Positions 1 through 64,000 of a stretch of 64,000 nt of DNA are shown piece by piece. The notes under the pieces were generated by a model. That model was not told the DNA's origin. It made no database searches and saw only the letters and a program-made list of their open reading frames with translations. Within the stretch, counting starts at the first letter, position 1. Each line of letters begins with the position of its first letter. The stretch spans positions 10,377 to 74,376 of IMG/VR virus record IMGVR_UViG_3300029908_000017; one strand, written 5' to 3'. This DNA comes from a virus. The position numbers and the translations under genes were made by a program.

Positions 1-94
1 GTATGCTAAGATTACTCCATTAGGCCAGTTTGTAGATAATCTACCAGAAATAGTTATTTTTTTAGCAATTCTGGCTCACTACCATTTTCAATAA
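1..94 (+). CDS. 3' end of a membrane protein (possible holin/lysis accessory), truncated by the window edge
   Basis: Frame 2 is open from the edge: YAKITPLGQFVDNLPEIVIFLAILAHYHFQ*. It has a hydrophobic C-terminus and a TAATG overlap with the lysin start. Confidence 0.5.
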   Translation, partial: YAKITPLGQFVDNLPEIVIFLAILAHYHFQ

Positions 95-906
95 TGCAAA
101 AAGATATTTATAAAATAATCACGGTTACTTTGGCTGTGTTATTTTTAGTATCTTGTGATAGCACAAAAGATAATCAACCCACTACATCGGTTATACAAGA
201 AGTAACAAATGTAGTAGCTTCAAAAATAAATCCACCACCGGTAGAGTCACCATCGTTTCAAATGTCTCAGATAGCGGAAGACATGGTGACTGACGCAGAA
301 GTATCTGCTACATCAAAAGATGGTATCGATGGTGGTCATGCTTACTACGATAAGCATTATCAAACAGCTACTTTTGCAGGTGATGGAAGTGGGGCCACTA
401 TCGCGATAGGAGTAGATCTTGGGCAGAACACCGCAGAATGGACAACAACTTCTTGGACACCATATTTTGATAACACCATTGTTAAACAGCTAGCTGCTTG
501 TTCAGGAGATACAACTTCTTCATTAGCTAAACGTGATGTGACCAATCTACAGAATATTATTATTGTTTGGAATACTGCTTTAAATGAATTCAACACTCAA
601 GAAGTACCTAATTATTATGCTACCGCTCTTCGAGTATTTCCAGGTTTGAGTGATTTGAGTATTAACGCGCAATCAGGCGTCCTTGCTACAGCCTACAATA
701 GAGGGTTTAGTATGGTTGGGGCCTCCAGAGTAGATATGCGTAACCTACGAACAGCTGTGGCCAATAAAGATTATCAAGGAATGGCTAACGCTTGCTTACA
801 TATGAAGATAACCATGCGTGATTCATGGAATAATGCAGGTATTTATGAAGGATTGGCTGCTAGGTATGATGCTACGGCCAAATTGATTTTGACACCTGAT
901 AACTAA
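94..906 (+). CDS. Pesticin C-terminal-like muramidase (endolysin-like) with lipoprotein signal peptide
   Basis: Lysozyme-fold motifs AEV...YY.KHY...GSGATIAIGVDLG and AYNRG; N-terminal hydrophobic stretch ending in lipobox-like LVSC. Confidence 0.75.
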   Translation: MQKDIYKIITVTLAVLFLVSCDSTKDNQPTTSVIQEVTNVVASKINPPPVESPSFQMSQIAEDMVTDAEVSATSKDGIDGGHAYYDKHYQTATFAGDGSGATIAIGVDLGQNTAEWTTTSWTPYFDNTIVKQLAACSGDTTSSLAKRDVTNLQNIIIVWNTALNEFNTQEVPNYYATALRVFPGLSDLSINAQSGVLATAYNRGFSMVGASRVDMRNLRTAVANKDYQGMANACLHMKITMRDSWNNAGIYEGLAARYDATAKLILTPDN

Positions 907-941
907 AAAAATCCAACCCCCGAAGGAATTGGATTTTTTTT
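905..941. terminator. Bidirectional intrinsic terminator
   Basis: AAAAAAATCCAA-N12-TTGGATTTTTTT between convergent genes. Confidence 0.8.
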
Positions 942-944
942 AAA

Positions 945-1286
945 TTACGCTACAACCTTTTCCTGCTCTTGACGTAGAATTTGACTCTTTTCTCGTTTGA
1001 TTCTACGTTCAAGAATAGTATTCTCTGCTTCTGCTAACTCTTGAGACAAATCACTGATGCGTTGTTGCTCTTCTTCCGTGGCCTCATACTTCAAATCCAA
1101 CTCGTTGATACCTGTGACGACAGGTTTCTCAACTGGTTGGAAAAGCGGAATAATCGCACCCACCACAAGTATTCCATTCAACGCAATTGAAATTCCAACT
1201 GTCAATGGCATTAAGGCAGGATAACCTAATGAAGTTATTCCTAGAATTAATGACACTACCGCTAGCACAATAATATTCGTTCGCAT
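945..1286 (-). CDS. Membrane protein (2 TM segments plus coiled coil)
   Basis: Two hydrophobic N-terminal segments followed by a charged helical tail. Confidence 0.6.
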   Translation of the reverse strand: MRTNIIVLAVVSLILGITSLGYPALMPLTVGISIALNGILVVGAIIPLFQPVEKPVVTGINELDLKYEATEEEQQRISDLSQELAEAENTILERRIKREKSQILRQEQEKVVA

Positions 1287-1287
1287 A

Positions 1288-2010
1288 TCATTTCGGATGA
1301 CCCAACATTACAAACCGATCTTCGTCATTGAATATCGTTTGACTATTCTTATTCAACCCAGTATCCCAGCTGTTGATTATACCATTCTCTCCTTCTTCAT
1401 AGAGATTAACGTTGAAGGTTACGCAATGATACTTTCTTAAGCTGTCGGTTGAAAGTACTTCAAACTGTAAATCGTTATTCTTATCATGATAAACATATTT
1501 CATCTCCTTTAAAGGATTAAAAGGATGAATTGCCTTACAATAATAGTTATATTCGATTTTTCCTTCTTCGTTACGTTCTTTAACTACATCGATATGCCCG
1601 TCCAGACTGGCTTCGACAGGGATATCACGTAGGCGCAGATAAGCTACACGGATTTCATAATCAATTGGAAGGATACCCCTAATCAATTGTGAATTATTTG
1701 GGCTTTCTGTAACTGGTTCAACAAACCATTGCGTGATACTACCAATCATTTCTTCAACAGCTTCCAATGAATCCACTCGTTGTTTGAACGGACCTTGAAC
1801 AGGTCGAATAACTCTAACGTGTGCTCTACGTTTTTGGGAAGCAGGTAAAGAAAGATTTGTTTTCTTCTTTAGCTGCTCCTCTTCTGACAGTGTATTGATA
1901 AAGGCAATCGTGTCTTTCCAATACGACAACATATTCTCCGTAGTAATGATGTCCTGTTTATATTCTACCAATATTTGTTCTGATGTTTGGGGAGCTTCTT
2001 GAGTTAACAT
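1288..2010 (-). CDS. Hypothetical protein
   Basis: 240-aa ORF directly downstream of promoter motif P1. Confidence 0.65.
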   Translation of the reverse strand: MLTQEAPQTSEQILVEYKQDIITTENMLSYWKDTIAFINTLSEEEQLKKKTNLSLPASQKRRAHVRVIRPVQGPFKQRVDSLEAVEEMIGSITQWFVEPVTESPNNSQLIRGILPIDYEIRVAYLRLRDIPVEASLDGHIDVVKERNEEGKIEYNYYCKAIHPFNPLKEMKYVYHDKNNDLQFEVLSTDSLRKYHCVTFNVNLYEEGENGIINSWDTGLNKNSQTIFNDEDRFVMLGHPK

Positions 2011-2077
2011 GTTTAATTAATAAAGGTTACTGACATTGTGTGGTTGAATACTATATGTAACGGAACATCCGTTATTT

Positions 2078-2115
2078 TACTATACCAGAATATATCAAAT
2101 TATATGGGAGGGGGT
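2078..2115 (-). promoter_or_regulatory. Phage promoter motif P1 (ACCCCC-N23-GGTATAGTA)
   Basis: One of five intergenic copies with identical spacing and a -10-like TATAGT. Confidence 0.75.
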
Positions 2116-2117
2116 AC

Positions 2118-3242
2118 CTATACTGAAAGATATTCTTCCAATTTGATAAACATAAATAGACTAGATTCCAAGTTCAAATAAATACCTGACCAGTAGATAT
2201 TTGATAATGACCCAAAATCATCTCTAGTTGTTTTCTTACCAATCATCCACCAATTACGAATTTTAAAAGCAGTTACACCATTATATTTTTCGTTTGCAGC
2301 TGTCCAATTGATAGAATCGAATAATGCATGGTTTTGAAATTTAAGCTTATCAAAAAGAATATCAGCAGATTTCAAAACAATATTCGAATGTACGAAAGTG
2401 GACTCCCGGTTGGGAGTTGCAAAACATATAGGGTAATGTTCTTTCCAACCATTGCCATTTAAATCTTCGATCTTAGCGAGATAATCTTTTTTTGCTTCTC
2501 CGGTGATACTTGCGATTCGATAAATTAATTCAATCTGCAGTTTTGTCATTATCGTCGTAAATTATTTTTTCAAATTCTAATACTAGCTTACCTTTATAAT
2601 CAGGTCTATTTTCTTCCAGTACTTCATCGATTTCTTCATAGCTACCAACATCATATAAAAGCAATGGCTCATCTTGATAAAACGGGGGAATAAGTGATGA
2701 TGGGTCTTGTGCGACATCTTCAGCAGTACAATCTACCAAAACCGCAATTACTTCATTATCTACATTTGTTACAACGGTCATTTTATTTTTTACCCTTCTT
2801 GTTTTTCTCAATTTCGTATTCTACATACTCCATCAAACCTTTGGATATTCTATGGATATCCGTCAATGTTATTAATAATTCATTAGCACCAACATCTGGT
2901 TGCACATCGATTCTATCAAAAATCTGCCTTAACGCTGAATACGACGCATCAAAGTTTAAATGTGGATCTTTTATTTCGATTTTCTTTTTCTTTTTATTAC
3001 CCATATCAATCGCGCATTTCTAATATTTTTTCTACGGCTAAAAGGTTATCCGGAATTTCATGATCGTTGAGTTTTCTAATTTCACCATATAGTTCAAGAG
3101 ATTCTCTGTCTATCATTTCAGCGATCATGTCTATATCCTTATAAAGTTCATAATCGATAATAAACTTTTTTAGTAATAGCCGATCTTCGTGTAACAAATT
3201 ATTTTGTAATTTTAACCAGGCATAATCAGGTTTTTCATTCAT
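2118..3242 (-). CDS. Four small overlapping hypothetical genes (2118-2549, 2530-2811, 2783-3004, 3006-3242)
   Basis: Tightly packed co-directional ORFs. Confidence 0.55.
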
Positions 3243-3784
3243 AGTGTTTTCGGATTTAAATCCTTATCTCTCATATATTCTGCAATAAATAAGCCATCAG
3301 CATCTTTTTTTAGTTTAGCTATTAAATGAGGGTACTTACGTATACCAATATCCAAACTAGCTTTTTTTAATTCTACACTGCCTTTTATACCTTTAGGTAG
3401 AAATCGATTTTGCCATTCTCCACTATCAATGAACTCATGACTTAATTTTAGCTGCTCTACGGCTATTAACTGCGCTTCATGGATTCTTGCTCCAATAATC
3501 ATTGCTTTCTTATGTTGAGGCAAATGAGAAGTAAAGGGTCGTTCAATACCTACACGGATATACGAGTGATTTTCATCCGTATATAAACTTGGTATCCAAC
3601 CTAGCATTAACTCTTTAAATTTTTTAACATCAAACCTCGAAATATAATTCTTTTTCTTGGTATACGATAGACATTTTTTTATAGGTGTAGAGGATGTATC
3701 TGAACGACCGTCATTCCAAATTATACCAACACCTGAACCTTTATTTACACCGTTGTCTAATCCAATGTATATTTTGTTTATCAT
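3239..3784 (-). CDS. RuvC-like Holliday junction resolvase
   Basis: N-terminal IYIGLDNG, VGIERP, a W-Q motif and C-terminal DADGLFIA match the RuvC/RNase H-fold acidic pattern. Confidence 0.8.
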   Translation of the reverse strand: MINKIYIGLDNGVNKGSGVGIIWNDGRSDTSSTPIKKCLSYTKKKNYISRFDVKKFKELMLGWIPSLYTDENHSYIRVGIERPFTSHLPQHKKAMIIGARIHEAQLIAVEQLKLSHEFIDSGEWQNRFLPKGIKGSVELKKASLDIGIRKYPHLIAKLKKDADGLFIAEYMRDKDLNPKTL

Positions 3785-4841
3785 TGTGATTTGATTTGCA
3801 TATTTATTTCCTGTATTAATTTGGTGATTTCTTTATTATTAACTTTTCCGGCTAACTTACTTTCCATTGTAAGGTCACATAAATATTTGGTACGCCAGTG
3901 ATGTTTATAACTTATCATTTCATAACAATATTTTTTTCGAAGCTTATCTTTCTTATTACGTAAATCCAAATATTCAAGCACATGATTTTTATTTTCTTGT
4001 AAATATTTAAATTTAGTTGGAAGGTTATCAGTCATTAATACCTTCAAGTTTCATTGTTATATTGCCAATCAATTGGTCGATCTCATTACTGGATACATAA
4101 CCGCTCAATAATTTTATATTACGCATATCTTGGTAGTAAATTTTTCTATTACGATATCCTGCCCAACTACTTTTACAATAACGCCATACAACAGTATAAC
4201 AAACAGCTTTCTTACTTTTCCGATAAAGTTGACATAATTCTGCTTTAGAATGTTGTAATCTATAAACTTCTTTATTCGGGAGTGATACAAGATTTTTAGC
4301 TTTTATACATTGAACCATCGAAAGCTCCATTCAACAAAGCCTGTGCATAACTATCACTTACTTTATTCAATGCGTTAGTAACCCCCAACTTATAGCAAAA
4401 AAGATCAGGAGGCAGGCAATAAGAAGTGTAATAATAGGTTGGTCCGAAATAATCTGTTCGCTGTTCAACCTCGTCATCGTTAATACGTGTGTTATACACT
4501 TCCTTAAACTCAGCAAAATCTTGATATTCTTCTTTTAGCAATGGGCTGATTGCAATACGGGTATACCCACCTTCTGGTAAAAGCGTAATACATGGATCAT
4601 GTAAAAACCGAGTACTACTAGGCAGATAAATAAAATTATTAACATCATCAGACCAATATGTACGATAATGATGAACAGATATTTTATGTCCAATTTCTCT
4701 AAGCTTCTTTACACTTAATCCGTTTTCAGCGATACTGGATATTTTCGGAGTTTTTACTTTATTGATTTTATCAAATTTGAGGTTAACAATTTCGGCAACT
4801 ACAGGAACACGACGGCTGATTGTATTATTACTATTTGTCAT
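3781..4841 (-). CDS. Three hypothetical genes (3781-4047, 4028-4330, 4296-4841)
   Basis: Overlapping co-directional ORFs. Confidence 0.55.
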
Positions 4842-5020
4842 ATTTTATTCTTTATATCTCCCATGTTTTACACTGGGATTTAATTCGATGAAGATATTTT
4901 TTAAATCTTCTTTTTTAATTTTTTCCAATTCAATAATTAGATTTTCAGGATGACTGCTATAATTCTTTATAGCTTTGTCCATCAATCTTCTGGCTTTTTC
5001 GCTTGGCTTATATCTATGAC

Positions 5021-6223
5021 TCACAACGTTTTTGGCTCTGAAACTTTTTTCTTTCGTTTCTTTTTATTTTCATTCTCCACTTTTACTACTTCCTCATAAG
5101 ATGGCAATGGAGGTACATGATAGGCTTCTCGAATCAATTCCTTGGCTTGTTCACTATTAGCAATAATTGTAGCCATATCTCTTACCAAGTAAGATTGTTC
5201 TATATTAATCACTTCTTCTTGTTGGGAGTTAGGATTAAGGAACTTAGTATTCGGAATATTCCAACGATAATAACCGCCTGCTTTGGTCATTAACTTTTCG
5301 TAGTTTTTCCCCAAATCTTCTACACAAGATTCAAACCATGTATACCCTCCCTGTACTCTAGAGTCTACTTGAATAAATTGATTATTCCCCTCAATACCTA
5401 ACTTATTTCGTTTACAAGTAATCTTATGGCTTGATCCTACTTTTATCTTAACCTTATCATGCTCTGGGTCTACTTCGAGAATATCTCCTGTTCGCGCAAA
5501 CTTTAATTGGTAAGTAGAGTGGAATCTAGGTGCCCTGCCACCAATCATGGCTTCAGGTTTTTCTTCACCAAATCCTCCAAACGAACCAATCTGCTCTCTT
5601 AACTGATTAATAGTTAATACAATACACTTTTCATGCGATAAAGGATTAGTAATTTTCCGATAAAACTCTGATAATAGTTTTGCGTGATTACCAGGCTTTG
5701 TTTCACCAATAATATTTTGATCAGACTCATACTCCGTCATCGTTCCTGCAATGGAATCCAGACAAATTAAAACAGGTGTTTCACCCTCCGGAAAAGCCTT
5801 TGGCAAATTAAGAATGATACCTTCAATCGATGTTAAAGCTTCTTCCAAAGTTTGAGGATGACTTAATTTTACTTCATCGATATTTAAGCCCTGCTGAAAA
5901 GCATAAACCTTGCTTGCTGCATTCTCTGTCTCTAACCAAAAAACAAGTCCTCCAGCTTTTTGGAACCGCTTTGCCATGTCATAGAAGAAGCTAGTTTTAC
6001 CATCAGCTTTATTTCCATAAATAAGATAGCAACGACCATAAATCAAAAATCGACTAGATAATAGCTTTTCCAACAATGGACAATCCAGTAGCAATCCAGT
6101 TGGGTCTAATTCATCTTTTCCGTCAATAAACTCAGTCTCTGAGTCCTTAAAAGCTTTTTTAAAATCCTTTTGTACTAATGTTAATAGCTTATCAATCTGT
6201 TCTTTTTTCTTATCGTCGCTCAT
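5021..6223 (-). CDS. RecA/UvsX-like recombinase
   Basis: Walker A GNKADGKTS, WLETENA, Walker B ICLDSIA, INQLREQIG and GGRAPRFHS. Confidence 0.9.
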   Translation of the reverse strand: MSDDKKKEQIDKLLTLVQKDFKKAFKDSETEFIDGKDELDPTGLLLDCPLLEKLLSSRFLIYGRCYLIYGNKADGKTSFFYDMAKRFQKAGGLVFWLETENAASKVYAFQQGLNIDEVKLSHPQTLEEALTSIEGIILNLPKAFPEGETPVLICLDSIAGTMTEYESDQNIIGETKPGNHAKLLSEFYRKITNPLSHEKCIVLTINQLREQIGSFGGFGEEKPEAMIGGRAPRFHSTYQLKFARTGDILEVDPEHDKVKIKVGSSHKITCKRNKLGIEGNNQFIQVDSRVQGGYTWFESCVEDLGKNYEKLMTKAGGYYRWNIPNTKFLNPNSQQEEVINIEQSYLVRDMATIIANSEQAKELIREAYHVPPLPSYEEVVKVENENKKKRKKKVSEPKTL

Positions 6224-6224
6224 A

Positions 6225-6392
6225 TTATATTTCCAACGCCCTTTCGTCTTTTAAATATATATCATTTTTATTTGGTTTATCTTTGATAATAATAATTGTT
6301 TCTTTTTTCATCTCTCGATTACCATATCTTGAATGCTTGCCTTTATGTTGCCGGAAAGGCATTATGGCTTTTTCCTCAATTTCGAATGGCAT
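6225..6392 (-). CDS. 55-aa microprotein ending IYLKDERALEI (not in the ORF track)
   Basis: Manual translation. Its last 11 residues are identical to those of ORF 45159-45500 but use different codons. Confidence 0.65.
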   Translation of the reverse strand: MPFEIEEKAIMPFRQHKGKHSRYGNREMKKETIIIIKDKPNKNDIYLKDERALEI

Positions 6393-6434
6393 TTTCTTCA
6401 ATTTCGAATTGTTCCTGTAATGTCATAATAAATC

Positions 6435-6459
6435 TGTCGAACGGGTTGGACGTTCGACA
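6435..6459 (-). other. Stem-loop after the putative SSB gene (mRNA stabiliser or weak terminator)
   Basis: Perfect 9-bp inverted repeat TGTCGAACG-N7-CGTTCGACA. Confidence 0.55.
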
Positions 6460-6466
6460 ATCCTAA

Positions 6467-7555
6467 TTATTTCTTAGCTTCTAGAAAAGCACGAAGATCA
6501 TCCTTATTGACGACCTTTCCACCGACAATAACCTCATTGGTTGCTGCTGGTGTTACTGAAATCACCGATGCTACAGGCGCGGGCGGGACAGGAGGATTGA
6601 ATGCTATTGCTGGGGCTACTGTTGGAGAAGCCGCAGGAGGTGCAGGAATAGTATAGGCTCCTGTATTTGTTGGTGTGGAGGCAGGTAAAGGCAGGGGTAC
6701 ACTTACAGTAGGCGCAGGAGGTGTAGGCAATGGATTAGTTGGAAAAGCTGCCACTGTTTTAAATCCTGCATAACCCTCCATACAAATATCGAAAACATTA
6801 GCTGGAAACATCTGGCGTAAGTCTCCAATAATTTCTTCTTTCATCTTTATCACAAATATTTCGTCGAGATTATAAAGATTTTCCGACAATGCGTATTGTT
6901 CGGGAATTACATATTTATAAGCAATATTTGGAGAAATCTGCCATCCCCCATCCTTACCTACATCTGAATTTAACTTTAGAAATGTTCCAATCGCTGCGTT
7001 TACATCATTAAGCAACGGACTTTGTGACCCATCAGGTTGGGGTTGGTCCATCCATTTCGTTAATTGATCTGCACCTTTGTAAGCAGGTAAGTCCAATACA
7101 TGGATTACCTCTTTTAAAGGTGCAGCGGCCTGCAACAACTTTAAAGGAGCTACATTAAAAGCAACTCGTTGTGTTACATGTCCGTAATTTGGATAAATAG
7201 TAAACTTTGTTGAATTATTTCCTTCTCCAGGTTTGACAGGTTTTGCTTGCTCTGGATACCTTGCACGAAACGCTCGTTCAAAATAACTAGCAGGATCGTC
7301 ATTTAAATTATGTACATAATAATTTTTCTTCGCCTTGTCCAGACCAAACGCCTTACGAACAGAAAATGACTTGAACCATACTCCTTCTCCATTGCTATCG
7401 GCTTTGTAAGCAGGTAAAAATAACACGTACAGTCCTTCACGGTTATTGTCCTTATCAAATACTAGTTGTTTAACATCTGTGCGAATATAATTGAATAACG
7501 ATGCTTGATCGATATTCGATCCTTCAAATTTTCGGCTTCCTTGTATAATTGGCAT
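6467..7555 (-). CDS. Putative ssDNA-binding protein (gp32-like) with Pro/Ala-rich tail
   Basis: Lies upstream of the recombinase; VLFLPAY and aromatic-rich core; low-complexity C-terminus. The assignment rests mainly on context. Confidence 0.45.
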   Translation of the reverse strand: MPIIQGSRKFEGSNIDQASLFNYIRTDVKQLVFDKDNNREGLYVLFLPAYKADSNGEGVWFKSFSVRKAFGLDKAKKNYYVHNLNDDPASYFERAFRARYPEQAKPVKPGEGNNSTKFTIYPNYGHVTQRVAFNVAPLKLLQAAAPLKEVIHVLDLPAYKGADQLTKWMDQPQPDGSQSPLLNDVNAAIGTFLKLNSDVGKDGGWQISPNIAYKYVIPEQYALSENLYNLDEIFVIKMKEEIIGDLRQMFPANVFDICMEGYAGFKTVAAFPTNPLPTPPAPTVSVPLPLPASTPTNTGAYTIPAPPAASPTVAPAIAFNPPVPPAPVASVISVTPAATNEVIVGGKVVNKDDLRAFLEAKK

Positions 7556-7562
7556 ATTTTAT

Positions 7563-7844
7563 TTATTGATTGGCTTCAAAAAGATTCTGAAACCATATAT
7601 ATTTTGGGTTTATTTTTTTACGTATGTTTAATGACTCAGCTACTTTAAAATAATTATCGTATTCAATACTTAATTTTTTTAGTGTTTTTAATTTTGGTGA
7701 TTTTTTAACTTTTTCGAATGAAACACGGTTAATATCCCATTCTTCATAGTGTAAGTCAACCTTTGAGAAAATCTTTTTTAAAGTTTTATCCAACAAAGCT
7801 TCTACGGCTCTTACATTATGCTTTGATAGATTTTTTATGTTCAC
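7563..7844 (-). CDS. Hypothetical basic protein
   Basis: 93-aa ORF translationally coupled to the ThiF gene. Confidence 0.55.
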   Translation of the reverse strand: MNIKNLSKHNVRAVEALLDKTLKKIFSKVDLHYEEWDINRVSFEKVKKSPKLKTLKKLSIEYDNYFKVAESLNIRKKINPKYIWFQNLFEANQ

Positions 7845-8449
7845 AAATGAAAGACCTTTTCCTTCGTAACAAGATTTCCTCTTACGGCCTGTAAAAACAC
7901 TTGAACCATTGCAGCACCCACAATGACAGGCATAGCATGCGAAATATTATTTTGTTTTTCATAATCAAGCAGACAACTTCCTCGTTCTGTTGAATCATCC
8001 AAATAAGAATTTCGAATGTCTGCTGGTACCTTGGAGTTGAAAATCAATCCTAGATTGGAACTACTTCGTCCATCAATCCAAAATAACTCAGGATGACTAT
8101 CACCATATTCATAAAGTTTTTTACGAATTTCCATACCATCGGGACCACTAAGGATTACATCATAATTCTTGAAATCTTTCTTTTCCATGAACCTGTCAAT
8201 TGCAGTAATGGCGTACTTGTCTTCCATCACTTTGACTTTCTTTTTACCGAGATCTTCGAATTTATAATTTTGGTGCAATAAATTCTTGTCCGTAACTGAC
8301 GCTTCATCGAAAACTGTGATTTCAGTATTCAAATAATCGAATTGCTTGCGATTATAACCAAAGTCATAAAGAAAATGAATGACCCATCCTGAAACACCAC
8401 CCGCCCCAATAATACCGATTCTTTTATAATTCAATTTTTCAATGCTCAT
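7841..8449 (-). CDS. E1/ThiF-family adenylyltransferase
   Basis: GIIGAGGVSG nucleotide loop, D-x3-V-x3-NLLHQ, DLGKKKV, D-x4-R, WIDG, and a single Cys in RGSCL. Confidence 0.88.
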   Translation of the reverse strand: MSIEKLNYKRIGIIGAGGVSGWVIHFLYDFGYNRKQFDYLNTEITVFDEASVTDKNLLHQNYKFEDLGKKKVKVMEDKYAITAIDRFMEKKDFKNYDVILSGPDGMEIRKKLYEYGDSHPELFWIDGRSSSNLGLIFNSKVPADIRNSYLDDSTERGSCLLDYEKQNNISHAMPVIVGAAMVQVFLQAVRGNLVTKEKVFHL

Positions 8450-8894
8450 TTTTTCTCCAGATTACTTCACTTTGAATTGTATCGTTGTCTAACCAAGTAT
8501 ATTTAATTATTTCTCCGTACTTAATACTCTTAATATAATTGTATTTAAAATTCTGAAATAAATTTGCATAGTCAATTCCAGAATACCTAGCAGAGAATGA
8601 TGGGTGTGTATGGAATGAACCGAATAATTGCCAACCTCTACTAAGAAATGGTCCTACTAATTTGGCGAATTCATTATCATTTGGCTCATATAAAGCGTGT
8701 CCAATACTTTGGTTATGAAACTTATTAGGAATTCTCACAAAGGCAAACACGTCGTCATCGTCAACTTTACCTTTAACGAGTAGTCCACCTGCTTCGTATT
8801 CCAAATCATTAAAGTCCGTTAAATTAATAATTGTTGTGTCAGGGCTGTCCCACACGTCCATAACATGAGGTAATTTGTTAAATTGTGAGATCAT
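8439..8894 (-). CDS. JAB/MPN+ metallopeptidase
   Basis: EAGGLL catalytic Glu plus FHTHPSFSARYSGID (HxH-x7-S-x2-D). Confidence 0.88.
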   Translation of the reverse strand: MISQFNKLPHVMDVWDSPDTTIINLTDFNDLEYEAGGLLVKGKVDDDDVFAFVRIPNKFHNQSIGHALYEPNDNEFAKLVGPFLSRGWQLFGSFHTHPSFSARYSGIDYANLFQNFKYNYIKSIKYGEIIKYTWLDNDTIQSEVIWRKNEH

Positions 8895-9447
8895 GTATTA
8901 TTGCAACGATGTTAGCATCAATAAAATCAGATTCAATATTGTTTGGTACTTTGATGTCGAAGTATTTTTCCAAATTTTCTAATAGAATATTTTTACCCAA
9001 ATTATTAAAGCTGGTCTTATCGTTGAATAATACTTCTTCAAACTGAATTATTCTTTTCAACTGATATTTTATCGATAACAACTGTAGTCGAAGATTGTAT
9101 TTATCAACATTATGCCAAATCAGTTTAGTAATATTGTGCTCATTTATTTTACTCAACAATTCTACATAAACACGTTCCTCATTATCATCAGTGATTGAAA
9201 TGCGAGACCATGTAAGTAGTCCGGTTCTTTGATCAATAATTTTTACAAAGCCTTTTACACCCTTCAACTTGGTTGTAAATGTATGGTTGCCCACGTCGGC
9301 CAACCATTTTTCTTCTTTGTCTTTGATGTCTTTTTCTTTTTTAATTGGATCAGTAAGCCTACCATCGGCTTTAAAGTCAGGTATCCATTTTAACAATTCT
9401 TCCCCTTGAAGGGGAGTAAACTCTAATTTTATAGCAGCTATACTCAT
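8878..9447 (-). CDS. Hypothetical protein, possibly a degenerate DEDD 3'-5' exonuclease fold
   Basis: IKLEFTP and LIWHNVDKYNL sit where DIETxP and LVxFNGxxFD would be; the catalytic Asp residues are missing. Confidence 0.35.
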   Translation of the reverse strand: MSIAAIKLEFTPLQGEELLKWIPDFKADGRLTDPIKKEKDIKDKEEKWLADVGNHTFTTKLKGVKGFVKIIDQRTGLLTWSRISITDDNEERVYVELLSKINEHNITKLIWHNVDKYNLRLQLLSIKYQLKRIIQFEEVLFNDKTSFNNLGKNILLENLEKYFDIKVPNNIESDFIDANIVAIIHDLTI

Positions 9448-9449
9448 AA

Positions 9450-9656
9450 TTAATCTAATTCAGTTGTTTTTTCGTATCCTCGAAGAATTGCAGTCTGTAC
9501 ATAATAATCGTAAAATCTGACAGTCTGATCCTCATATAATTGGTCTGCCACATCTAATGCATCATCTTCATTTCGCCACGCTTCTTTGACTATAATTTCA
9601 CCCTCACTATCTTCTTGCAGCACCAGATAAATATATGTTTCGTTATTTATACTCAT
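9450..9656 (-). CDS. Small acidic hypothetical protein
   Basis: 68-aa ORF with ATGA coupling. Confidence 0.55.
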   Translation of the reverse strand: MSINNETYIYLVLQEDSEGEIIVKEAWRNEDDALDVADQLYEDQTVRFYDYYVQTAILRGYEKTTELD

Positions 9657-11842
9657 GCAACGGCTACCTCTTGAATTTCTGGAATATTAGCAACTTCTTG
9701 TGCGATATCTTTTAATTCTTGATCAAGATTATCATTGATAACCGGTTCATTTGTATCTTCTACATCAACAGTTTCAAAATCCTGGTCAATAGGAGTTTCT
9801 TTGACATAATGCTTTAGGGTATAAATTTCGTCAACCAATACCGAGTCATTATGCAACGCATACAATCTAGCCGCGAGATCATCATAACCTACACCTGTAT
9901 CATGGCTTGAATTGACAATGCAAATATAACCCTGGCTAGCTTCGTCAAATACTTTGCAATTTTCTTTATTCACAATATAGGTTGTCAGCTTGCCTTTGAT
10001 ACGGTAAAACTCTTTACCATCTTTTTTGATCAACTCCGCGCCTGTAGCTTCTACAGCCATTTTTAAGAATTCTTTAGATTTCTCAACCGCTAATGCGTGC
10101 TTTAAGTCTAAATAATCAACAACCGCAATAAGATCAAAATCTGTCAAATGCTCGGTAACTACTTCTTTTTCGATTTCAACCCCATCAGCATTCTTTTCTT
10201 TAACAATCTTCTTAAAGGTAGACGCTTCTTTTAGAATTGGCTTTAATTTGCTTCTTGCCCATTTATCTGTTTTTGTCTCTCCGTTACACCAATTAGCATT
10301 TGCCGATTTATTTAAAGCATATACTTTTTTGATTAAATAATTTAATCTAACAGGTACTGTCTTCTCGATATTATCAATAGAGTTAATAACAAGATGTGGC
10401 TTTCTATCCACAATTCTAAAGAACAATTTAGTGCATTCAGGATGAGGTAAGGGATCTGCCCAACTACCAACATAATCCTTGTCAATTTTTACACCTAGTC
10501 CTGCACTAATTGCATCCGTGGCCTTTAAATTCAAGACTGAAGTTTGTTTAAGGAAATTTGTGTAATTCAACTCGTCTTGAAAACACGAACAACGATAAAT
10601 AACTTCTTCTAACTCATTGGCATTGATACGAATACCATTGATCTTACGATGACCGCTTGCCAAGTGCTTAGTCAACGTTAATGTAATTCCATTAATCTTG
10701 AACGACTCCAATGTAATTACACCATCCGTATACGCGGATTCGTCAGCAATTTCAAAAGTCTTAGGTACATTCACTTCTTCTTGGACCCTCGCGCTTCTCC
10801 TCCATCCATATCCGTACTTACGAATTTTCTTAATCTGCCGTACTTCTTTCTTTAATCCCGCACTCTCAAGTTCAGCCGCTTTGGCTTTCGCAATTTCACG
10901 GACAACTGAATAGATATCAAATTGATTATGAATATCATAAACACCCATAAATATTTCAAATAGCTTAGGATATTCGAGAGTAACAGTATGATAAACAGCC
11001 GAATTAGCTGTGAACTTAATATTGTTAAACTCACCAGATTCCACTTCACCAGACGCTAGTTTATTAGCATAGACTAATGTAGTATTAGCATTGTATTCTC
11101 CTTCAAGGACAGCTAACCGAGTTTTCCAAATAGTTTTCTGGTCTTTTGTCAGTCCCTTCTCCATCTTTAAGCGATACAATACACTCTTTTCAGGATTAAT
11201 AAAGAATCCATGATCCAACATATCTACGAATCTTGAATTAAATCGTAGAAGATGAAAAACTAATAGAATTTCATAAGTAAAAACATTTGCAACGGCGTAT
11301 TTACTAATCAATTTATTTTTCTCATGATACTGGTATACCTGAAAAAGATTATATTGATCGAGATAATCATATACTTTGTCCATGTGTGAGGCCATGAACT
11401 TGATAAACCTTCGACCATTTACAATACGATAAGTTGTACCATTTACAATTTTTTCGATAGGTGCCTGCATGATAACCAATGGCCCATCACTATCATCAAC
11501 AGATTGTCGAGTGTAATATTTTGAATTTGTGATCTTATCACGAATTGCTCCATAACTACTATCAGTTACTAACTCATAATTATCGTTGCAAAAAGAATCC
11601 TCAAAATCATTGTCAGGCCAATTTGAGGTACCGCGAATTGCTTGATAATTTAATTTAAACAACGAATGTAGCGTAGGTAAATTTTCTATATAAAAATCCT
11701 GTACTTTAAAATAGAAATTAATATCCTTGTTCTGTTCTTCCCAAGCCAATTCAAAATCTATTTTAACCTTCTTTAACTTTAATAATAGATTTTTTAATTT
11801 TACCAAATATTGTTTATTTAACTGCGAGTGATAAAATGCCAT
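9653..11842 (-). CDS. 729-aa protein of unknown function in the Ubl cassette
   Basis: Long ORF with a C-terminal RIKGKLTTYIV...YICIV...DDLAARLYALHND segment. Confidence 0.8.
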   Translation of the reverse strand: MAFYHSQLNKQYLVKLKNLLLKLKKVKIDFELAWEEQNKDINFYFKVQDFYIENLPTLHSLFKLNYQAIRGTSNWPDNDFEDSFCNDNYELVTDSSYGAIRDKITNSKYYTRQSVDDSDGPLVIMQAPIEKIVNGTTYRIVNGRRFIKFMASHMDKVYDYLDQYNLFQVYQYHEKNKLISKYAVANVFTYEILLVFHLLRFNSRFVDMLDHGFFINPEKSVLYRLKMEKGLTKDQKTIWKTRLAVLEGEYNANTTLVYANKLASGEVESGEFNNIKFTANSAVYHTVTLEYPKLFEIFMGVYDIHNQFDIYSVVREIAKAKAAELESAGLKKEVRQIKKIRKYGYGWRRSARVQEEVNVPKTFEIADESAYTDGVITLESFKINGITLTLTKHLASGHRKINGIRINANELEEVIYRCSCFQDELNYTNFLKQTSVLNLKATDAISAGLGVKIDKDYVGSWADPLPHPECTKLFFRIVDRKPHLVINSIDNIEKTVPVRLNYLIKKVYALNKSANANWCNGETKTDKWARSKLKPILKEASTFKKIVKEKNADGVEIEKEVVTEHLTDFDLIAVVDYLDLKHALAVEKSKEFLKMAVEATGAELIKKDGKEFYRIKGKLTTYIVNKENCKVFDEASQGYICIVNSSHDTGVGYDDLAARLYALHNDSVLVDEIYTLKHYVKETPIDQDFETVDVEDTNEPVINDNLDQELKDIAQEVANIPEIQEVAVA

Positions 11843-11874
11843 AAAAAAGCCCGTTGGTGTTTAATCCAACGGGC
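11843..11874 (-). terminator. Intrinsic terminator/attenuator after the Ubl gene
   Basis: GCCCGTTGG-N8-CCAACGGGC followed by T6 on the minus strand, abutting the next ATG. Confidence 0.8.
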
Positions 11875-11893
11875 ATCTCCGTTTATTGATTAA

Positions 11894-12247
11894 TTAACCA
11901 CCGATGACTCGTCCAACGATTTGTACAGGAGGAGTAATGAATTTACCTGGAAAGGCAATATCTACTTTTGTCAGAGAAGACAGCAAATCACGTAACCGTA
12001 ACTTATCGCTTTCAATAATCTTGTTATCGTCATCCGTACCATTAAACTTAGCAGATGTCTTAAAGATTCCATCGTTAATCACAGCCCAAAGCTTGTTGGT
12101 CTGGAAATGACTAAAGATACGTTCAACGGCTCCTTCTAAGTTTAGTTTAAAAGTTTCATGTCCGGCTTTACCAGTAACATGCAAATCGTAAACAGGTGCG
12201 TTCAAATCTAAAGCTACTTCTGCAATTGTATTTTTGATTTCTTCCAT
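11894..12247 (-). CDS. Divergent ubiquitin-like (beta-grasp) protein with C-terminal diglycine
   Basis: 117 aa ending in the strand-like VQIVGRVIGG*; lies upstream of the JAB and E1 genes. Confidence 0.7.
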   Translation of the reverse strand: MEEIKNTIAEVALDLNAPVYDLHVTGKAGHETFKLNLEGAVERIFSHFQTNKLWAVINDGIFKTSAKFNGTDDDNKIIESDKLRLRDLLSSLTKVDIAFPGKFITPPVQIVGRVIGG

Positions 12248-12249
12248 AA

Positions 12250-12768
12250 TTAAACAGTTTGGGCTACCTCGTGATCTTCGTTGATAGCCAAAGAGAATCC
12301 AGACAAATCCTCGCTAGCGTTATTTAGATTCAATCTTGAATTAAACGTAATTTTTGCACCGGATTTCTGCAGAATCTTTACCAACGAGGCAAGAAAGAAA
12401 CGAGGATGAGTAAGCTGCTTTACTCGTACTTCTGCCTTTACCTCGTAACCCTCGCTAATATTAACTACTAGCTCTTTGGGAGCTTCTACAGGTTGATTAT
12501 CAACGACTACTTGAATTGGCTGTTTTGAATTTGCCTTTGTTTTAGTAGCAGTACCTTTCTTTGATTTTGCAGTTGTTGGTTTTGCAGTTGTAGTAGATTT
12601 AACAACATTCTTATCCGCTCCCTCTACTTCAAGGGTAGCCCAATTCTTGGAAATATTATTCGCATAAGTTGAGGAATAACCTTTCTTGATCAAATACGCA
12701 GACACACCTTTCTTCTGCCGCTTGATCTTCAATAATTCGTCGTAAAGTGCTTTTTTAATTTTAGCCAT
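12250..12768 (-). CDS. Lys/Thr-rich hypothetical protein (possibly DNA-binding)
   Basis: Basic N-terminus and a low-complexity linker rich in K, T and A. Confidence 0.6.
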   Translation of the reverse strand: MAKIKKALYDELLKIKRQKKGVSAYLIKKGYSSTYANNISKNWATLEVEGADKNVVKSTTTAKPTTAKSKKGTATKTKANSKQPIQVVVDNQPVEAPKELVVNISEGYEVKAEVRVKQLTHPRFFLASLVKILQKSGAKITFNSRLNLNNASEDLSGFSLAINEDHEVAQTV

Positions 12769-13037
12769 AATAGTTTAGTAAGTTTTCTTGTATGCTGCGA
12801 GTGTCTTTTCGATATTTTGCTGTGAATAACCCTGAAGAAGTAGATAAGACCGTAGACCCTTTTTTGCGAGACGTACTTTATCCAATTCTTTAACTAACGT
12901 TTTATTTATTTTCATATGTTTATTTCTATTCTGTTACTACTACTGCCATGCACTTCAATCCCAAAAAGCTACCCAATAACAAAAGCGCAATTGCTGAAAT
13001 TGTTTTTAGGGCTTTGATGGTTATCAGTACATAATCT

Positions 13038-16000
13038 TTAAACTCCATCATATTCTTTAATTATTTTTTGTGAATAATCTTCTTTGTATTTGTTTATTAT
13101 ATTATTTATTTCTTCAGAATTTACGATCTCGGGTGTATCAAAATCCTTGAAATACTTGTCTAACTCTTGTTTACTACCTATTTCTTCCAAGTTGTCCTGA
13201 TCAACGATTATACATTTCACTGGGGAATCTGAATAAAGATATGAGACACATCCTCCAACCACTTCAATTATAATTGTAGGTATCTTATTGTTCATTATAG
13301 CAATCTTCTTGATAAGGTGTATCAGCCACTATCTCATATTCCCAATCTGGATTATTTTGATTGGCAACCCAATTTTCCAATGTTTCTAATGCTCCTGAAT
13401 TGTCTTCTAAAAAACTAATTATCGCCCGTTCACCACTACAATCATCGGTATAACCAATCGTTTTTAATAGATCTTCGAACCTTACCAACCCAATCATTCC
13501 TTCATAACAAGGCCCAATATCATTAGCTTCTTTCCATCTTTGAATGACTTGTGGATTCATACTAAATGGGAGAGCGTCTCAGGGCTTACCCAAGTATAGC
13601 TATATGGGTCAGATGTATTCTCAGATGACGTTATTTTAATAAGCATCTCCCTTGCGGAGGTTAGGCTTATTGCCAATATCTTAAATGTATTTGGAGATTT
13701 TCCCCAATGTACGATATCTCCAACTTCAAAAGTACGTTTATTAATAGGTACAACTTCATAAATTGGTTCGGCAGGAGGAATCACCTTTACAAAATGAGTA
13801 GCTGCAAGAATGACAAAATTTGCATTTGGAAATTTTTTAGCCAATCGTAAACCTTCAGTTTCTGCTTCTTCAAATGTAGAGTGACGAACACGAGGAAGTG
13901 TAACAACATCTTGAGGATTTGTTCGTGGTTGATACCTCATCACATACCAAAATTTATCGATTTTATCGACTTTCATAATTAAACACCAATAGGTATAAGA
14001 GGTACCGGAGCGAATTGATCAACTGCGTAAAGGTCATTCAATTGATTATCCGATAGCTTGGCAGGAGGAAGGTCTAAATGATTATTGATTTTCGCCACTG
14101 AAATTTCTTCAATTGGAGTAGTTACTTCTTGTGGGGTTAAATCTTCATCAATAACCACTGTAATATTTTCGTCCTCCACTTTCCGGCTTACTACAGTCTT
14201 AGGATTTTTAATGTTCTTCAGACTATTGAAAAGCCAAGAGATTTTATGCCCAACATTACGAAAATTATGCTGCTTGATTTCAGGCAACAATAATTCAATA
14301 TCTTCATACCATGTTGAATCTTCGTCGTCATTACGAATTTCTGCCTGCCAATTGATCAGTTCATCTTCATCGGTGTTTGATATACTATTGGCAATCTTGA
14401 TCGTTGTTTCTTCAAACAAATCATTTAATGCCTGATAATAAAACTCTTCTGACCGACCTTCCGGACGACCTGCGTTTTCCCAATAGTAATAAGCTCGAAC
14501 TTCTACTACTTGTGATTCAATTTCAATATATGTGTTCAAGGCAATGCCTTTTTCGATTTTCATGTATTTTCTTTCTTTATGTTTGCTAACTCTTTTTCTA
14601 ATGCGAGAATCTTGTCTTCTCGACTCTTGTTGTACCAACTACCAATACTCTCTGCTTCTTTTAACTGGTCCTTCAGATCATCAATATCTTCAAGTTGTTC
14701 AAAGATATTTCCTGCTCCGATATGTGTAATACGCATACCGTGTGTGATCTTTTTATTCTTATGGGCTTTCCAAACCCAATCAGCCTTTGGTAAATCTTTC
14801 TTTTCCGGAATGACCGCTACAATGGTTATTGTTTTAGGGTAGGGCATATCTCAAATTCAAAAGGTTGAACTTTGACATCTTCACATTCCTCATCAAAACG
14901 TTCAATAAAAGTTGTTGCTTCATTAGGTAGTTGAATAATCTCTTTGATCTCCTCTTCTTTCATAAGAGTTATACAGAGTCTACCTACATATATACGATAA
15001 TTCGGGAGTTCTCGGCTTGTTGCTAATGAAATAGGACAAAAATAACCTTTGTTAGGTCGCCCCAATTCAATATCTTGTTTAGTTACACGTATTTTCATAA
15101 CATTGCGTAATCATGGTTACTAACGTATGCATCAATAATACTCTCTGCTTCTTTGAAGACATAACCAAATTCATCATGTTGAGCGTGTTCAGGATAGAAT
15201 CCATAACAAGAATCAATAATCTCATCTTCTTCATTGTGTATTTCAAATCCACAAACATTACCCCGTAAATAATCATCGTAAATTTGAACTTCGTATTCTA
15301 ATACCTCCAAAATTTGCTGCTTCAATGATTTTCCGAAATTAACGGTTATTGCTTCCCAACCTTCTTCTTTATTAGTTACCGTAAATTCTTGTAGTGCCTT
15401 TTCCAATGTACAGTAAATGAATCCAACTTGCCCACTATCCCAAGGACAAGAAAAACCACATGTATTAATAGACAAACCGGAATGATCCATCAAATACAAT
15501 GGTAATATAACAATATTTTCTTTAAGTATTGTTTCGGCTTTCTCAGTTGGTGTTTCTTCGTCAATATCACATAGGTTGTAGAAGTATTCTTGAAAACTTG
15601 AATTCTTTAATTGCTCATCCCCTAAATTATAATTACGATGACTGCATACCATTTTACCAAGATTACACCAATCTCTAGGAGATTCTGGGCAATCATCACT
15701 CACCAATTTAATTTTATAATCTTTATAATCTCTTTCTTCAACCACGTAATTATTCATTTAATTTTTGGATTAATCTCTTAAGTCCTGCTATAAACTTATC
15801 CGCCACATAGGCAGAAATACATCTACCCTGAATATGATAACTTGTAGCATGGTGTTTCACCAGATCACCTCGATAATCATCGCCTTTGTGATGATCTTGT
15901 TCAACTTTATAAGTGTTACACAACACACCTGTTAATACACAATATTCAGATTTATCTGTATCGTCTTTATGTTGATAAGGTAATAACTGTACAAACTCTT

Positions 16001-17583
16001 CATTAAGCTTAGCTTCTTCAACAGCAATTTTTTTATTTTGTTCATATTCAATCGCTTCTGCCTCTGTATCGAATAATGAATCATCGAATGTCTTATATTT
16101 TTTTATTTCTGTAATCATACATCTTCTATGAAAAATGATTTAATATCTTTACGGTTCGGTGACCATTGCCAATATATGTCAGCTTCATCGAAGATTTTTT
16201 CTACAGTACCTTCGTTGTCTTGTATACCATGATACCTAAAGTTAAAAGAAGATTGACATAAAACTAAGTTCCAAGTTTCAGCTGCATAATTTCTAAACCA
16301 CCAAACAGATGGAAATTCATCACTCCACATTGTCCGACACTTTGGTTTTGGTTTAATTCGGTATATATGATTTTCAAAATCCCAAATACCACTCTTTACT
16401 TCATACCAGTTGGACGCTCGTGTTATATCTTCAATTTTCCAATGGGCTTCAATTGACTTTCCATCTTCAAAAGCTTGTATCACTTCTATTATTTCTTTGT
16501 TTGTCATATTTTTTATATTTAGGTAAATCTGGCCATGCATCTACTAGATCATCGAACCGATAACCATCATCGATATTTAGTTCAAAGATTTTTGAAAAAT
16601 CATTAACATTGAATTTTCGTAATTTTTCGTAGCGATGATATCCAATGTATAGATCTGCTACATAGTGGTCATCTCCATATGTATCTCTGACCATCAAAGA
16701 TGATGTAAGGGTTTTCATAGAAACTTACTCCGTGTCATGCCATTCCTTACCTCTCGATTCGTCGAGTCCCTGGATGTAGCCCTTGTTGTTTGCCCACTGT
16801 TGAAGCTTGTCGAGAATGGCTATGGCTTTCGGCATGTCGCCAAGGTACAAAGCCGTGGAAACCTCTTGAGCAATCGTCGCAAGTTGTTCCTTGTCCTTCA
16901 TTGGTGATGATCCCCGTTTAATATTGTGATTGTGTGCATTATTATACTCCTTTGCTATATCTCTTTAATGTTTCGAAAGAAACGATTTTGAATGGTCTGG
17001 AAAATAAGAAATTTGCATATCTCTCGGACTGTTCATCAGGTACATAATTTTTATTTCTAACGAGTTTTAAAACTATATCTTTTTCAGGTACCATGTATTC
17101 CATTTTGTAAATTATACTTTCTGTTTATGATGGTTTTTAAGCTATTCAGAAACTTTAGTTTGTGTATTGATAGGCTCTACTGCCTCTAGTTTATCTTCGT
17201 ACCAATCCATATTGTATATAGTAAAAGGAAAGTCATGATCAATTATTCCTTCTTCTAACAACGTTTGCGCTTTGTCGTAAGCTGATTCTCCTGAATCTAC
17301 TTCAACCTCAAACTCTATAACTTGCTCCCAACGCCTAGTTACAATTGCCTTGTATTTCATGTGATTACTATCGAGTTATATTTATTGTTACCTCACCAGT
17401 AGTATCATTAACATGACAATATTCTCCGTATAACAACAACAGGTAATGTGCATAACTATTATTATAAAGTATTTTTTCTACTTGGTCGTAAGGTAAGTTA
17501 AATTCAATTTTACCTTTGTTATTTATATGTACATTTGAACTTCGTACAAGATATTCCATGCTAATTTTGCCACACCCATTCAT
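13038..17583 (-). CDS. Cluster of about 12 small accessory hypothetical genes
   Basis: Tightly coupled ORFs of 58-220 aa, including 15095-15757 with the widespread phage motif LMDHSGLSI...WDSGQVG. Confidence 0.6.
13979..14563 (-). CDS. DUF2934-like domain protein (start moved to MKIEKG)
   Basis: RAYYYWENAGRPEGRSEEFYYQA motif; ATGA overlap with the upstream gene. Confidence 0.65.
   Translation of the reverse strand: MKIEKGIALNTYIEIESQVVEVRAYYYWENAGRPEGRSEEFYYQALNDLFEETTIKIANSISNTDEDELINWQAEIRNDDEDSTWYEDIELLLPEIKQHNFRNVGHKISWLFNSLKNIKNPKTVVSRKVEDENITVVIDEDLTPQEVTTPIEEISVAKINNHLDLPPAKLSDNQLNDLYAVDQFAPVPLIPIGV
16725..16901 (-). CDS. 58-aa GC-rich microprotein (not in the ORF track)
   Basis: MKDKEQLATIAQEVSTALYLGDMPKAIAILDKLQQWANNKGYIQGLDESRGKEWHDTE*; fills a gap between genes. 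Confidence 0.65.
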   Translation of the reverse strand: MKDKEQLATIAQEVSTALYLGDMPKAIAILDKLQQWANNKGYIQGLDESRGKEWHDTE

Positions 17584-20329
17584 TATTATGCCAAATAGTT
17601 TCTTTTGAATAGATAGGATTTTTATCTTTCCAACAAGTACCTACATTTAATTCACAACCTAGATTATCCCCACTAGCTAATTTTACTTTATTAGTCATAT
17701 AATATCTGATAACTTCTGGAAAATAATTATCTTTCATTAAATCCTCTTTTAATAGAAATTGTAGATCATCGTGTACGATATTACATGGTTTGATATGCTT
17801 CATCCATAACCCATCTTTTATAAACTGATTCTTAAGTTGAACAGCACAATCAAAAACAAATAAAGTCATCTCACTTCCAATTGGAAAACTTAAACTTTGA
17901 TTTAAGTAACCTGCCTTAATAGCAAAATCATTAGTTTTATCAAATTTTAATACCATTCCCCTGGCATTAGTAATTTGGTCATACTCTAAAACTTCTTGTT
18001 TACATTTTTCTCTGTAATTAATGTAATCAGGATAACCATACCAAGTCTTCAAAGCATATTCTACTTCTTCTAACTGTAACATAAACCCACTCTCAGCAAA
18101 AATGATAGCTTGAATAGGTAATGCAGCTTGCTCTAATTCCGCAATATACGAGCAATTAAAACTAATTGCTTTCGCACTGGTATAGTAGTTGGTGTCATCT
18201 TTAGTTAATTTATCGTTCTGAAAATACTCCTTCATTTTTTTCAAATGAAATCCCCCTGCACGTATGGCCGTTATAAATTTAGAATCTTTACTAAGAAAAG
18301 CTTGTACTCCTAAATCGGCGGAAGCCACGTCCGAACATGCATATAACCAGTTTGGTTGATTACGTGAATAAAACGAATTACGTATATTTGCAGGGATTAT
18401 CTCCTTATCCGCTACTTTACGTTCTTCTTTTGGTAACTCATAATAATTTGGAACAAAAATAGGTGAAATAAATGCCAACACTTTGTTCGCAGGATTTTGA
18501 CAATTCGGAGAGCTACTAGTTCTAAAATTTTTCAAACATTCGAAAAAGTCTACTCTCATTATTCCATCTTTATTGATAGCATTCCAATAACTTTGCTTAA
18601 GAGGATCGCTTTCTAAATCTTCAGGTGCTTCAAGTTCTACATCATCTAACAAATCTTCTAACTCGTCTAAAGTATTTACACCTTTTTTACTTAAAAATTT
18701 ATTTGAAAAAACAGCTATTCTATTTAGATCTAATAGATTTTTTACGATGTCTATCTTTATGCTTATATCTTTTGCTATGTCGTCAGGAGCTATTTTTAAA
18801 TGCCCTTGTAATTCAAAAAATATAGTGGAAAGACTTCTGCCATTTGTAGAAGGGGAATACTGCGCTTGAACTTGTTTACTTTTTTTTAACCACCAAGAAC
18901 GAGGGCGAGGACTTTTTCCAGATTTTGTATAATATGCAGGTGTAAGATTTAATTTTTCAAACAATACATTTTTCTTTTGTATAGCTGAATTTGGGTTAAA
19001 GTCTTCTACACCTATTGCACTAAGTTTTTCATGTAGCGATTTTAATAAAGAATTATACTTTTCTTCATATTGTTTAGTTATTTTTTCCATTAAACCTATA
19101 TCAATAGGTATGCCTGTCATCTCGATGTCTAATAGATAATCGCCTAACGGCATATAAACTTCAAAAAAATAATTTTTTAAATTTTCCGGAAATTGTTTAA
19201 ACATATTTAAACAAGCTTCTCTATGAGAAACGGCATCACCTGCGCAATAATGGTAGAATAAATCAGGGTTACTAAACTTTACACACGACATTTCCGATTT
19301 GTTTATTTTATTTTCTCTTAAATAAACATTAAATGGAGTATAGTAGGACTCGTAATTAGTAAACCTTTTAATACCTGTTTCCAATCCTCTACCCCACCTA
19401 CTGTCAAAAAAACCAACCGCTTTCATTCCATCAAAGAAAAGATTTGCTTCTTTTAAATTAAATCCTCTATATCTTAAACGTTTATCATCTGCTCGTATAT
19501 TCCAACCCATTCTTTTAATTTCAGGATGCTCTAAAAGAAGTTTAGCTGTATTTAACAAATCAAGATTTTCTTTGCCAGCAGGATCTTTTAAAAGATCAAA
19601 GATAATTGCTTTATCTTTTTCACAACTAAATTGAAAGGTATAAACTTTTTCATTATCATGCCATTTTCCAGAAGGAGACAACCATTCCATATCATAACCG
19701 CAATAAAACATCTTATTGTCTACATAATGATTTATCACGTATTCCGCGTCTGACACATTATCAATTACAACGTAATCGAATTTATCATAAGCTAATTGCT
19801 TGGTAATAAATCGTCTAGCTAAATGAAAGTTTTCTTGAAATTCTCCACGGCGAGTTGGATCAACTGCTACAACCGTACCTGGACTGTGATTAGCCAATAA
19901 TTTACAGTTATAAGGACAATCGATCAACTCTCCAAGATAATCAGAGATCTTTACATTCTTCTTTAATACCCGTTTGAATACTTCTGCTCCTAGTGCAATA
20001 ATCAGTTCAGGTTTTATTTCATTAATCTCTTCTTCGAGATAAGGGTAAGATTCTGAAATATCGGAAGCTTTTGGTTTACTTTTACTACCCAACCCAGATT
20101 TGCAAATTGCTGTAATGTAGACGTTATCAAGATTTAAACCATTGACTTCCAACGCATCAAATAACTCTTGGGCGGCACCATTATCTTTTGATTGATGGAA
20201 CAATTCATACTTTTGACAATCAATTGATGAAGGATGGCTAGCAATGATCAATATTTTTGAAAGGGGATTTCCTCTTCCGGGAATGAGTAATTTTCCCGTT
20301 TCTAACGAACGACTGGGTACAGTAAGCAT
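17561..20329 (-). CDS. Family A DNA polymerase with N-terminal uracil-DNA glycosylase-like domain and 3'-5' exonuclease
   Basis: UDG-like GNPLSKILII / YITAICK / PELIIALG / HSP; exonuclease DME, NIRADD and YCAGD; polymerase motifs SDVASADL, AKAISF and VHDD. Confidence 0.88.
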   Translation of the reverse strand: MLTVPSRSLETGKLLIPGRGNPLSKILIIASHPSSIDCQKYELFHQSKDNGAAQELFDALEVNGLNLDNVYITAICKSGLGSKSKPKASDISESYPYLEEEINEIKPELIIALGAEVFKRVLKKNVKISDYLGELIDCPYNCKLLANHSPGTVVAVDPTRRGEFQENFHLARRFITKQLAYDKFDYVVIDNVSDAEYVINHYVDNKMFYCGYDMEWLSPSGKWHDNEKVYTFQFSCEKDKAIIFDLLKDPAGKENLDLLNTAKLLLEHPEIKRMGWNIRADDKRLRYRGFNLKEANLFFDGMKAVGFFDSRWGRGLETGIKRFTNYESYYTPFNVYLRENKINKSEMSCVKFSNPDLFYHYCAGDAVSHREACLNMFKQFPENLKNYFFEVYMPLGDYLLDIEMTGIPIDIGLMEKITKQYEEKYNSLLKSLHEKLSAIGVEDFNPNSAIQKKNVLFEKLNLTPAYYTKSGKSPRPRSWWLKKSKQVQAQYSPSTNGRSLSTIFFELQGHLKIAPDDIAKDISIKIDIVKNLLDLNRIAVFSNKFLSKKGVNTLDELEDLLDDVELEAPEDLESDPLKQSYWNAINKDGIMRVDFFECLKNFRTSSSPNCQNPANKVLAFISPIFVPNYYELPKEERKVADKEIIPANIRNSFYSRNQPNWLYACSDVASADLGVQAFLSKDSKFITAIRAGGFHLKKMKEYFQNDKLTKDDTNYYTSAKAISFNCSYIAELEQAALPIQAIIFAESGFMLQLEEVEYALKTWYGYPDYINYREKCKQEVLEYDQITNARGMVLKFDKTNDFAIKAGYLNQSLSFPIGSEMTLFVFDCAVQLKNQFIKDGLWMKHIKPCNIVHDDLQFLLKEDLMKDNYFPEVIRYYMTNKVKLASGDNLGCELNVGTCWKDKNPIYSKETIWHNNEWVWQN

Positions 20330-20399
20330 AATTTCATAAGGCCAGCAATTGGTTGATTGCTATCGCCGATGATAACTGTAAGTTATCGGTTAATACCTG

Positions 20400-21489
20400 T
20401 CAAACGGATTTCACATCCTCTATTAATTTCCGCTCTTCCAATTTATTAGCCAAAGAAGATAAAGCGATAACCAATTCGCGAGCTTCTTCAATATCCAAAA
20501 GAAGATCAGAAATAATGTTACCCTCTTTCATCTTTTTAACACTGACCAGATATTCGAAATCAACATCTTCTCGTATTATAAGTTTATTACCCGTACCCGT
20601 GTCTAAATTGATTACTTCGAAAACAGTATCGGTTACATACTTCTTGCCCATATTCATAGATTAAATTTTTCTTGAAGAGTTTTAACTAATTCAGTCAACT
20701 CTTTCTTGTTTAGTGTTAGAATGTGAGTTAATTCAGCAGTTTCATCGATATGTTCAATTCGGTAACTAACAGCTTCAATCTCCTGATCGAAAAATTCAGT
20801 TACTCTTAACCCCGCTTCATTTTCATCTAAAAAGCTATGATTGTTTTCAACGTTCATCTTTAAATTCCTTTAATGCTTTAATGAATTCATCAATCATTTC
20901 TTTTCTAATGTCCACACCTTGTTCACCTTGGAAAATACGAATATACTTATAACAATCTTTATGTGTTCTTAAACTCACCATTGTATCGTCGTCTAACGAT
21001 GGGTCAAAACAAGTTATATCAACCTGTTTGTTCACTATTATATTCATTAAATAGGTTCCAGTTCTTGATTATTTTTAATTGTAACTCCTACATCGGCATT
21101 TCCAAATTTTGCTGCCTTGTAATACAAAACAATGGCATTTGGGTCTTCTATAAAATTATGCTTTTTCCTTCCAATAATCTTACGAAGTAATCCTAATCGT
21201 GGATGCTTAAACATTTGTCCGAATTGTATATCATCAAAAATCATTTTTTACTATTTGTTAGATAAGGATTTGGTTCATCCCATATACTTGCGTCTTGTAC
21301 AGGTGACAATACAATTTCATAATCTTTCGCATTATCAATATTTCTGAGCCGTGATTCTGCTACACGTAGGTCATAGAGATAATAGTGTTTATCCTTAAAG
21401 ATATCAATTCGTTCATCCGCATCCCATCCTGCAAAAAATTTTCCTTCTTTATTACGAATGGCAAACATTTGTTTTTTTACTTGTGACAT
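20400..21489 (-). CDS. Five small hypothetical genes
   Basis: Coupled ORFs of 65-85 aa between the helicase and polymerase genes. Confidence 0.55.
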
Positions 21490-21490
21490 A

Positions 21491-22912
21491 TTAATTGGTT
21501 ATAGGGTTTGGTGGTAATGGCGATCCTTCTACAGGAATAGCTGTTCTAACTAATTCATTGTTGGATGATACAACTGGTAAATGATCATTTGAAGAAAATC
21601 GTAATTGTCGTTGATTTCCATCACCTAAGGGAGCTTCATCTTTGATATCCATTGTTTCAAATAAGGCTTCATGTTTTAATTCAAAGTTTGGAGAGTGCCG
21701 GGCTTTTAAAGAATGAATATTCATTAACGGGTGATTAGCATTCTTACGTCCAATGACAATTACTAATCCACACTTACGCATGGCCCCTTTAAAACCAGCA
21801 ATCTCCTTACTTGTATAGTTTAGCCGCATGTCGGTCAATTGATGAAGAATTATTAAAGCAAAAGCTTTCCTTCCTCCCAATAAACCAGACGTTAATTTAA
21901 ATAACGCTAATAAAATACTTTCATACATCTCCCAATTGGATTTTGTTTCATTATCTGCCTTCATGAATTCTAACTGATCGATTACAATTTCGTCAGGCCA
22001 GAAATCATTTTCCTCGCAATATTTAAGTAGTAATTCATTTAACGTTGAGGGAGCTAGAGGTGTTACATCTCGAAGATCGAAAATTCGTAAATTATTGATT
22101 AAAGCGTTATGTAAATCACTATCTAGTTCATCAAGCTTTCTTTGTAAAAACTCTTGTTCTACCACCCCTCGATAAAGGTTGGTATAAGATATCTGTAAAA
22201 CGTTGGCGTAAAATCTCTGTGTCACATTAATGGCAGGTTCTTCCAGACTTAAATATAGTACTTTTTTACCAGATGTAGCTGCATTTTTACTGAATACAGT
22301 AGCAGCGGTTGTCTTACCCCCTCCAGAAGCTGCCATAACTAACGCCATCTCTTGTACACCAAATCCTTGAATGATTGCGTCGATTCTAGTCAGCCCTGTA
22401 GGAATGAAGTCAATGTGGCTACGCCTGACAATACTTTCAAATGGGTTGATGACTTGAACATGTTCATGAGCATCCGAAATAGTAATGTCATCTACCAATT
22501 TTGCATATTCTTTGGCTAATGTATCTAAATCGGATTTATGTGTCATCTGCAACCGTTGTCCACGTTTCAATTTAAAGAAACTAGGAAGATTACTGACTAC
22601 ATATTCCGAACTTAATTCAGTGTTATATATCTGAGCAATGAATTCTGTTAATTGACCAATATCTGTACCAGTAAACTTATTATCATTTAATCTTGTACCT
22701 ACCGCATTAATAAATACATCGTAGGCAATCGGTGAATTATTTATTTCCAGAACAATGCCAACAAATTCACGATAAACTCGAATACCTGTTACTGGGTCAC
22801 CAAAATCATCAACACTAATTTTTAAATCTTTGGCTTTTTGAAAAGTTGCGCGATCCATTATTAGATGTTTGATAACTATTTCAATAAACTCTGGAGAATC
22901 AATTGTTAGCAT
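21491..22912 (-). CDS. DnaB-like replicative helicase
   Basis: IPTGLTRID, Walker A AASGGGKTT, YLSLEE, IVIDQLE, HQL and KARH. Confidence 0.9.
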   Translation of the reverse strand: MLTIDSPEFIEIVIKHLIMDRATFQKAKDLKISVDDFGDPVTGIRVYREFVGIVLEINNSPIAYDVFINAVGTRLNDNKFTGTDIGQLTEFIAQIYNTELSSEYVVSNLPSFFKLKRGQRLQMTHKSDLDTLAKEYAKLVDDITISDAHEHVQVINPFESIVRRSHIDFIPTGLTRIDAIIQGFGVQEMALVMAASGGGKTTAATVFSKNAATSGKKVLYLSLEEPAINVTQRFYANVLQISYTNLYRGVVEQEFLQRKLDELDSDLHNALINNLRIFDLRDVTPLAPSTLNELLLKYCEENDFWPDEIVIDQLEFMKADNETKSNWEMYESILLALFKLTSGLLGGRKAFALIILHQLTDMRLNYTSKEIAGFKGAMRKCGLVIVIGRKNANHPLMNIHSLKARHSPNFELKHEALFETMDIKDEAPLGDGNQRQLRFSSNDHLPVVSSNNELVRTAIPVEGSPLPPNPITN

Positions 22913-23460
22913 AATCTTGATAAGTCGAACTTTTTTTCTTTAAGAAAATGTAACAACGCTTCATCGATTGGAAATACCTTTGACTTATATTTATCGATTA
23001 CTTCTTGTACAGGTTCTTTGGTGATTAGAATACGAAACCAATTTTTCAGATTTACATAATCCTTCATTAACGCCTGTTCAACTGTAAGGCCAGATTGTAT
23101 CAGATTACGTAGATAGGATAATTGTGTTTGGTATAAATCTTCGTAAGCAATGGGTGTTTCATTAATGCAATTCTTTTGTACATATTCTCTATATTTACTC
23201 TCTGCATATTGGGTATGAAGAAATGAAGATTGAAAATGATCAATGTTCTTAATATTATTAAACTGAGCTTTGACGAACAATACAGGATCAGCATCAATAC
23301 GGTAGCAAATTTCTGCCGCTTTTTCAAACGCAGTAATATCTTTACTACCGTATTTATACCAGGGTAATAACTTTCTGGCTTCTTCCTTAAAAGATTCGGC
23401 AATACTTTCTTTTAATCCATTAAAAACATGAATATCCATTATTGCGGAATAGTTGGACAA
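22906..23460 (-). CDS. Hypothetical replication-associated protein
   Basis: Overlaps the helicase start; context only. Confidence 0.55.
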   Translation of the reverse strand: MSNYSAIMDIHVFNGLKESIAESFKEEARKLLPWYKYGSKDITAFEKAAEICYRIDADPVLFVKAQFNNIKNIDHFQSSFLHTQYAESKYREYVQKNCINETPIAYEDLYQTQLSYLRNLIQSGLTVEQALMKDYVNLKNWFRILITKEPVQEVIDKYKSKVFPIDEALLHFLKEKKFDLSRLC

Positions 23461-24131
23461 TCTGAATAATTAGGATTATGAATTAGTGGATTTACCTCAC
23501 CAAAAGATAATTCTGCTTTAGTTACAACCGGTACTGTATAAAACTCGTAATTTGTATCTAGCTTAACAATCATGTTATGTCCAATTGCTTGATCAGGTTG
23601 TTTATCAAAACTTCTTTGATAAATAATATGGTCTTTCTTATCATCAGGTAGCTTATCCCTTAATACACTATCCCATATAAATATGTCATTATGTTCATAT
23701 TTTTTACCATCAATAAAATAACTAAATTTGCTTTCATGTTTAGTTTCAATAACTTCCAAATTTTCTTTCTTTACTACTTCTTCAAAAGTAATAGGGTCTA
23801 GTATCTTTGGAACCGAAGACTGTTCAATAATCGGTTCATCCACAACCTTCGCTACTTGCCCTTCTTTGATATCTGAAGCTGCGATATATATGATTGTATT
23901 ATTCGATGAACAATTTTTCAGTTCATTCAACAATCGGTTATTTTCTTTGATAAGTTCATAAATAATAATACTTAGTTCAATTCCAGTAAGCCCTTTTTGT
24001 TTTACCAGGTTTTTAGCATTCCGGTAAATGAAATGATTATTAACGGCCCATTTATGGAAGTTATCTAGGTCATCATAAATTTCATAATCTGGTTTGTCTA
24101 GATTGATACTTGGAAATTCTGGTTCGTTCAT
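23439..24131 (-). CDS. Protein with a C-terminal multiubiquitin-like beta-grasp domain
   Basis: FSYFIDGKKYE...LR...IYQ...PDQAI...VKL...EFYTVP pattern. Confidence 0.6.
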   Translation of the reverse strand: MNEPEFPSINLDKPDYEIYDDLDNFHKWAVNNHFIYRNAKNLVKQKGLTGIELSIIIYELIKENNRLLNELKNCSSNNTIIYIAASDIKEGQVAKVVDEPIIEQSSVPKILDPITFEEVVKKENLEVIETKHESKFSYFIDGKKYEHNDIFIWDSVLRDKLPDDKKDHIIYQRSFDKQPDQAIGHNMIVKLDTNYEFYTVPVVTKAELSFGEVNPLIHNPNYSDCPTIPQ

Positions 24132-25054
24132 AATTTGCTTTCTATAATTTTCTGTACTTGTTTGTGAGTTAGTTCGTCAGGACTTTTAACTCCATAATCT
24201 TCTGGATTAATGTTTATTGTTTCTCGCCCATTAAACCGAAGTTGTGTTAAGTGGATATCCGCTTCTTCTTGTGCATCGGAATCGAGGAAGAATATAATTC
24301 GCTTCCAGTTGTTTTGCAACAACTGTATTTGCTGTGAAGATATTCCCTTACCCAACGTCGCCACACCTGCTGAAGGATGTTTCCACGATTTTTTTATGCC
24401 CTCAAAAGTTACGACGTATTCTGATTTTTTTGCATTATCAAAGTTGTATAAATAATTTCCTTTATTAAATACATGAAAATATTTCATTTTTTTGAATCGT
24501 TCACCATTAGGTGTACCGGGTATAAACCTACACTGCCATCCAACCAATTCTTGATTAAAGAAAACGGGAAATACGAGGCTGTCAAATGGTCGAATGATTG
24601 TTGGTTTGTCTTCACCTTTATCAAACTTTATTTCTTTTTCACAACCCTCAGGAATAAAGTAGACCCAGTACTTTTCGAATAATTCATCAAAGTTATAAAA
24701 ATGATCTTTTTTCAGAAATTCAATAGCTGGATGATTAATGGCTAGTTTATTAATCGGTATAGCTGTAGAAAATGGAAACTCACGCGCTTGAGGATGTTCA
24801 TAGTTTTCATAGTCGTCAGTCTTACCTGTGAATTCTATTTTCTCACCCAATAGATCATCCAGGAAAATATACTCATTACATATAAAACAATGGCTGCTAC
24901 TTACATTCGGATGTACGTATCTCCTCATTTTTTTACCGTGTGCTACATCACAAGTTAAACAGTTGATGCGCATCCATCCCTGATTACCCTCTCGGTATTT
25001 AAACCCTTTTTGTCTTAATAATGCTTTGAATTCCTTGGATGATCCAATATTCAC
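24128..25054 (-). CDS. DNA primase (Zn finger plus TOPRIM)
   Basis: CLTC...CFIC, GWQCR, YLYNFD, TFEG, ATLG and LDSD. Confidence 0.88.
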   Translation of the reverse strand: MNIGSSKEFKALLRQKGFKYREGNQGWMRINCLTCDVAHGKKMRRYVHPNVSSSHCFICNEYIFLDDLLGEKIEFTGKTDDYENYEHPQAREFPFSTAIPINKLAINHPAIEFLKKDHFYNFDELFEKYWVYFIPEGCEKEIKFDKGEDKPTIIRPFDSLVFPVFFNQELVGWQCRFIPGTPNGERFKKMKYFHVFNKGNYLYNFDNAKKSEYVVTFEGIKKSWKHPSAGVATLGKGISSQQIQLLQNNWKRIIFFLDSDAQEEADIHLTQLRFNGRETININPEDYGVKSPDELTHKQVQKIIESKL

Positions 25055-25179
25055 AATTATTAAAGGTTAGTCTGCCCGTAAAATACGAAGAAAATAATGC
25101 CTATCAGACACAAGGCACAAACGAAGACAATTAAATCGGTTCTGCCTGTATAATACAAATGATCTTTTTCCATAATTTT

Positions 25180-26652
25180 TTAAGCTCCATCAATCGGATT
25201 ATAAATATTCCAATCAATATCTTGCACTTTATTCACGATTACTACTTTCCATCCTTGAGACAGATAATGTTCTTTTCGTTTTTCTGACATATTTAATAAC
25301 GCCTCGTCATGTTCATCCCAAAAATCAATAACGTTAAAATGATGTTTTGGGGGTACATTCAAGGCTAATCGTCGATCTTCTGTTAGTACACGGCTTCCTC
25401 GTAATGCTTCCTGCAGTACTTCAATTACACTCGAACCACCTGTGGCCTGAATGACTACACGACAATTTGGATTATCAAAACCTGCTCGTAAAACATCCGA
25501 AGAACAAAGGAATTGTACTTCGTTGTCCACAAACTGTTGAATATTCCTGGATTGCTCTTTTGGTGTCAATGCCAGTTCTTTAATTTCAGACTTATTAGAA
25601 TTACGATGAATAATTTTTGTTTCAGGAGGTAAAAAGGTTATCAAATTCTTTAAATGATTTTTTACCTGATCGATGAAAATCAATGTCTGCCGACTTTCTG
25701 GAATTACCTTACAAACATCTCCAATCAGTTTATTACGAACGGTATTTTTCAGGATACCTTCTCGTAATTTCTTTTCCATGCTTCCTCCAATAGGCATCTG
25801 CTTACCTGCAGGTACTTTGATAAAGTAAACTACACATGGAACAACCGCACCCATTTTAATGGCTTCTGGATAATTAATAGTAATTAAAGGCTCTCCAAAA
25901 AACCCTTTCAATACTTTATCTGCTTTCGAAAACAAACCTTGATCAGTGGCAGTATAACCAAATATTCGTATTGGCTCAATCCCTCCAATGATTTCTTGAA
26001 TTTTGTCACCCGCTGTTCCTTGAAGTTCATCAATCAATAATAGCTGTGTTTTTTCTAACGAACAATTTTTCAAAGATGAAAATGTAGTTATAGTAACATC
26101 GTTACTTACATCGTTAGCTCCCCCACCGATACGACCAACATGCTTGTGAGGAAAAAGTTCTTTGAACAGTTTATAAAGCTGCTCAACTACTTCTTTATAA
26201 GGAACAGCAACTACGGTATTTAATGAATTCCAAGCTGCGTATGTACTAGCTATACAACGACTTTTACCAAATCCTCCACAACCTTTAAACATTCCACTTT
26301 CAGATTTGCCTGCGTTTAAAAAGTTAATTAATGGAAGAATCTGGTAATCTCGTAATCCTACGTTTCTAACTGCCATCCAATCAATTTCCGGCATCGGTGT
26401 ACGGCGGTCTTCAACTTTAGGTGTATCTAAATTCTTTTGGATTAGCTTTATGACTTTAGTATAAAACCCTCGAAGAGTAAATATACCCCCACTACCATCC
26501 AGAGAATATAACAATAATTTTTGATAATCGTCTACTTTCTGCCAATTCTGTGTTTTGAATGAACGTTTAGTGTATTGTAAATAACTAAGTAAATAAGGGG
26601 GAGCAGGGGTTATCCATAATCCTTTGTCTCCCCTTATTATGTTAATTTCCAT
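25180..26652 (-). CDS. SF2 helicase (UvsW-like)
   Basis: LRDYQ, GGFGKS, IDELQ, YTAT, GFDNP and RGSR. Confidence 0.88.
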   Translation of the reverse strand: MEINIIRGDKGLWITPAPPYLLSYLQYTKRSFKTQNWQKVDDYQKLLLYSLDGSGGIFTLRGFYTKVIKLIQKNLDTPKVEDRRTPMPEIDWMAVRNVGLRDYQILPLINFLNAGKSESGMFKGCGGFGKSRCIASTYAAWNSLNTVVAVPYKEVVEQLYKLFKELFPHKHVGRIGGGANDVSNDVTITTFSSLKNCSLEKTQLLLIDELQGTAGDKIQEIIGGIEPIRIFGYTATDQGLFSKADKVLKGFFGEPLITINYPEAIKMGAVVPCVVYFIKVPAGKQMPIGGSMEKKLREGILKNTVRNKLIGDVCKVIPESRQTLIFIDQVKNHLKNLITFLPPETKIIHRNSNKSEIKELALTPKEQSRNIQQFVDNEVQFLCSSDVLRAGFDNPNCRVVIQATGGSSVIEVLQEALRGSRVLTEDRRLALNVPPKHHFNVIDFWDEHDEALLNMSEKRKEHYLSQGWKVVIVNKVQDIDWNIYNPIDGA

Positions 26653-27223
26653 TTTTTGAAGATTGTTCGATTATTTCATGATAAACCCTAAAAGAATCAC
26701 TTGAATATTTTCGCCAATGCTCTCTACCTGGGATATCCCCACTCAAGCACATTTCCGAAATATTATAGTAATATTCTTTTGCTAAAGACAAGGCATCCAA
26801 TGTAACTGCGAGATCACTATCTGTCAAGATTACGTTAACGCTTTTAATGTCGTTACTCATTACTCTTATAACATAGGTTACTGTTTAACGCTCCTGGCAA
26901 TTTACATGTATTTAAATACCAAAGTAGTGACTTGGCAAGCTCATCAGCAGGTAATCGGAGAATCTCTTTATATAAATCGCTATATTCCCAATTTTTGAAA
27001 TTCACGGATACTAAGCCCAGACTTATCTCTTTATTGACCCACTTTTCCAGTTTACTAATATTATTAATGTTTTTCATATATCTCTACTATATCTACCACT
27101 GTTTCAAATATTCTACTCCACTTCGTCATGAATCCTTCAGGCTTATTCGGTTTAGGTTGCTCCGATAATTCTGCAATTTTCTTTACACCTTTACTTGTCG
27201 CTCGTAACTTTTTGACTAGATTT

Positions 27224-29299
27224 TTATTCATACTCCTTGTCCAAGTCTATAACATGGTCAACAACATCTGCCAACTTTTCAGAATGATCGATAATGAACA
27301 CTTGTTCGAATTGATTTCTAGGAAATTGCCGAATCATATCAAAATATATTTCTTGATTGATTTTGTGTAATCCAGTAGAACCTTCATCGATGATTATGAA
27401 ACTGAAGTTCTGCGCAAAAAGTTGTAGCAACGCCAGTCGTAAACACAACCCGATAATCATGGCTTGCCCTCCCGAAACAATAGGAAGCCTATGTCCTTCG
27501 ACATTAATTACATCAATACCAAAATCGTCATTAACATTTGCCGTATAAGGAATATTGAACTTTACCAAATTTTGAAGTAAGTAATCTGTAACAACATATG
27601 AGTATTTTTGAATGACCTTTTTCGCAAACTGATTAGCGTGAAAGGCATCGTACAAAGCAAGTAACGATTTTTCTAAAATATTCCGTTGTTGATTTCGTTT
27701 AATATTCGTTTCCGAATTTACAATACGTTGATTGAGATTACTAATCTCTGCATTCAATACAGAAACGGCTTTATCAATCTCCTGTTTTTCAAGTATCTTT
27801 ACTTTATATACCGAAGCGTCATAACTAGCTTGTTGCAATAGCTTATGTAACTCTTCTTTACCCAAACTTGTAAATTCAGTATTTAAACTATTTCTAAGGG
27901 CCTCGCTGGCTTTAATATCTTGTTCAATTAACATAATGTTATGTACAAAAATATTAATATCCTTCGATAGCTTATCTAGTTTACTATAAGCAGCAATATA
28001 CAGTTGATGTGAACTTTCGTCATATTCAACATGAGTATATTTCAATAACTCAGTTTGAATAAACTGATAATTATTAGACAGTTTATCATATGTTTCTTTA
28101 TGCTTAAGATAAGGAGTGATCTTGTCCCTCTGCAAAGTTAAATCGATATTTGAACGAAGAACCACATCTTGGTAACCTGCTAACTCTTCACGAAGGATCT
28201 TTATCAGATTCGCGATTACATGAATATCCTGCCCACACGTTGGACAGACTGCTTTATCCGTTAATGAGGAATATTTACGTAACTTAGCATTTGCCTCAAC
28301 AATATTCTTCTCCGCTAAATTTATTGTTGTGTGGAGGGCTTCAATTTGAATTCTTAACGCATTAATATTCTCATTAATATTGTTAATATCAAATTCTTTT
28401 AGTCTTTTTTCAACATCAGCAGATTGATTACTTAATGCATTACGGCTCTCCATTCGAATTTTACATTCTTCGAATTTCGCCAACTGTTCGGAAAGTTGGC
28501 TTAAACTAAACGGTGCGTTCTTTAGTTCTGCTTCAAACCCTTCTTTGATCTTTTGCTCGCTGTTTAATTTATTGAGTAACTGCGTGAGCTTAAGATTAAT
28601 CTCTTCTTGCTTAACAATATTAGCCAAAGTGAATTGAATATCCCGAATTTGATTTTCCAAAACACGATAACCATCCAATGTTACAAGCGTATAATCAGCA
28701 GATTTGATCTTCTGTAATACAAGACTCTCGTTTTTGATAAGCAATTCTGCCTCGATTGCCTGTACATCGTCCACAGGAAAAGGAGGAGGAAGCGTTTTGA
28801 TATAATCCTTCCAGATGATATCTCGTAACTTCTCGGTATTGGGTACAAGAAATATCTTTTGAAAGATACTCGTTCGTTCTGCTTTACTTCCTAGAAATAA
28901 TTTAGGAATCTCTCCCTGTCTGGCAATAATGATATTATTGAATATCTCAGAATTAATGTTTAGTAGCTTGTCCCAGAATTCTTTGACTTCACTAGATTTC
29001 TTATATTCCTTACCTGCATATTTTAAAATGACCTTAGACGTGTCTAAATGCCTTTCTAAGTAAACTTCCTTACCTTCGTGTGTGAACTTACCAGAGACAT
29101 AACCTGTCACCTCCCCGACAGTTATAGCCTCCTCTTTGGTGCCTTCAATGTCACCTGTACATAAAAAGGATATACCTTCAACAATTCTTGATTTTCCTTT
29201 ACCGTTTGATCCAATAATACCAATAATCCCTTTTGAAAAATCAAAACATCTATTTTTAAAGACTCGAAAATTCTTAAAATAAAGTTTTTCTAGAATCAT
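27224..29299 (-). CDS. SbcC/Rad50-like ATPase (start moved to MILEKLY)
   Basis: GSNGKGKS, RQG Q-loop, coiled coil with CPTCG Zn-hook, SGGQ signature, IIDEG and H-loop. Confidence 0.92.
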   Translation of the reverse strand: MILEKLYFKNFRVFKNRCFDFSKGIIGIIGSNGKGKSRIVEGISFLCTGDIEGTKEEAITVGEVTGYVSGKFTHEGKEVYLERHLDTSKVILKYAGKEYKKSSEVKEFWDKLLNINSEIFNNIIIARQGEIPKLFLGSKAERTSIFQKIFLVPNTEKLRDIIWKDYIKTLPPPFPVDDVQAIEAELLIKNESLVLQKIKSADYTLVTLDGYRVLENQIRDIQFTLANIVKQEEINLKLTQLLNKLNSEQKIKEGFEAELKNAPFSLSQLSEQLAKFEECKIRMESRNALSNQSADVEKRLKEFDINNINENINALRIQIEALHTTINLAEKNIVEANAKLRKYSSLTDKAVCPTCGQDIHVIANLIKILREELAGYQDVVLRSNIDLTLQRDKITPYLKHKETYDKLSNNYQFIQTELLKYTHVEYDESSHQLYIAAYSKLDKLSKDINIFVHNIMLIEQDIKASEALRNSLNTEFTSLGKEELHKLLQQASYDASVYKVKILEKQEIDKAVSVLNAEISNLNQRIVNSETNIKRNQQRNILEKSLLALYDAFHANQFAKKVIQKYSYVVTDYLLQNLVKFNIPYTANVNDDFGIDVINVEGHRLPIVSGGQAMIIGLCLRLALLQLFAQNFSFIIIDEGSTGLHKINQEIYFDMIRQFPRNQFEQVFIIDHSEKLADVVDHVIDLDKEYE

Positions 29300-29733
29300 T
29301 TTTTTATTTAATTGTTTTACCCAATGAAGGCAATGATTGAATAGTCGATTCGATAATATTACGCACAGTAGCTTCAATTCGATTAACAAATTCGGGAGAT
29401 ACTCTGGTAAACTCATGATGCCGTTTTTGGGCTAATTCTAACGCCAGCTGTTTTACAGCCTTCTTATTTAATAGACTCATTCTAACTCCTTGATTTTCTG
29501 GTAATCGTTTACAATTTCGTCATGAGATGCCTTTACCCAAAAATACCGTAAAATATTCTTAACATCTGATTCGGTGAGTCTTGCAGCCTGATGTTCAATA
29601 ATATATTCTATCATTTCATCACGGTCTAATTCAAAACAGGTAGATATATCCATTTTAACTTAACCAATTATATTTTGTTACCAATCCCGCGATAAGAAAC
29701 AGCAAGACCATACCAATCGCAAAAAGTTCAATT

Positions 29734-30772
29734 TTATTCATTTTTATTACAATCCTTACATAAACATCTTAACCAATTTGTCCCTACAATTTTTCCGTCT
29801 CTGCCACAACTTTCACAAGTTATGCTAGATAGACGTTCCGCGAAATTCACTAATCCACAAATAAACTCATCACCTCCGTAATAGTAAAAACGCAATCCAC
29901 CAAATTTTTCTTTTACTTGTTGGGCTACTACTTGTTTTACGGCTTCTGGTTCTTCTCCGAGAATAATAGAAGAATCAATTATCGCATTTGAAATTCTTTT
30001 TTCTTTTTCCTCTTCTGTACTGACGTATTTATAATAATTTTCCAAATATTCTTGAAAAGTATTATTTTTCTGCATTTCTGCAATTTTACGTTTTCGCTGT
30101 AAATAGGAGTAACGATTTTCTCTTGAATATTTAATATGGCTTTGAATACCTTCACACAATAGGTCTAAAATTCTAAACCACCCATCATTATGCTCAAAAC
30201 CCCGATACATACATGAATACCGTTCAGTAGCATAACAGTATTTAAATATTTTAGGATATTTTTCACATAATTGCTTTTCAAGTTCAGGACGCATAATCGT
30301 CGCCCCTATCTTCATCAAAATCACTGGTTATTACAATATAATCTCCAATTTGAAAATCGCCATTACCTTGAGCTAAAACGACTCCACCTTCAATAATTTG
30401 AACTAGATTATAGCATGTAAAATCACTAATACTCCTGACTAATTCTTCTGGAATAACTGATAGAAGACCGGCATCTACAGGCAGATATCCAATAGTTTTT
30501 CCATTCCTGTCGATCAATGGATAACGTCCATCTCCATAACAAGTGTTACAAATAAATACTACATGACTATCAATTGTTACGAATAAACCCTCTTCTTTTA
30601 TATCAACACCCTGATCCTCGTATTCAAAAAGGATGCTACAAAACGTATCCCAAAAACCAGGAATACCTCCAAAAACATAACAAGGGTCCGTGATAACTAC
30701 ATTACCTTCAAACTTATACTTAGTAATATTTAATTTTTCAATTTTCATTTCGCTTTTCCACAATACGGACAA
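29734..30772 (-). CDS. Two conserved-type phage hypothetical genes (29734-30324, 30284-30772)
   Basis: QVKEKFGGLRFY plus a CxxC..CxxC ribbon in the first; ITDPCY..YGDG..VDAG in the second. Confidence 0.65.
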
Positions 30773-30890
30773 TACCCTGTTCCATACGCATTAAAATTTA
30801 AAGTTGTCTTACAATCCGGACAAATTCCTAAAAGAACAATAATTAACTTTCTGAACCAATAACGACTACGACAATACACTTTTCTAAAAA

Positions 30891-32006
30891 TCATAAATAA
30901 TTAGCTTTAAACTTATTCAAAACATCTTTAGTTGTACCTGAATTCAAACTATCTAGACATTCAATACCTAGCTGATAATTTTCATCTGTAAAAGTTCCTG
31001 ACTCTACTAACGTAGCCTTAAAGATATCAGAAAGATTATTGTTAGTTATTTCCGAACGAATATTCACGTTTTCAATAACTTGGTTATTCTCCTTCAATAA
31101 TGTGGTTTTAACAATGGCATGTTCATAAAGAAATACAAATTCAGGCAACTTGTTAAACATTCCTTTACTGTATTTTAAGATATATACAGGACGTTTACCT
31201 GTAGTACTTAAACTATGTTGAAGTTCTTTAATTTCTTTATTTTTGAAACTCTGTTTGTCTTTTTCAAATTCCTTATAGCTATCATCTGTAAGATCGAAAT
31301 AATGAAAGTTACGAATCAATGGATATTCAATAAAGTTTAGTTTATTACCATTCCAATGAATATATCGTTTTTGATTAATCTCGTCTAACTTGGTTACACC
31401 TAGAGAGCCACAATAACCTAGAAACTGTCCACTCGATAAATACTTATAAGCTCCTGAATGAATATCCCCTGCAATAATACCTTTAAGAGTAGGATGATTA
31501 ATGACAGTTTCTTCCCAGTTAATATGTAATGTTTTTTTCTCTTCGCAATAACCAAACAACAGTGGTTCTTGGTAATGTAAGAATATAAATTCAACAATAT
31601 CTTTTTTTAGGTTTAGCTGTTCGGTTAGTTTTTGCAAAACTGCTTCAGAATTATCGCTATAGTCTACTCCTACAAATGTAGACTCAATATTTACAGATTC
31701 AAAATCACAGATGTTTTCCCAGTCCTTATTATCAATTTGTTTTGAATGATCGCCTGAGATAGCTACAGGAGTTATGTTATTTGATTTAAGTTTTTTATTT
31801 AGTGTCTTAACAAAATCTATTGAATAGGCAGTGGGTTTATTTGTGTCGAATAAATCTCCACAAGAAATAAAATATTTAACCTTTAACTGTATGGCCTTCA
31901 ATACAGCTAATTCAAGATAGTCGTAAAGGTCTTTCTTAAGCTCTTCATTGTTAAGTAGTGCTCTCTCTAAATGTACATCGGATACAACTAAAAAACTATT
32001 TGTCAT
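30891..32006 (-). CDS. SbcD/Mre11-like metallophosphoesterase nuclease
   Basis: SDVH, GDLFD, GDHS, GDIH and YCGS motifs; near SbcC. Confidence 0.9.
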   Translation of the reverse strand: MTNSFLVVSDVHLERALLNNEELKKDLYDYLELAVLKAIQLKVKYFISCGDLFDTNKPTAYSIDFVKTLNKKLKSNNITPVAISGDHSKQIDNKDWENICDFESVNIESTFVGVDYSDNSEAVLQKLTEQLNLKKDIVEFIFLHYQEPLLFGYCEEKKTLHINWEETVINHPTLKGIIAGDIHSGAYKYLSSGQFLGYCGSLGVTKLDEINQKRYIHWNGNKLNFIEYPLIRNFHYFDLTDDSYKEFEKDKQSFKNKEIKELQHSLSTTGKRPVYILKYSKGMFNKLPEFVFLYEHAIVKTTLLKENNQVIENVNIRSEITNNNLSDIFKATLVESGTFTDENYQLGIECLDSLNSGTTKDVLNKFKANYL

Positions 32007-32272
32007 ATTACTCCTCTTCGAATTAAGTCATTAATATACTTTTCTTCCATTTCTAGAACTTCACTTCGAATATCACTAAAAAATTGCTTACCATCATAAT
32101 TGATAGTCGCAACCCATGTCTGAAGGTTATTATCGAATTCTATTGTAGAAGCGCGTTCCACAGTAGCATTACCAGCTTTCGATTTTAATTTATCTACAAG
32201 ATTCGAATGCAGAGCTTTGATTGTACCGGAAGAATTTATAAATATGCTTTTATAATTCTTGATGAAGCTCAT
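32003..32272 (-). CDS. Small protein of the AAA/DUF1257/DUF2997 module
   Basis: RASTIEFD..W.ATI...F..RSE.L..E pattern; overlaps the DUF2997-like gene. Confidence 0.55.
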   Translation of the reverse strand: MSFIKNYKSIFINSSGTIKALHSNLVDKLKSKAGNATVERASTIEFDNNLQTWVATINYDGKQFFSDIRSEVLEMEEKYINDLIRRGVI

Positions 32273-32456
32273 TTATTGTTTCTTCTTCGTATTCATCTGT
32301 ATACAAACGAGTATTCTCTTTTGCACCACCTAAAAACTTCTCCAACCGAGATGTCGCTTCTGCACAAGTAGGCCCAAACCCTTGTACATCCCCTATGGAA
32401 ATATCTCCATTTTTTGCAATTTTAACTTTATAAGATTGTTTTGACATATTATTCAC
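32250..32456 (-). CDS. DUF2997-like protein
   Basis: I..NG.I...VQGFGPTCAEAT..LE..LG.....TDEY pattern. Confidence 0.75.
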   Translation of the reverse strand: MNNMSKQSYKVKIAKNGDISIGDVQGFGPTCAEATSRLEKFLGGAKENTRLYTDEYEEETINELHQEL

Positions 32457-32906
32457 TAATTTTTAATACTTTAGCAGGTATATTAATACTTACATGACTA
32501 GGGTTAATTACATCGATAAACGCAGCATCATGATCAGCACTAAGTTGAGGCTTTAATACTTTATTCGTAGAAACTCTAAGTAACGTACAGCCACTCTCAT
32601 CATCCACATAAATATTATTACCTACAATTCGCAATTGACTAACTTTAATATTCATCTTTTATATATTCATAATTGGTATCAAAATCAATTTTATCCAATC
32701 GTGAAGCATCAAATCGTATTTTTGCTTTATGTACTCTATCTGTATTGCCTTTGTAAATATAAATCAATACAGCTGTTGCAATATCACCTGATTCAAAAAT
32801 AATTTTATCTTCCGGAACCAACAATCGGTCAGATGGTGGTTCATCTAGCCCAATAAAATAGTCATGGAGAAATTTACGTATCACTGCTTTACTTTGCATA
32901 AATTAC

Positions 32907-33287
32907 TTAGTTAAGACAAAATTCAATAATTCCTTCATCCGTAGTATTGATTTCGTATTCCAATTCCTCTTCTTCAAAATATGCCTTGGTCAATTCAAAA
33001 CTATATCGTTGTTTCAAACTATCCAGATTTTCACCAAGTTGTTGCGCAATTGAAGAATCATAAAAATCCCCATAAATTTTATATTCACCATCAATAAGGT
33101 TGATACCCAAATCGTAACCATCCTGAGGATTGACTGCTACGTAATCATAAATCGTTTCTCTAGCTGGATCATTACGATATGTACGTGCTTTAGTTTTTTC
33201 TACAATTCGCCAGCCGAAATTTTCCAATGATTTATCCAATAATTGGAAATTACTAATATTTGTTTTTATTTCAACGGTGTGACTCAT
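32907..33287 (-). CDS. DUF1257/Ycf35-like protein
   Basis: MSHTVEIKT start, YDLG, D-F-Y and LKQRY. Confidence 0.78.
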   Translation of the reverse strand: MSHTVEIKTNISNFQLLDKSLENFGWRIVEKTKARTYRNDPARETIYDYVAVNPQDGYDLGINLIDGEYKIYGDFYDSSIAQQLGENLDSLKQRYSFELTKAYFEEEELEYEINTTDEGIIEFCLN

Positions 33288-33851
33288 TTTTTTATATTTT
33301 AATTTTTGTTAAATCTTTTGTAATAATCTCAACATATTCAATATTGAGTTTATCAAAAGCATCTTGAATACATAAAAGTATATCATATTTTGAATAAGTG
33401 GATATTTCATTATTCTCAAATGATTGCATTTTAATTAAATCATTTTCAACATTAATAATATCTCCCTTTATTACTTCACATAAAGGGAGATTATCAATCA
33501 GTACTACATCATTCTTATCATAGATTCGAAGGATGTCAAATTGGTTAGGGTAAGCACAGTCAACAGACATATCAGGATAATTTAATTTCAACTTGTTTAT
33601 TATAAACCCTAGTAAAGCTTGCATCGTCCAACGCGCTATACATAGCTTCACTTACACATAACAATTTCTCTGAGGCTACCTCAAGCAATAACAAATTATT
33701 ACCATCATTATTCTCCCTATCCGGATAAGATAAAGATATATAATAGTGCTCAGAATTACCATCAACTTGTTGATATATACCCGGTTCACTTAATACATCA
33801 TTTAAATCAATAAAAGATTTATCTTCTTTTACAATAATTTCTATATTCATA

Positions 33852-34964
33852 TTATATTTCCAATGCTCGAAGATATTCTCCAGTAATTGAAGATATATCT
33901 GAAGTATTTTCAGCTACAGTTTTAACATCTAACAAGAATTCTTTTAAAGCATTTCGGTCATCGACATTATCTTTACTTTTCAGATCTCGGTTTTCTGCAA
34001 GAAACGTCTGTACTTCTGTGATACGTTCTTCTAACACTTTGTCACCAAAGATATTCAATTTTTCAAAATCTTGTATCTTTTTTAACAACGTGTTCTTATT
34101 AACATCAGAAACAACGTCGCCTTTATTAATTTTATTAATAATTACAGCAAAAACACTATTTACACTTTCACGCAATTCTTTGATTGAGTTATCGACAAAA
34201 TTGGTAATTTGTTCCAACTGTTTTGCAGCTTGTTGGTTATAATGTTCCTTGGCTTCGTTAACAGTGGCAGCAACTTGAGCTTCTTCTTCCAATAATACCC
34301 GAATATTAACCTCTTGTAGCTCGTTAGGCATATTAATACGGAATTCGGAATATTCGAAATTAAACTTTCCACGTATCTCATTTACTGATGGGTATGCCGG
34401 TCGTAGAACATCTGCATATTCTGGATAAGCCGCAAGTGCTTCTGTTTTATATTGCTCGTAATTCTCTACAAACGAATCAACAAGAATATTAAATTCTTCC
34501 TTATAGGTCTCTAATTGTTTACGTACCTCTTCCAGATTATGAAAAGCTACAAAATGTGCTTCCGCAATAGGAAAGCGATTACTCATTCGCTTAAGATACA
34601 ATCTAGCACGTTGTTCAATTTGAGCAAATTGATTAAACAATACTGGTTTAACCAGCATCTTTTTGCCAAGTTTAATAATATCTGGGACTTTTTCAATTTC
34701 CAGGTCCGATTCTTTTAATGAAGTAGACATACTCCACCTTGAAATATGAATAGATATTAGTACACCTGTACTAAACAACTTATCATAGTAACGATCAAGA
34801 ACTCGGATTTGATTGTGATTTTCCAATTCCTCAACTAATTGTTGCCCTCGTTGGTTTACAGGGGTGTCCAGAACCTCTGTAACACTTATTGATTCTTCCG
34901 ATTGTTCCAATATATCAATATTAGAATCCACTAACTCTTCGATAACTTTCTTATGTCTTCCCAT
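33852..34964 (-). CDS. DUF3150-like helical protein
   Basis: GVLISIHISRW, LGKKMLV, YPS..EIRGKFNF and long helices; ends RALEI. Confidence 0.6.
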   Translation of the reverse strand: MGRHKKVIEELVDSNIDILEQSEESISVTEVLDTPVNQRGQQLVEELENHNQIRVLDRYYDKLFSTGVLISIHISRWSMSTSLKESDLEIEKVPDIIKLGKKMLVKPVLFNQFAQIEQRARLYLKRMSNRFPIAEAHFVAFHNLEEVRKQLETYKEEFNILVDSFVENYEQYKTEALAAYPEYADVLRPAYPSVNEIRGKFNFEYSEFRINMPNELQEVNIRVLLEEEAQVAATVNEAKEHYNQQAAKQLEQITNFVDNSIKELRESVNSVFAVIINKINKGDVVSDVNKNTLLKKIQDFEKLNIFGDKVLEERITEVQTFLAENRDLKSKDNVDDRNALKEFLLDVKTVAENTSDISSITGEYLRALEI

Positions 34965-34966
34965 AT

Positions 34967-36535
34967 TTATTTAACCTCAATTAATTCACCTTTGTTATTC
35001 AATGTATACCAAGTATTAGCTTTAATACCATCTTCTCCTGCATAACCGACAACTATACGATTACGGTTACCGTCATCCCAAACCAAAGATAAGCAACCAT
35101 TTTCTCCGACTTTTGTTTTTCCATACAATCCTGCCACAACTGCAATAGTATCTTTACCAACAGCTGCTGCTGTGCTGTAATATCCTGAACTCGCTGCTTT
35201 GCTGGAATTACCTGAACTCTCTGCTTTGCTGTAATCTCCTGAACTCGCTGCTGTGCTGTAATCTCCTGAACTCGCTGCTGTGCTGGAATCTCCTGAACTC
35301 GCTGCTTTGCTGTAATCTCCTGAACTCGCTGCTGTGCTGTAATCTCCTGAACTCGCTGCTTTGCTGGAATTACCTGAACTCACTGCTGTGCTGGAATCTC
35401 CTGAACTCGCTGCTTTGCTGGAATCTCCTGAACTCGCTGTTTTGCTGTAATATCCTGAACTCACTGCTTTGCTGGAATATCCTGAACTCGCTGCTTTGCT
35501 GTAATCTCCTGAACTCGCTGTTTTGCTGGAATTACCTGAACTCACTGCTTTGCTGTAATCTCCTGAACTCGCTGCTGTGCTGGAATTACCTGAACTCGCT
35601 GCTTTGCTGTAATCTCCTGAACTCGCTGCTGTGCTGTAATATCCTGAACTCGCTGCTTTGCTGTAATCTCCTGAACTCGCTGTTTTGCTGGAATCTCCTG
35701 AACTCGCTGCTGTGCTGGAATTACCTGAACTCACTGCTTTGCTGTAATCTCCTGAACTCGCTGCTGTGCTGGAATTACCTGAACTCGCTGCTTTGCTGTA
35801 ATCTCCTGAACTCGCTGCTTTGCTGTAATCTCCTGAACTCGCTGCTTTGCTGTAATCTCCTGAACTCGCTGCTGTGCTGGAATCTCCTGAACTCGCTGCT
35901 GTGCTGGAATCTCCTGAACTCGCTGTTTTGCTGGAATCTCCTGAACTCGCTGCTGTGCTGGAATTACCTGAACTCACTGCTTTGCTGTAATCTCCTGAAC
36001 TCGCTGCTTTGCTGTAATCTCCTGAACTCGCTGCTGTGCTGTAATATCCTGAACTCGCTGCTTTGCTGTAATCTCCTGAACTCGCTGTTTTGCTGGAATC
36101 AAGTTTTTTAACTTTTAAAATTAAATCGTTAACCTGTTTATCAATTTTTGTTTTATTGCAAAACAAGCGAGCAATTAATTCTGGTGTTGCGTCGTTTAAT
36201 TCCCAAACTTTATTCAATACATCTGAATACTGTGGTTCGGAAAAATAATCTAAGGCTACCTCCTTACCCTTTAAAGCGTTCATTAAACTTGTATAATGTG
36301 ACGTAATGGAAGAAACTTGGTGTTGTGTTAATGTAGAAATATCATCGTTCTTAACAACATTTTCCAAAACGAAATCACCAATCCCATTCCATTCGCATTC
36401 AACAAATCTTTTTTGTTTATGAACACTATCGTTTTCTGTCCATTTAAACAATTCAACAGCCTTACTATGGCTATTACCAGGTTCATGGGCTATAACTCCA
36501 TCACGTCTAACAACAATACTATGAAAATCACACAT
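34967..36535 (-). CDS. Repeat protein with 34 nine-residue SSGDYSKAA-type repeats (start probably MCDFHS)
   Basis: In-frame 27-nt repeats; C-terminal cap GEDGIKANTWYTL typical of phage repeat proteins. Confidence 0.85.
   Translation of the reverse strand: MCDFHSIVVRRDGVIAHEPGNSHSKAVELFKWTENDSVHKQKRFVECEWNGIGDFVLENVVKNDDISTLTQHQVSSITSHYTSLMNALKGKEVALDYFSEPQYSDVLNKVWELNDATPELIARLFCNKTKIDKQVNDLILKVKKLDSSKTASSGDYSKAASSGYYSTAASSGDYSKAASSGDYSKAVSSGNSSTAASSGDSSKTASSGDSSTAASSGDSSTAASSGDYSKAASSGDYSKAASSGDYSKAASSGNSSTAASSGDYSKAVSSGNSSTAASSGDSSKTASSGDYSKAASSGYYSTAASSGDYSKAASSGNSSTAASSGDYSKAVSSGNSSKTASSGDYSKAASSGYSSKAVSSGYYSKTASSGDSSKAASSGDSSTAVSSGNSSKAASSGDYSTAASSGDYSKAASSGDSSTAASSGDYSTAASSGDYSKAESSGNSSKAASSGYYSTAAAVGKDTIAVVAGLYGKTKVGENGCLSLVWDDGNRNRIVVGYAGEDGIKANTWYTLNNKGELIEVK
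35166..36100 (-). repeat. 27-nt coding tandem repeat, about 34-35 copies
   Basis: Consensus AGTTCAGGAGATTACAGCAAAGCAGCG; 34 SSG units counted in the translation. Confidence 0.97.
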
Positions 36536-36941
36536 AATTTTAATATTCCAATTCAATAACTATTTCACCACTAGGTCTTGTCCATTCCAGATTACTGTAC
36601 CTAACCAAATTTGCGCAGCGATATTCAATTTCAGCTTCTCTCGCTACGAATACAACGTCTTTATCAAGTATATCTTTGCGATTTTCCAATATTTGAATTA
36701 TTAATTCTCTATAAGTCATAATTTTATAGATCAATATCTTTTTTAAAATCGTAAACAATAACATTGTCAGGTAATGATTCTTCCTGAAAATAACCTACTT
36801 CTATCAATGTATGCTGTGCTTTTTGCAGTACACGTGATTCTACATTTGTAGGATCTTTCACCTTTAAAACTAATGTATAGATATCAAACAAAGCATATAG
36901 CATTTCTGAATATTCACGACTTCTCAATTTTTCAAAATAAC

Positions 36942-38537
36942 TCATATCTCCATACTTCTTAAAATAGTTTCCGAGTTTTCAATAATTTCACCATCTTTTC
37001 CAGCAATTTGTAACTTACCTTTTGCGGAATCTCTCATACTTTTTAAACGTTCTGGATACATCTCAGCGTTAGGCTTGAATCTTTTAATCTCTGCTAACAA
37101 ATCTTCTTCTAATACTTCTCGGCTATCATGATAGAAAGCACGAAACAAAGCAGATTTGATTAGTTCTTCAATCTCCGAGCCAATATAATTGTTTGTTAAT
37201 TTAGCTAATTTTTTTAAACTAAACTTTTCAGGATCACGATTATATTTTATCAATAGCTTTTTAAATATATCCTCACGTTCTTCTAAATCAGGCAGGTCTA
37301 CCCAAAAAGCAGCATCGAATCGACCCGGACGTAATAAGGCAGGAGGTAGAATTAAATGATTGTTACAGGTACCGATAAAGAATGGTGCAGAATCATTCCC
37401 ACGATCTGCCAAATACGTCAGAAACGCTCCAAGCATTCGTGAGCCTACACCCGAATCACCAATACCCGATGTAGCGTTTGAACTCAATGACTTTTCAATT
37501 TCATCAATCAAAACCACACATTTGCCTATCGATTCAATGGTCTGTAAGACTTGTCGTAAGTTGCGTTCAGAATCTCCTACATGAGAAGAAAACAACTTCC
37601 CAATATCCAATAAAAATAAAGGTACTTTAAATTCTGTAGAAATAGCACGAGCGGTAATGCTCTTACCACCACCAGGAATACCACAAAGAATTATACCACG
37701 AGGAGTACAAAGACCATATTCTTTTGCTTCTTTACTAAATGCCCGTTTTCTAAGATTGACCCAATTCTTTAGACCTTCAAATCCACCAATATTATCAAAA
37801 CTAATGCCCGTTTCAATGTATTCTAATAAACTATTCTTTTTAATTTGAGTTATCTTTTCATTAAAAACAATCTTTATAAACTCGTCATTGAACTCACCCT
37901 TCGTACAAACAAAGGCAAAGGCCAAAGCAGACTCTACTTCGTTATTAGCCATACCTTTACAGGCTTCAATAACGTTCTCAATAAAATCTTCGTCTAATTT
38001 TGCTTCTGGTTTATTTTTGGCTTTTCTAGAAACGTTGGCACTGATTAATGTGTCATTAAACTTTTCACGTATTGCTTTTTTATCAGGTAACTCATATTCC
38101 ACTATCTGAATTTCCTTTTCTAACTCCAAAGGGATATTGAAATTTGGAGAAATAAAAATCAAGGTGTTGCCATCTCTTCGTAAATAACTACTGAGATTAC
38201 GTAAACACCGAATATAATCTTTTGATTTCATCTTACTATCCATCTCTAGATGGAAGTCAAGAAGAACGTAAGCACTTCGTTTTTCGTTACGGCCTGCTGA
38301 GTTAAGAAGAAATTCAAATAACTTATTTGGGTCATCCGTACCTTTAATTATATTGCCGTCTTTATTCAAGTCTACTAAACCAGTAATACAATCCCAGCGA
38401 TAAAAGGTGCCGAACTTCTCACGTTTAGGCAATATCGTTAGTAGGTCATTGGTAACACGTTTTTCTTCATGTGTATTGATTACCAGCATTGGATAACTGG
38501 CTTTTGCGTAATTTAATATTTTATCGTTAAAATTCAT
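36942..38537 (-). CDS. Ycf46-like AAA+ ATPase
   Basis: Degenerate N-terminal AAA (THEEKR, LLDFH), IGGFEGLKNW, GIPGGGKS, IDEIEK and LLRPGRFD. Confidence 0.9.
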   Translation of the reverse strand: MNFNDKILNYAKASYPMLVINTHEEKRVTNDLLTILPKREKFGTFYRWDCITGLVDLNKDGNIIKGTDDPNKLFEFLLNSAGRNEKRSAYVLLDFHLEMDSKMKSKDYIRCLRNLSSYLRRDGNTLIFISPNFNIPLELEKEIQIVEYELPDKKAIREKFNDTLISANVSRKAKNKPEAKLDEDFIENVIEACKGMANNEVESALAFAFVCTKGEFNDEFIKIVFNEKITQIKKNSLLEYIETGISFDNIGGFEGLKNWVNLRKRAFSKEAKEYGLCTPRGIILCGIPGGGKSITARAISTEFKVPLFLLDIGKLFSSHVGDSERNLRQVLQTIESIGKCVVLIDEIEKSLSSNATSGIGDSGVGSRMLGAFLTYLADRGNDSAPFFIGTCNNHLILPPALLRPGRFDAAFWVDLPDLEEREDIFKKLLIKYNRDPEKFSLKKLAKLTNNYIGSEIEELIKSALFRAFYHDSREVLEEDLLAEIKRFKPNAEMYPERLKSMRDSAKGKLQIAGKDGEIIENSETILRSMEI

Positions 38538-40399
38538 AATTGTTTGTCAATAATATTTGCGATTTCTACAAATGATGTATCCTGATCGTTAAGTTCAACT
38601 AATAATTTACGAGTAGAAAGTGGATTGCCACATTTATAATCTACACTAGGGCAATTACTTTTAAGTCCTGCCCAATTTTTTACACTTTCAGAAAGAACCG
38701 AGAGAGTACCTTCAAATTCATAAACATTATAATAATCACTATTGTCATCTACTCGCGAATGTTTGTCTGTCCATTCCCGGTTATTAGATTTGATATATAA
38801 ATCGGTCAATACGCCCAAACAACAATATTTATCATTAAATCTAAGCGTACCTTTTCCTTGCTTATATTTTCCAGACCTTAATGCATCTACCCACTTCTTC
38901 TTAATCTCTTGATTCATTTCTAGAGGCTTCTATAAAGTTTTGATAACCACTCATTTCAAAGTTTCTCCATCAAATGACTTATCATCGATATTAAAAAAAT
39001 TTATTAAATTTAAATAAATATAATAACGAGGGCTAATTTTCCTTAAAGCAGCTTGTGCTAAAATATGTGATTTAGCTGATTTATTAGAATACTTATCGAT
39101 ATAGTCAACAATTGATTCCAAAGTATGCCTTGGAGACGAATTACCTATTCTTACAACACTACTATTAAATAATTTAATAGCTGTAGATGTGGAAGAATCA
39201 ATAATCCCACCTATTTTATTTGGATCATTCTTTTTACATTTTGTAATCTTACCGTCAGCAGTTGGTTTTACAGTATCACCAGCTTGTAAAGCTTTTGGAG
39301 GTCTTCCCCTTTTTCTTTTAATTTCTTCCATATTATGATTGTTTTATCGAATTGGTTAATACTTCCAATTCTTCCTTCGTTAATTTCGATTTTGCTTGTT
39401 CAGCAATTTTTTCAAGCCTTAAATTTTCAGCATTATTCAAGCTCCACTCTTCCATTACGTTATAAATGGAATTAATATCTGCGTCTACAAAATCATCAGT
39501 TCTAACTTGCGTATACTCACCATCTCCTAAAATATTACGAAATTGAATAAGCCTTACATTATCTTTTGAAAAAAATGATGTAACTGCTATCTTGTTATCC
39601 AACGCATAACAAAACAAATCAAATAACTTAATCTTAAACTCTTCACTCATACGTTTACTTTAATAAATTCATCAGGGTTAATATACTTTTCAAAGGAATA
39701 AATATCACCTTTTCTAGAAGGCGACCAGAAATAACCCAAATTATGCCAAATAGCTACGTCGTGAAAAGCCTCATCAAATACCGAGAATCCATTTCCTTTA
39801 AAAAATGCGGGCAGTCGTCTTACACATTTATCAGAAGAAACAACATAAAAATATTCAGGTAGCTCATCTAATGTGATAAAACGCTTTTCTTTTGTTTTTT
39901 CCACTTTGATACGGTAATCATAATATGACCAATTCCATAACATTAAAGCAGTACTAGACCTAGACCAGCTACTCTCCTTTGTAAGTATATCTATGTATTC
40001 AATAATTTTTCCATCCAACGCTGCTTGCATTACTTCAATTTTTTCTTTTAACGTTTTCATACTAATTCGAAATCCTTTATGGATTGTGTAACTGCTTGGT
40101 TATAATAAGGATAGTAAACAGTTATTTCGTGGTTATTCATATCCACGTCTTCTACTATTCCTTCCTGCCCATAATAATTATTAAAATCTAAATCTTTAAA
40201 TAAATATTTTTGGGAATTAATTACTCGATCCCCCTTCTTTATTCGGGGGTATCGCGTTCTGGATCGTTTCATCAATTGGGATTTCTGGATCGGGTAACAA
40301 GGTCAATGACTTTAACGCTGAAGGTTGGAAGGTTGTGGTTGGAGCCAGTTTTGGCTTTTTAATTTTTGGTGTATAATATTTTAATGTTTTTGAGTTCAT
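38534..40399 (-). CDS. Six small hypothetical genes, including an AT-hook protein (38951-39331)
   Basis: KRKRGRPPK motif; 39647-40060 is a paralog of 16115-16540. Confidence 0.6.
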
Positions 40400-40562
40400 G
40401 ATTTAAGTATGAGTTGTGATTCTCTAATTTTATTATTCTCTTTAATAATACTTCGGTCGATTAAACTTTTTTTAACATGCGTGGCGTGCTTTAACGGTTG
40501 TCAGTTAGCTAAACTCCAACATTCTTTACAATTCATAACTGTTATCATAGTATGTAACGTAC

Positions 40563-42278
40563 ATGGAATTTTCGTTAGATCAAATTAAAAGCTTTCTGGA
40601 TAGCTCAAATACTGCTACGAGATTTGCAGCTAAACAACTTTTATTTCACAAACTTCCTGTTTCTTTTTTTGTAGAAAACTATTTATATGATAATGAAAAC
40701 AGGCAGCAAAGTTTAGAATTGTTCCCAATGTTTCGGTCTTTGTACGATAACATACCAGATAGATTAATTTTAAAATGCAGTAGAAAAACTTTAAAAAGCA
40801 GTTGTTTAAGCAATATATTATGTATCAATATGATACGTAATAATAACTACCGTCAGTTATATTGTGGTAATTTAGATTCTACCGCTAAAGCGTTTAGTAA
40901 TAATTATTTTGTACCGAGATTCAACTCTCCTAAAATTAAGCAGTTAGTTCCTAAAGGATTCATTAAAGAGGATGTTTATGAAAAAATATTAGAAGCCACA
41001 AATTCTTCTATTTTATTCAGATTCTTCTCCGAAGATGCATCTCGTATACGCGGGCCATCTACGTTTGAAAATGCATATGACGAAACACAGGAGATGGCAT
41101 TAGAACAAATAGATATTGCTAACGAAACGATGTCTATTTTACCTACTAAACGAGAACGTTATGCGGGTACTCCATTATCGACTTCTAATACTCTACATAT
41201 TTTGTGGAAACGTTCTAATCAATCAGAATGGATGACAAAATGTGGTTGTGGGCATTGGAATTGGTTAGGTGAAGGTAATGACCCATTATCAATGTTACAA
41301 GAAAAAGGTTATTGTTGTTCTAAATGTAGTAGAATATTAAATACTTTGAATGGTGAATGGGTAGCCTTTAATCCTTCTGAAAAGGAGTTTATAGGGTTTC
41401 ATCTCGCTCAACCAATGCTTCCATACTTTGCGCAAGACGAACGACAATGGAAAAAAATATATCATAAAGTACAGACATTAAACGAAATGACATTGTTTAA
41501 TGAGGTACTGGGACTTGCTTACAATGCTGCGAGTACTAGACCTATTACTTTAGAAGAATTACAAGGGGCGTGCGTTTTAGGGCCAATGTACCATAGTGAA
41601 GATAAGAATAGACTTATCATTTTAGAAAACAATAAGCGCAGTTATTTTTCCCACCACAATGGTACCGATTGGGGAGTGAATATGAAAACCAGTAGAACGG
41701 TTACTGTGCAAGGAGCTATGACGCCTAATGGAGTATTTCATATATATTACATGAAGCAGTTTAAGAACTACGAATATCAACAACATATTCAAGAAATTGC
41801 AAGCATGGCTACCTCAGTGAATGCAAAATGCGCTTGTGATAGTGGTCCAGACGCAGCTAGAGGAGTATTATTAGCTGAAATGGTAGGTGGTCCTACTAAA
41901 TGTAATCTTGTCAGATACGAACATGGAAAGTTAATACAACACTATGATTGGATACCAGGGACTCCCTGGCAAACCGGAAGGTGGTGTTTGCACCGATCAG
42001 ATGTACTAGGTTGGTGCTTACGAATGATCAAACAAAAAAAGATTCTATTCCCAAGATGGGAAGATGTTTCGGGTTATATGCAGGATATACTAAATGTATT
42101 TACTGAGATACATGAAGGTACATGCAGGCAAGAAATATTCTATCGTCATTTACCTGACGAACCTGATGATTTCCTTCATGCCATCACTTTTGCTGCTGCT
42201 TCCGCTTTCTGTGAAGTAGGTGGAAGCGAACTCACAGGAGCATCGTCATCTGCGAGCAGTGGGACTATAATTTATTAA
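40563..42278 (+). CDS. Terminase large subunit (lambda GpA-like)
   Basis: ILKCSRKTLKS Walker A variant, RIRGPS, YDETQ Walker B, GTP coupling motif, Zn-binding Cys pairs, GTDWG and PDDFLHA nuclease motifs. Confidence 0.85.
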   Translation: MEFSLDQIKSFLDSSNTATRFAAKQLLFHKLPVSFFVENYLYDNENRQQSLELFPMFRSLYDNIPDRLILKCSRKTLKSSCLSNILCINMIRNNNYRQLYCGNLDSTAKAFSNNYFVPRFNSPKIKQLVPKGFIKEDVYEKILEATNSSILFRFFSEDASRIRGPSTFENAYDETQEMALEQIDIANETMSILPTKRERYAGTPLSTSNTLHILWKRSNQSEWMTKCGCGHWNWLGEGNDPLSMLQEKGYCCSKCSRILNTLNGEWVAFNPSEKEFIGFHLAQPMLPYFAQDERQWKKIYHKVQTLNEMTLFNEVLGLAYNAASTRPITLEELQGACVLGPMYHSEDKNRLIILENNKRSYFSHHNGTDWGVNMKTSRTVTVQGAMTPNGVFHIYYMKQFKNYEYQQHIQEIASMATSVNAKCACDSGPDAARGVLLAEMVGGPTKCNLVRYEHGKLIQHYDWIPGTPWQTGRWCLHRSDVLGWCLRMIKQKKILFPRWEDVSGYMQDILNVFTEIHEGTCRQEIFYRHLPDEPDDFLHAITFAAASAFCEVGGSELTGASSSASSGTIIY

Positions 42279-42281
42279 TCA

Positions 42282-42587
42282 TTATTTATTCTCCAATACT
42301 GTTAACCATGCAGAAGTATGGCCATACTTCTTACCATGTTTCAACATCCAGTTAATTAGACTATCTGCGTTACCATTAGCCCTTGTAGCAACCCAACTAG
42401 TCAGCACATGAGAGGAATTACAATCTTTAGGAATATAATAAGTACTTCCCCAGCTATAATTTTCAATCTTTTCACTCCAATCATAGAAAACTGTCGCAAC
42501 AAATGGAATATCATGTTCTTTGCATTTGTTAACAGCTTCTAATAATAAAGGAGCAATTTCCTTATCGTATATCTCTTCTTTACTCAT
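42282..42587 (-). CDS. Hypothetical protein
   Basis: 101-aa ORF convergent with the terminase. Confidence 0.6.
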   Translation of the reverse strand: MSKEEIYDKEIAPLLLEAVNKCKEHDIPFVATVFYDWSEKIENYSWGSTYYIPKDCNSSHVLTSWVATRANGNADSLINWMLKHGKKYGHTSAWLTVLENK

Positions 42588-42759
42588 AATCTAAATGCAA
42601 TCTTTGTGAGTATTATTAATACTCCGATGATTTCTAACCCTGCAATAGCCAGTAATGTATAAATTGTGATTATTTTACTTTTTGATAATTTTCGTTTTCT
42701 CATAATTTTATTAACTAATGACTGGCGACTATTTATAATCGCCAGAGAATTAATCAATG

Positions 42760-43233
42760 TTAATTACATGCTAATTCTATCTGAGTACTTCGGATACTGT
42801 GTTCGTTGATTCGTTTACTTGAATAACAGGCAAACGGCTTATATTTGTTTAGTATTGTATACATTTCTTTGTTATCAGTTTTTTGTTTTACGGTTTTTAC
42901 TTCTTTGTACTTTACGCCGAATTCACGCACAGCCTTCATTGACGATACGTAAATATCGTAACGATTTGGTCCTTTGATTTTACTGCCGCAATCGGAAACA
43001 ATAAATACACCCATATCTTGAATATATATCTTTTCTCCCAATTGGTGATACCGTAAATCAGCCGCACATTGACCTACTTCTAATCGTTGACTCTGGCAAT
43101 TTAAGGCTCCATATGGTTGACTGTCCCTTTCATTTTCGTTGTAAGCAGTCAGTTTGGCAATTTCGCCAAACGAAGATACTGCTGTGATTAATAATAATAC
43201 ACTCGCTATCGCGAATGTTTTCAACTTTCCCAT
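42760..43233 (-). CDS. Secreted 3D-domain (MltA-like) cell wall hydrolase
   Basis: Signal peptide; TAY, AAD, DCGSKIKG and RYDIY (three Asp residues). Confidence 0.82.
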   Translation of the reverse strand: MGKLKTFAIASVLLLITAVSSFGEIAKLTAYNENERDSQPYGALNCQSQRLEVGQCAADLRYHQLGEKIYIQDMGVFIVSDCGSKIKGPNRYDIYVSSMKAVREFGVKYKEVKTVKQKTDNKEMYTILNKYKPFACYSSKRINEHSIRSTQIELACN

Positions 43234-43248
43234 TTTGTCTCCTTTGTT

Positions 43249-43797
43249 TTAGGGTTCCATTTTACCAACATATTCGATCACATAATTGATATGATAATCG
43301 AATAATTCCTGTAAAGCTTGATTCTTGTCCGTGTCATCCGAAGGATTACATTTTGGTAGAATCGCCGAAGAAAACAATTCGGGAGCTTTACTAAAACCAA
43401 AATCATAGAAAATTTTACCAACGTATAAATTAATATCGGATGAAAACTCTAGAGCTTCATGTCTTATTAAATAATATTCAGCCAAAGATTTGATAATTTC
43501 TTCTATCTGTAAAGGAGAAACTATATCACCATCGGCAGGAACATTAGAAAGAATATGCCCACATGTCTCGTAGACATTCCAATTCGTCGCGAAATTATTA
43601 GATGTTAATACTTCTATCGCTGCATTTAATTTATCGACTTGTAAATCTTCCAAGGTTATAGCGTAATCCCGTTCAATTTCATCCCTAATCAATTGGTTGT
43701 CCCATTCCAAAGCTTCGGGGCCGTAATTACGTAGAAAAGCTATTAACAACGCAATTGGAGGAGCATTGATATCTGTATATATTTGAGCAGTAAGCAT
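43249..43797 (-). CDS. Hypothetical acidic helical protein
   Basis: 182-aa ORF. Confidence 0.65.
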   Translation of the reverse strand: MLTAQIYTDINAPPIALLIAFLRNYGPEALEWDNQLIRDEIERDYAITLEDLQVDKLNAAIEVLTSNNFATNWNVYETCGHILSNVPADGDIVSPLQIEEIIKSLAEYYLIRHEALEFSSDINLYVGKIFYDFGFSKAPELFSSAILPKCNPSDDTDKNQALQELFDYHINYVIEYVGKMEP

Positions 43798-43829
43798 TAA
43801 TTAATTTTAGTTATTAAAATGATGATTGT

Positions 43830-44777
43830 CTAGTTTACTGTTGATTCATTCAAACTAAGACCACTAGGCAAATCAGGTAACTCTCTCCAATATATAGGAT
43901 CTTCTCCTGAGTCCGTATAACGGGTGTTATCAGGTGTCACCCATCCTTTATAAGATGGATCACATTGACCTGTCATAAATTCAAATGGAGTGGAGTAATG
44001 TCCACTATCACGCACGGTTAGAACCCATTTTTTAAGGTCAGGTAATTTTACTTTAACGCTTATCCACCCGTATTGAATGTCAGTCATTTACACTTCTCCT
44101 CTTCCATCAGCCCTTCGCCTTCGGTGATGGTAATTTCCTTAACGGCGGTTACTTTATAACCAGGAAATGAAAATTTCAAAGCTTCTTCTCGTGAAGCATA
44201 TGGTCCGTGGATTTCAATATTTCCTAATCCCCTACCAATAATCTCGATAATCCAACAAGTTCGCTTCACCGGCTCTTTTTTGAGTAGAAATAAATCTAAC
44301 GTGCTTTCAACATTCTTCCAAAGAATCCCTTCCTCAGATACAAACTTGGGCGAGATTTCATTTTCAGGTAAAAAAACAACACGAAAATATTCTAGGGCTT
44401 TAGTAAAATGTGCCATTTGCATGACCTTCCCTCCATCTCTAGTCCTCACCCATTCAGGATGTTTGAGGACTTCTTCAAGTGGCTCGTCTGTGAAGGGGCG
44501 CAGACCGTATGGTATATCTTTTAATTTATTTTTGTTCATATCAATTCTCGTCTTCAATTCCTAATAAAGCACGTACAACTTCTTCATGTTCTCCCCAATT
44601 ATCGAAACGCTCATGACCCATGCAATTATCTCCTGAATCTCTTTGAGGGGCTATTCCCGATCCCTTGCATACACAGCATTTCCGAGTTTTCCATTTTCCT
44701 CCACAGGTTGGACAAAGTTTGCTGCTCATTGAGGTGGAGTAACCGGAGCTATTTTCTTCGTTCATAGTTATAACCAT
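43830..44777 (-). CDS. Three accessory genes (DUF551-like 43830-44087; 44084-44557; Zn-ribbon 44541-44777)
   Basis: WISVKVKLP..W.ELP motif; CPTCGG..CCVCKGSG motif. Confidence 0.6.
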
Positions 44778-45181
44778 TCCTGAAATTGGCTCTGCATATT
44801 TGAATAAAACAATTTTTTAAACCCTAACTTTTGTAATAATGAAGCACAACCTGAACACGGCTTACTATTATTCAACTTTCCATTTCGATCAATACGAATA
44901 TTTACAAAAGTAATATCCGAACAATCTTCTCTACCATATTTTAATACACACGACATTTCACTATGCGTACCAGTGGTGTTACCAATATGTACATTTTGAC
45001 GGTTTACATACCTATATTTTAAGTTCTTAGTATTAGTTTTTGAAGAGTTGACTCCAATCGAAACAACTCTGTTTTTTCGTAACATGAATGTTACATGGTG
45101 ATTCCGAATATCTTCTCTAGGATTTGGAGCCAACGCCCTGGCGATTTCCACAAGTTTATTAAATTTCGAGTGCCCGTTCAT
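44768..45181 (-). CDS. Cytidine/dCMP deaminase-fold protein
   Basis: SIGVN, HSE and SKPCSGC Zn-binding motifs. Confidence 0.82.
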   Translation of the reverse strand: MNGHSKFNKLVEIARALAPNPREDIRNHHVTFMLRKNRVVSIGVNSSKTNTKNLKYRYVNRQNVHIGNTTGTHSEMSCVLKYGREDCSDITFVNIRIDRNGKLNNSKPCSGCASLLQKLGFKKLFYSNMQSQFQEWL

Positions 45182-45500
45182 CTTTTAGATATATATTTTT
45201 ATCGGTTTTTATAGGTATAGAATTTTCAGCTTGTTCAGGAATTTCTTGTAATGTAGACATTAACTTTTTATAAATACTGGCAACCTGCTTTTGAGTAAGT
45301 CCCAGACTTACCGAATCGGCTATATTCGCTCGACTAAATGCACCAAAATTAGAATATTGGCGTAAATTGCTGGCTAACCCTGTCCCTGTGTATGCAATGG
45401 TTGTTTGATCTTTATCTAACCCTTGGTCTGCCCCAATAAATAAAGGATCATCATCAAAATATTGATTCCCTCTTACTCCAATGGGGTAGGAGATGGTCAT
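45159..45500 (-). CDS. Hypothetical protein ending IYLKDERALEI
   Basis: 113-aa ORF with the shared C-terminal motif. Confidence 0.65.
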   Translation of the reverse strand: MTISYPIGVRGNQYFDDDPLFIGADQGLDKDQTTIAYTGTGLASNLRQYSNFGAFSRANIADSVSLGLTQKQVASIYKKLMSTLQEIPEQAENSIPIKTDKNIYLKDERALEI

Positions 45501-45949
45501 ATTTCCAAGTCCCTTTCATACTTTAAATACAACGACTTATCTACTTTTTTTGTAATAGTTTTTACATTAATAGCAGTAGGTAACGAAGGAGAAACATTAA
45601 GAGAAGTTATAGGAGATGTATTCTCCGAAGTATTATGACCCAATAAACGCAAAAAATTATTGTCCATAGTGGCACGTATTTGATCTGAATATGCATTTCC
45701 AATAATCCGTTGTGCCTCAACATTGGCTAATGCCAACTGATTGATTATAGATATACGCTCTCCATATTCTCGATCAATTACTTCAAGATCATTGCTTGAA
45801 AATTGTGATCTCGCGTAGTCTATTAAATCTGGCTGATTTTCTCGATAATCGTCGTTATAAAGAAAATCACGTAACGTAGATTTCGGTACATGAACAAGCT
45901 TCGTACCTTTAAACGGTTTTACCGGGCATCTAGAAAGACCTGTTAGCAT
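45497..45949 (-). CDS. Hypothetical protein ending LYLKYERDLEI
   Basis: 150-aa ORF; N-terminal PFKGTKLVHVP is weakly DUF3820-like. Confidence 0.65.
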   Translation of the reverse strand: MLTGLSRCPVKPFKGTKLVHVPKSTLRDFLYNDDYRENQPDLIDYARSQFSSNDLEVIDREYGERISIINQLALANVEAQRIIGNAYSDQIRATMDNNFLRLLGHNTSENTSPITSLNVSPSLPTAINVKTITKKVDKSLYLKYERDLEI

Positions 45950-45983
45950 CTTTCCAATCTACTCCATGTAACTATATCGTCAA

Positions 45984-47030
45984 CTAGTTTATTGGTTGTA
46001 AACCAGACAATTCTTTGAACAACGCAACATCAGAATAAGGCATTGTTGGAAGTACCTCAACCAGACTATATTTATCGTTGTTATCTACATCAATACCAAA
46101 CGCCTGTTTATATATTTCAGGTTTAATATTTTGTAAATCATTTAAGCTATAATATTCATTACCTAACTTTACAGAATTCAATTCATCTGCAACTTTTTCA
46201 ATAGATAAACTGAAGATACGGTCAACGGGATCACCATAACGAGCAGCAGTTTTAACGTTATCATAAACACCTTCTTGTCGTTCCATCCAATAGCAGACTT
46301 CTGCAATTTTCATGAAATCTTCAATAGACTCCAAGCCCTCTACACTCTCAGCAAGTTTTGCATATACGTCTTTATTAACTGCTTCTTTTGAATAATGTGC
46401 ACGAGCGAATAACTCATTTTTTACTTCTCCAACAGACGGATAAAATAAGCCTGCATATTTACAAACGATATCAGGTAGTTCTTCCAATCCTGCTTCCTTA
46501 GCATGACTAACGAAACTTTCACAAATATCCTTACGCCATTCAAAAGGTATATTACGGTAATCTTTAGCAAATTGCTCAGAAGCTAATTTCAACTCTTCCG
46601 CTGTTTTATAAGTAAATAAAGGCAGATTAGTGCCATTTAATTCTGCTTCATAAACAACCTTTTCAGAATAATCGTTAGCCTCTTTAGTATTAAGCGATTG
46701 ATTATAAGCTTTGATGTCTTCGGTAATACCGAATAGTTCAGCTGATTTATTTAACCTATCCGATACTTCGGAGATATATGATTTATTATATTTTTTCTCT
46801 AATTCAGCTTTTTTATTAACAAAATGGACATTACTTAAATACGTAGCTTCTTTTGTGTGCTTTGGAAAAGCCCGATTATACTGATCGGCAAATGCTTCTT
46901 TCGGTAATGAAGTATAATCTGTTTTGTCCGAATATTCCTTTACATACTCAGGTATGACCGAAGCTTTTTTTAGAAATTTATGGAGTTCTCTAAAGGAATA
47001 ATCGGTAGTTTGATCGAAAGATAATTTCAT
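45984..47030 (-). CDS. Hypothetical protein (possibly virion/head-associated)
   Basis: 348-aa ORF with no recognised catalytic motif. Confidence 0.7.
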   Translation of the reverse strand: MKLSFDQTTDYSFRELHKFLKKASVIPEYVKEYSDKTDYTSLPKEAFADQYNRAFPKHTKEATYLSNVHFVNKKAELEKKYNKSYISEVSDRLNKSAELFGITEDIKAYNQSLNTKEANDYSEKVVYEAELNGTNLPLFTYKTAEELKLASEQFAKDYRNIPFEWRKDICESFVSHAKEAGLEELPDIVCKYAGLFYPSVGEVKNELFARAHYSKEAVNKDVYAKLAESVEGLESIEDFMKIAEVCYWMERQEGVYDNVKTAARYGDPVDRIFSLSIEKVADELNSVKLGNEYYSLNDLQNIKPEIYKQAFGIDVDNNDKYSLVEVLPTMPYSDVALFKELSGLQPIN

Positions 47031-47069
47031 TTTTATTGCAATTTATTGAAGCTAAAGTAAGTTATCGGT

Positions 47070-48371
47070 ATGTCTCTTAATCTAAATGATTTTAATACGA
47101 AAGTCAATCTCTCGAAAATCGTGGAAAAGGTTGCAGAACCAAATACATATTTCATAAAATCGGTTTTTCCATTTGGCGAATTTGCCTGTAACCATGACTT
47201 TAGTAACGTTTTTAATGTTTTCGATTTAATGGGTACGATTTATAACCCTGAACAACTATATACGCAGATCATCAATAATTGGCCTCAAGTATTGAGACAA
47301 CCGATTGTTTGGCGTGAGTATTCCAGAGATAAAATTCATAAAGAATGTATTCTTCAGCAGAGTTGGGCAAATATCGTCATGGAGGCTCAAAAAGAAATAA
47401 TTAATCATACTTACGTAATTCGTAAAGAAATAACTACAATTGCCAAACAATTTGAAGAAATGGGTTACTTTGGAGCAGTGATTAATGGAATGGGTCATAT
47501 ATCTCAAGATGTAATCAATAAACATTCTGAGATAGCGTGGAATAATACAATCATTAATAACTATCGTTATCCCGTTATTGTACCTTACTACCATACACCT
47601 AATAAAACGCATATATCATATATTGAAGTATTTGATGCGCTGGATTCTAAATTAACTCGAAAAAAGATATATGCCCCCAACTACCACGGGTTTACTGGAA
47701 AATTAACGAATGTCCTTCCTGACTTTACGGCCTTAATGCATCGAGAAGGATGTTTATGGGATTACACACTAGATTACTGGAACAACACTCCTTTACTAAT
47801 CGATAATGAATGTGGTATCGGTACATTACTAACTATTTTCAAAACCAATAAGACTACAAAATTTATTATTGACCCATTATCGATTATTAAAGAACGTAAT
47901 CTATCTTCACAAATTTACGAAAATCTACACATGCTTAGTCGAGAAGATATAACAATCATTCAAAATAAGTTGAATTTACAGGATATATATGACGATTGGT
48001 TAAAAATTCAGAATTATCAATATCTAGATGGAAGAACGATGTACTTCAAAAGTCCCGAAGGTTATTTTATGTCTAAATATGGAGAAGATAAGATTTATTT
48101 AACTAATTTTAGTCTAACTCGTAAAGGGCAAGAACTTCGAGAAGTGGGTAAACGTAAAATTGTGTTCTTTATTATCGAGGCTACTATGCATGATAAATCG
48201 ATTATATTAGAAGTACCTGAACATGTAATTAATTCCAAATCACGATTAAAATTATTTTTGATCAAGGAGTTTCATCGGCAGAATATGAATCCTCCTCGTT
48301 ATTACAAAAGAATAACGGCAAACTTATTGGAAAACTTTATTTTCGACTGGTTTGAGTGTCAAAATGCTTAA
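47070..48371 (+). CDS. Hypothetical protein
   Basis: 433-aa plus-strand ORF, divergent from 47030 across only 39 bp. Confidence 0.7.
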   Translation: MSLNLNDFNTKVNLSKIVEKVAEPNTYFIKSVFPFGEFACNHDFSNVFNVFDLMGTIYNPEQLYTQIINNWPQVLRQPIVWREYSRDKIHKECILQQSWANIVMEAQKEIINHTYVIRKEITTIAKQFEEMGYFGAVINGMGHISQDVINKHSEIAWNNTIINNYRYPVIVPYYHTPNKTHISYIEVFDALDSKLTRKKIYAPNYHGFTGKLTNVLPDFTALMHREGCLWDYTLDYWNNTPLLIDNECGIGTLLTIFKTNKTTKFIIDPLSIIKERNLSSQIYENLHMLSREDITIIQNKLNLQDIYDDWLKIQNYQYLDGRTMYFKSPEGYFMSKYGEDKIYLTNFSLTRKGQELREVGKRKIVFFIIEATMHDKSIILEVPEHVINSKSRLKLFLIKEFHRQNMNPPRYYKRITANLLENFIFDWFECQNA

Positions 48372-48573
48372 AGTATATCGGTTCGAACTCTTCATCCCAT
48401 TCAGCATATACCACATCATGAATGGTAATAACTAAAATATTGCCAACTTTATAAAGCACATATCTGCCTTTTGTAGTATCAGTAGAACTTACGAGTTCTA
48501 CTTCGGGTACTTTTAAATTCATGACCAACCGCTGTAACTGTTTATTTACTATATTTCGTTGTTTGATTTGCAT
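48337..48573 (-). CDS. Small hypothetical protein (start moved to MQIKQ)
   Basis: The start given in the track falls inside the terminator hairpin. Confidence 0.5.
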   Translation of the reverse strand: MQIKQRNIVNKQLQRLVMNLKVPEVELVSSTDTTKGRYVLYKVGNILVITIHDVVYAEWDEEFEPIYFKHFDTQTSRK

Positions 48574-48586
48574 ATTTTTATAAATT

Positions 48587-48629
48587 AAAAAACACACACT
48601 CGCCAAGGATCGAGAAGTCGAGTGTGTGT
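48587..48629 (-). terminator. Intrinsic terminator of the ncRNA
   Basis: ACACACACTCG-N16-CGAGTGTGTGT followed by a T-run on the minus strand. Confidence 0.8.
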
Positions 48630-48895
48630 AAAACTGAATATTCGTATCCGAATACCCATGTTTTAAGTTTACTTACAAAAGTGGTTCTCGTGTTGCATCA
48701 AGTCTACGCTCCGTTAACACACGGTCTACTTGATGCAGAAGGTCTATACGACCATCACGAGGCGCAATAGAGTCCAGGAATATTGCGCTAAACTCTCTTA
48801 CCTGAGAGAACAGGTTTTGTTTATCGAGGTAACGATAAGGTTGTAACTGTTTTTTTATTGTAACGATTCAGGACAGATAATCCCTCTTCGTTACA
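48587..48895 (-). ncRNA. Predicted ~305-nt structured non-coding RNA
   Basis: No meaningful ORF. It is bounded by promoter P2 and an intrinsic terminator and has about ten helices plus two complementary 6-nt loops. Confidence 0.8.
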
Positions 48896-48898
48896 TAT

Positions 48899-48936
48899 TA
48901 CTATACCAAATTATATCCGAATATTCGGAGGGGGGT
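48899..48936 (-). promoter_or_regulatory. Phage promoter motif P2
   Basis: ACCCCC-N23-GGTATAGTA. Confidence 0.8.
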
Positions 48937-48945
48937 GGGGTGAGC

Positions 48946-49937
48946 TTAAATATAAGGTATCACTTGAAAATCCGTATCCGCGTTAGAAGTAGTGGATACA
49001 AATGGAGGCCAAGAGGGTTTCAATGTTCCACGATTTAATCCTCCTTGTAGCGATTCAGGATTAGGACTAAACGCAGCATACTGAAAATCAAAATATGTTT
49101 TACCAACTAATAAAGTCCTGGGCTTAATATCGTTTAGTTGACTGACTCGCTCAACCGCCCAAATATCCAGTTCAAAACTTCCTGCAATCAAACAATCCGT
49201 ACTGGCATTGGGAATGAATACAACAAAATGATTAGGTACTTTATCATCTATGTAAATACCATTACCCAGACTTCCTTGCCACACAACTACAAGGTTATAA
49301 ACATTCGATTTTACAATCGCTTGTAGATTATATCTCTTAACGTCAATACTTTGAGTATTAATGAATAAAAATGTATCAAAAATAATGTCTTCTCCCTGAT
49401 AAAATACACCTGTCGATAAATCGCTACCTATATAGTTTGTTCCGGGTATCCCTGCTGTATTAATAGGATTTGGAGAAGGGGATGTATTATTGACTCGGGG
49501 AATAAACGTAGTTTTATTATATTGCAAACTACCTGCGTAATTATTTAAATTTATTGGAACAGATATATTTTGCGTACTAGCCTGACTTGGTTCAAAATTA
49601 GTTGGTTGATTTAAAGGTACAATTATAGACATACTTGAATAAGTTTTTTGGTAACTTGATCTTGTCTATAATAACATATCTGTTCAACATTCAACATACT
49701 TTTCATTGTCAAAAAATCCTGGTCGGTCATTGATGTCAAGGCTGTCTCCAATTGTGGACGTATTTGAGCATAGGGATTTGTTTTTCCTCCACAAGACGAA
49801 CAACCCGTTTTCGGTTGAGTATTTAAATGATTAATTAATGTACTCAACCGACTGAATGCTGGAATGGTCAGTAAACTTGGATTGTTATTCAACAGATGAC
49901 TAAGCTGAGAAGCGGAAGTGATAGATAACTTGCTCAT
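48946..49937 (-). CDS. Two hypothetical, probably virion-associated genes (48946-49632 beta-rich; 49623-49937 with GCSSCG)
   Basis: Overlapping ORFs with composition like the structural block. Confidence 0.55.
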
Positions 49938-49961
49938 CCTTCCAATATACTGATTAATAAC

Positions 49962-50040
49962 TAAAAAACAAATGAGAATATCTCAAATGTTTCCGAGACA
50001 GGGGAATTTACCCCTGTCTCTATATTTCGCTTGCGCGAAA
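49962..50040 (-). terminator. 3' hairpin cluster/terminator of cassette P3
   Basis: Perfect 10-bp stem GAGACAGGGG-N6-CCCCTGTCTC, two small hairpins and a T-run. Confidence 0.6.
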
Positions 50041-50388
50041 TTACCGGCTCTTGGAAAGAACCGCAGTTGCCTGCTCTTCTTCCACTTCAGCTTCGGTGGG
50101 TACCTGAATTTCCTCAACAATGACCGGAACTTCCGGAATATTGTCATGGACCTTTTGTACTGTGTTCTTGACCTTCTTCACACCCAGTCCAACAAAGCCA
50201 AGCATGCGAGTCTTGACGCTGGTGGCCTTGGCTTTGACGAGTGGCCAATAAGCCACGCTAAAGCCTCCAATAACTGCTCCAGCTGCCGCTGATGCTGCTA
50301 CAACAGTAGCCACACCAGTTTTGGTCAGAACAATGTTAGTCGAGGGGGTGTTGACATTGATCGTCAATGTATCGGTAGGGGTTTCCAT
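50041..50388 (-). CDS. Hypothetical protein with an Ala/Gly/Val-rich hydrophobic segment
   Basis: Has its own promoter P3, an AAGGATCA leader and a terminator. Confidence 0.7.
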   Translation of the reverse strand: METPTDTLTINVNTPSTNIVLTKTGVATVVAASAAAGAVIGGFSVAYWPLVKAKATSVKTRMLGFVGLGVKKVKNTVQKVHDNIPEVPVIVEEIQVPTEAEVEEEQATAVLSKSR

Positions 50389-50458
50389 ATAATGATCCTT
50401 TCGTTATTTTTGTTTACAAGAATTCACCTCACAAGAGATAAACCCTTCTTTGATATAC

Positions 50459-50496
50459 TACTATACCAATATACCCTCTATTCACCCAAGGGGGGT
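50459..50496 (-). promoter_or_regulatory. Phage promoter motif P3
   Basis: ACCCCC-N23-GGTATAGTA; nearly identical to P5. Confidence 0.8.
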
Positions 50497-50505
50497 GGGG
50501 AGGGG

Positions 50506-51489
50506 TTAAATGATACTTAATATCGCAAGTAATACAATACTGAGTATCAAACCAATTACTAATGTGCCAAACCATGATATTTTGTCCACGTTATTCCTTT
50601 GGGAAGTTGTTAGCTACACGGAAAGCAAATTCCATAGTCTGACGATTGAATGTAGCATAGCGAGCTCCTGCCTCAAATTGTGATTTCGCCTGATCGGTTA
50701 GTATCCAAAGTTCTGTTAACAACAAACGTTCATAGTCTGTTAAATCACTAAACTTGGGTGCGCGATAATTATGCTCATATTCTGATGGGTTCATATTATT
50801 TCTCCTTTAATATATCTTGTTGAAGACATTTCAAATCTCGAATTACTCCTTCCAAAGTCTCTCTTCTGGAAACACAATGGAAGTAGTATTTAGAGTCTGT
50901 CGTATAGTTCAAATTCTGTTGTATATCCAGAAGTTTTGTTACACTCTTTTCATAATCTATGATTAATTCATTTAAAGTCATATTTTATTCTTGGATGTAT
51001 CTAGATCTATTCCATTCAGAAAGCTGCATTAGTTTATATATAATCGGTACACAATTGTTTGTGTGATATAATTCTTTTCTACCTTGTACGTTAGCTATAC
51101 CCCTTCCTAAAGTTTTTTTACAAAAGAAGCATTTTTCTTTTTCATGCGCATTAATAAATTTTTCTGTATTCAAAACATTAAACCAATTCCATATATAGTT
51201 CTTCCGCATCTCTATATCTGGTTCCCATTCAAATTGTTTAAAAGTCCCGTTGATATCTTCTTTTGTTAAAAAAGGATAAGATTCTTTTATATCAGATGTT
51301 TTCATTTTTTACCCAACGAAATTTTTGTTTATTAAATACATAGCTATTACCAGATAAAGATAATATACAAACATTATCTTCCGTGTCATAATATTCTGCA
51401 CCAATTTGCTCATCAGGATATTGAGTTTTAAATGTTTCAAATTGCGTTAAAGAAAGTAAAATCGATTTTTTATAATTATGATTAGCCAT
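50506..51489 (-). CDS. Accessory operon under P4: 51292-51489, 50985-51305, 50796-50981, 50591-50794 and a 27-aa TM peptide at 50506-50589
   Basis: Coupled small ORFs. The last reads GTG-DKISWFGTLVIGLILSIVLLAILSII*. Confidence 0.6.
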
Positions 51490-51530
51490 ATTTGATCCTT
51501 GTTCTTGAGAACATAAGTATTCCCATTACT

Positions 51531-51568
51531 TATTATACCGATAAATACCCAATACACCTAAGGGGGGT
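51531..51568 (-). promoter_or_regulatory. Phage promoter motif P4
   Basis: ACCCCC-N23-GGTATAATA (canonical TATAAT). Confidence 0.8.
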
Positions 51569-51572
51569 AGAA

Positions 51573-52433
51573 TTAGAAGCTAGCGGGAAGTGCTGCCAAT
51601 GGGGCACATAAGTCGCTGGGTAATAGCGACAATCCAATAAACAAGCTATGCGTGTTAGCAGGCTCTCCAACGTTTATGCTGTCATAAAATGGTGAGAGAG
51701 TACTGCCCAATATTAAATTGATATTTACCCCTCCCGAAATATTATAAGTACCTGTACTATCGGGAGGAACACCATTAATAAACGAAACAATCTCTGAACA
51801 ATCCGTTAATTCAGGGTCAATGAACTGATCACTGCAACTTAAGGGTATTCCGTAAGAATTACCTATAGAAAGATCAATTTTATTGTTTGTTGTATCAAAA
51901 TCGATACCAAAATTATAACCTTCATAAAATTCGATATTACCTACTAAATTTGGTGAGACTTGTGTACTTAATGGTAATTGTGGTGAGTAAAAGAACAATC
52001 CGTCGCTTATATAGTTGGTTTCTACACTCAAACTCGTTACACCCTGCCAATCATTGGAAAATTCATGTACTAATGACGGTTCTACATATAAATTTGTAAA
52101 ATTACTGACTCCCGTAGGTATACCACTCAAAAAATCTGCGTTTATCGTAATCTGACTGCCATTTGTACCTGAAATGTATTGTATACCTGTTAATGACAAA
52201 TTTACTGAAAAAGTGATGGAATCCGAGAAAACAAATGAGATAATGCCACCAGAACTTGATGTATACATCAAGTTTGTAGGAAAAACGCTTAAAGTTGAGG
52301 TATACATCAAGTTTAAATCCAAAATCAACGAATTTGGTAGCACATACCCCGAATCAGCAGTTTTATTGGTATTCGTTAGAAACGGATAACTCCGAAAGCC
52401 ATTTTCATCAAGAAATTCAAGTACAGAAGGCAT
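51573..52433 (-). CDS. Baseplate/tail-associated structural protein, paralog family member
   Basis: LEFLDENGFRSYPF start and INGVPPDSTG; start moved to MPSV. Confidence 0.65.
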   Translation of the reverse strand: MPSVLEFLDENGFRSYPFLTNTNKTADSGYVLPNSLILDLNLMYTSTLSVFPTNLMYTSSSGGIISFVFSDSITFSVNLSLTGIQYISGTNGSQITINADFLSGIPTGVSNFTNLYVEPSLVHEFSNDWQGVTSLSVETNYISDGLFFYSPQLPLSTQVSPNLVGNIEFYEGYNFGIDFDTTNNKIDLSIGNSYGIPLSCSDQFIDPELTDCSEIVSFINGVPPDSTGTYNISGGVNINLILGSTLSPFYDSINVGEPANTHSLFIGLSLLPSDLCAPLAALPASF

Positions 52434-52434
52434 A

Positions 52435-53148
52435 TTAAAATCCTGAAGTATCCACAATCTTTGATGGATTGGAATTGGGTTGTGAACCTACGAGCGTAAC
52501 ATTCAGACTACCAATACCATCACCACTAATCTGTATTACGTCACTACTAGCTATGAAAATATTATTATTCACGGGTGACATCAAGTTTATCTTTTTCAAC
52601 GCCTGAAAACTGGTAGTTAATGGAAATTTATGATTACCGACGGCGTTAAAGGTTATAAAATTCTTATATATATCATTATTGGTATTAAAAAATACTGTTT
52701 CATCTGTACTTGAAGAGGATAACACGATATTACCAAATAAATTGTTCAAATAGAAAACACCTGCTTGTTCATTGATCGATCTTACAGTAGAAGCAACAAA
52801 CAGTAAGTTATAAATTACTTTTTCACCTACATAGTTATTCCATAATGTATTAACGCCATCTGCAAAAGTAATTCGACCAATATACCTCGTACCTACCGTT
52901 AAGCGTATATAATTAAGTCCTGCTAAATAATCCGCTTGTTGTAAAACGAAATTGGATGTGCCTGTATCGTAAGTCAGGTTTATCGTCAAAAATGTCGAAC
53001 TAACCTCGATATAGTTGATTAAGGGGACAAAGTTGGCGAATTGTTGGAAACTTGCATCCACAATTACGTTGTTCAAAGGCGCGTCTACAGTAAATGGATA
53101 AGCGGATAACGCATGCTCATTTTCCCATTCAATAACTTTTGCACTCAT
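52435..53148 (-). CDS. Baseplate/tail-associated structural protein, paralog family member
   Basis: IEWENEHALSAYPF and INLMSPVNNN; start moved to MSAK. Confidence 0.65.
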   Translation of the reverse strand: MSAKVIEWENEHALSAYPFTVDAPLNNVIVDASFQQFANFVPLINYIEVSSTFLTINLTYDTGTSNFVLQQADYLAGLNYIRLTVGTRYIGRITFADGVNTLWNNYVGEKVIYNLLFVASTVRSINEQAGVFYLNNLFGNIVLSSSSTDETVFFNTNNDIYKNFITFNAVGNHKFPLTTSFQALKKINLMSPVNNNIFIASSDVIQISGDGIGSLNVTLVGSQPNSNPSKIVDTSGF

Positions 53149-53149
53149 A

Positions 53150-54394
53150 TTAGTATTGTTGAGAATAGAAAACAACTAGTTGAAAACTATTTGGAGCACC
53201 TGAGGTACCAGTAATATTAAAATTAATCGTATCCGTTATTCCAAACGTATTTGTCGTAGTAGATAATACCACCAATCCATTACTTGTGGCATTTAAACCA
53301 ATTAATCCTCCTATATTCGTACTTGTAATCCTCACAGTAAAAGTCACAGTACCTGTATCTGTAATCGCATAAATTTTATTAATCGTTCCATTGATACCCG
53401 TTGGATTTACTAACACATAATTGCCATTGGTAGGAGTTAATAAAATATCACTATATGTTGTTACGAAATATGGCCAAGAGAGATATTCAGGAGCAGTTTC
53501 GGCAATAAAATTAACAACTGGAGTCTGAGACTTTGAATAATAGTTATTATACCCATGATTGTCACCAATCACTAACCCTGATAACTCATTGACCAGATAA
53601 TTTGGATTTACAGGAGCCAGAGGTGTACCATTTAATGTACAAAACGAATTCAAATTCAAATCAATAGTCGCCGCATTGATCGTTGCATAAGTAGTGTTGT
53701 CTGTTTCGTTATAAAATACAACTGGATCAATTCCAAATATATAAATATTTGCATCATCCGAATAACCATCCGAAGGATAAGGTACCATCGAATTGATGTT
53801 TGTAATAACAGGTGTATCACAATTCATGAATTGTGAATCTTTATCTGCGAGACTTAATATTTGAGAGTTATCAATTACAGCAAAATCTAAATCATTTGAT
53901 GAATTGAAAATCGTTAAATTATTTAATGTGCCTAATCCAATGTTACCAGTCAGACTTTTATTTTTACATGTTAGTTTCGTAACCGCAGGTGGTGTAAATG
54001 TGTTATAAACCGATATCTCCAATCCTGTTTGTAATAAACTATTAAAATTGTAAACTCCGTTGATTGTTTGAATATTTGTCAGTGTACCGGTTATCAGAAA
54101 TCCTGAAGACACACCATCGAAAGATTGTAATTCAATTGATTGAAAGTCATTAGTCAATGAAGCTTGAAAGACTCCAATTGATGTATTCCCATTACCAATT
54201 GTAATAACAATCGAACTTCCTAATAAAGCCACTTGTGAGATGTAAGGAACTGCTCCGATTGGTAAGGTCAACGACAACCCTGCAATAACGAAATTTGGTA
54301 AAATAGAACCATTATTGGCAATTCGCGTAGCTCCTTGTTGTAAAGGATAATTACGAAAAGTATTTTTTGTTAGGAAATCGAGATTATTGATCAT
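53150..54394 (-). CDS. Baseplate/tail-associated structural protein, paralog family member
   Basis: LDFLTKNTFRNYPL and INSMVP. Confidence 0.65.
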   Translation of the reverse strand: MINNLDFLTKNTFRNYPLQQGATRIANNGSILPNFVIAGLSLTLPIGAVPYISQVALLGSSIVITIGNGNTSIGVFQASLTNDFQSIELQSFDGVSSGFLITGTLTNIQTINGVYNFNSLLQTGLEISVYNTFTPPAVTKLTCKNKSLTGNIGLGTLNNLTIFNSSNDLDFAVIDNSQILSLADKDSQFMNCDTPVITNINSMVPYPSDGYSDDANIYIFGIDPVVFYNETDNTTYATINAATIDLNLNSFCTLNGTPLAPVNPNYLVNELSGLVIGDNHGYNNYYSKSQTPVVNFIAETAPEYLSWPYFVTTYSDILLTPTNGNYVLVNPTGINGTINKIYAITDTGTVTFTVRITSTNIGGLIGLNATSNGLVVLSTTTNTFGITDTINFNITGTSGAPNSFQLVVFYSQQY

Positions 54395-54395
54395 A

Positions 54396-56852
54396 TTAAC
54401 TGACAGTCAGGACTAATGTATTACTACCTGTACCTGCAGAATTTGTAGCATTAATTCCTATACTAAAAGGAGATCCAGAAGTTGTCGAGGGTATACCGTA
54501 AATTAATCCTGCTGTATTGCAATATAATCCAGAAGGCAGAGAAGTAGCAGAAAAGCTTGTAGGACTGTTTGTAGCCGTAATCTGATATGAATACGAGGTA
54601 CCATGTGTTGCCGTACTTGTTAACGAGCTATTGATAACCGGGGCAGATTGAGAAACAGCAATAGTAAATGAACCATAACCTGTCAAAGTAGTTGATCCCA
54701 CAGTTACGGAAGCAGACACACTTACCGTACTTGATCCTGTTGTAGTAGACACTCCATAGATAGCACCTGTTGTCGTATTGACATGCAATCCCGATGGTAA
54801 TCCTGTAGCCGTGTAGGCAGTTGGCGAATTAGTGGCAGGTATGGAATAAATAAAGGGCACTCCAACTGTTGCCGTTTGATTTGTTGGTGACAACACAGGT
54901 ACCGTTAGTACATTGATGTACAATACGAATGGCAATATCCCTCCTCCTGAATCGATAACAGCCATGTCCACTGCATAAGTAACAGCTGCTGATTCGGAAA
55001 CTGTACCATAGATATTATATGTTGAACCAGACGTAGGATAAGTCGTATGTGTTGATGCCCACGAGGGTAAAGAAGAAGAATTGAATACAATTGTACCTGA
55101 ACCTGCAGCTGTAGTAATACGATAATCAAAGGTTGCCCCATTGATGGTATTAACCGTAGTTGATGACGTAACAACCGGAGGACAACCAGTACTCGTAACG
55201 GGTACAGTTGAGGAACCTGAAGTTATTGGGAGTAATCCTCCACTAATACTTTCCCAATTCTCCGTTATAGCAAATAACACACTTGCTGTATTTCCTCCGC
55301 AGGGTACTTCGTAAACAACGTTATAATTTGCATATTTCTTACAAGCTACCGTAAAATTGACAGGCACTTCATCATAAGTACTGCCATTGTATTGTATTTG
55401 CTGAGAACCTGGCACCAACGAAATTGAGCCTGTTAATGTTGGTGTAGGTACCGTAAACGTCATACTCGATGTTGTAGGATTATATACTGAGCAAACAATA
55501 GCCAAAAAAGTTACATTATTACCATAAGCATCCGTGCCATCATAAGTTGTGTAATTGATCGCACCGTTAGGGGCCTGCACGAGAGGAGCGATGTTTGTAT
55601 TATAATTAACAATCGTATCATTGATTTTTTGAAATACTCCCAAATCGTCAACTTGAAATAAATAATTTGTAATATCCGCTGATAATGTTGTTACGAAAGT
55701 AATCTCGGAAGGGCTGATGACTGTCGCAATTTGATTAGTATAAGATATCGCACCAGAACTTGCTTGGTAATAAATATTTTTACCCTCATGAAAATATTTG
55801 ATAAATCCTGTCTCTGAAGGGTAGGTAGAAGCGAATGAACTGGCTGTAAATGAAGTAACACCTGCAGATGTTGTAGAGCTACCTGTCCCCGTTGTCTGAT
55901 TTGGAGAATCTACATAATAGACCAATTCCTGTACACCGTTATAAATACGATTAACATACTGCGCAAAGGCGTTCAAATTTTCAGGAGCACACTTAGCTGA
56001 ACAATTATTGATAAATAAGAAACTATGATAAGGTATTAACGCATTAAAGATATCAGGTGTTTGATAAGGTATACTAAATGGATCGTATTGTGAAGTTAGT
56101 GTACTGCCATAAGTAATAAGATCAGAAGTATCCAGTAACTTCATTGAATAGCATGGTGAAGGTACGAGATATAAATTGCCTTGTGAATTTGGTATTTGTG
56201 AATTGATTGAATATAAATCTGCCGTTGGAAATATATCTGCACATCCATTAAATAGTCCTGCTCCTGAGCCTGGATTTACATCGATAACCAGTTTATCATT
56301 GATTAACGTTCCAATGGTATTTGCATCGAATTGTAAATTTACATTCGGATTACCATTATCGTAAACTTCTATCGATTCATAAGGATAATAATTTAGAAAA
56401 TCAAGAGTTCGTACTTTAGGTACACAGGGTACAAAGGCTGATGACGCTAATGTGGATTGGTCAGGTGTATAGTACTGATCAATTGATGCTGCTAATAAAC
56501 TTAGAAATCCGGGGCCAAATACAACCTTTAAAGCTGCATTATCGGTAGTCACTCCTAAAAAAGAGGGATTACCTGGTTGAGTATTGTCTACGATTTGAGA
56601 AATTAAAAACGTAGCCCCTAACTCAAGAGCATTAGAAATCGGGTCACTAAAAATTAGTGTAACCGAACCATCGGAAGGTGAGATGATTAATTCTGATAAA
56701 TATGCCGCTTTAATATCAGGATCAAATGAATAAAAAATAATATCGGCAAACCAATTATTGGCAATTGGTAAAGTAGAATTATCATTACTCGTTCCAACAA
56801 ACGGATAACGAATTGATAAGTTTGTATTATAGTATTCTAAATAATCGGCCAT
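54396..56852 (-). CDS. Tail fibre/receptor-binding-like protein with C-terminal putative-Ig (He_PIG-like) domains
   Basis: Family N-terminus LEYYNTNLSIRYPF; repeated ATNSPT.(Y/F).AT.LPSGL..NT..G.IYG Ig motifs. Confidence 0.75.
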   Translation of the reverse strand: MADYLEYYNTNLSIRYPFVGTSNDNSTLPIANNWFADIIFYSFDPDIKAAYLSELIISPSDGSVTLIFSDPISNALELGATFLISQIVDNTQPGNPSFLGVTTDNAALKVVFGPGFLSLLAASIDQYYTPDQSTLASSAFVPCVPKVRTLDFLNYYPYESIEVYDNGNPNVNLQFDANTIGTLINDKLVIDVNPGSGAGLFNGCADIFPTADLYSINSQIPNSQGNLYLVPSPCYSMKLLDTSDLITYGSTLTSQYDPFSIPYQTPDIFNALIPYHSFLFINNCSAKCAPENLNAFAQYVNRIYNGVQELVYYVDSPNQTTGTGSSTTSAGVTSFTASSFASTYPSETGFIKYFHEGKNIYYQASSGAISYTNQIATVISPSEITFVTTLSADITNYLFQVDDLGVFQKINDTIVNYNTNIAPLVQAPNGAINYTTYDGTDAYGNNVTFLAIVCSVYNPTTSSMTFTVPTPTLTGSISLVPGSQQIQYNGSTYDEVPVNFTVACKKYANYNVVYEVPCGGNTASVLFAITENWESISGGLLPITSGSSTVPVTSTGCPPVVTSSTTVNTINGATFDYRITTAAGSGTIVFNSSSLPSWASTHTTYPTSGSTYNIYGTVSESAAVTYAVDMAVIDSGGGILPFVLYINVLTVPVLSPTNQTATVGVPFIYSIPATNSPTAYTATGLPSGLHVNTTTGAIYGVSTTTGSSTVSVSASVTVGSTTLTGYGSFTIAVSQSAPVINSSLTSTATHGTSYSYQITATNSPTSFSATSLPSGLYCNTAGLIYGIPSTTSGSPFSIGINATNSAGTGSNTLVLTVS

Positions 56853-56883
56853 TATATATTATAAGTCGTTGCTTATTAGTTAT

Positions 56884-57780
56884 TTAACTCGGGCATACGC
56901 AACTTGCTGACACCGTATTATTGAAGGCGGTTAGCTCGGTATTAAGATAGTTATAAAAATTCTTAATATTGTTATAACTAGTTTCCAATTGATTAACCCT
57001 AGACGTAAGTACAGATAAGTCAGTGCAATCTGAACAAGGTGTACAACACGAATCATTTAAGGTCAAAGTTGCTGTAGTCGTAGTACTCACTGTTGAACAA
57101 CCTAACCCAATAAATGAAATATTCCCAGTTGTAGGATCGGGTACAATGCCATTAATTGATTGTACACAAGTGGGTGTTGTACAATTTGTATTCAATCCCA
57201 GCCCATTACCTGCATCCAATAGTAATAAACTGTCTACACTATCAAAAGTAAAACGTAAGTTATTCCTTACTTCTACGTTTACAAAATTAGTCAAAGTTTG
57301 TAAGTTTCCCAGACTATCAGTAAATGAGAGTTGATTAACTGCATTAATCGAAACGATAATGGTTTTAGGTAATAACTCAGTAGCTGATATACTAAAGTTA
57401 TAAATACCTGCTGGTTGATTAATCACGGTATTTAAACTTCCAATCGTAATACTCCCATTTGCGGAATTGTAATTACCAGGAACAGTAGTTAAGTAGTAAA
57501 CCGAATTCTGTATAAACCCTGCACTAGGTATGGTAAACGTACCAACTACATTATTACTATTATCACTAATTGTTAATATGTAAGTCTGCAACTCATTAAT
57601 AATCTGACTGATAAAAAATGTGTTACTAACACTGCCGCCAGGAGCTATTTGGATATCCACTATGAAATCATTAGGGATAACAAATAATCCAGAAATATCT
57701 GTTTTCGATAAACCATCTCGTATGGGGTAAGAACGTAGAGCATTAAGGTTCTCATACTCCAAATTATCGATATAAGGCAT
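56884..57780 (-). CDS. Baseplate/tail-associated structural protein, paralog family member
   Basis: LEYENLNALRSYPI, INGIVPDPTTGN, CCTPCSDC and a coiled coil. Confidence 0.65.
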   Translation of the reverse strand: MPYIDNLEYENLNALRSYPIRDGLSKTDISGLFVIPNDFIVDIQIAPGGSVSNTFFISQIINELQTYILTISDNSNNVVGTFTIPSAGFIQNSVYYLTTVPGNYNSANGSITIGSLNTVINQPAGIYNFSISATELLPKTIIVSINAVNQLSFTDSLGNLQTLTNFVNVEVRNNLRFTFDSVDSLLLLDAGNGLGLNTNCTTPTCVQSINGIVPDPTTGNISFIGLGCSTVSTTTTATLTLNDSCCTPCSDCTDLSVLTSRVNQLETSYNNIKNFYNYLNTELTAFNNTVSASCVCPS

Positions 57781-57818
57781 GATTCATTATCTCACAGATA
57801 TTTAAATTCTCAATAGCT

Positions 57819-57840
57819 AAAAAAGAGGGCTAGAACCTCT
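57819..57840 (-). terminator. Intrinsic terminator of cassette P5
   Basis: AGAGG-N7-CCTCT followed by a T-run on the minus strand. Confidence 0.6.
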
Positions 57841-57844
57841 GATT

Positions 57845-58249
57845 TTAACCATTGTACCTTTCCTTACGCCAGCAAGCTTCTAACCATAGTTTTTCAAAAT
57901 CTTCACCAGCTATTTCTCTGGGTACTGCAAAACCATCACTTGTACCACAACCGATTTGATTACAATAGTCTTCAACTAATTTTTCTTTTTCCGTACTACT
58001 TTGTACCCTATTTGTTATTTGTGATAGTCTCTCGTTAGTCTTATGGTATAAATACCCTCTGATCCTACGTGTTAAAATACAGGAAATACCATCGCGTTTT
58101 AATGTCACTTTAACCGTCATTGGATGACATTTTATTTCTCTGGCAATTTCCAAATCAGACATAGTTTTAGACATGTCTTTTAACATATCTAAACAATCTT
58201 GTCCTGGATAATAATGAGGATATCTGTGGTAAGTATAAGAATATGACAT
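57845..58249 (-). CDS. Helix-turn-helix protein
   Basis: MSDLEIAREIKCHPMTVKVTLKRDGI HTH pattern. Confidence 0.65.
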   Translation of the reverse strand: MSYSYTYHRYPHYYPGQDCLDMLKDMSKTMSDLEIAREIKCHPMTVKVTLKRDGISCILTRRIRGYLYHKTNERLSQITNRVQSSTEKEKLVEDYCNQIGCGTSDGFAVPREIAGEDFEKLWLEACWRKERYNG

Positions 58250-58273
58250 AATGATCCTTTGGTTAAGTTATAC

Positions 58274-58311
58274 TACTATACCAAGATACCCTCTATCCAT
58301 CCAAGGGGGGT
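58274..58311 (-). promoter_or_regulatory. Phage promoter motif P5
   Basis: ACCCCC-N23-GGTATAGTA. Confidence 0.8.
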
Positions 58312-58320
58312 GGGGAGGGG

Positions 58321-60267
58321 TTAAACCAATGACCAATAAGCCGTTAATAACCCTACATCATTATTATAAAAATTGGATGTAGGATTCTGCTGTAGAACTT
58401 TAAAATTCACTACAGAGTTCGGTGCAATCACTGCAGCGGGTATAACAAACTGCGTAGGTTGAGATGATAGTACAGTGTTCGCTACATAACTAGCTGGAAA
58501 TGTAACTAAGGCAGGGGCACCTGAAGTTGTAGTAAATGTTGATATTGAAGATAGAACATTACCAGCGGTGGACACAGAATATTGAAACGAGTAACCTGCT
58601 GATTGTGGAGTAGATGCTACGTTGCTAAAACCAAATAACTGCATGACAATATACAAATTTACATTCGATGAAAAGTTGCTAGGTAATGTAATCTTTCCTG
58701 CAAATCCAGAAATTACAGAGGTATTGTACTTTAATCGTAGATAGGAGTTTAAACCTAAATATTCATAATTTGCGTTGATCTCATCAATTTCATCCAATTG
58801 ACCAGTTGTTCCCTGACCTTGAAGAGAAATAACAAAATTACCATTGCTATCATTGGTTAACGTCAGTCCAGAATTTACAGGTGTCGTTAACGTCGATACT
58901 AATGGAGCAGTTGTTAATGTAAGCTGCCCGGTTGTTTGTGAGAAGGAAACATTCGAAACCGTCAATGGACTACTGGTTGTTGTAGTATTTGCAGAGAACG
59001 GTAAGTTGAACTGTATTGCCAATGGCCCAGTTGATTCGGTTGGAGAATTGGTCTGTGGCGATGTTTGCTGAACAATGTTTAAATTGTTGACCGATCCATC
59101 TGGATAAGCGATTAAATTAGTAACCAAGGCTTCCGACAAATTTGGATTTAACTTTGCAAAAATCAAATATATATTGGGAGGGAAAGTACCTTGATTGGAT
59201 ATCCAGTTAGCGGGTACCCAACCAGAAGATAATGAAGCACTCCAAGGCTGGTAAGGATTCTGTCTAGTCATCCAGAATAAGCCAAACTCGTTGATTACGT
59301 AAATTGGATTATTATTTACGTTATTTGCGTATTCTTGTTGAATACCGTTAAGTGTCAAATTAACAAAGTTTGCAGGAGTAGGAGGGAGTAATCCATATAA
59401 TTGTTGCGCTTGCGCTTCTTGCGCAGTTGTTAAACTTCCTGTACCTCCATTGTCTGCATTATCAGTAGCAAAGCTGGAAGGTATATTGTAATAGAAAGCT
59501 GCCCCTGCTGGAATAGTATAAGAAGCAGGTAATGATGATACATCCACCCAACCCAATCTTGATAAATTTGAAGATGGAATTGTCCATGTCGAGCCTGTCA
59601 ATACTGGTACATTAGTAGGGCGTCCAAGGATTGTGAATTGGAAATTAGAAAAAAGTTCACTAAAATTATCAGTATTTGGGCTGAGTAAAAATGTTGTGTT
59701 ATTTAACGCATAGCCAATGTACACAATAACACCACTTGGATTAGCTGTTACCAAACCAGGATTCTTTTGACTTAGATAATAAGGTCCAGGTCTGAACGTT
59801 TCCCTTACACCTGGAGAAACGAAGTCCAAAAATCCATAAGTAGAGTTATCAATCGGTGTACTTAAATTAATCAACCCTTCCAAATAAACGTCAGCCGTAC
59901 CATTACTATAAATCGTATTCGTAAATCCAAAAGCATATGACGAATTGGCGGATGTAAAAAATGATGTGGAATACGAATTTGTAAAGGCAGATATCGCCCG
60001 TATCAACCCTTGTTGGCCAGTGTTTACATTATTCCCCCAAGATACTACATACTGAAAGCCAGGTAATAGATTTGTTTCCAACTGGCTAATTGGTTGGGCT
60101 GTAGCAATCAAAACCGATTTATTTTGCAGATTTAAAATTGTGTTATATAAATAATTTAAATTCTGTATACACTGATCAAAAACCGGATTAACCACTTCTG
60201 CAGATACATTCGTACCATCAGAAATTAGACTGATACTTGGCAACCATGGAGTATTATTCGTAGCCAT
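58321..60267 (-). CDS. Tail/baseplate structural protein (start moved to MATNN)
   Basis: Beta-type protein rich in S, T and N, within the baseplate operon. Confidence 0.7.
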   Translation of the reverse strand: MATNNTPWLPSISLISDGTNVSAEVVNPVFDQCIQNLNYLYNTILNLQNKSVLIATAQPISQLETNLLPGFQYVVSWGNNVNTGQQGLIRAISAFTNSYSTSFFTSANSSYAFGFTNTIYSNGTADVYLEGLINLSTPIDNSTYGFLDFVSPGVRETFRPGPYYLSQKNPGLVTANPSGVIVYIGYALNNTTFLLSPNTDNFSELFSNFQFTILGRPTNVPVLTGSTWTIPSSNLSRLGWVDVSSLPASYTIPAGAAFYYNIPSSFATDNADNGGTGSLTTAQEAQAQQLYGLLPPTPANFVNLTLNGIQQEYANNVNNNPIYVINEFGLFWMTRQNPYQPWSASLSSGWVPANWISNQGTFPPNIYLIFAKLNPNLSEALVTNLIAYPDGSVNNLNIVQQTSPQTNSPTESTGPLAIQFNLPFSANTTTTSSPLTVSNVSFSQTTGQLTLTTAPLVSTLTTPVNSGLTLTNDSNGNFVISLQGQGTTGQLDEIDEINANYEYLGLNSYLRLKYNTSVISGFAGKITLPSNFSSNVNLYIVMQLFGFSNVASTPQSAGYSFQYSVSTAGNVLSSISTFTTTSGAPALVTFPASYVANTVLSSQPTQFVIPAAVIAPNSVVNFKVLQQNPTSNFYNNDVGLLTAYWSLV

Positions 60268-60271
60268 AGAA

Positions 60272-60865
60272 TTAAGAACAAATAAACGAAACGCTCCAAG
60301 CAATAGTTAAACTTTGTGAACTATTAAAAAGTATGGGATTAAAATTAATCCTACTAAAAACGGTATCCGAAGCAATTGAACTAAAATTGGGAATAGCTAC
60401 CAAAGCACATTCAAAGATATTACTTACTCCTGATGTAAAGGCTGCCCCACCAGAACTGGTAGCCGATGCTACTTGTGTAGTAAATATTACCGTGTTATTC
60501 AAATAATTGGTCTGACTGCTGAATGAAGGATTATACGCTAAAGCCAATCTCAAAAATCCAAATGGCGCAGTATAAGCAGTAATTGGATTACTATTTGGCA
60601 AATCTATTACTGGAGCAGTAAATGAGCTACTGTTACAATACGAAACATAAAACCCCGTTACAGCTGAATTTGGTGTACCTGCCAATGCATTACTCATGAC
60701 TGTTGCACCGGAATATAAAATCAGATTCGATTTATCAACAACCAACTTATATTTACCACTGTCATTATCAGTTGCCCATATTCTAACATGACCCATCATA
60801 TCTTTTCTCGGTTGAGAAACCGTTTCAGCGGGTATAATTATTGAATCGTTCTCAAAATCACTCAT
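60272..60865 (-). CDS. Baseplate/tail fibre attachment protein
   Basis: NLILYSG, IFECAL, FSRINF..I and LTIAW.V pattern seen in baseplate-adjacent proteins. Confidence 0.65.
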   Translation of the reverse strand: MSDFENDSIIIPAETVSQPRKDMMGHVRIWATDNDSGKYKLVVDKSNLILYSGATVMSNALAGTPNSAVTGFYVSYCNSSSFTAPVIDLPNSNPITAYTAPFGFLRLALAYNPSFSSQTNYLNNTVIFTTQVASATSSGGAAFTSGVSNIFECALVAIPNFSSIASDTVFSRINFNPILFNSSQSLTIAWSVSFICS

Positions 60866-60885
60866 ATCTTTAGTATATCATAAAA

Positions 60886-62628
60886 TTAACTAAGGTCTAT
60901 TATCTTTAAAAATTTCACCGTATTGGTTGTTGCACCACTACCTGGAATGTTAGTGAAGACCTTACCTGCCTTGATACTCATTACTCCACTGTATCCCCAA
61001 AATGAGTTAGCTCTTCCAATTTGTACATTAGGTGGTTGCAACAATCCTGCAGAATTTGCCATAGGTGATCTTCCAATATTCAATCCCCCATACGGTGAAC
61101 TATTTTTATAATTACCTGCCGCATTCGTACCATCAGAATTATAACCAGAGTTATCAATATTATTTAAACTATCAAAAACATCCGTTCCAACGCTTACGGT
61201 TACCAAACAAAGGAAGTACACATGAGCAGGCAGATATTGACGTATTTCTTTAAACAACGTCAAAAACATGGTTGTCTGGTCAACAGAACTAAAGTTAAAT
61301 ACCAAACAAGCTGTATTATTCTGTAGGAAATTCTCAAAAATGAAATCAACAGGATTTAAAGGATAACTCAATGTATTGGTTAATGGATTACTTGTTTGAC
61401 CCAATCCTAAAGCCTCAATAATCTGTGATTGATTAGCCGGTTGATTAATATAATTCTGAAACGTTTGAACATCCTGTGTGTTACCTTGAACAGGAAAATT
61501 CAATACTCCTCCAGGAGACAATGTTAATAACTGTAATGAATTAGGAAATAATAACTGATATTGATAGTTACCAAAAAACAAATACGAGGAGAAAGGTACA
61601 GGTGTATTACCAGTAAACACGATTTTCCACCATTGCTGTGTTGTCACGCTATCATAGTAACTAAATAAATTGGTAAACACTTGTCCTGCATAAAATACTG
61701 CTCCAGGAATCACAGATGATAAAAGCTTTTCTGTTAAATCAAAAGAATAAGAATGCTTATCGGTAACAACTAGTTGATTATACTCAGTTGTAGCCACATA
61801 TTGTACTATTTCGCTCTTTTCAATAACTGGTACAATTCCACCGATATAAGCCAGTAAATTCTTTAACGACAGGATATTAGCACCACCCGCTCCAATCGTA
61901 AAAAATCCTTTAAGAATGTTTTTATACTGTTCGGACGAGGGTTGGTTAATGCCAAATACATAGCCAAAGTTATTATAGAGATTGTTTTCATCGAGATTTA
62001 CATTATAGCAGAATAATATCAATAACTGTTCTTGTTGAACTACACCATTTTTATCTACATATGTGGTTGGTACACCGTTTGTACCAATTACATTAGTAAT
62101 ATTGTTATTAGGATTAGCAAACGGATTCTTATTAAAATATAATGTACCATCTTGCAAAGATACGTCAACATTGGCTACATAATAAACGGATGGTGTATAC
62201 ACATTATTGGCGATTATCGAAAAGTTACCAATATCAATAGTTGGAGTATATGAGTAAACAAATTGTGTAGGTGATTTTGGAAAGCCAAATTGAAAAACCT
62301 GATTAGCGTATAGGTTATCCGTCGAAGGTTGTGGGCCAAAAACTGCTTCGTTTGGTTCGAACACAAATGGACTCTCATTCAATTGAGATTTCAATATCGT
62401 TAACGGTTGCCACACCTCTTTATGATAAATCGGGCATGAACTTACTCCATAGCTATCAATTTCTTCCGATAAATTCTGGTAAGCTTGAATCAACTCCTGA
62501 GATTGCCCAATTGTAAGCCCTTTAATCGTGTTAGTCTCAGAAAACAGGGAAGTCCAAAAACTACCGAGGCAGTTAAACAAAAATCCTGCATTTGTCGAAG
62601 GATCTGATGGAATTGCCGGATTGATCAT
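60886..62628 (-). CDS. Baseplate wedge-like protein
   Basis: Follows the baseplate J-like gene; C-terminal YLPAHV motif. Confidence 0.65.
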   Translation of the reverse strand: MINPAIPSDPSTNAGFLFNCLGSFWTSLFSETNTIKGLTIGQSQELIQAYQNLSEEIDSYGVSSCPIYHKEVWQPLTILKSQLNESPFVFEPNEAVFGPQPSTDNLYANQVFQFGFPKSPTQFVYSYTPTIDIGNFSIIANNVYTPSVYYVANVDVSLQDGTLYFNKNPFANPNNNITNVIGTNGVPTTYVDKNGVVQQEQLLILFCYNVNLDENNLYNNFGYVFGINQPSSEQYKNILKGFFTIGAGGANILSLKNLLAYIGGIVPVIEKSEIVQYVATTEYNQLVVTDKHSYSFDLTEKLLSSVIPGAVFYAGQVFTNLFSYYDSVTTQQWWKIVFTGNTPVPFSSYLFFGNYQYQLLFPNSLQLLTLSPGGVLNFPVQGNTQDVQTFQNYINQPANQSQIIEALGLGQTSNPLTNTLSYPLNPVDFIFENFLQNNTACLVFNFSSVDQTTMFLTLFKEIRQYLPAHVYFLCLVTVSVGTDVFDSLNNIDNSGYNSDGTNAAGNYKNSSPYGGLNIGRSPMANSAGLLQPPNVQIGRANSFWGYSGVMSIKAGKVFTNIPGSGATTNTVKFLKIIDLS

Positions 62629-64000
62629 TAGACGAGATTGATAACTATATTGTTGCTGGGTGTTACATTACCCGTACTAGCTGTAAAGTAATCAATAAAA
62701 TATTGTACATTGGTAGGGCTAATCAAATTCGTCAAATCTGTAGGTATAACCAATTCATCATTACTAGTGATTACTTCGTTGATACCTGTGGGGGTGTAAA
62801 TTGTACCTGTTAATAAAATAGGAAGTTCTACTCTCTGTATATTATAACCCATCGATAAACTGATAATTTGAGAAGCTGCAACATTACCACCAATTGGAAT
62901 AGTGTTAATATAATTAAATATTGCCTGTTGTAAATTCGCTAAATTCAAAGACGTAAATGTATCCGTTGAATTAATTTTAGCCAATGTCATTTGCAAAGTA
63001 CAAAAACATGGTACGCACGCCTTTACCAAATTATCGCTATTTGGAGGACGAGTAGCATCAGCCAAGAAAACCTGCTGTATTGGCAATATATTTGGTTGAT
63101 AATAAAAGGTTATATCAAAATTCAAGGTACTACCATTTGCCAGATTAGGACTTTCCGTATATTGTAGGTTAACAACAGCATTCTGATAACTGGAAAATCT
63201 TGCGTCAGTAATTGAGCCAATAAAATTATTCCTCGTTGTATTAATCGGAGAATAACCATAGATTACCGAGTTGATAACCAATGTACCTGCAGAATTTACT
63301 AAGTTATTAACAGGTGTTGGTAATATACCTTTAATAAAATAAAATCCAGGACATGCTGTATTGGGAATTGTAATTTGCCAAATTCCTGTAGATAGCTTTA
63401 TTCCCTGTAATGTAACAGTAATCGTTGAGGGTCCAACCGATGTTCGTGTGTATATGTCTGCTTGTCCATTTGTAGCAATACCAAATAAATTCTCCTTACA
63501 TCTTATCATTAATGGATCACCTGCACCAACAACTGTACAATTTTGGAAGCCTGGAAAATTATTAGTCAAATAAGTATTAATACCTGCTGGAGAAGTAAGA
63601 TTGCCCTGAGCAGCAGAAGCTTGAAATTTCGAAATCAATGCTTGGTCAGTCTCTTCAGGTAAGCCAGATGAAAAGTTGCCATAGGCCGCGATTGAAACAA
63701 TACTTGTATTACTATAATTCGAACCTAATGTAAATTGCGTTTGATCAGATACTTGATACTGTGAACCAACCGCCGATGCCTGTACAGGCACAATAAGGTA
63801 ATACAATCCGTTCTGTGAATAAATTGGCGAATAACCGTTAGTCGTACTTGCATTGATTGAATATGTATAAGATTGTAGCGTCACGTAATTCAAATTCAAA
63901 CTCGACTGTATAAAAATCGCACCTTGTGGAATGATAATATTCTGATTTGTAGAAAGAATGACCTTCAGATTACCTGTGGAAAAACTTCCTGCAAAACGAG
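62628..64000 (-). CDS. Baseplate J/gp6-like protein, 5' truncated
   Basis: The frame stays open to the window edge (RFAGSFSTG..IIIPQG); VQASAVGSQYQV, SGLPEETDQAL and VGAGDPLMIR. Confidence 0.8.
   Translation of the reverse strand, partial: RFAGSFSTGNLKVILSTNQNIIIPQGAIFIQSSLNLNYVTLQSYTYSINASTTNGYSPIYSQNGLYYLIVPVQASAVGSQYQVSDQTQFTLGSNYSNTSIVSIAAYGNFSSGLPEETDQALISKFQASAAQGNLTSPAGINTYLTNNFPGFQNCTVVGAGDPLMIRCKENLFGIATNGQADIYTRTSVGPSTITVTLQGIKLSTGIWQITIPNTACPGFYFIKGILPTPVNNLVNSAGTLVINSVIYGYSPINTTRNNFIGSITDARFSSYQNAVVNLQYTESPNLANGSTLNFDITFYYQPNILPIQQVFLADATRPPNSDNLVKACVPCFCTLQMTLAKINSTDTFTSLNLANLQQAIFNYINTIPIGGNVAASQIISLSMGYNIQRVELPILLTGTIYTPTGINEVITSNDELVIPTDLTNLISPTNVQYFIDYFTASTGNVTPSNNIVINLV

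Follow-up and report, generated by a model that had tools for sequence, protein, structure and literature searches.

We analysed a window of 64,000 nucleotides from the genome (74,376 bp) of an uncultured peat phage, together with related loci from IMG/VR. Five genes, every one on the minus strand, encode proteins that end in R-x-[LM]-E-I, as read from the translated gene ends (Table 1). All five C-termini are as the initial annotation had described them. It had also called the remainder of these proteins dissimilar; indeed, after removal of the last 11 residues, BLASTP detected no similarity among the five carriers (best E 0.49). An example of the tail peptide is KNDIYLKDERALEI.

Table 1. Genes, C-terminal tails and the candidate receptor loop, in window coordinates.
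Feature	Position	Strand	Description
Tail IYLKDERALEI	6228-6260	minus	Predicted microprotein
Tail EYLRALEI	33855-33878	minus	DUF3150-like protein
Tail ILRSMEI	36945-36965	minus	AAA+ ATPase
Tail IYLKDERALEI	45162-45194	minus	ORF 45159-45500
Tail LYLKYERDLEI	45500-45532	minus	ORF 45497-45949
Predicted microprotein	6225-6401	minus	55 aa from ATG 6392, 58 aa from TTG 6401
89-aa protein	32003-32272	minus	No tail here
DUF2997-like protein	32250-32456	minus	No tail here
p90 homologue	32645-32899	minus	No tail here
DUF1257-like protein	32907-33287	minus	No tail here
p100 homologue	33292-33651	minus	No tail here
DUF3150-like helical protein	33852-34964	minus	370 aa; ends GEYLRALEI
Ycf46/Cdc48-like AAA+ ATPase	36942-38537	minus	531 aa; Pfam AAA and AAA_lid_3
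Loop IKGTDD	38331-38348	minus	ATPase N-terminal domain, residues 64-69 (G66); candidate contact for tail +3
dCMP deaminase	44768-45181	minus	Pfam dCMP_cyt_deam_1
113-aa orphan carrier	45159-45500	minus	Tail dual-coded with dCMP deaminase start
150-aa carrier	45497-45949	minus	QSregVF_b-like N-terminal ~55 aa, S/T/P/N-rich linker, tail

The AAA+ ATPase matched Pfam AAA with an E value of 8e-26, in addition to AAA_lid_3, and phrog_8638 with an E value of 1e-113. Walker A, Walker B and arginine-finger motifs are present, with G289, G291, K292, D345, E346, R403 and R406 constant throughout A1, and the protein belongs to the classical AAA+ ATPases of the Ycf46/SpoVK/Vps4 type. It seems to be composed of a D1-like N-terminal tier (residues 1-235), in which Pfam detected no Walker motifs, an active AAA tier and a flexible C-terminus that ends in the tail; residues 504-531 have a pLDDT below 50 in the AlphaFold2 (AF2) model. 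The best Foldseek matches were p97, Rix7 and Drg1, aligned over ~560-600 columns (E 1e-17, TM only 0.4-0.5) to a model with a pLDDT of 67. Within the tail, A1 shows no variation at R527 and almost none at I531. An orthologue with 66% identity ends in SLRTIDI, those with 41-46% identity end in MRKLSI plus a short acidic extension, and Corndog gp96 (29% identity) has the tail KVRVLDL. Cellular Ycf46-like ATPases have an ending of the R-x-V-x-A type.

The DUF3150-like protein belongs to PF11348 (E 6.5e-19; 68.7 bits versus a cut-off of 24.9). Its orthologues in about 40 phages end in GEYFRKLx[VI], GEYFRALE[IV] or GEYLRNLEI, with GEYFRALE[IV] found in the closer relatives. In the AF2 model, the tail forms part of a helix (residues 357-369) with a pLDDT of about 59. 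The remainder of the module spans positions 32003 to 33651 on the minus strand. Here the DUF1257 and DUF2997 matches were below the Pfam gathering score (16.7 versus 22.2 bits and 21.5 versus 24.1, respectively), and both proteins are family-like only. Gene order of the module remainder is unchanged in related loci, and this synteny supports orthology of the predicted DUF1257-like and DUF2997-like genes within phages.

Three of the carriers are small. The structural neighbours of the 150-aa carrier in the ESM Atlas bear PF12843, albeit as a weak match, and QSregVF_b-like heads in these neighbours accompany exonuclease, Rad52 or RNase H domains. The protein would fit an adaptor by virtue of this N-terminal domain, judged from weak structural neighbours. 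Its orthologue in the closest full relative (G001) has 186 aa and is conserved only over the first 61 residues and in the tail, ..KNDRSLEI. The 113-aa carrier has no homologue among 1.8 billion representatives. Its tail shares 23 nt, in another frame, with the start of the dCMP deaminase gene and is thus dual-coded, a caveat absent from the initial annotation, with the infrequent deaminase codons AAC and TCG (23% and 11% of their amino acids) providing the tail Arg CGG and Leu CTC in the other frame. At the corresponding place in G001, a 40-aa ORF ends in ..NNDRLLEI and overlaps the deaminase start likewise. Note that this is a poor ORF, and the conserved N-terminus of the deaminase might account in part for its tail. 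The microprotein lies directly upstream of a RecA/UvsX-like gene (5021-6223), and its translation is predicted from the pattern of base substitutions relative to the 113-aa tail.

To compare the tails with chance, as the initial annotation had proposed, its regular expression was run over the whole genome. Of 1979 stop-to-stop ORFs (20 aa or longer), exactly the five carriers matched. For a 120-gene set, shuffling gave an expectation of 0.021 matches; more than two were never reached in 20,000 shuffles. A test independent of the expression found 7 protein pairs with at least 4 of the last 5 residues in common (null mean 0.4, maximum 3). Internally, the motif occurs only once in real genes, at residue 51 of 29734-30324. 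Thus, the motif is specific to C-termini.

The two IYLKDERALEI tails differ in 6 of 11 codons and at 7 bases, with no residue changed (pS 0.88, pN 0.04 by Nei-Gojobori, synonymous sites being saturated). Because none of the base differences alters a residue, the conservation is at the protein level, as had been claimed from the sequence. Across the tails, Arg is encoded by four codons (AGG, CGG, CGA, AGA) and Leu by another four (TTG, CTC, CTT, TTA). Moreover, one copy has been retained despite being dual-coded with the deaminase start, and likewise in G001. The tail is therefore under protein-level selection.

The motif [FMH]-R-K-L-x-[IV] is found at or close to the C-terminus of three proteins in about 40 related phages from IMG/VR: the ATPase, its DUF3150 neighbour and a member of a third family of ~120 aa. 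The tail is kept on the ATPase and DUF3150 in every relative found, which answers a check suggested with the annotation, and is also present on further non-homologous proteins. The third family belongs to the same operons and is unrelated; with a mean identity of 31%, the tail Arg is its sole invariant residue, and its tail follows a K/P-rich linker. Truncation to RKLR or RKLA is seen in some tails. L027, a distant phage, encodes at least seven dissimilar proteins, some of them ORFs of 41-59 aa, with the common ending ..[ND]R[YLH][IV][IM][IV]V, in summary ..N-R-Y-I-I-I-V. In AF2 models the tails sit in flexible or low-confidence regions, after linkers of the same kind.

The tails change together. 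All carriers in the clade of this phage have R-[not K]-Φ-[E/D]-[IV], whereas those in the other clade have R-K-L-x-[IV]. Within the R-K-L clade, the DUF3150 and third-family tails agree at 44 positions versus 32 under shuffled pairing (44 reached in 0 of 20,000 shuffles), and at tail +3 we counted 7 matches versus 2.6 (p = 0.002). All three phylogenetically independent pairs point in one direction. Matching residues use unrelated codons, such as AGT and TCA for Ser or CGT and AGA for Arg, ruling out gene conversion as their source. Thus, the motif is real, recurs on non-homologous proteins in many phages, and varies in concert among the carriers of a genome. It is conserved, lies in a disordered region of non-homologous carriers and has less conserved surroundings, as in the general class of C-terminal short linear docking motifs. 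We found nothing on the shared tail in the literature.

A possible receptor site emerged from co-variation in the N-terminal domain of the ATPase. In 23 genomes an acidic loop after 'HP' goes with a neutral tail +3, and in 14 others a loop that is not acidic goes with an acidic or amide residue at that tail position. Its state thus tracks tail +3 in 37 of 40 genomes, including lineage L044, which had not been used in finding the column; the column was chosen from 7368 tests, with a Bonferroni-corrected p of about 0.06. The association fails in G001, L059 and L071. A phylogeny-aware test was underpowered, with just 4 independent pairs, none in the wrong direction (p at least 0.25). This co-variation makes the ATPase the leading receptor candidate, and the D1-like N-terminal tier near residues 64-69 is only a lead as to the site.

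We consider it probable that the tail is a short linear docking motif which, placed after a flexible linker, tethers its carriers to one receptor in the AAA+ module. The combination of protein-level selection and joint shifts across unrelated proteins makes one docking site for all carriers most likely, and we infer that all tails bind one common receptor. The peptide would have the form [aromatic/aliphatic]...R-x-[L/M]-E-I-COOH and terminate a flexible C-terminal linker; its receptor would belong to the set of Cdc48-like ATPase, DUF3150, DUF1257-like and DUF2997-like proteins. The initial annotation had already suggested a docking peptide tied to this machine, a suggestion supported by conservation on the ATPase and DUF3150, the non-homologous carriers, the flexible linkers, and concerted change with unrelated codons. 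The ATPase and DUF3150 would be the ancestral carriers. Three small unrelated early proteins would have gained an extended version, [YF]-[LI]-[KN]-x-[DE]-R-x-L-E-I, and thereby come under the machine as its adaptors or clients; with head, linker and tail, the 150-aa protein looks like an adaptor. The likeliest receptor would be the N-terminal tier of the ATPase, with docking as for the SspB XB peptide on the ClpX N-domain. In the R-K-L clade, the ATPase's own tail stays RKLSI while the partner tails change, and 2-8 further residues follow it, which suggests that this tail may bind elsewhere or in cis.

A more far-reaching version is possible, if doubtful: the tail may be a portable address code, such that ~10 C-terminal residues make any protein, be it a 55-aa microprotein or an ORF dual-coded with the start of another gene, a client or adaptor of the ATPase. 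The code would be read by the co-evolving loop of the N-terminal tier, with the ATPase's own tail as competitor or autoinhibitor. The tail would then address a protein-remodelling hub of the phage that had gone unrecognised, and the same logic could explain the orphan Ycf46 family of cyanobacteria and plastids.

It appears unlikely that the tail serves as a degron or as a tag for the initiation of unfolding, entering the pore of the phage AAA+ ATPase or of a host protease such as ClpXP or Lon, with the carriers as timed substrates. The tails do lie at the very C-terminus of flexible segments, R-x-Φ-x-Φ (and RYIIIV in L027) suits an extended strand, the ATPase resembles Cdc48-type unfoldases, and timed removal would be conceivable for the small carriers, which are early proteins. 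But the unfoldase itself and its conserved operon partner DUF3150 are tagged in every phage, which is odd for a degron, and among the proteins scanned, in the module and elsewhere in the window, none was identified as a protease. Moreover, pore engagement is usually sequence-tolerant and predicts neither residue-level matching of carriers nor co-variation with an N-domain loop. Docking on a host hub needed by all carriers, for example RNA polymerase, SSB, a sliding clamp or a PDZ-type reader of C-termini, seems improbable. Cellular Ycf46-type ATPases have tails of a similar type, so the motif seems to predate phage-host adaptation, and the shortened tails, like the extended ATPase tails, disfavour strict reading of the C-terminal carboxylate. 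Co-variation of an ATPase loop with the tail would be unexpected, and the scanned phage proteins contain no PDZ domain. These points outweigh the location of all carriers in the early and DNA-metabolism region, the fit of L-E-I-COOH to Φ-x-Φ-COOH, a class II PDZ-type ending, and the concerted tail change that adaptation to different hosts would also produce.

Each tail might instead be a private structural element, such as an oligomerisation or capping helix, with the likeness due to convergence or duplicated gene-end remnants and no common receptor. The C-terminal helix of meiotic-clade AAA ATPases aids hexamer assembly, and in the DUF3150 model the tail is helical and extends the bundle. However, we regard this as very unlikely: it leaves unexplained the motif on the 113-aa orphan, the 55-aa microprotein and the QSregVF_b-like protein, the variants that match between proteins of one genome through different codons, and the seven L027 carriers, and the tails are of low model confidence. 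Barely credible is a nucleic-acid signal at gene junctions (translational coupling, ribosome binding or a promoter) that reads as R-x-L-E-I by chance, given that the base differences are silent, Arg and Leu codons vary freely, most phage genes have no such upstream sequence, and the motif is retained in relatives of quite different DNA. This is despite every tail abutting or overlapping the next start codon (GAAATATGA, GAAATATAATATG) and ATA (Ile) and AGG (Arg) being over-used in tails relative to the genome.

Ycf46-type ATPases with DUF1257, DUF2997 and DUF3150 partners occur widely, in cyanobacteria and plastids as well as in large phages, and an encoded tail on motor, partners and small proteins offers a direct experimental handle on this machine. 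Under the docking-motif reading, the genes that bear the tail in a given phage would predict clients or adaptors of the machine. In this phage they point to DNA-metabolism neighbours, with one carrier beside the dCMP deaminase, one upstream of the RecA/UvsX-like gene and one bearing a QSregVF_b-like head. The shared terminal motif also lets microproteins and overlapping ORFs be recognised as real genes.

Among known systems, SspB binds the ClpX N-domain through its 10 C-terminal residues, which also block other clients (PMC3983244). The proposed phage arrangement is analogous, with an extreme C-terminal peptide, a flexible linker and tethering to an AAA+ hexamer through its N-terminal domain, and in the SspB system, too, other proteins compete for one N-domain site. 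The XB sequence presumably ends in ..LRVVK, likewise Φ-R-x-Φ-x. In contrast to ClpX, the phage ATPase, probably of the two-tier Cdc48/Ycf46 type, has no zinc-binding N-domain and no ClpP in its module, and itself bears the tail; its role as receptor is that of a candidate only. By Pfam and Foldseek the phage ATPase is not ClpX, which excludes an SspB-type XB tether in the strict sense and leaves an analogy of mechanism only.

HbYX tails occur on PAN, Rpt and Cdc48, and GQYL is common to the mycobacterial AAA ATPase Mpa and Bpa/PafE. There, too, an AAA+ ATPase and an unrelated non-ATPase carry one extreme C-terminal peptide, which docks into one receptor. The phage motif R-x-L-E-I differs and is found on more carrier families, including microproteins; its last three residues, L-E-I or M-E-I, lack the penultimate Tyr of HbYX. 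Neither a 20S-like ring nor any protease was found among the scanned phage proteins.

The closest structural relatives of the ATPase, p97, Rix7 and Drg1, lead to the p97/Cdc48 cofactors, with which the phage system has in common a tail that is flexible and C-terminal, as well as several dedicated partners of small size. The C-terminal tail of p97/Cdc48 binds PUB/PUL domains, and cofactors dock on the N domain. The phage system has no UBX, PUB or PUL domains, its D1-like N-terminal tier is without a p97-type N domain, and one peptide is present on both motor and partners. For the phage module and for the Ycf46/Ycf35/DUF2997 set alike, no published mechanism was found in the literature. This cyanobacterial and plastid set, in which Ycf35 represents DUF1257, resembles the phage module in its homologous ATPase, its DUF1257-like and DUF2997-like partners and its R-x-V-x-A-type cellular tails; DUF3150 and the additional proteins with the tail are what the phage module has beyond it.

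The window corresponds to bases 10377-74376 of one virus record of 74,376 bp. The phage genome has a GC content of 35% and carries nearly all its genes on the minus strand, and the same sequence is present in peat metagenomes. Searches of GenBank phages by megablast and tblastn returned no close relative, the sole matches being AAA homologues of ~29% identity. The initial annotation had noted a C-terminal tail, R-x-[LM]-E-I, shared by five otherwise dissimilar proteins: the Cdc48/Ycf46-like AAA+ ATPase, the DUF3150-like protein, two ORFs of 150 and 113 aa and a microprotein. Translation reproduced all five C-termini exactly, and the proteins were unrelated once their last 11 residues were removed. 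Applied to the whole genome, the regular expression proposed there retrieved these five only, among 1979 stop-to-stop ORFs. Residue shuffling of a 120-gene set gave a mean of 0.021 hits, with none of 20,000 shuffles yielding more than 2. In a test independent of the regular expression, 7 protein pairs had at least 4 of the last 5 residues in common (null mean 0.4, maximum 3). The motif is specific to the C-terminus, since it occurs only once inside a real gene.

Coordinates of the tail carriers and of other features in the window and in related IMG/VR loci
Feature	Sequence	Position	Strand	Remark
Microprotein ORF	window	6225-6401	minus	ends IYLKDERALEI
Tandem repeat	window	6364-6407		22 nt, perfect register, 91% identical; across microprotein ORF start region, just downstream of hairpin
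Terminator-like hairpin	window	6434-6460	minus
Ubiquitin-like (Ubl) cassette	window	7841-12247		phage-borne
ThiF/E1	window	7841-8449		Pfam-confirmed
Prok-JAB	window	8439-8894		Pfam-confirmed
UDG-PolA fusion	window	17561-20329		one 922-aa ORF; uracil-DNA-glycosylase-superfamily domain (17-133), family A DNA polymerase domain (647-901)
Homologue of ~90-aa operon protein	window	32645-32899		C-terminus differs from GRFLRNTMxYV
DUF3150-like protein	window	33852-34964	minus	ends EYLRALEI
529-aa protein	window	34967-36556		between ATPase and DUF3150 genes; phrog_4433, phrog_27197; no Pfam match
AAA+ ATPase	window	36942-38537	minus	ends ILRSMEI
113-aa ORF	window	45159-45500	minus	ends IYLKDERALEI
150-aa ORF	window	45497-45949	minus	ends LYLKYERDLEI
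Replication/recombination: UDG-PolA fusion, DnaB-like helicase, SF2 helicase, SbcCD	window	left and middle
Replication/recombination, continued: RecA/UvsX-like protein, dCMP deaminase, ThiF/JAB/Ubl cassette	window	left and middle
Structural genes	window	from ~51 kb onward
Split ATPase gene	L020	10001-11922		300-aa and 222-aa ORFs, ~350 nt apart
~90-aa operon protein	L016	13427-13714		between DUF1257 and DUF2997
Tail carriers	L027	298-2939, 9772-12879

Conservation at the protein level, as originally proposed, held up in the codons. Between the two IYLKDERALEI tails, 7 of the 33 bases differ, affecting 6 codons with zero residue changes (pS 0.88, pN 0.04), and the eight tails of the window phage and its closest full relative (G001, locus L020) use four codons for Arg and four for Leu. 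Because every tail adjoins the next start codon, there is some bias to ATA-TGA or ATA-TAA endings. A ribosome-binding site was rejected as the basis of the shared sequence, as the regions upstream of most genes are AT-rich, lack a Shine-Dalgarno sequence and do not contain it. A degenerate DNA pattern (Y-L-K-x-E-R-x-L-E-I-stop) run over IMG/VR gave a single chance match, inside an epimerase gene. Note that the tail of the 113-aa ORF runs, in a different frame, into the dCMP deaminase gene, of which it covers the initial 23 nt; G001 keeps this arrangement as well. The deaminase uses the infrequent codons AAC and TCG in this stretch, which in the frame of the tail yield its Arg and Leu codons. 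The evidence favours conservation of the tail at the protein level and effectively excludes a nucleic-acid signal.

Relatives were collected from IMG/VR by two alignment-based scans, resulting in ~44 loci (L numbers); an initial scan with a single ATPase sequence had found no match. The tail was retained by homologues of both large carriers. The 66% relative of the ATPase ends SLRTIDI and many 41-46% relatives end MRKLSI with a short acidic stretch appended; among ATPase relatives the tail Arg is invariant. Corndog gp96 (29% identity) ends KVRVLDL, and cellular Ycf46-like proteins end R-x-V-x-A-x. DUF3150 homologues end GEYFRALE[IV] in closer relatives and GEYFRKLx[VI] in a larger, more distant clade. 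G001, which is syntenic with the window phage at 40-65% amino-acid identity, has three carriers: DUF3150 ends GEYLRNLEI, a 40-aa ORF ahead of the deaminase ends NNDRLLEI, and a 186-aa orthologue of the 150-aa ORF ends KNDRSLEI, its conservation being confined to the N-terminal 61 aa and the tail.

In the more distant clade, the motif is present on three non-homologous operon proteins, namely the ATPase, DUF3150 and a third family of ~120 aa. Members of this family have a K/P-rich linker ahead of the tail E[HFY]RKLx[IVL], and the tail Arg is their sole invariant residue. Profile comparison revealed no relation to the window's 113-aa and 150-aa proteins, and a WGR likeness was dismissed as faint (2/16 members, E 0.019). 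In L027, a distant phage whose ATPase is 29% identical, at least 7 dissimilar proteins end [ND][ND]R[YLH][IV][IM][IV]V, some with an additional E or G; four of them are small ORFs of 41-59 aa in a row. L027 independently illustrates the module's tail on small proteins.

Several features of these operons were observed in passing. All distant relatives have the genes for the ATPase and DUF3150 side by side, and in G001 three small ORFs lie between the two. The ATPase gene of L020 is split exactly after the Walker A region, and the N- and C-terminal halves are likewise separate in L022, L024, L025, L026 and L029; an intron, an intein-less insertion or an assembly break could account for this. A ~90-aa protein encoded between DUF1257 and DUF2997 (L001-L029) ends GRFLRNTMxYV, a second, different conserved C-terminal peptide of the distant-clade operon.

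Homologue searches returned only the self-match for the 150-aa ORF, and the self-match plus one weak repeat match for the 113-aa ORF, which is an orphan. Pfam searches of the small carriers up to E 10 gave nothing usable. Structural neighbours of the 150-aa carrier bear a QSregVF_b/ExoX-like_C domain (a weak match); this, combined with the carrier's linker and tail, suggests an adaptor. The microprotein ORF has a terminator-like hairpin ahead of it and is followed by the RecA-like gene, and the sole support for it as a real gene is its base-substitution pattern. No RNA data set is listed among the sequencing runs that contain the sequence; the DNA runs are peat metagenomes, whose contigs match the window exactly over 5800-7000, with no natural variants there. 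The tandem repeat in this region may serve the RecA-like transcription unit as an operator or promoter.

The Ubl cassette further encodes a 117-aa protein with a VIGG end and a 729-aa protein without a Pfam match. Its occurrence in one genome with a Cdc48-like ATPase recalls a Ubl-unfoldase pathway. No link between cassette and tail was found. The conserved Lys of YLK was rejected as a target of the Ubl system, as neither the DUF3150 tail nor the ATPase tail has it, and of the two small-carrier tails in G001 one lacks it as well.

The data fit the original proposal of a C-terminal docking peptide that would tether its carriers to one putative receptor. As less probable alternatives, the tails may be private structural elements of each protein, a degron or pore tag, or a means of docking on a host hub. 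All carriers in the clade of the window phage have R-[not K]-Φ-[E/D]-[IV], and all in the other clade R-K-L-x-[IV]. Within the latter, the DUF3150 and third-family tails match per genome (RKLEV/RKLEV, RNLDV/RLLDV, RKLNV/RRLNI, RKLR/RKLR, RKLEI/RKLDI), with 44 identical positions versus 32 upon shuffled pairing (0/20,000 shuffles reached 44). At tail +3, the third residue after the tail Arg, 7 were identical versus 2.6 (p = 0.002). Matched residues are encoded by different codons (Ser AGT versus TCA; Arg CGT versus AGA), thus excluding gene conversion. When a tree was built with the tails left out, matched states were found in several separate lineages, and 3/3 independent tail-tail contrasts had the same direction, three being too few for significance.

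To look for a possible receptor of such a docking peptide, every column that aligned well in the other module proteins was tested for association with the class of tail +3. The strongest association (Fisher p = 8.6e-6, 7368 tests) came from a column just past a conserved 'HP', in a loop within the N-terminal tier of the ATPase. This loop reads [ED][ED]T when +3 of the partner tails is neutral, and EGL, ENL, LHT, GGL, PST or AST when it is E, D or N. Overall 37/40 genomes were concordant; the rule fits L044, which had played no part in selecting the column, the window phage (KGT, G66) and the contig of P0002, one of the closest relatives, and fails in G001, L059 and L071. A test of independent pairs, 4 only, had 2-3 in the predicted and 0 in the wrong direction (p at least 0.25). 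The loop is a candidate tail receptor, to be taken as a lead and not a result. In the ATPase model, a well-predicted α/β + lid N-terminal tier (1-235) and an AAA tier are followed by 28 C-terminal residues with pLDDT <50, and the nearest PDB structures are the two-tier ATPases p97, Rix7, Drg1 and Pex1/6. DUF3150 is modelled (pLDDT 72.6) as a long bundle of helices, its tail forming a low-confidence terminal helix; Foldseek retrieved generic helical bundles only, with no PDB match.

In the literature searched we found no mechanistic work on DUF3150, DUF1257, DUF2997 or Ycf46, and no description of DUF3150, the phage module or the shared tail. The window phage adds the R-x-L-E-I flavour of the tail, three small carriers encoded elsewhere than in the operon, a tail that is dual-coded, evidence at the codon level that argues against gene conversion, and the candidate receptor loop. 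In docking to the proteasome, Mpa and Bpa have tails in common, and HbYX tails serve the same function. These are among the closest mechanistic analogues of the phage tail, whose motif differs from HbYX. Likewise, the XB peptide of SspB docks on the N-domain of ClpX (PMC3983244). This pair is equally among the closest analogues, with the difference that the phage ATPase is not ClpX.

Follow-up and report, generated by a model that had tools for sequence, protein, structure and literature searches.

Does a bacteriophage carry a gene set of its own for tagging proteins reversibly with a ubiquitin-like protein (Ubl)? The question is raised by a locus in a window of 64,000 nt (positions 10,377 to 74,376 of IMG/VR record IMGVR_UViG_3300029908_000017); coordinates below are those of the window. 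The virus is an uncultured phage from peat, and the 74-kb record represents about 36% of its genome, some 64% being unseen. The carrier of the cassette is a large tailed phage. A preliminary description, made from the sequence alone, had claimed a co-directional run of a 117-aa protein ending in VIGG, a 729-aa protein, two small ORFs, a JAB peptidase and an overlapping E1/ThiF. An ORF check located every one of these ORFs on the minus strand. When the window was compared with GenBank phages, no sequence match was found, the sole exception being the ThiF of Acinetobacter phage ME3, matched over its N-terminal third.

The layout of the locus, in which all of the features lie on the minus strand, is as follows. 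A 46-aa ORF (12775..12915) encodes a small basic domain and, by sequence identity, is a paralog of the N-terminus of the 172-aa ORF (12250..12768), matching its residues 3–44 with 45% identity over 42 aa. The 172-aa ORF itself, in which a Lys/Thr-rich linker joins a small N-terminal domain to a C-terminal one, adjoins the Ubl gene (11894..12247) upstream, its stop codon being 2 nt ahead of the Ubl start codon. The gene for the 729-aa protein (9653..11842) has its stop overlapped by 4 nt by an acidic 68-aa ORF (9450..9656). There follow the genes for a 189-aa protein (8878..9447), the JAB/JAMM metallopeptidase (8439..8894; 151 aa) and the minimal E1/ThiF adenylation domain (7841..8449; 202 aa). 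The 189-aa ORF overlaps the JAB gene by 17 nt, JAB overlaps E1 by 11 nt, and the E1 stop is overlapped by 4 nt by a 93-aa ORF (7563..7844). Profile searches gave no family match for the 172-aa, 68-aa or 93-aa ORFs. Next comes a 362-aa ORF (6467..7555), the final gene ahead of a terminator-like hairpin (6434..6460) with a 10-bp stem. The hairpin lies 7 nt past the 362-aa gene stop, where transcription of the unit probably ends. Throughout the region, short overlapping genes of early type follow one another in the same direction as a single long block.

The neighborhood had been described as containing SSB, RecA and resolvase genes. A UvsX/RecA-like recombinase is confirmed there, as is a Holliday-junction resolvase (phrog_1770, E 4e-5), but nothing supports calling the 362-aa ORF an SSB: searches of Pfam, PHROG and PDB gave no match for its product. 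The C-terminus of the 362-aa ORF includes the sequence VIVGG.

Two of the enzymes are identified by curated profiles. The E1 matches Pfam ThiF (PF00899) with 36.9 bits against a cut-off of 28.1, and it was rightly described as minimal: C159, in the sequence RGSC, is its sole Cys, and both CxxC pairs, a zinc site typical of MoeB/ThiF, and a rhodanese domain are absent. Its motifs GAGG, D48, N56, Q60, K71, D104, and R109 are present, with His59 replacing the Arg of NLxRQ, as read in the phage protein itself. The nearest relatives of the E1 are the ThiF proteins of PRTRC loci (ParB-Related, ThiF-Related Cassette; NCBIfam TIGR03734-03742), a class carried by plasmids and ICEs that corresponds to operon type 6d. 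PRTRC ThiF accounts for 14 of 18 plasmid tblastn matches, with coverage of up to 92%. The motifs in common are GxGG, D48, N56, Q60, K71, D104, R109, W124-x-D126, and the Cys loop, so the comparison with PRTRC-type loci in the preliminary description was the right one. A joint profile of the E1 and PRTRC ThiF matches UBA3, ThiF, TcdA, Uba1, UBA5, and Cap2 (E 6e-9 to 1e-5). Against the PRTRC_ThiF model (TIGR03736), the phage protein scores 24.7 bits, below the cut-off of 144.75.

The JAB peptidase matches Pfam Prok-JAB with 31.5 bits (cut-off 25), as well as PDB 2kks (E 1e-4) and AfJAMM. Reading of its sequence shows that the JAMM motif, E...H-x-H-x7-S-x2-D, is complete (E34, H95-x-H97, S105-x2-D108), in agreement with the earlier claim that the peptidase is intact.

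With nine members, the family founded by the 117-aa protein is new, and the protein matches no Pfam Ubl family. It is produced already mature, ending RVIGG. Conservation of the GG among homologs had been singled out as a check, and the GG is invariant in 9/9 members, followed by 0, 1, 2, 3, 8 or about 60–85 unconserved residues. Only in this phage is the tail absent; the other 8/9 extend past the GG. In relatives, the Ubl is fused through the GG to a small basic domain, and the tail fused behind the GG of homolog P0011 (residues 158–194) is 38% identical to the 46-aa ORF. The invariant GG with variable tails points to a C-terminus that is processed or activated. An AF2 model built on a shallow alignment of nine sequences (pLDDT 73.8) has the order β-β-α-β-β-(long α)-β, a β-grasp-like topology. 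The best fold matches in three libraries, nearly all β-grasp proteins, are Ub, SUMO, ISG15, PB1, MoaD, and bacterial Ubl, the last represented in VIA by 8tyz_B. Topology and top matches are in line with the predicted β-grasp fold, but the scores are weak, with Foldseek E of 0.07–0.4 and VIA Z of at most 5.5; Z values of this size, by VIA's own warning, can arise by chance. Taken together, the invariant GG, variable tails, and β-grasp-like model support the view that the 117-aa protein would behave like a conjugatable Ubl.

The tails bear on the role of JAB. It had been argued that JAB would act as a deconjugase since the Ubl already ends in GG. For this phage the argument is reasonable, but it is weaker than stated because the Ubls of 8/9 family members are tailed; it follows that the ancestral job of JAB was likely maturation.

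Downstream of the Ubl stop and ahead of the 729-aa gene's ATG, there is a stable hairpin (11849..11874) with a 9-bp stem, in which 7/9 pairs are GC (dG -20.6 kcal/mol, z -3.66). A GGAG sequence lies 5′ of the stem, and the U-tract (U6) runs into the ATG. We infer that the hairpin is a partial terminator and/or a Shine-Dalgarno-bridging element.

In sum, a β-grasp-like, GG-ended Ubl, an intact JAMM peptidase, and a minimal E1 of the PRTRC kind are encoded in one tightly coupled co-directional run. That an E1 and a JAB above curated thresholds should adjoin a protein whose GG is invariant in nine members goes far beyond what chance would give.

Of the two small ORFs noticed earlier, that of 189 aa turned out to encode a protein of RNase-H/exonuclease fold: its ESM Atlas model (pTM 0.67) matches clusters annotated DNA_pol_B_exo2/RNase_H_2, with TM of 0.73 and 0.68, making it PolB-exonuclease-like. 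It contains no Cys, and in both it and P0007 the motif site reads K-L-E, presumably where the D-x-E motif of the family is expected. The missing Cys and the fold rule the 189-aa protein out as an E2, and it probably stands outside the conjugation chemistry. Its gene sits inside the cassette run although it is not a Ubl gene, so adjacency alone is no proof of a single function.

Is there, then, an E2? The preliminary description recognized none, and in terms of families, this holds. No cassette protein matches Pfam Prok-E2_A-E or UQ_con at E<=0.1, and Prok-E2_D (PF14460; PRTRC_B) finds nothing across the 74-kb record at E<=10, with plasmid controls that do match. The part that needs revision concerns the C-terminus of the 729-aa protein. 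Among 5.8 billion proteins, just two are homologous to it (P0001 and P0002, 45–46% identity), and the 729-aa protein matches no Pfam, PHROG or PADLOC family above threshold; DUF7737 (Pfam) gives a below-threshold match in all three of the homologous proteins. P0001 and P0002 each lie on a contig equal in size to that of a Ubl homolog (64,933 bp and 6,769 bp), and each presumably shares its contig with that homolog, as judged from the equal sizes only. Some 550 aa of N-terminal and middle regions, of no known family, precede a candidate E2/UBC-like domain, residues 556–690 (9773..10177). The AF2 model of this segment, built on a shallow alignment of three sequences (pLDDT 64.9), has a helix, four strands, a Cys loop, and two helices. 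The loop between strand 4 and helix 2 contains an invariant Cys641 and an invariant His647.

In an exhaustive VIA search with this model, the top matches are the UEV domain of Vps23 (Z 5.3), Citrobacter BubCD (Z 5.2), and the UEV domain of Tsg101 (Z 5.0). Lower matches include RWD, FANCL, several E2s, Cap2, and CdnG-E2 (Z from 3.4), and UBC-superfamily chains make up more than half of the top 50. These Z values, too, are modest and fall under VIA's warning about chance matches. Foldseek gave no E2 for these residues, returning frataxin-like chains at E 0.2, and hhalign detected no relationship with either Prok-E2_D or the large protein of PRTRC loci. We consider it plausible that the C-terminal domain is E2/UBC-like with an invariant Cys, as a lead rather than proof.

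On this evidence, we lean towards reading the locus as a phage-borne and strongly diverged Ubl conjugation cassette, similar to PRTRC or type 6d operons, for reversible protein tagging, with the C-terminus of the 729-aa protein in the role of E2. In such a pathway, the E1 would adenylate the Ubl at its C-terminal Gly and may load it onto Cys159. The Ubl would then be handed to Cys641 of the E2/UBC-like domain, while the N-terminal part of about 550 aa would choose or hold the target, to which the Ubl would be joined. In relatives, JAB would cut off the tail behind the GG; in this phage, where the Ubl is made ready, it would mainly remove the tag, making tagging reversible. The hairpin with its U-tract, placed directly after the Ubl gene, might let the tag exceed the enzymes in amount.

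It is tempting to carry this proposal further, though we regard the extended form as rather unlikely. The 729-aa protein would be a scaffold and an E2 in a single chain, its DUF7737-related C-terminus a new branch of the UBC/E2 fold that receives the Ubl from a minimal E1, and its N-terminal 550 aa or so the part that picks the target. The Ubl family, with its members fused behind the GG in relatives, would resemble ubiquitin-fusion precursors released by a phage JAB. If this is true, the widespread bacterial DUF4132/DUF7737 proteins would also bear an E2-like module.

The alternative that survives best, a minority possibility in our view, is that tagging is independent of an E2. The E1 alone would activate and transfer the Ubl, on the model of UbaA with the archaeal SAMPs and TtuC with Thermus TtuB, while the 729-aa protein would serve as a dedicated substrate or adaptor, or would have an unrelated part in replication, its Cys domain being no carrier. 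In the SAMP/UbaA/HvJAMM1 system, it is established that E1 and JAMM alone suffice for conjugation; desampylase appears as a weak NCBIfam match here. The record contains no known E2 family, the E1 retains its Cys in the same loop as the PRTRC ThiFs, and the E2-like call comes from Z values of at most 5.3 and a model with pLDDT near 65, with neither Foldseek nor hhalign in support. Against this stand the dominance of UBC-superfamily chains in the exhaustive search and the invariance of Cys641 and His647, the Cys being positioned as in an E2. In addition, PRTRC/6d relatives always place an E2-like protein between the large protein and ThiF (PMC1779556).

A second alternative, which we hold to be improbable, treats the Ubl as a sulfur carrier. 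The E1 would adenylate the GG end for formation of a thiocarboxylate that feeds a thiolation reaction, with DNA, tRNA, a nucleotide or a cofactor as the substrate. The acceptor enzyme would be encoded in the unseen part of the genome or by the host, and JAB would do no more than mature or recycle the carrier, in the way that Mec+ acts on CysO. The best NCBIfam match of the E1 is ThiF (E 4e-6), and MoaD is among the fold matches of the Ubl (5mpo_B, Z 4.0). Moreover, a PAPS-reductase-family gene lies 1–5 kb downstream of ThiF in two canonical PRTRC plasmid loci, and the PAPS-reductase fold is used by sulfur transferases of the TtuA and DndC types. However, Pfam scans of 59 further ORFs of the record (window ORFs of at least 120 aa plus selected ORFs of at least 100 aa from the extra 10 kb) found no ThiG, MoaE, rhodanese, cysteine desulfurase, PAPS-reductase, cysteine-synthase or PP-loop family. 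The previously claimed absence of sulfur-acceptor enzymes extends to the 74-kb record, the roughly 36% of the genome covered. The E1, as noted, lacks the zinc site and the rhodanese domain, and a Ubl of 117 aa, large, with an inserted helix and with relatives that bear C-terminal domains of 60–85 aa, is likelier to be a modifier than a ThiS or MoaD.

Less probable still, and in our estimate very unlikely, is a decoy in counter-defence against host Ubl-based immunity (type II CBASS Cap2/Cap3 or Bil), in which the module would not tag phage or host proteins for regulation; JAB would strip host conjugates while the Ubl and E1 tie up enzymes of the host. The earlier suggestions of counter-defence and of a part in regulating replication or recombination are guesses. 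The cassette does sit in an early-type gene block, and JAB is retained though the phage's own Ubl needs no trimming. There are also PADLOC-DB matches of JAB to JAB models and of the E1 to E1-E2 models (E 3.5e-5 to 1e-4), which we take to be those of CBASS Cap3 and Cap2. These matches are far weaker than the general Pfam ones and reflect shared core folds only. The phage's own co-evolving Ubl family, together with 729-aa homologs inferred to be on the same contigs, argues instead for a self-contained pathway. The weakest alternative, that an E1 and JAB pair with another substrate merely neighbors an unrelated GG-ending protein, 729-aa protein, and small ORFs, appeals to a block of overlapping early genes in which adjacency means little, to the unrelated exonuclease-fold gene in the middle, and to the terminator-like hairpin that sets the Ubl gene apart, but it is highly improbable given the GG and tail signature of a processed or activated C-terminus, a gene order that matches PRTRC/6d, and the position of the record's only such peptidase and adenylating enzyme 3 kb downstream of the Ubl gene.

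The favored reading, a diverged conjugation cassette, would matter for several reasons. To our knowledge, the only bacterial systems for which conjugation of Ubls has been shown to date serve host defence (CBASS Cap2, Bil, and Bub). In the literature searched, we found no experimental study of the PRTRC/6d class, predicted in 2006, and nothing on the use of a tagging kit of a phage's own. What is new here is a family of Ubls whose GG end is a textbook case of processing, an E1 that at 202 aa and with one Cys is the smallest of the group, and a large protein to which a candidate E2 domain is fused. The set of Ubl, E1, and 729-aa protein, with or without JAB, is compact and well suited for asking whether PRTRC-type systems conjugate proteins at all. 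The weight of the finding is limited by its source, the uncultured peat phage with no known host.

Among known systems, SAMP/UbaA/HvJAMM1 and Thermus TtuB/TtuC share with the phage a small ThiF-type E1, a GG-ended protein of β-grasp fold (β-grasp-like in the phage), a JAMM peptidase, and the lack of a canonical E2. In these systems, conjugation by the E1 alone goes together with sulfur transfer. The E1s of the UbaA and TtuC systems bear CxxC zinc sites, rhodanese domains or both, and act in concert with sulfur-acceptor enzymes, whereas the phage has no CxxC, no rhodanese domain, and no sulfur-acceptor enzyme in the record. For type II CBASS, in which an E1-E2 fusion accompanies a CD-NTase, PADLOC gives only weak matches, confined to the cores that JAB and E1 have in common with it (E of at least 3.5e-5), and no CD-NTase family appears in the Pfam scans of the 59 ORFs. 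BilABCD (types I and II), a ubiquitination-like defence operon of bacteria, is alike in some details. The Ubls of type II BilA have a conserved Gly followed by unconserved residues that are removed by their JAB, and the Bil E2 has a catalytic Cys with a conserved His downstream (PMC10557695), which compare with the GG and unconserved tails of the phage family and with Cys641 and His647. In contrast, the Bil E1 is multidomain, with inactive and active adenylation domains and a CYS domain, while the phage E1 is a single domain of 202 aa; Bil serves the defence of the host and is not a set of phage genes, and PADLOC found no match to a Bil model in the cassette.

The closest comparison is with the PRTRC loci, exemplified by Pseudomonas antarctica pP27494_1 and Alteromonas macleodii pTE101a. 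No PRTRC-specific HMM scores above cut-off in the cassette, Prok_Ub (PRTRC_C) has no match on the cassette proteins at E<=0.1, and Pfam ParB_N and HTH_ParB are found neither there nor in the 59 other ORFs of the 74-kb record fragment. PRTRC_C is about 70 aa long and ends ..G-x-K-G, whereas the phage Ubl is 117 aa long, contains an inserted helix, and terminates in GG. At 729 aa, the large protein of the phage exceeds that of PRTRC loci (338–455 aa), with no detectable homology; the phage E1 is some 55–65 aa shorter than the PRTRC ThiFs compared; no stand-alone Prok-E2_D is present; and the run has an inserted exonuclease-fold gene and a 68-aa gene. The likenesses lie in enzyme, order, and setting. 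The E1 is closest to PRTRC ThiF, both having W-x-D-x-G and a loop with a Cys, after which comes a conserved Gln. The order of small protein, Ubl, large uncharacterized protein, (E2), and ThiF is the same, with the 172-aa ORF occupying the position of PRTRC protein E, the gene before PRTRC_C in the plasmid loci. Both gene sets reside on mobile elements among genes for replication, partition or recombination. Operon type 6d, as described by Iyer, Burroughs & Aravind in 2006, comprises a Ubl, an α-helical protein, an E2-like protein in which a conserved Cys is followed, towards the C-terminus, by a conserved His, a JAB, and an E1 (PMC1779556). The phage resembles it further in including a JAB, so that Ubl, JAB, and E1 genes stand together on a mobile element.

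The 117-aa protein (11894-12247, minus strand) has no match among the families of Pfam, NCBIfam, PHROG and PADLOC. Two relatives were found by a word-indexed search, and an exhaustive HMM search covering 1.84 billion representatives added six further true members. The terminal GG of this protein, which the preliminary description read as ubiquitin-like (Ubl), is invariant in the nine-member alignment. After the GG there is nothing in the present phage, and in the relatives K, NS, RS, LDL, KIIVNLLS, or tails of about 60-85 residues. A fixed GG with variable tails is the hallmark of C-termini that a peptidase exposes before they are activated. The type II BilA Ubls display the same GG-plus-tail pattern and are cleaved by their JAB enzyme (Chambers et al., PMC10557695).

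The AlphaFold2 model built from the nine-sequence alignment (pLDDT 73.8) runs through two strands, a helix and two more strands to a long inserted helix, and closes with one further strand and a free tail. The top rows of the PDB Foldseek search, of BFVD and of VIA, an exhaustive structure comparison independent of Foldseek, are almost all β-grasp proteins (ubiquitin, SUMO, ISG15, FAT10, PB1, UBX, MoaD and the bacterial Ubl 8tyz_B). The β-grasp fold proposed earlier is thus favored by the predicted topology and the best fold matches, although the scores are weak (E 0.07-0.4; Z at most 5.5), and we regard it as likely. A second ubiquitin fold, a "multiubiquitin-like" domain at 23439-24131 (minus strand), was considered and rejected: the Multi_ubiq HMM has no match in the whole record at E up to 10, and the ORF has no PHROG match.

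The intact JAB and the minimal, single-Cys E1 of the preliminary description are both borne out. The 151-aa JAB (8439-8894, minus strand) scores 31.5 bits against Pfam Prok-JAB (cut-off 25), and its JAMM motif is complete, with E34, H95-x-H97 and S105-x2-D108. The 202-aa E1 (7841-8449, minus strand) scores 36.9 bits against Pfam ThiF (cut-off 28.1); its only Cys is C159, and no CxxC is present. In this Ubl family, the JAB is first of all a maturase. The deconjugase role that had been assigned to it remains the inferred one in this phage, but for the family the primary role is maturation.

An alternative is that the Ubl and E1 serve sulfur transfer. In line with the preliminary description, the scanned ORFs of the 74-kb record gave no match to ThiG, MoaE, rhodanese, PAPS-reductase and related Pfam families; the scan took in window ORFs from 120 aa upwards and, in the extra 10 kb, a selection of those of 100 aa or more. 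Since about 64% of the phage genome is unseen, and a PAPS-reductase-family gene follows shortly after ThiF in two plasmid loci of the PRTRC (ParB-Related, ThiF-Related Cassette) type, this reading stays alive, as an improbable one.

Protein tagging, the preferred reading, calls attention to the E2, of which the preliminary description had recognized none. The 189-aa protein (8878-9447, minus strand) is not an E2. It has no Cys, and its ESM Atlas model (pTM 0.67) has an RNase-H/PolB-exonuclease fold, matching PolB-exonuclease-like clusters of the RNase-H fold with TM 0.73 and 0.68; sequence searches gave no match to any family. Its first motif is K-L-E, which is kept in P0007, its sole homolog. 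In this fold family the first motif is presumably D-x-E, so that Lys stands in place of the first catalytic Asp. Within the cassette, the 189-aa protein is probably an exonuclease fold without activity.

A candidate E2 is found instead in the 729-aa protein (9653-11842, minus strand), for which 5.8 billion proteins yielded just two homologs, and plasmids no match. Both homologs sit on contigs equal in size to the contig of a Ubl homolog; from the equal sizes only, we infer that a 729-aa homolog and a Ubl homolog share a contig. In all three homologs, the last conserved domain, residues 556-690, gives a sub-threshold match to Pfam DUF7737 (best E 0.0069), the sole family common to the three. 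The literature on DUF4132 yielded nothing functional. An AlphaFold2 model of residues 556-690 (three sequences, pLDDT 64.9) contains a long helix, four strands, a loop and two helices. The loop after the four strands bears an invariant Cys641, with an invariant His647 six residues on. In the model, the order of elements is that of the UBC fold, with the Cys placed as in E2s.

Foldseek returned only frataxin-like chains for this C-terminal domain (E 0.2). The VIA scan of the same model against 48,161 chains placed at the top the Vps23 UEV domain (Z 5.3), Citrobacter BubCD (5.2) and the Tsg101 UEV domain (5.0). RWD domains, FANCL, UBE2E1, Ubc8, Cap2 residues 10-152, Ubc13, Ubc9 and CdnG-E2 appear in lower rows, and UBC-superfamily chains make up more than half of the top 50. 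Because these Z values fall in the range that the tool terms "common", the E2-like domain is to be taken as a lead. We give a little less than an even chance to the C-terminal domain of the 729-aa protein being E2/UBC-like. The earlier statement that no E2 is recognizable may need amending in view of this candidate.

Every ORF of the preliminary description is present where it was placed. Neighboring ORFs overlap by 4 nt (729-aa/68-aa), 17 nt (189-aa/JAB), 11 nt (JAB/E1) and 4 nt (E1/93-aa), and the cassette genes are translationally coupled. A stable hairpin followed by U6 lies at 11849-11874 (minus strand), 19 nt past the Ubl stop and abutting the ATG of the 729-aa gene. It has a 9-bp GC-rich stem, a dG of -20.6 kcal/mol (z -3.7) and a GGAG 5′ of the stem. 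We infer a partial terminator, by which the Ubl tag would be more abundant than the enzymes; in addition or alternatively, the hairpin may bring the Shine-Dalgarno beside the start codon of the 729-aa gene. The next terminator-like hairpin is directly beyond the 362-aa gene. With such hairpins after the Ubl and 362-aa genes, the downstream unit would comprise the genes for the 729-aa, 68-aa and 189-aa proteins, JAB, E1, and the 93-aa and 362-aa proteins.

The 362-aa ORF (6467-7555, minus strand) had been called SSB, a name that no match in Pfam, PHROGs or PDB supports. A Pro/Ala/Thr-rich region is present in this ORF, and its C-terminal end is ...NEVIVGGKVVNKDDLRAFLEAKK. The VIVGG of this ORF resembles the Ubl end, RVIGG, and could mark a second JAB substrate or be a coincidence. 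On the other side of the cassette, the 46-aa ORF (12775-12915, minus strand) is a paralog of the N-terminal 44 residues of the 172-aa ORF (12250-12768, minus strand), with 45% identity. Both resemble the small basic domain behind the GG of the Ubl homolog P0011, an arrangement that, by analogy, recalls ubiquitin-fusion precursors. This phage thus has two coding copies of the P0011 tail domain immediately upstream of its Ubl gene, which ties the 46-aa and 172-aa genes to the system.

The virus record spans 74,376 bp (CheckV completeness about 36%), of which the window is bases 10377-74376; it is AT-rich, and nearly every gene is on the minus strand. Pfam and PHROG matches identify a replication and recombination block of tailed-phage type (PolA with UDG, DnaB-like helicase, SbcCD, UvsX/RecA-like recombinase, Holliday-junction resolvase, dCMP deaminase and an AAA ATPase with DUF3150) as well as virion genes (baseplate J, Ig-like domain). 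The classic AAA ATPase (Pfam AAA, E 8e-26) and the DUF3150 protein are at 33852-38537 (minus strand), about 25 kb from the Ubl cassette; that the ATPase unfolds tagged proteins is pure speculation. The cassette DNA is identical in contigs of four further peat-metagenome runs, leaving no variants there to count for selection. Among the peat runs listed, 23 contain at least part of the cassette DNA and 8 of these at least half its words, a recurrence that marks a real, recurrent peat phage.

No related locus for synteny was found in viral, metagenome or genome contigs with the 729-aa protein, the E1, the Ubl homologs or their alignments as queries, and a Ubl homolog had no match in plasmids. Among GenBank phages, neither blastn nor tblastn gave a match to the window, apart from the ThiF of Acinetobacter phage vB_AbaM_ME3, of which the N-terminal third alone resembles the window E1. 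This culturable jumbo phage (locus L010, 129615-143848) encodes a protein annotated "PRTRC system protein A" and a ThiF of 350 aa, followed by 72-aa and 549-aa unknowns; the neighborhood is otherwise not similar to the window cassette.

The known system closest to the cassette is PRTRC. When the E1 was compared by tblastn with 72,556 plasmids, 14 of the 18 matches bore the annotation "PRTRC system ThiF family protein", and coverage reached 92%. Features outside the general E1 core also unite the window E1 with PRTRC ThiF, namely W124-x-D126-x-G and a loop bearing the Cys, which reads PSCS in PRTRC and RGSC in the window and is followed by a conserved Gln. A profile of the E1 and PRTRC ThiFs matches the adenylation domains of UBA3, ThiF, TcdA, Uba1, UBA5 and Cap2. 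The divergence is large: the E1 scores 24.7 bits against the curated PRTRC_ThiF, far below the cut-off of 144.75, is some 55-65 aa shorter than the compared PRTRC ThiFs, and shows His where NLxRQ has Arg. In plasmids of Pseudomonas antarctica (L004, 7078-8196) and Alteromonas macleodii (L006, 12650-13663), the PAPS-reductase-family gene is 1-5 kb downstream of the PRTRC ThiF, a hint at a possible tie between PRTRC and the chemistry of sulfur or nucleotides.

The literature searched yielded no experimental study of PRTRC or of Ubl conjugation encoded by phages. The preliminary interpretation is largely right, with three corrections: the PRTRC/6d placement, the candidate E2-like domain in the 729-aa protein, the 189-aa protein having an unrelated fold, and the JAB as first of all a maturase. 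Canonical PRTRC runs ParB, protein E, protein C (Prok_Ub), a large uncharacterized protein, protein B (Prok-E2_D, with a conserved Cys) and ThiF; the window runs 172-aa, Ubl, 729-aa, 68-aa, 189-aa, JAB and E1, by the same logic. Operon type 6d, which corresponds to PRTRC, also has a JAB and "a novel alpha-helical protein" (Iyer et al. 2006, PMC1779556). The PRTRC-type comparison made earlier stands on E1 kinship and gene order, but the E1 is the sole window component with sequence similarity, and no ParB was found among the ORFs of the record that were scanned with Pfam. The hhalign probability of the 729-aa protein with the large PRTRC protein or PRTRC_B is at most 0.14%. Should its E2-like domain be real, the 729-aa protein would unite the PRTRC "large protein" and "E2" in one chain, in keeping with the sizes of the two in plasmid PRTRC, 338-455 aa and 204-249 aa. 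The cassette is best placed as a far-diverged PRTRC/6d-type system, in which the Ubl family, the minimal E1 and possibly a fused E2 are new.

Follow-up and report, generated by a model that had tools for sequence, protein, structure and literature searches.

What does a phage transcribe, from a promoter of its own, in a short gap between two conserved genes where no protein has a recognisable start? The question is raised by a transcription unit that runs on the minus strand from promoter to terminator, from about 48894 to 48587 of the window, by which we mean the whole stretch of 64,000 nucleotides analysed here; the IMG/VR record that carries it is 74 kb long and estimated to be 36% complete. 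The answer which we favour, with a rough probability of 0.55, is that the unit stands alone as the gene of a stable, structured, non-coding RNA, about 300 nt long. Being a prediction from a single sequence, this RNA is a good candidate rather than a finding. The sequence is contained in 24 sequencing runs, 23 of which are peat metagenomes and none of which is an RNA run. In the four peat runs compared, at 80% likeness, the contigs are fragmentary and the RNA is identical, so that they provide no natural variants for an analysis of covariation. Among 50,697 deposited phage genomes, neither megablast nor blastn identified a nucleotide relative of the window, and tblastn found no match there for either of the neighbouring proteins.

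A sequence-only reading of this DNA had proposed that the RNA has its own promoter, P2, and this was borne out: the extended -10 element and the C-rich box upstream of it form a module that was found at four other places in the window. The exact 10-mer TGGTATAGTA is present at four minus-strand sites; the C-rich box, 20-25 nt upstream of this 10-mer, is also found at 50459 and 58274, and shorter versions of the box accompany it at 2078 and 51531. Because the module is repeated at these four further sites, P2 is not a lone match to a consensus but one member of a five-member family of phage promoters in the window. At 2078, 50459, 51531 and 58274 the module heads protein-coding cassettes, with leaders of about 20-65 nt. 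Here it begins right after the stop codon of the upstream 228-aa gene (48946), and transcription is likely to start 6-8 nt past the extended -10, at about 48892-48894, a start that may remove the first pair of the first helix of the RNA (helix 1). The spacer of P2 has a feature of its own, the palindrome CCGAATATTCGG, which is unique to this promoter, the spacers of the other family members being unrelated; it may be an operator. A half-site related to it is also seen inside the 3' hairpin of the RNA.

Table 1. Features of the candidate RNA gene and its surroundings, in window coordinates and listed in the direction of minus-strand transcription (probabilities are those of base pairs in the predicted ensemble).
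Feature	Position	Strand	Description
228-aa gene	48946-49632	minus	conserved, structural block, upstream flank; homologues found
C-rich upstream promoter box CCCCACCCCCCT	48929-48940	minus	common to the phage's promoter family
Palindrome CCGAATATTCGG	48917-48928		perfect, 12 nt, in the promoter spacer; read from the sequence
Second TATAAT	48910-48915		ahead of the extended -10
Extended -10 TGGTATAGT	48900-48908	minus	
5'-terminal hairpin	48859-48895	minus	8-bp outer stem, inner stem with two G-U; probabilities 0.81-1.0
Hairpin with hexaloop UUACCU (48827-48832)	48821-48838	minus	6-bp stem; pairs 0.78-1.0
Hairpin with hexaloop AGGUAA (48798-48803)	48793-48808	minus	5-bp stem; pairs 0.57-0.59
Hairpin with 11-nt loop UUCCUGGACUC	48762-48788	minus	8 bp; pairs 0.84-0.91
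Three-way junction	48687-48761	minus	pairs 0.59-1.0
3' hairpin	48630-48665	minus	6-bp helix that grows to about 16 pairs in the minimum free energy (MFE) structure, two G-U
Intrinsic terminator	48587-48629	minus	11-bp stem, 16-nt loop with GAUCCUU, six U
orf78, 78-aa gene	48337-48573	minus	ATG at 48573, 13 nt past the terminator T run
433-aa gene	47070-48371	plus	conserved, convergent, downstream flank; homologous in relatives

At the other end lies the terminator that had been proposed for the RNA. The arms of its 11-bp stem lie at 48619-48629 and 48592-48602, the T run covers 48587-48592 on the minus strand, and it is on this strand only that the hairpin has a U tail. A generic scan of the region for terminators did not call it, on account of its large, 16-nt loop. 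This loop contains GAUCCUU, complementary to the AAGGATC that is read at 48605-48611, and the same AAGGAUC is present ahead of the start codons of the P1, P3, P4 and P5 cassettes. The idea that the RNA base-pairs with the four leaders was considered and discarded: the energies of the whole duplexes are no better than those obtained with shuffled sequences (fractions 0.075-0.43).

Between these two signals the RNA is predicted to fold extensively. Its minimum free energy is -104.2 kcal/mol, with a z-score of -6.13 against dinucleotide shuffles of the minus strand, while the plus strand gives -95 kcal/mol and a z-score of -4.6, so that the minus strand is better by about 9 kcal/mol. The core alone (48655-48840), deprived of the 5' hairpin and of the terminator, retains a z-score of -4.07. 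Thermodynamic prediction alone often over-calls structure. On a 300-nt grid of about 1280 positions covering both strands of the window, with correction for GC content, the region comes sixth. At its exact bounds it would rank near the top of the grid; 49801-50200 outscores it, simply from terminator hairpins and an inverted repeat.

The sequence-only reading had listed ten helices for this RNA. All ten are perfect Watson-Crick complements, and nine of them are well populated in the ensemble, with pair probabilities of 0.57-1.0. The tenth, a long-range A/U helix pairing 48675-80 with 48815-20, has an ensemble probability of only 0.04 and is to be dropped. Read from its 5' end, the RNA would thus begin with a hairpin, followed by the two hexaloop hairpins and by another hairpin whose loop is large; the three-way junction comes next, and then the 3' hairpin and the terminator. 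A helix of 6 bp closes the junction, which holds a hairpin of 4 bp and an arm of 10 bp; the arm carries an internal loop rich in purines and ends in a tip of 4 bp. The motif UAGAC occurs three times within the junction. The inner sequence of the 5' hairpin is similar to the leader found at 50459, in the protein-coding P3 cassette, and we infer that this hairpin may be a generic protective leader module rather than a part of the core.

The composition of the helices limits what can be said of the strand. G-U pairs account for 5 of the 98 pairs of the MFE structure and none of them belongs to the core, the 43 pairs of which are all Watson-Crick. As a consequence, the core is strand-symmetric and fits inverted repeats at the DNA level as well; it carries no strand signal, and the assignment of the RNA to the minus strand comes from promoter and terminator and from the hairpins on either side of the core. 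It might be, then, that no RNA function exists at all, and that we are looking at decayed or filler DNA left after the loss of a tmRNA (a gene that relatives hold at this place, as discussed below), or at DNA palindromes, such as terminators or sites bound by proteins, that happen to fold well in silico. The symmetry of the 43 core pairs and the plus-strand z-score of -4.6 speak for this view, as do the higher score that 49801-50200 reaches through terminator hairpins and an inverted repeat alone, and the fact that no collection searched contains a relative of the RNA element. Yet filler of 300 nt behind a strong promoter is seldom retained in phage genomes, and the family promoter of this stretch is intact, with a terminator that is strong and acts in one direction. 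The advantage of about 9 kcal/mol of the minus strand also goes against such a view, and DNA palindromes leave unexplained the complementarity of two neighbouring loops (p about 0.001). On balance we hold the absence of an RNA function to be unlikely.

These two loops, UUACCU and AGGUAA, are complementary over 6 nt out of 6, as had been noticed from the sequence alone, and their coordinates agree. The first is fully unpaired in the ensemble. The second is unpaired at about 65% because a competing ACCUG/CAGGU hairpin, an alternative that had also been foreseen, engages part of it. How often would such a match arise by accident? When the letters of the loops were shuffled and Watson-Crick contacts of at least 6 nt were counted among the nine hairpin loops, a contact between any two loops was obtained in 1.2% of trials (0.012), and one between neighbouring loops in 0.14% (0.0014). 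Chance is therefore an unlikely cause of the complementarity. With a linker of 12 nt between the two hairpins, which would be long enough for the purpose, the loops might kiss within one molecule and lock a compact fold; alternatively, they could join molecules head-to-tail, in the manner of pRNA. Our own nearest-neighbour stacking estimate, made by hand rather than with a tool, would put the energy of the kiss near -10 kcal/mol, and the contact would favour the state that presents the loop over the ACCUG/CAGGU alternative and make the RNA more compact.

That the unit is non-coding was part of the original proposal, which had seen no ATG-initiated frame. This holds, and extends to GTG and TTG: no open reading frame of the candidate RNA begins with any of the three. 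There is nevertheless a stop-free frame of 64 codons, from 48867 to 48676, devoid of these starts and ending in ...EPLL. One could imagine that a small protein of at most 64 residues is made from it through a non-canonical start (ATC, ATA or CTG), and its codon score is mildly positive, at +8.4. Real genes, however, score 19.6 +/- 5.7, and 34% of the chance open frames of this length, taken from real genes read in a wrong frame, equal or exceed the score of +8.4. The frame also passes straight through eight perfect helices. Pfam has no match for its peptide, a set of 5.8 billion protein clusters contains no homologue of it, and no gene was called in this region in the source data. Coding by this frame is unlikely, and a small protein made in this way strikes us as very improbable.

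Is the RNA, then, one that is already known? Nothing in the window matches any of the 4227 families of Rfam 15 at gathering thresholds, nor did lowering the threshold to E<=10 over 901 nt around the RNA reveal anything relevant. The sequence-only reading had failed to recognise a known class, and had suggested this very search as a check of novelty; the outcome, together with the silence of ARAGORN (see below), agrees with it, and the RNA belongs to no described family. Homologues proved just as elusive. At E<=10, blastn of the RNA against phage records returned only four chance matches, of 34-46 nt, and against the whole records of the relatives (three excepted) it returned no match. A covariance model of the core, R1 (48687-48838, 43 pairs), matched nothing in five relatives' genomes, in 14+5 loci or in the rest of the window, and nothing in a Saprospiraceae metagenome-assembled genome (MAG) or in 151 genomes of its family. 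Pattern scans of IMG/VR with the kissing loops and their closing pairs, with the promoter module, or with the hairpin of 11-nt loop uncovered no true homologue; a scan with the internal loop of the junction arm gave five matches, all shown to be due to chance.

If the RNA itself has no traceable kin, its neighbours do. The closer homologues of the 228-aa protein encoded upstream (46-60% identity) are found only on short Logan or JGI contigs, and its distant homologues (29-37% identity) are spread over 17 loci from lake and other metagenomes, one of them on a contig binned with a Saprospiraceae MAG. Among these distant relatives are records of 128-204 kb, one of which, of 204 kb, is complete. 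In every locus whose contig reaches far enough, a tmRNA gene is present downstream of the 228-aa homologue (L002-L007, L011-L016, L018 and L019, with scores of 47-156 bits: 116-156 for complete copies, 47-59 for those cut by contig ends). It follows this homologue directly, or past one or two small open reading frames, and on the MAG contig it is found about 2.6 kb further on. It is preceded by TGGTATAAT promoters, and its neighbours are often plain tRNAs or a tRNA interrupted by a group I intron. Beyond these RNA genes the relatives have a convergent gene of 440-441 codons, to which the 433-aa gene of the window is related with 24% identity (E 3e-27 for L002, 7e-24 for L012). The layout of L014 is the same, with a gap of 575 nt that holds only a promoter and the tmRNA; the gap between the flanking genes of the window is also 575 nt. 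Since the genes on either side have their homologues on either side of the relatives' tmRNA, the RNA and the small gene that follows it, orf78, occupy the place of tmRNA in this lineage. This position in a slot for stable RNA adds weight to the reading of the unit as a discrete RNA. In this phage the tmRNA would have been replaced by an unrelated RNA accompanied by orf78.

Could the RNA not simply be a tmRNA that has diverged beyond easy recognition, or a remnant of the cluster of tmRNA and intron-bearing tRNA seen in relatives? It sits at the same genomic position and, at a threshold of 80%, ARAGORN draws a poor cloverleaf over 48590-48664. This drawing reuses the terminator, has mismatches in its acceptor stem and lacks the T-loop consensus; the tRNA-Cys and tmRNA calls made at 80% are artefacts that vanish at 90%, and neither the default nor the 90% threshold gives a tRNA or a tmRNA in the region. 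Models of tmRNA, permuted tmRNA, tRNA and group I intron have no match at E<=10 over the 901 nt, the tmRNA model has none in the whole 74-kb record, and an nhmmer profile built from the tmRNAs of this very clade, with filters off, has none in the region at E<=100. The conserved ends of the relatives' tmRNA (5' GGGCCCGUACUGGUUUCGA, 3' GGGGUUCAACUCCCC...CCACCA) are absent from the candidate, as are a T-loop, a CCA end and pairing of the 5' and 3' ends into an acceptor stem, the 5' end closing on itself as a local hairpin. ARAGORN called tags in two relatives, one ending in ...AILAA (31 aa) and the other AASLLAGQDLG (11 aa), while a tag frame of tmRNA type, with a hydrophobic tail in ...AA, is not seen in the candidate, the only open frame of which has the ...EPLL ending mentioned above. 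A derived tmRNA appears already largely refuted by these comparisons, and we give it hardly any credence.

The second occupant of the slot has to be considered in its own right. orf78 is, from its conservation, a real gene: nine homologues of 76-81 aa align with it end to end, at 37-51% identity, and its fold is predicted with confidence (pLDDT 91) as a helix, a four-stranded sheet and a helix. No structure in the PDB matches this model at E<=0.001 with Foldseek, the weak rows of low TM score including dsRNA-binding domains; nothing solved resembles it, a wide search with VIA peaking at Z 4.2, and no usable match was found in the Atlas. These results give no ground for linking orf78 with RNA binding. 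The gene is absent from the genomes of five tmRNA-bearing relatives, and searches of loci in IMG/VR and GTDB genomes that took orf78 as their starting point located no homologue of the RNA. An orf78 homologue (P0010) and the closest homologue of the 228-aa protein (P0002) are each found on a Logan contig of 3205 nt, probably one and the same, which suggests that the arrangement of RNA and orf78 is probably common to closer relatives.

The start codon of orf78 falls so close behind the T run, a proximity that had escaped the sequence-only reading, that there is no space for a promoter; the gene would have to be read through the terminator, either from P2 or from the operon upstream. It is for this reason that we retain another interpretation, in which the unit acts in cis on orf78, as its structured 5' leader or as an attenuator: most transcripts from P2 would terminate, and regulated read-through would express the gene. 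The reality of orf78, with its nine homologues of the same length and its confident fold, is in keeping with this, as is the 13-nt distance without room for a promoter, and so is a near-repeat of 21 nt containing AAACAGTTACA, which is shared by the RNA (48842-48862) and the first codons of orf78 (48533-48553). An attenuator, however, needs something that competes with the terminator, and nothing does: the 5' arm of the terminator has no alternative partner in a truncated transcript, and in a transcript that ends ahead of the 3' arm the stretch of A/C repeats (8 of the 11 nt of the 5' arm) pairs with a probability of at most 0.12; freeing the whole 5' arm costs just 2.2 kcal/mol (ddG -2.2). No riboswitch, T-box or leader family matches, the leaders that follow the other promoters of the family are only about 20-65 nt long, and the slot of the relatives holds free-standing RNA genes. 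It could also simply be that orf78 is expressed by the late operon upstream, if the terminator leaks. We consider a role as leader to be rather unlikely.

Returning to a stand-alone RNA gene, a coherent picture can be proposed. A discrete, stable RNA of about 300 nt would be made from P2 and ended by the intrinsic terminator, and, by analogy with ROOL and GOLLD, its role would be that of a folded particle with a binding partner, neither antisense nor coding. For the specific roles named in the sequence-only reading (ribozyme, scaffold or packaging RNA, anti-defence decoy), and for a tertiary or multimeric fold, the analysis brought no supporting evidence. One may go further and imagine a new class of phage RNA settled in the tmRNA slot, the loops of which would assemble it head-to-tail into rings or filaments, or which would act on the translation apparatus in replacement of tmRNA while dispensing with a tRNA-like domain. 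We find this extension quite unlikely as it stands.

Of the new facts to emerge from this locus, the most interesting is that tmRNA has been replaced in a slot whose flanks are conserved. If the RNA is real, it would found a new family among the few ornate phage RNAs located near stable-RNA genes (ROOL, GOLLD and others), and the locus would amount to a natural experiment, where the same slot holds tmRNA in one branch and an RNA with a small protein in another. Comparing the branches could show what tmRNA gives to phages and what can substitute for it. A real RNA of this kind would also make an easy structural target, with its 300 nt and one simple predicted tertiary contact.

Four kinds of known RNA invite comparison. 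Leader RNAs that work through a terminator are, like the candidate, long and structured, with an intrinsic terminator directly before a co-directional gene; the candidate differs in having no antiterminator alternative and no match to a known aptamer or leader, and the other promoters of the same family in this phage use short leaders. With tmRNA (SsrA, RF00023) it shares the slot, the two flanking genes found in relatives, the type of promoter (TGGTATAAT or TGGTATAGT) and the size class (about 300 nt, against 400-470 nt for the relatives' tmRNA), but neither the tRNA-like domain, the CCA end, the tag frame with its resume codon and the pairing of the ends, nor any similarity of sequence or model.

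The pRNA of phi29 (RF00044) also comes from a phage, and like the candidate it has a three-way junction together with two loops that are not self-complementary but complementary to each other; in pRNA the complementary loops join molecules head-to-tail into a ring. The covariance model of pRNA does not match the candidate, whose complementary loops are on neighbouring hairpins, outside the junction. Moreover, the phage is a large one (74 kb at about 36%, with relatives of up to 204 kb) and not a podovirus of the phi29 type, and the comparison disclosed no link of the candidate with a packaging motor.

The last comparison is with ROOL (RF03087) and GOLLD (RF01998). Neither covariance model matches the candidate, which at about 300 nt is also shorter than these RNAs (about 580 and more than 800 nt) and has no known family members. 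ROOL and GOLLD form homo-oligomers through kissing loops and A-minor contacts; in the candidate, what is seen of this is the complementarity of the two loops. ROOL and GOLLD are RNAs of phages and prophages, often found near tRNA islands and held together by kissing loops, the function of which is unknown (cryo-EM, PMC12286853), and even RNAs shorter than 200 nt are able to build cages and filaments (bioRxiv 10.64898/2026.07.01.735769). As for the tRNA-island context, the relatives' slot has tmRNA and tRNAs; the sole tRNA of the 74-kb record, a tRNA-Met, is outside the window, about 57 kb from the candidate. What the candidate shares with ROOL and GOLLD is to be phage-borne, non-coding, richly structured and placed in a neighbourhood of stable RNA, with prominent loop-loop kissing, in its case predicted only. 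An ornate phage RNA among stable-RNA genes is a kind of object for which these two families are precedents.

The promoter that drives the candidate structured RNA (P2) belongs to a family of five in the window, all of which carry upstream C-rich boxes. The module is laid out as a box CCCC[A/T]CCCCCCT, a spacer of approximately 20-25 nt and then TGGTATAGTA, which is replaced by CGGTATAATA in the member at 51531. About 35 conserved positions are common to P2, P3 and P5, and the sequence TTTAA directly precedes the start of all three. A pattern scan of IMG/VR gave no match to this module. The 16-nt loop of the RNA's terminator contains GAUCCUU (48605-48611), the exact complement of an AAGGAUC motif that lies 2-4 nt (8 nt in the P4 cassette) ahead of the start codon of the first gene in each of the cassettes P3, P4 and P5. 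Because whole-duplex energies between the RNA and the cassette leaders were no better than those of shuffled sequences, this complementarity may at most provide a seed contact.

Several repeats are found in and around the RNA. GTTAC is present in three copies within its first 70 nt, and UAGAC in three copies within its junction domain, each at about ten times expectation. A 21-nt direct repeat (18/21 identical, core AAACAGTTACA) has one copy in the A-rich linker of the RNA (48842-48862) and the other, 309 nt away (48533-48553), in codons 7-14 of orf78, the small gene that follows the terminator. Sixteen nucleotides of the 5' hairpin, TCCTGAATCGTTACAA (48858-48873), match 49045-49060 at 15 of 16 positions, where the upstream 228-aa gene codes for its conserved PESLQ motif. 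The resemblance is either fortuitous (about 0.03 such matches are expected per region) or a relic of the origin of the cassette.

The orf78 protein belongs to a family of 76-81 aa that forms nine or more clusters at 50% identity, all of them from metagenomes. Its fold, predicted with confidence, consists of a helix, a four-strand sheet and a second helix, and comparison with solved structures returned no match (best Z 4.2). The family is present in the sub-lineage of this phage and absent from the tmRNA-bearing relatives. Elsewhere in the window, folding strength is highest at 49801-50200, on both strands; this segment contains tandem terminator hairpins and an inverted repeat.

Coordinates of features in the window, in the whole virus record and in loci of relatives
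Feature	Coordinates	Strand	Location
Promoter family (five members)	2078-2087, 48899-48908, 50459-50468, 51531-51540, 58274-58283	minus	
AAGGAUC motif	50394-50400, 51494-51500, 58253-58259		before first genes of P3, P4 and P5 cassettes
orf78, small protein	48337-48573		
Two or three tandem terminator hairpins	~49985-50040		3' of P3 cassette gene, within 49801-50200
18-nt inverted repeat	49811-49851		inside ORF 49623-49937, within 49801-50200
Lone tRNA-Met (CAT)	G000:C1:1873-1944		outside the window, flanked by protein genes
Promoter-to-T-run hairpin cassette	L002 ~557-690; L011 ~3590-3730		between gene and tmRNA

Large uncultivated phages of 128-204 kb, most of them recovered from lake metagenomes, form a lineage in which a tmRNA always lies 3' of the same structural-block gene. 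Loci with this layout are L002 (RNA features at 693-1129 and 1146-1355), L003, L004, L006, L011-L016, L018 and L019; in one relative the tmRNA tag is exceptionally long, at 31 aa with AILAA as its end. The last of these loci, contig CAZFBN010000012.1 (58,995 nt), was sorted into a MAG of an uncultured member of the Saprospiraceae, which is at most a hint that the lineage has hosts among the Bacteroidota. The tmRNA is often followed by a tRNA interrupted by a compact group I intron of ~210 nt, or by plain tRNAs, including tRNA-Met, which in some relatives lies directly 3' of it; the present phage has a lone tRNA-Met about 57 kb from the slot of the RNA. Finally, two relatives (L002, L011) keep a small hairpin cassette ahead of the tmRNA. 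Between the two, its stem of 11 bp shows a single compensatory substitution (U-A to C-G) and a single wobble change. The cassette may represent a small RNA, or else a terminator or a processing element upstream of the tmRNA.
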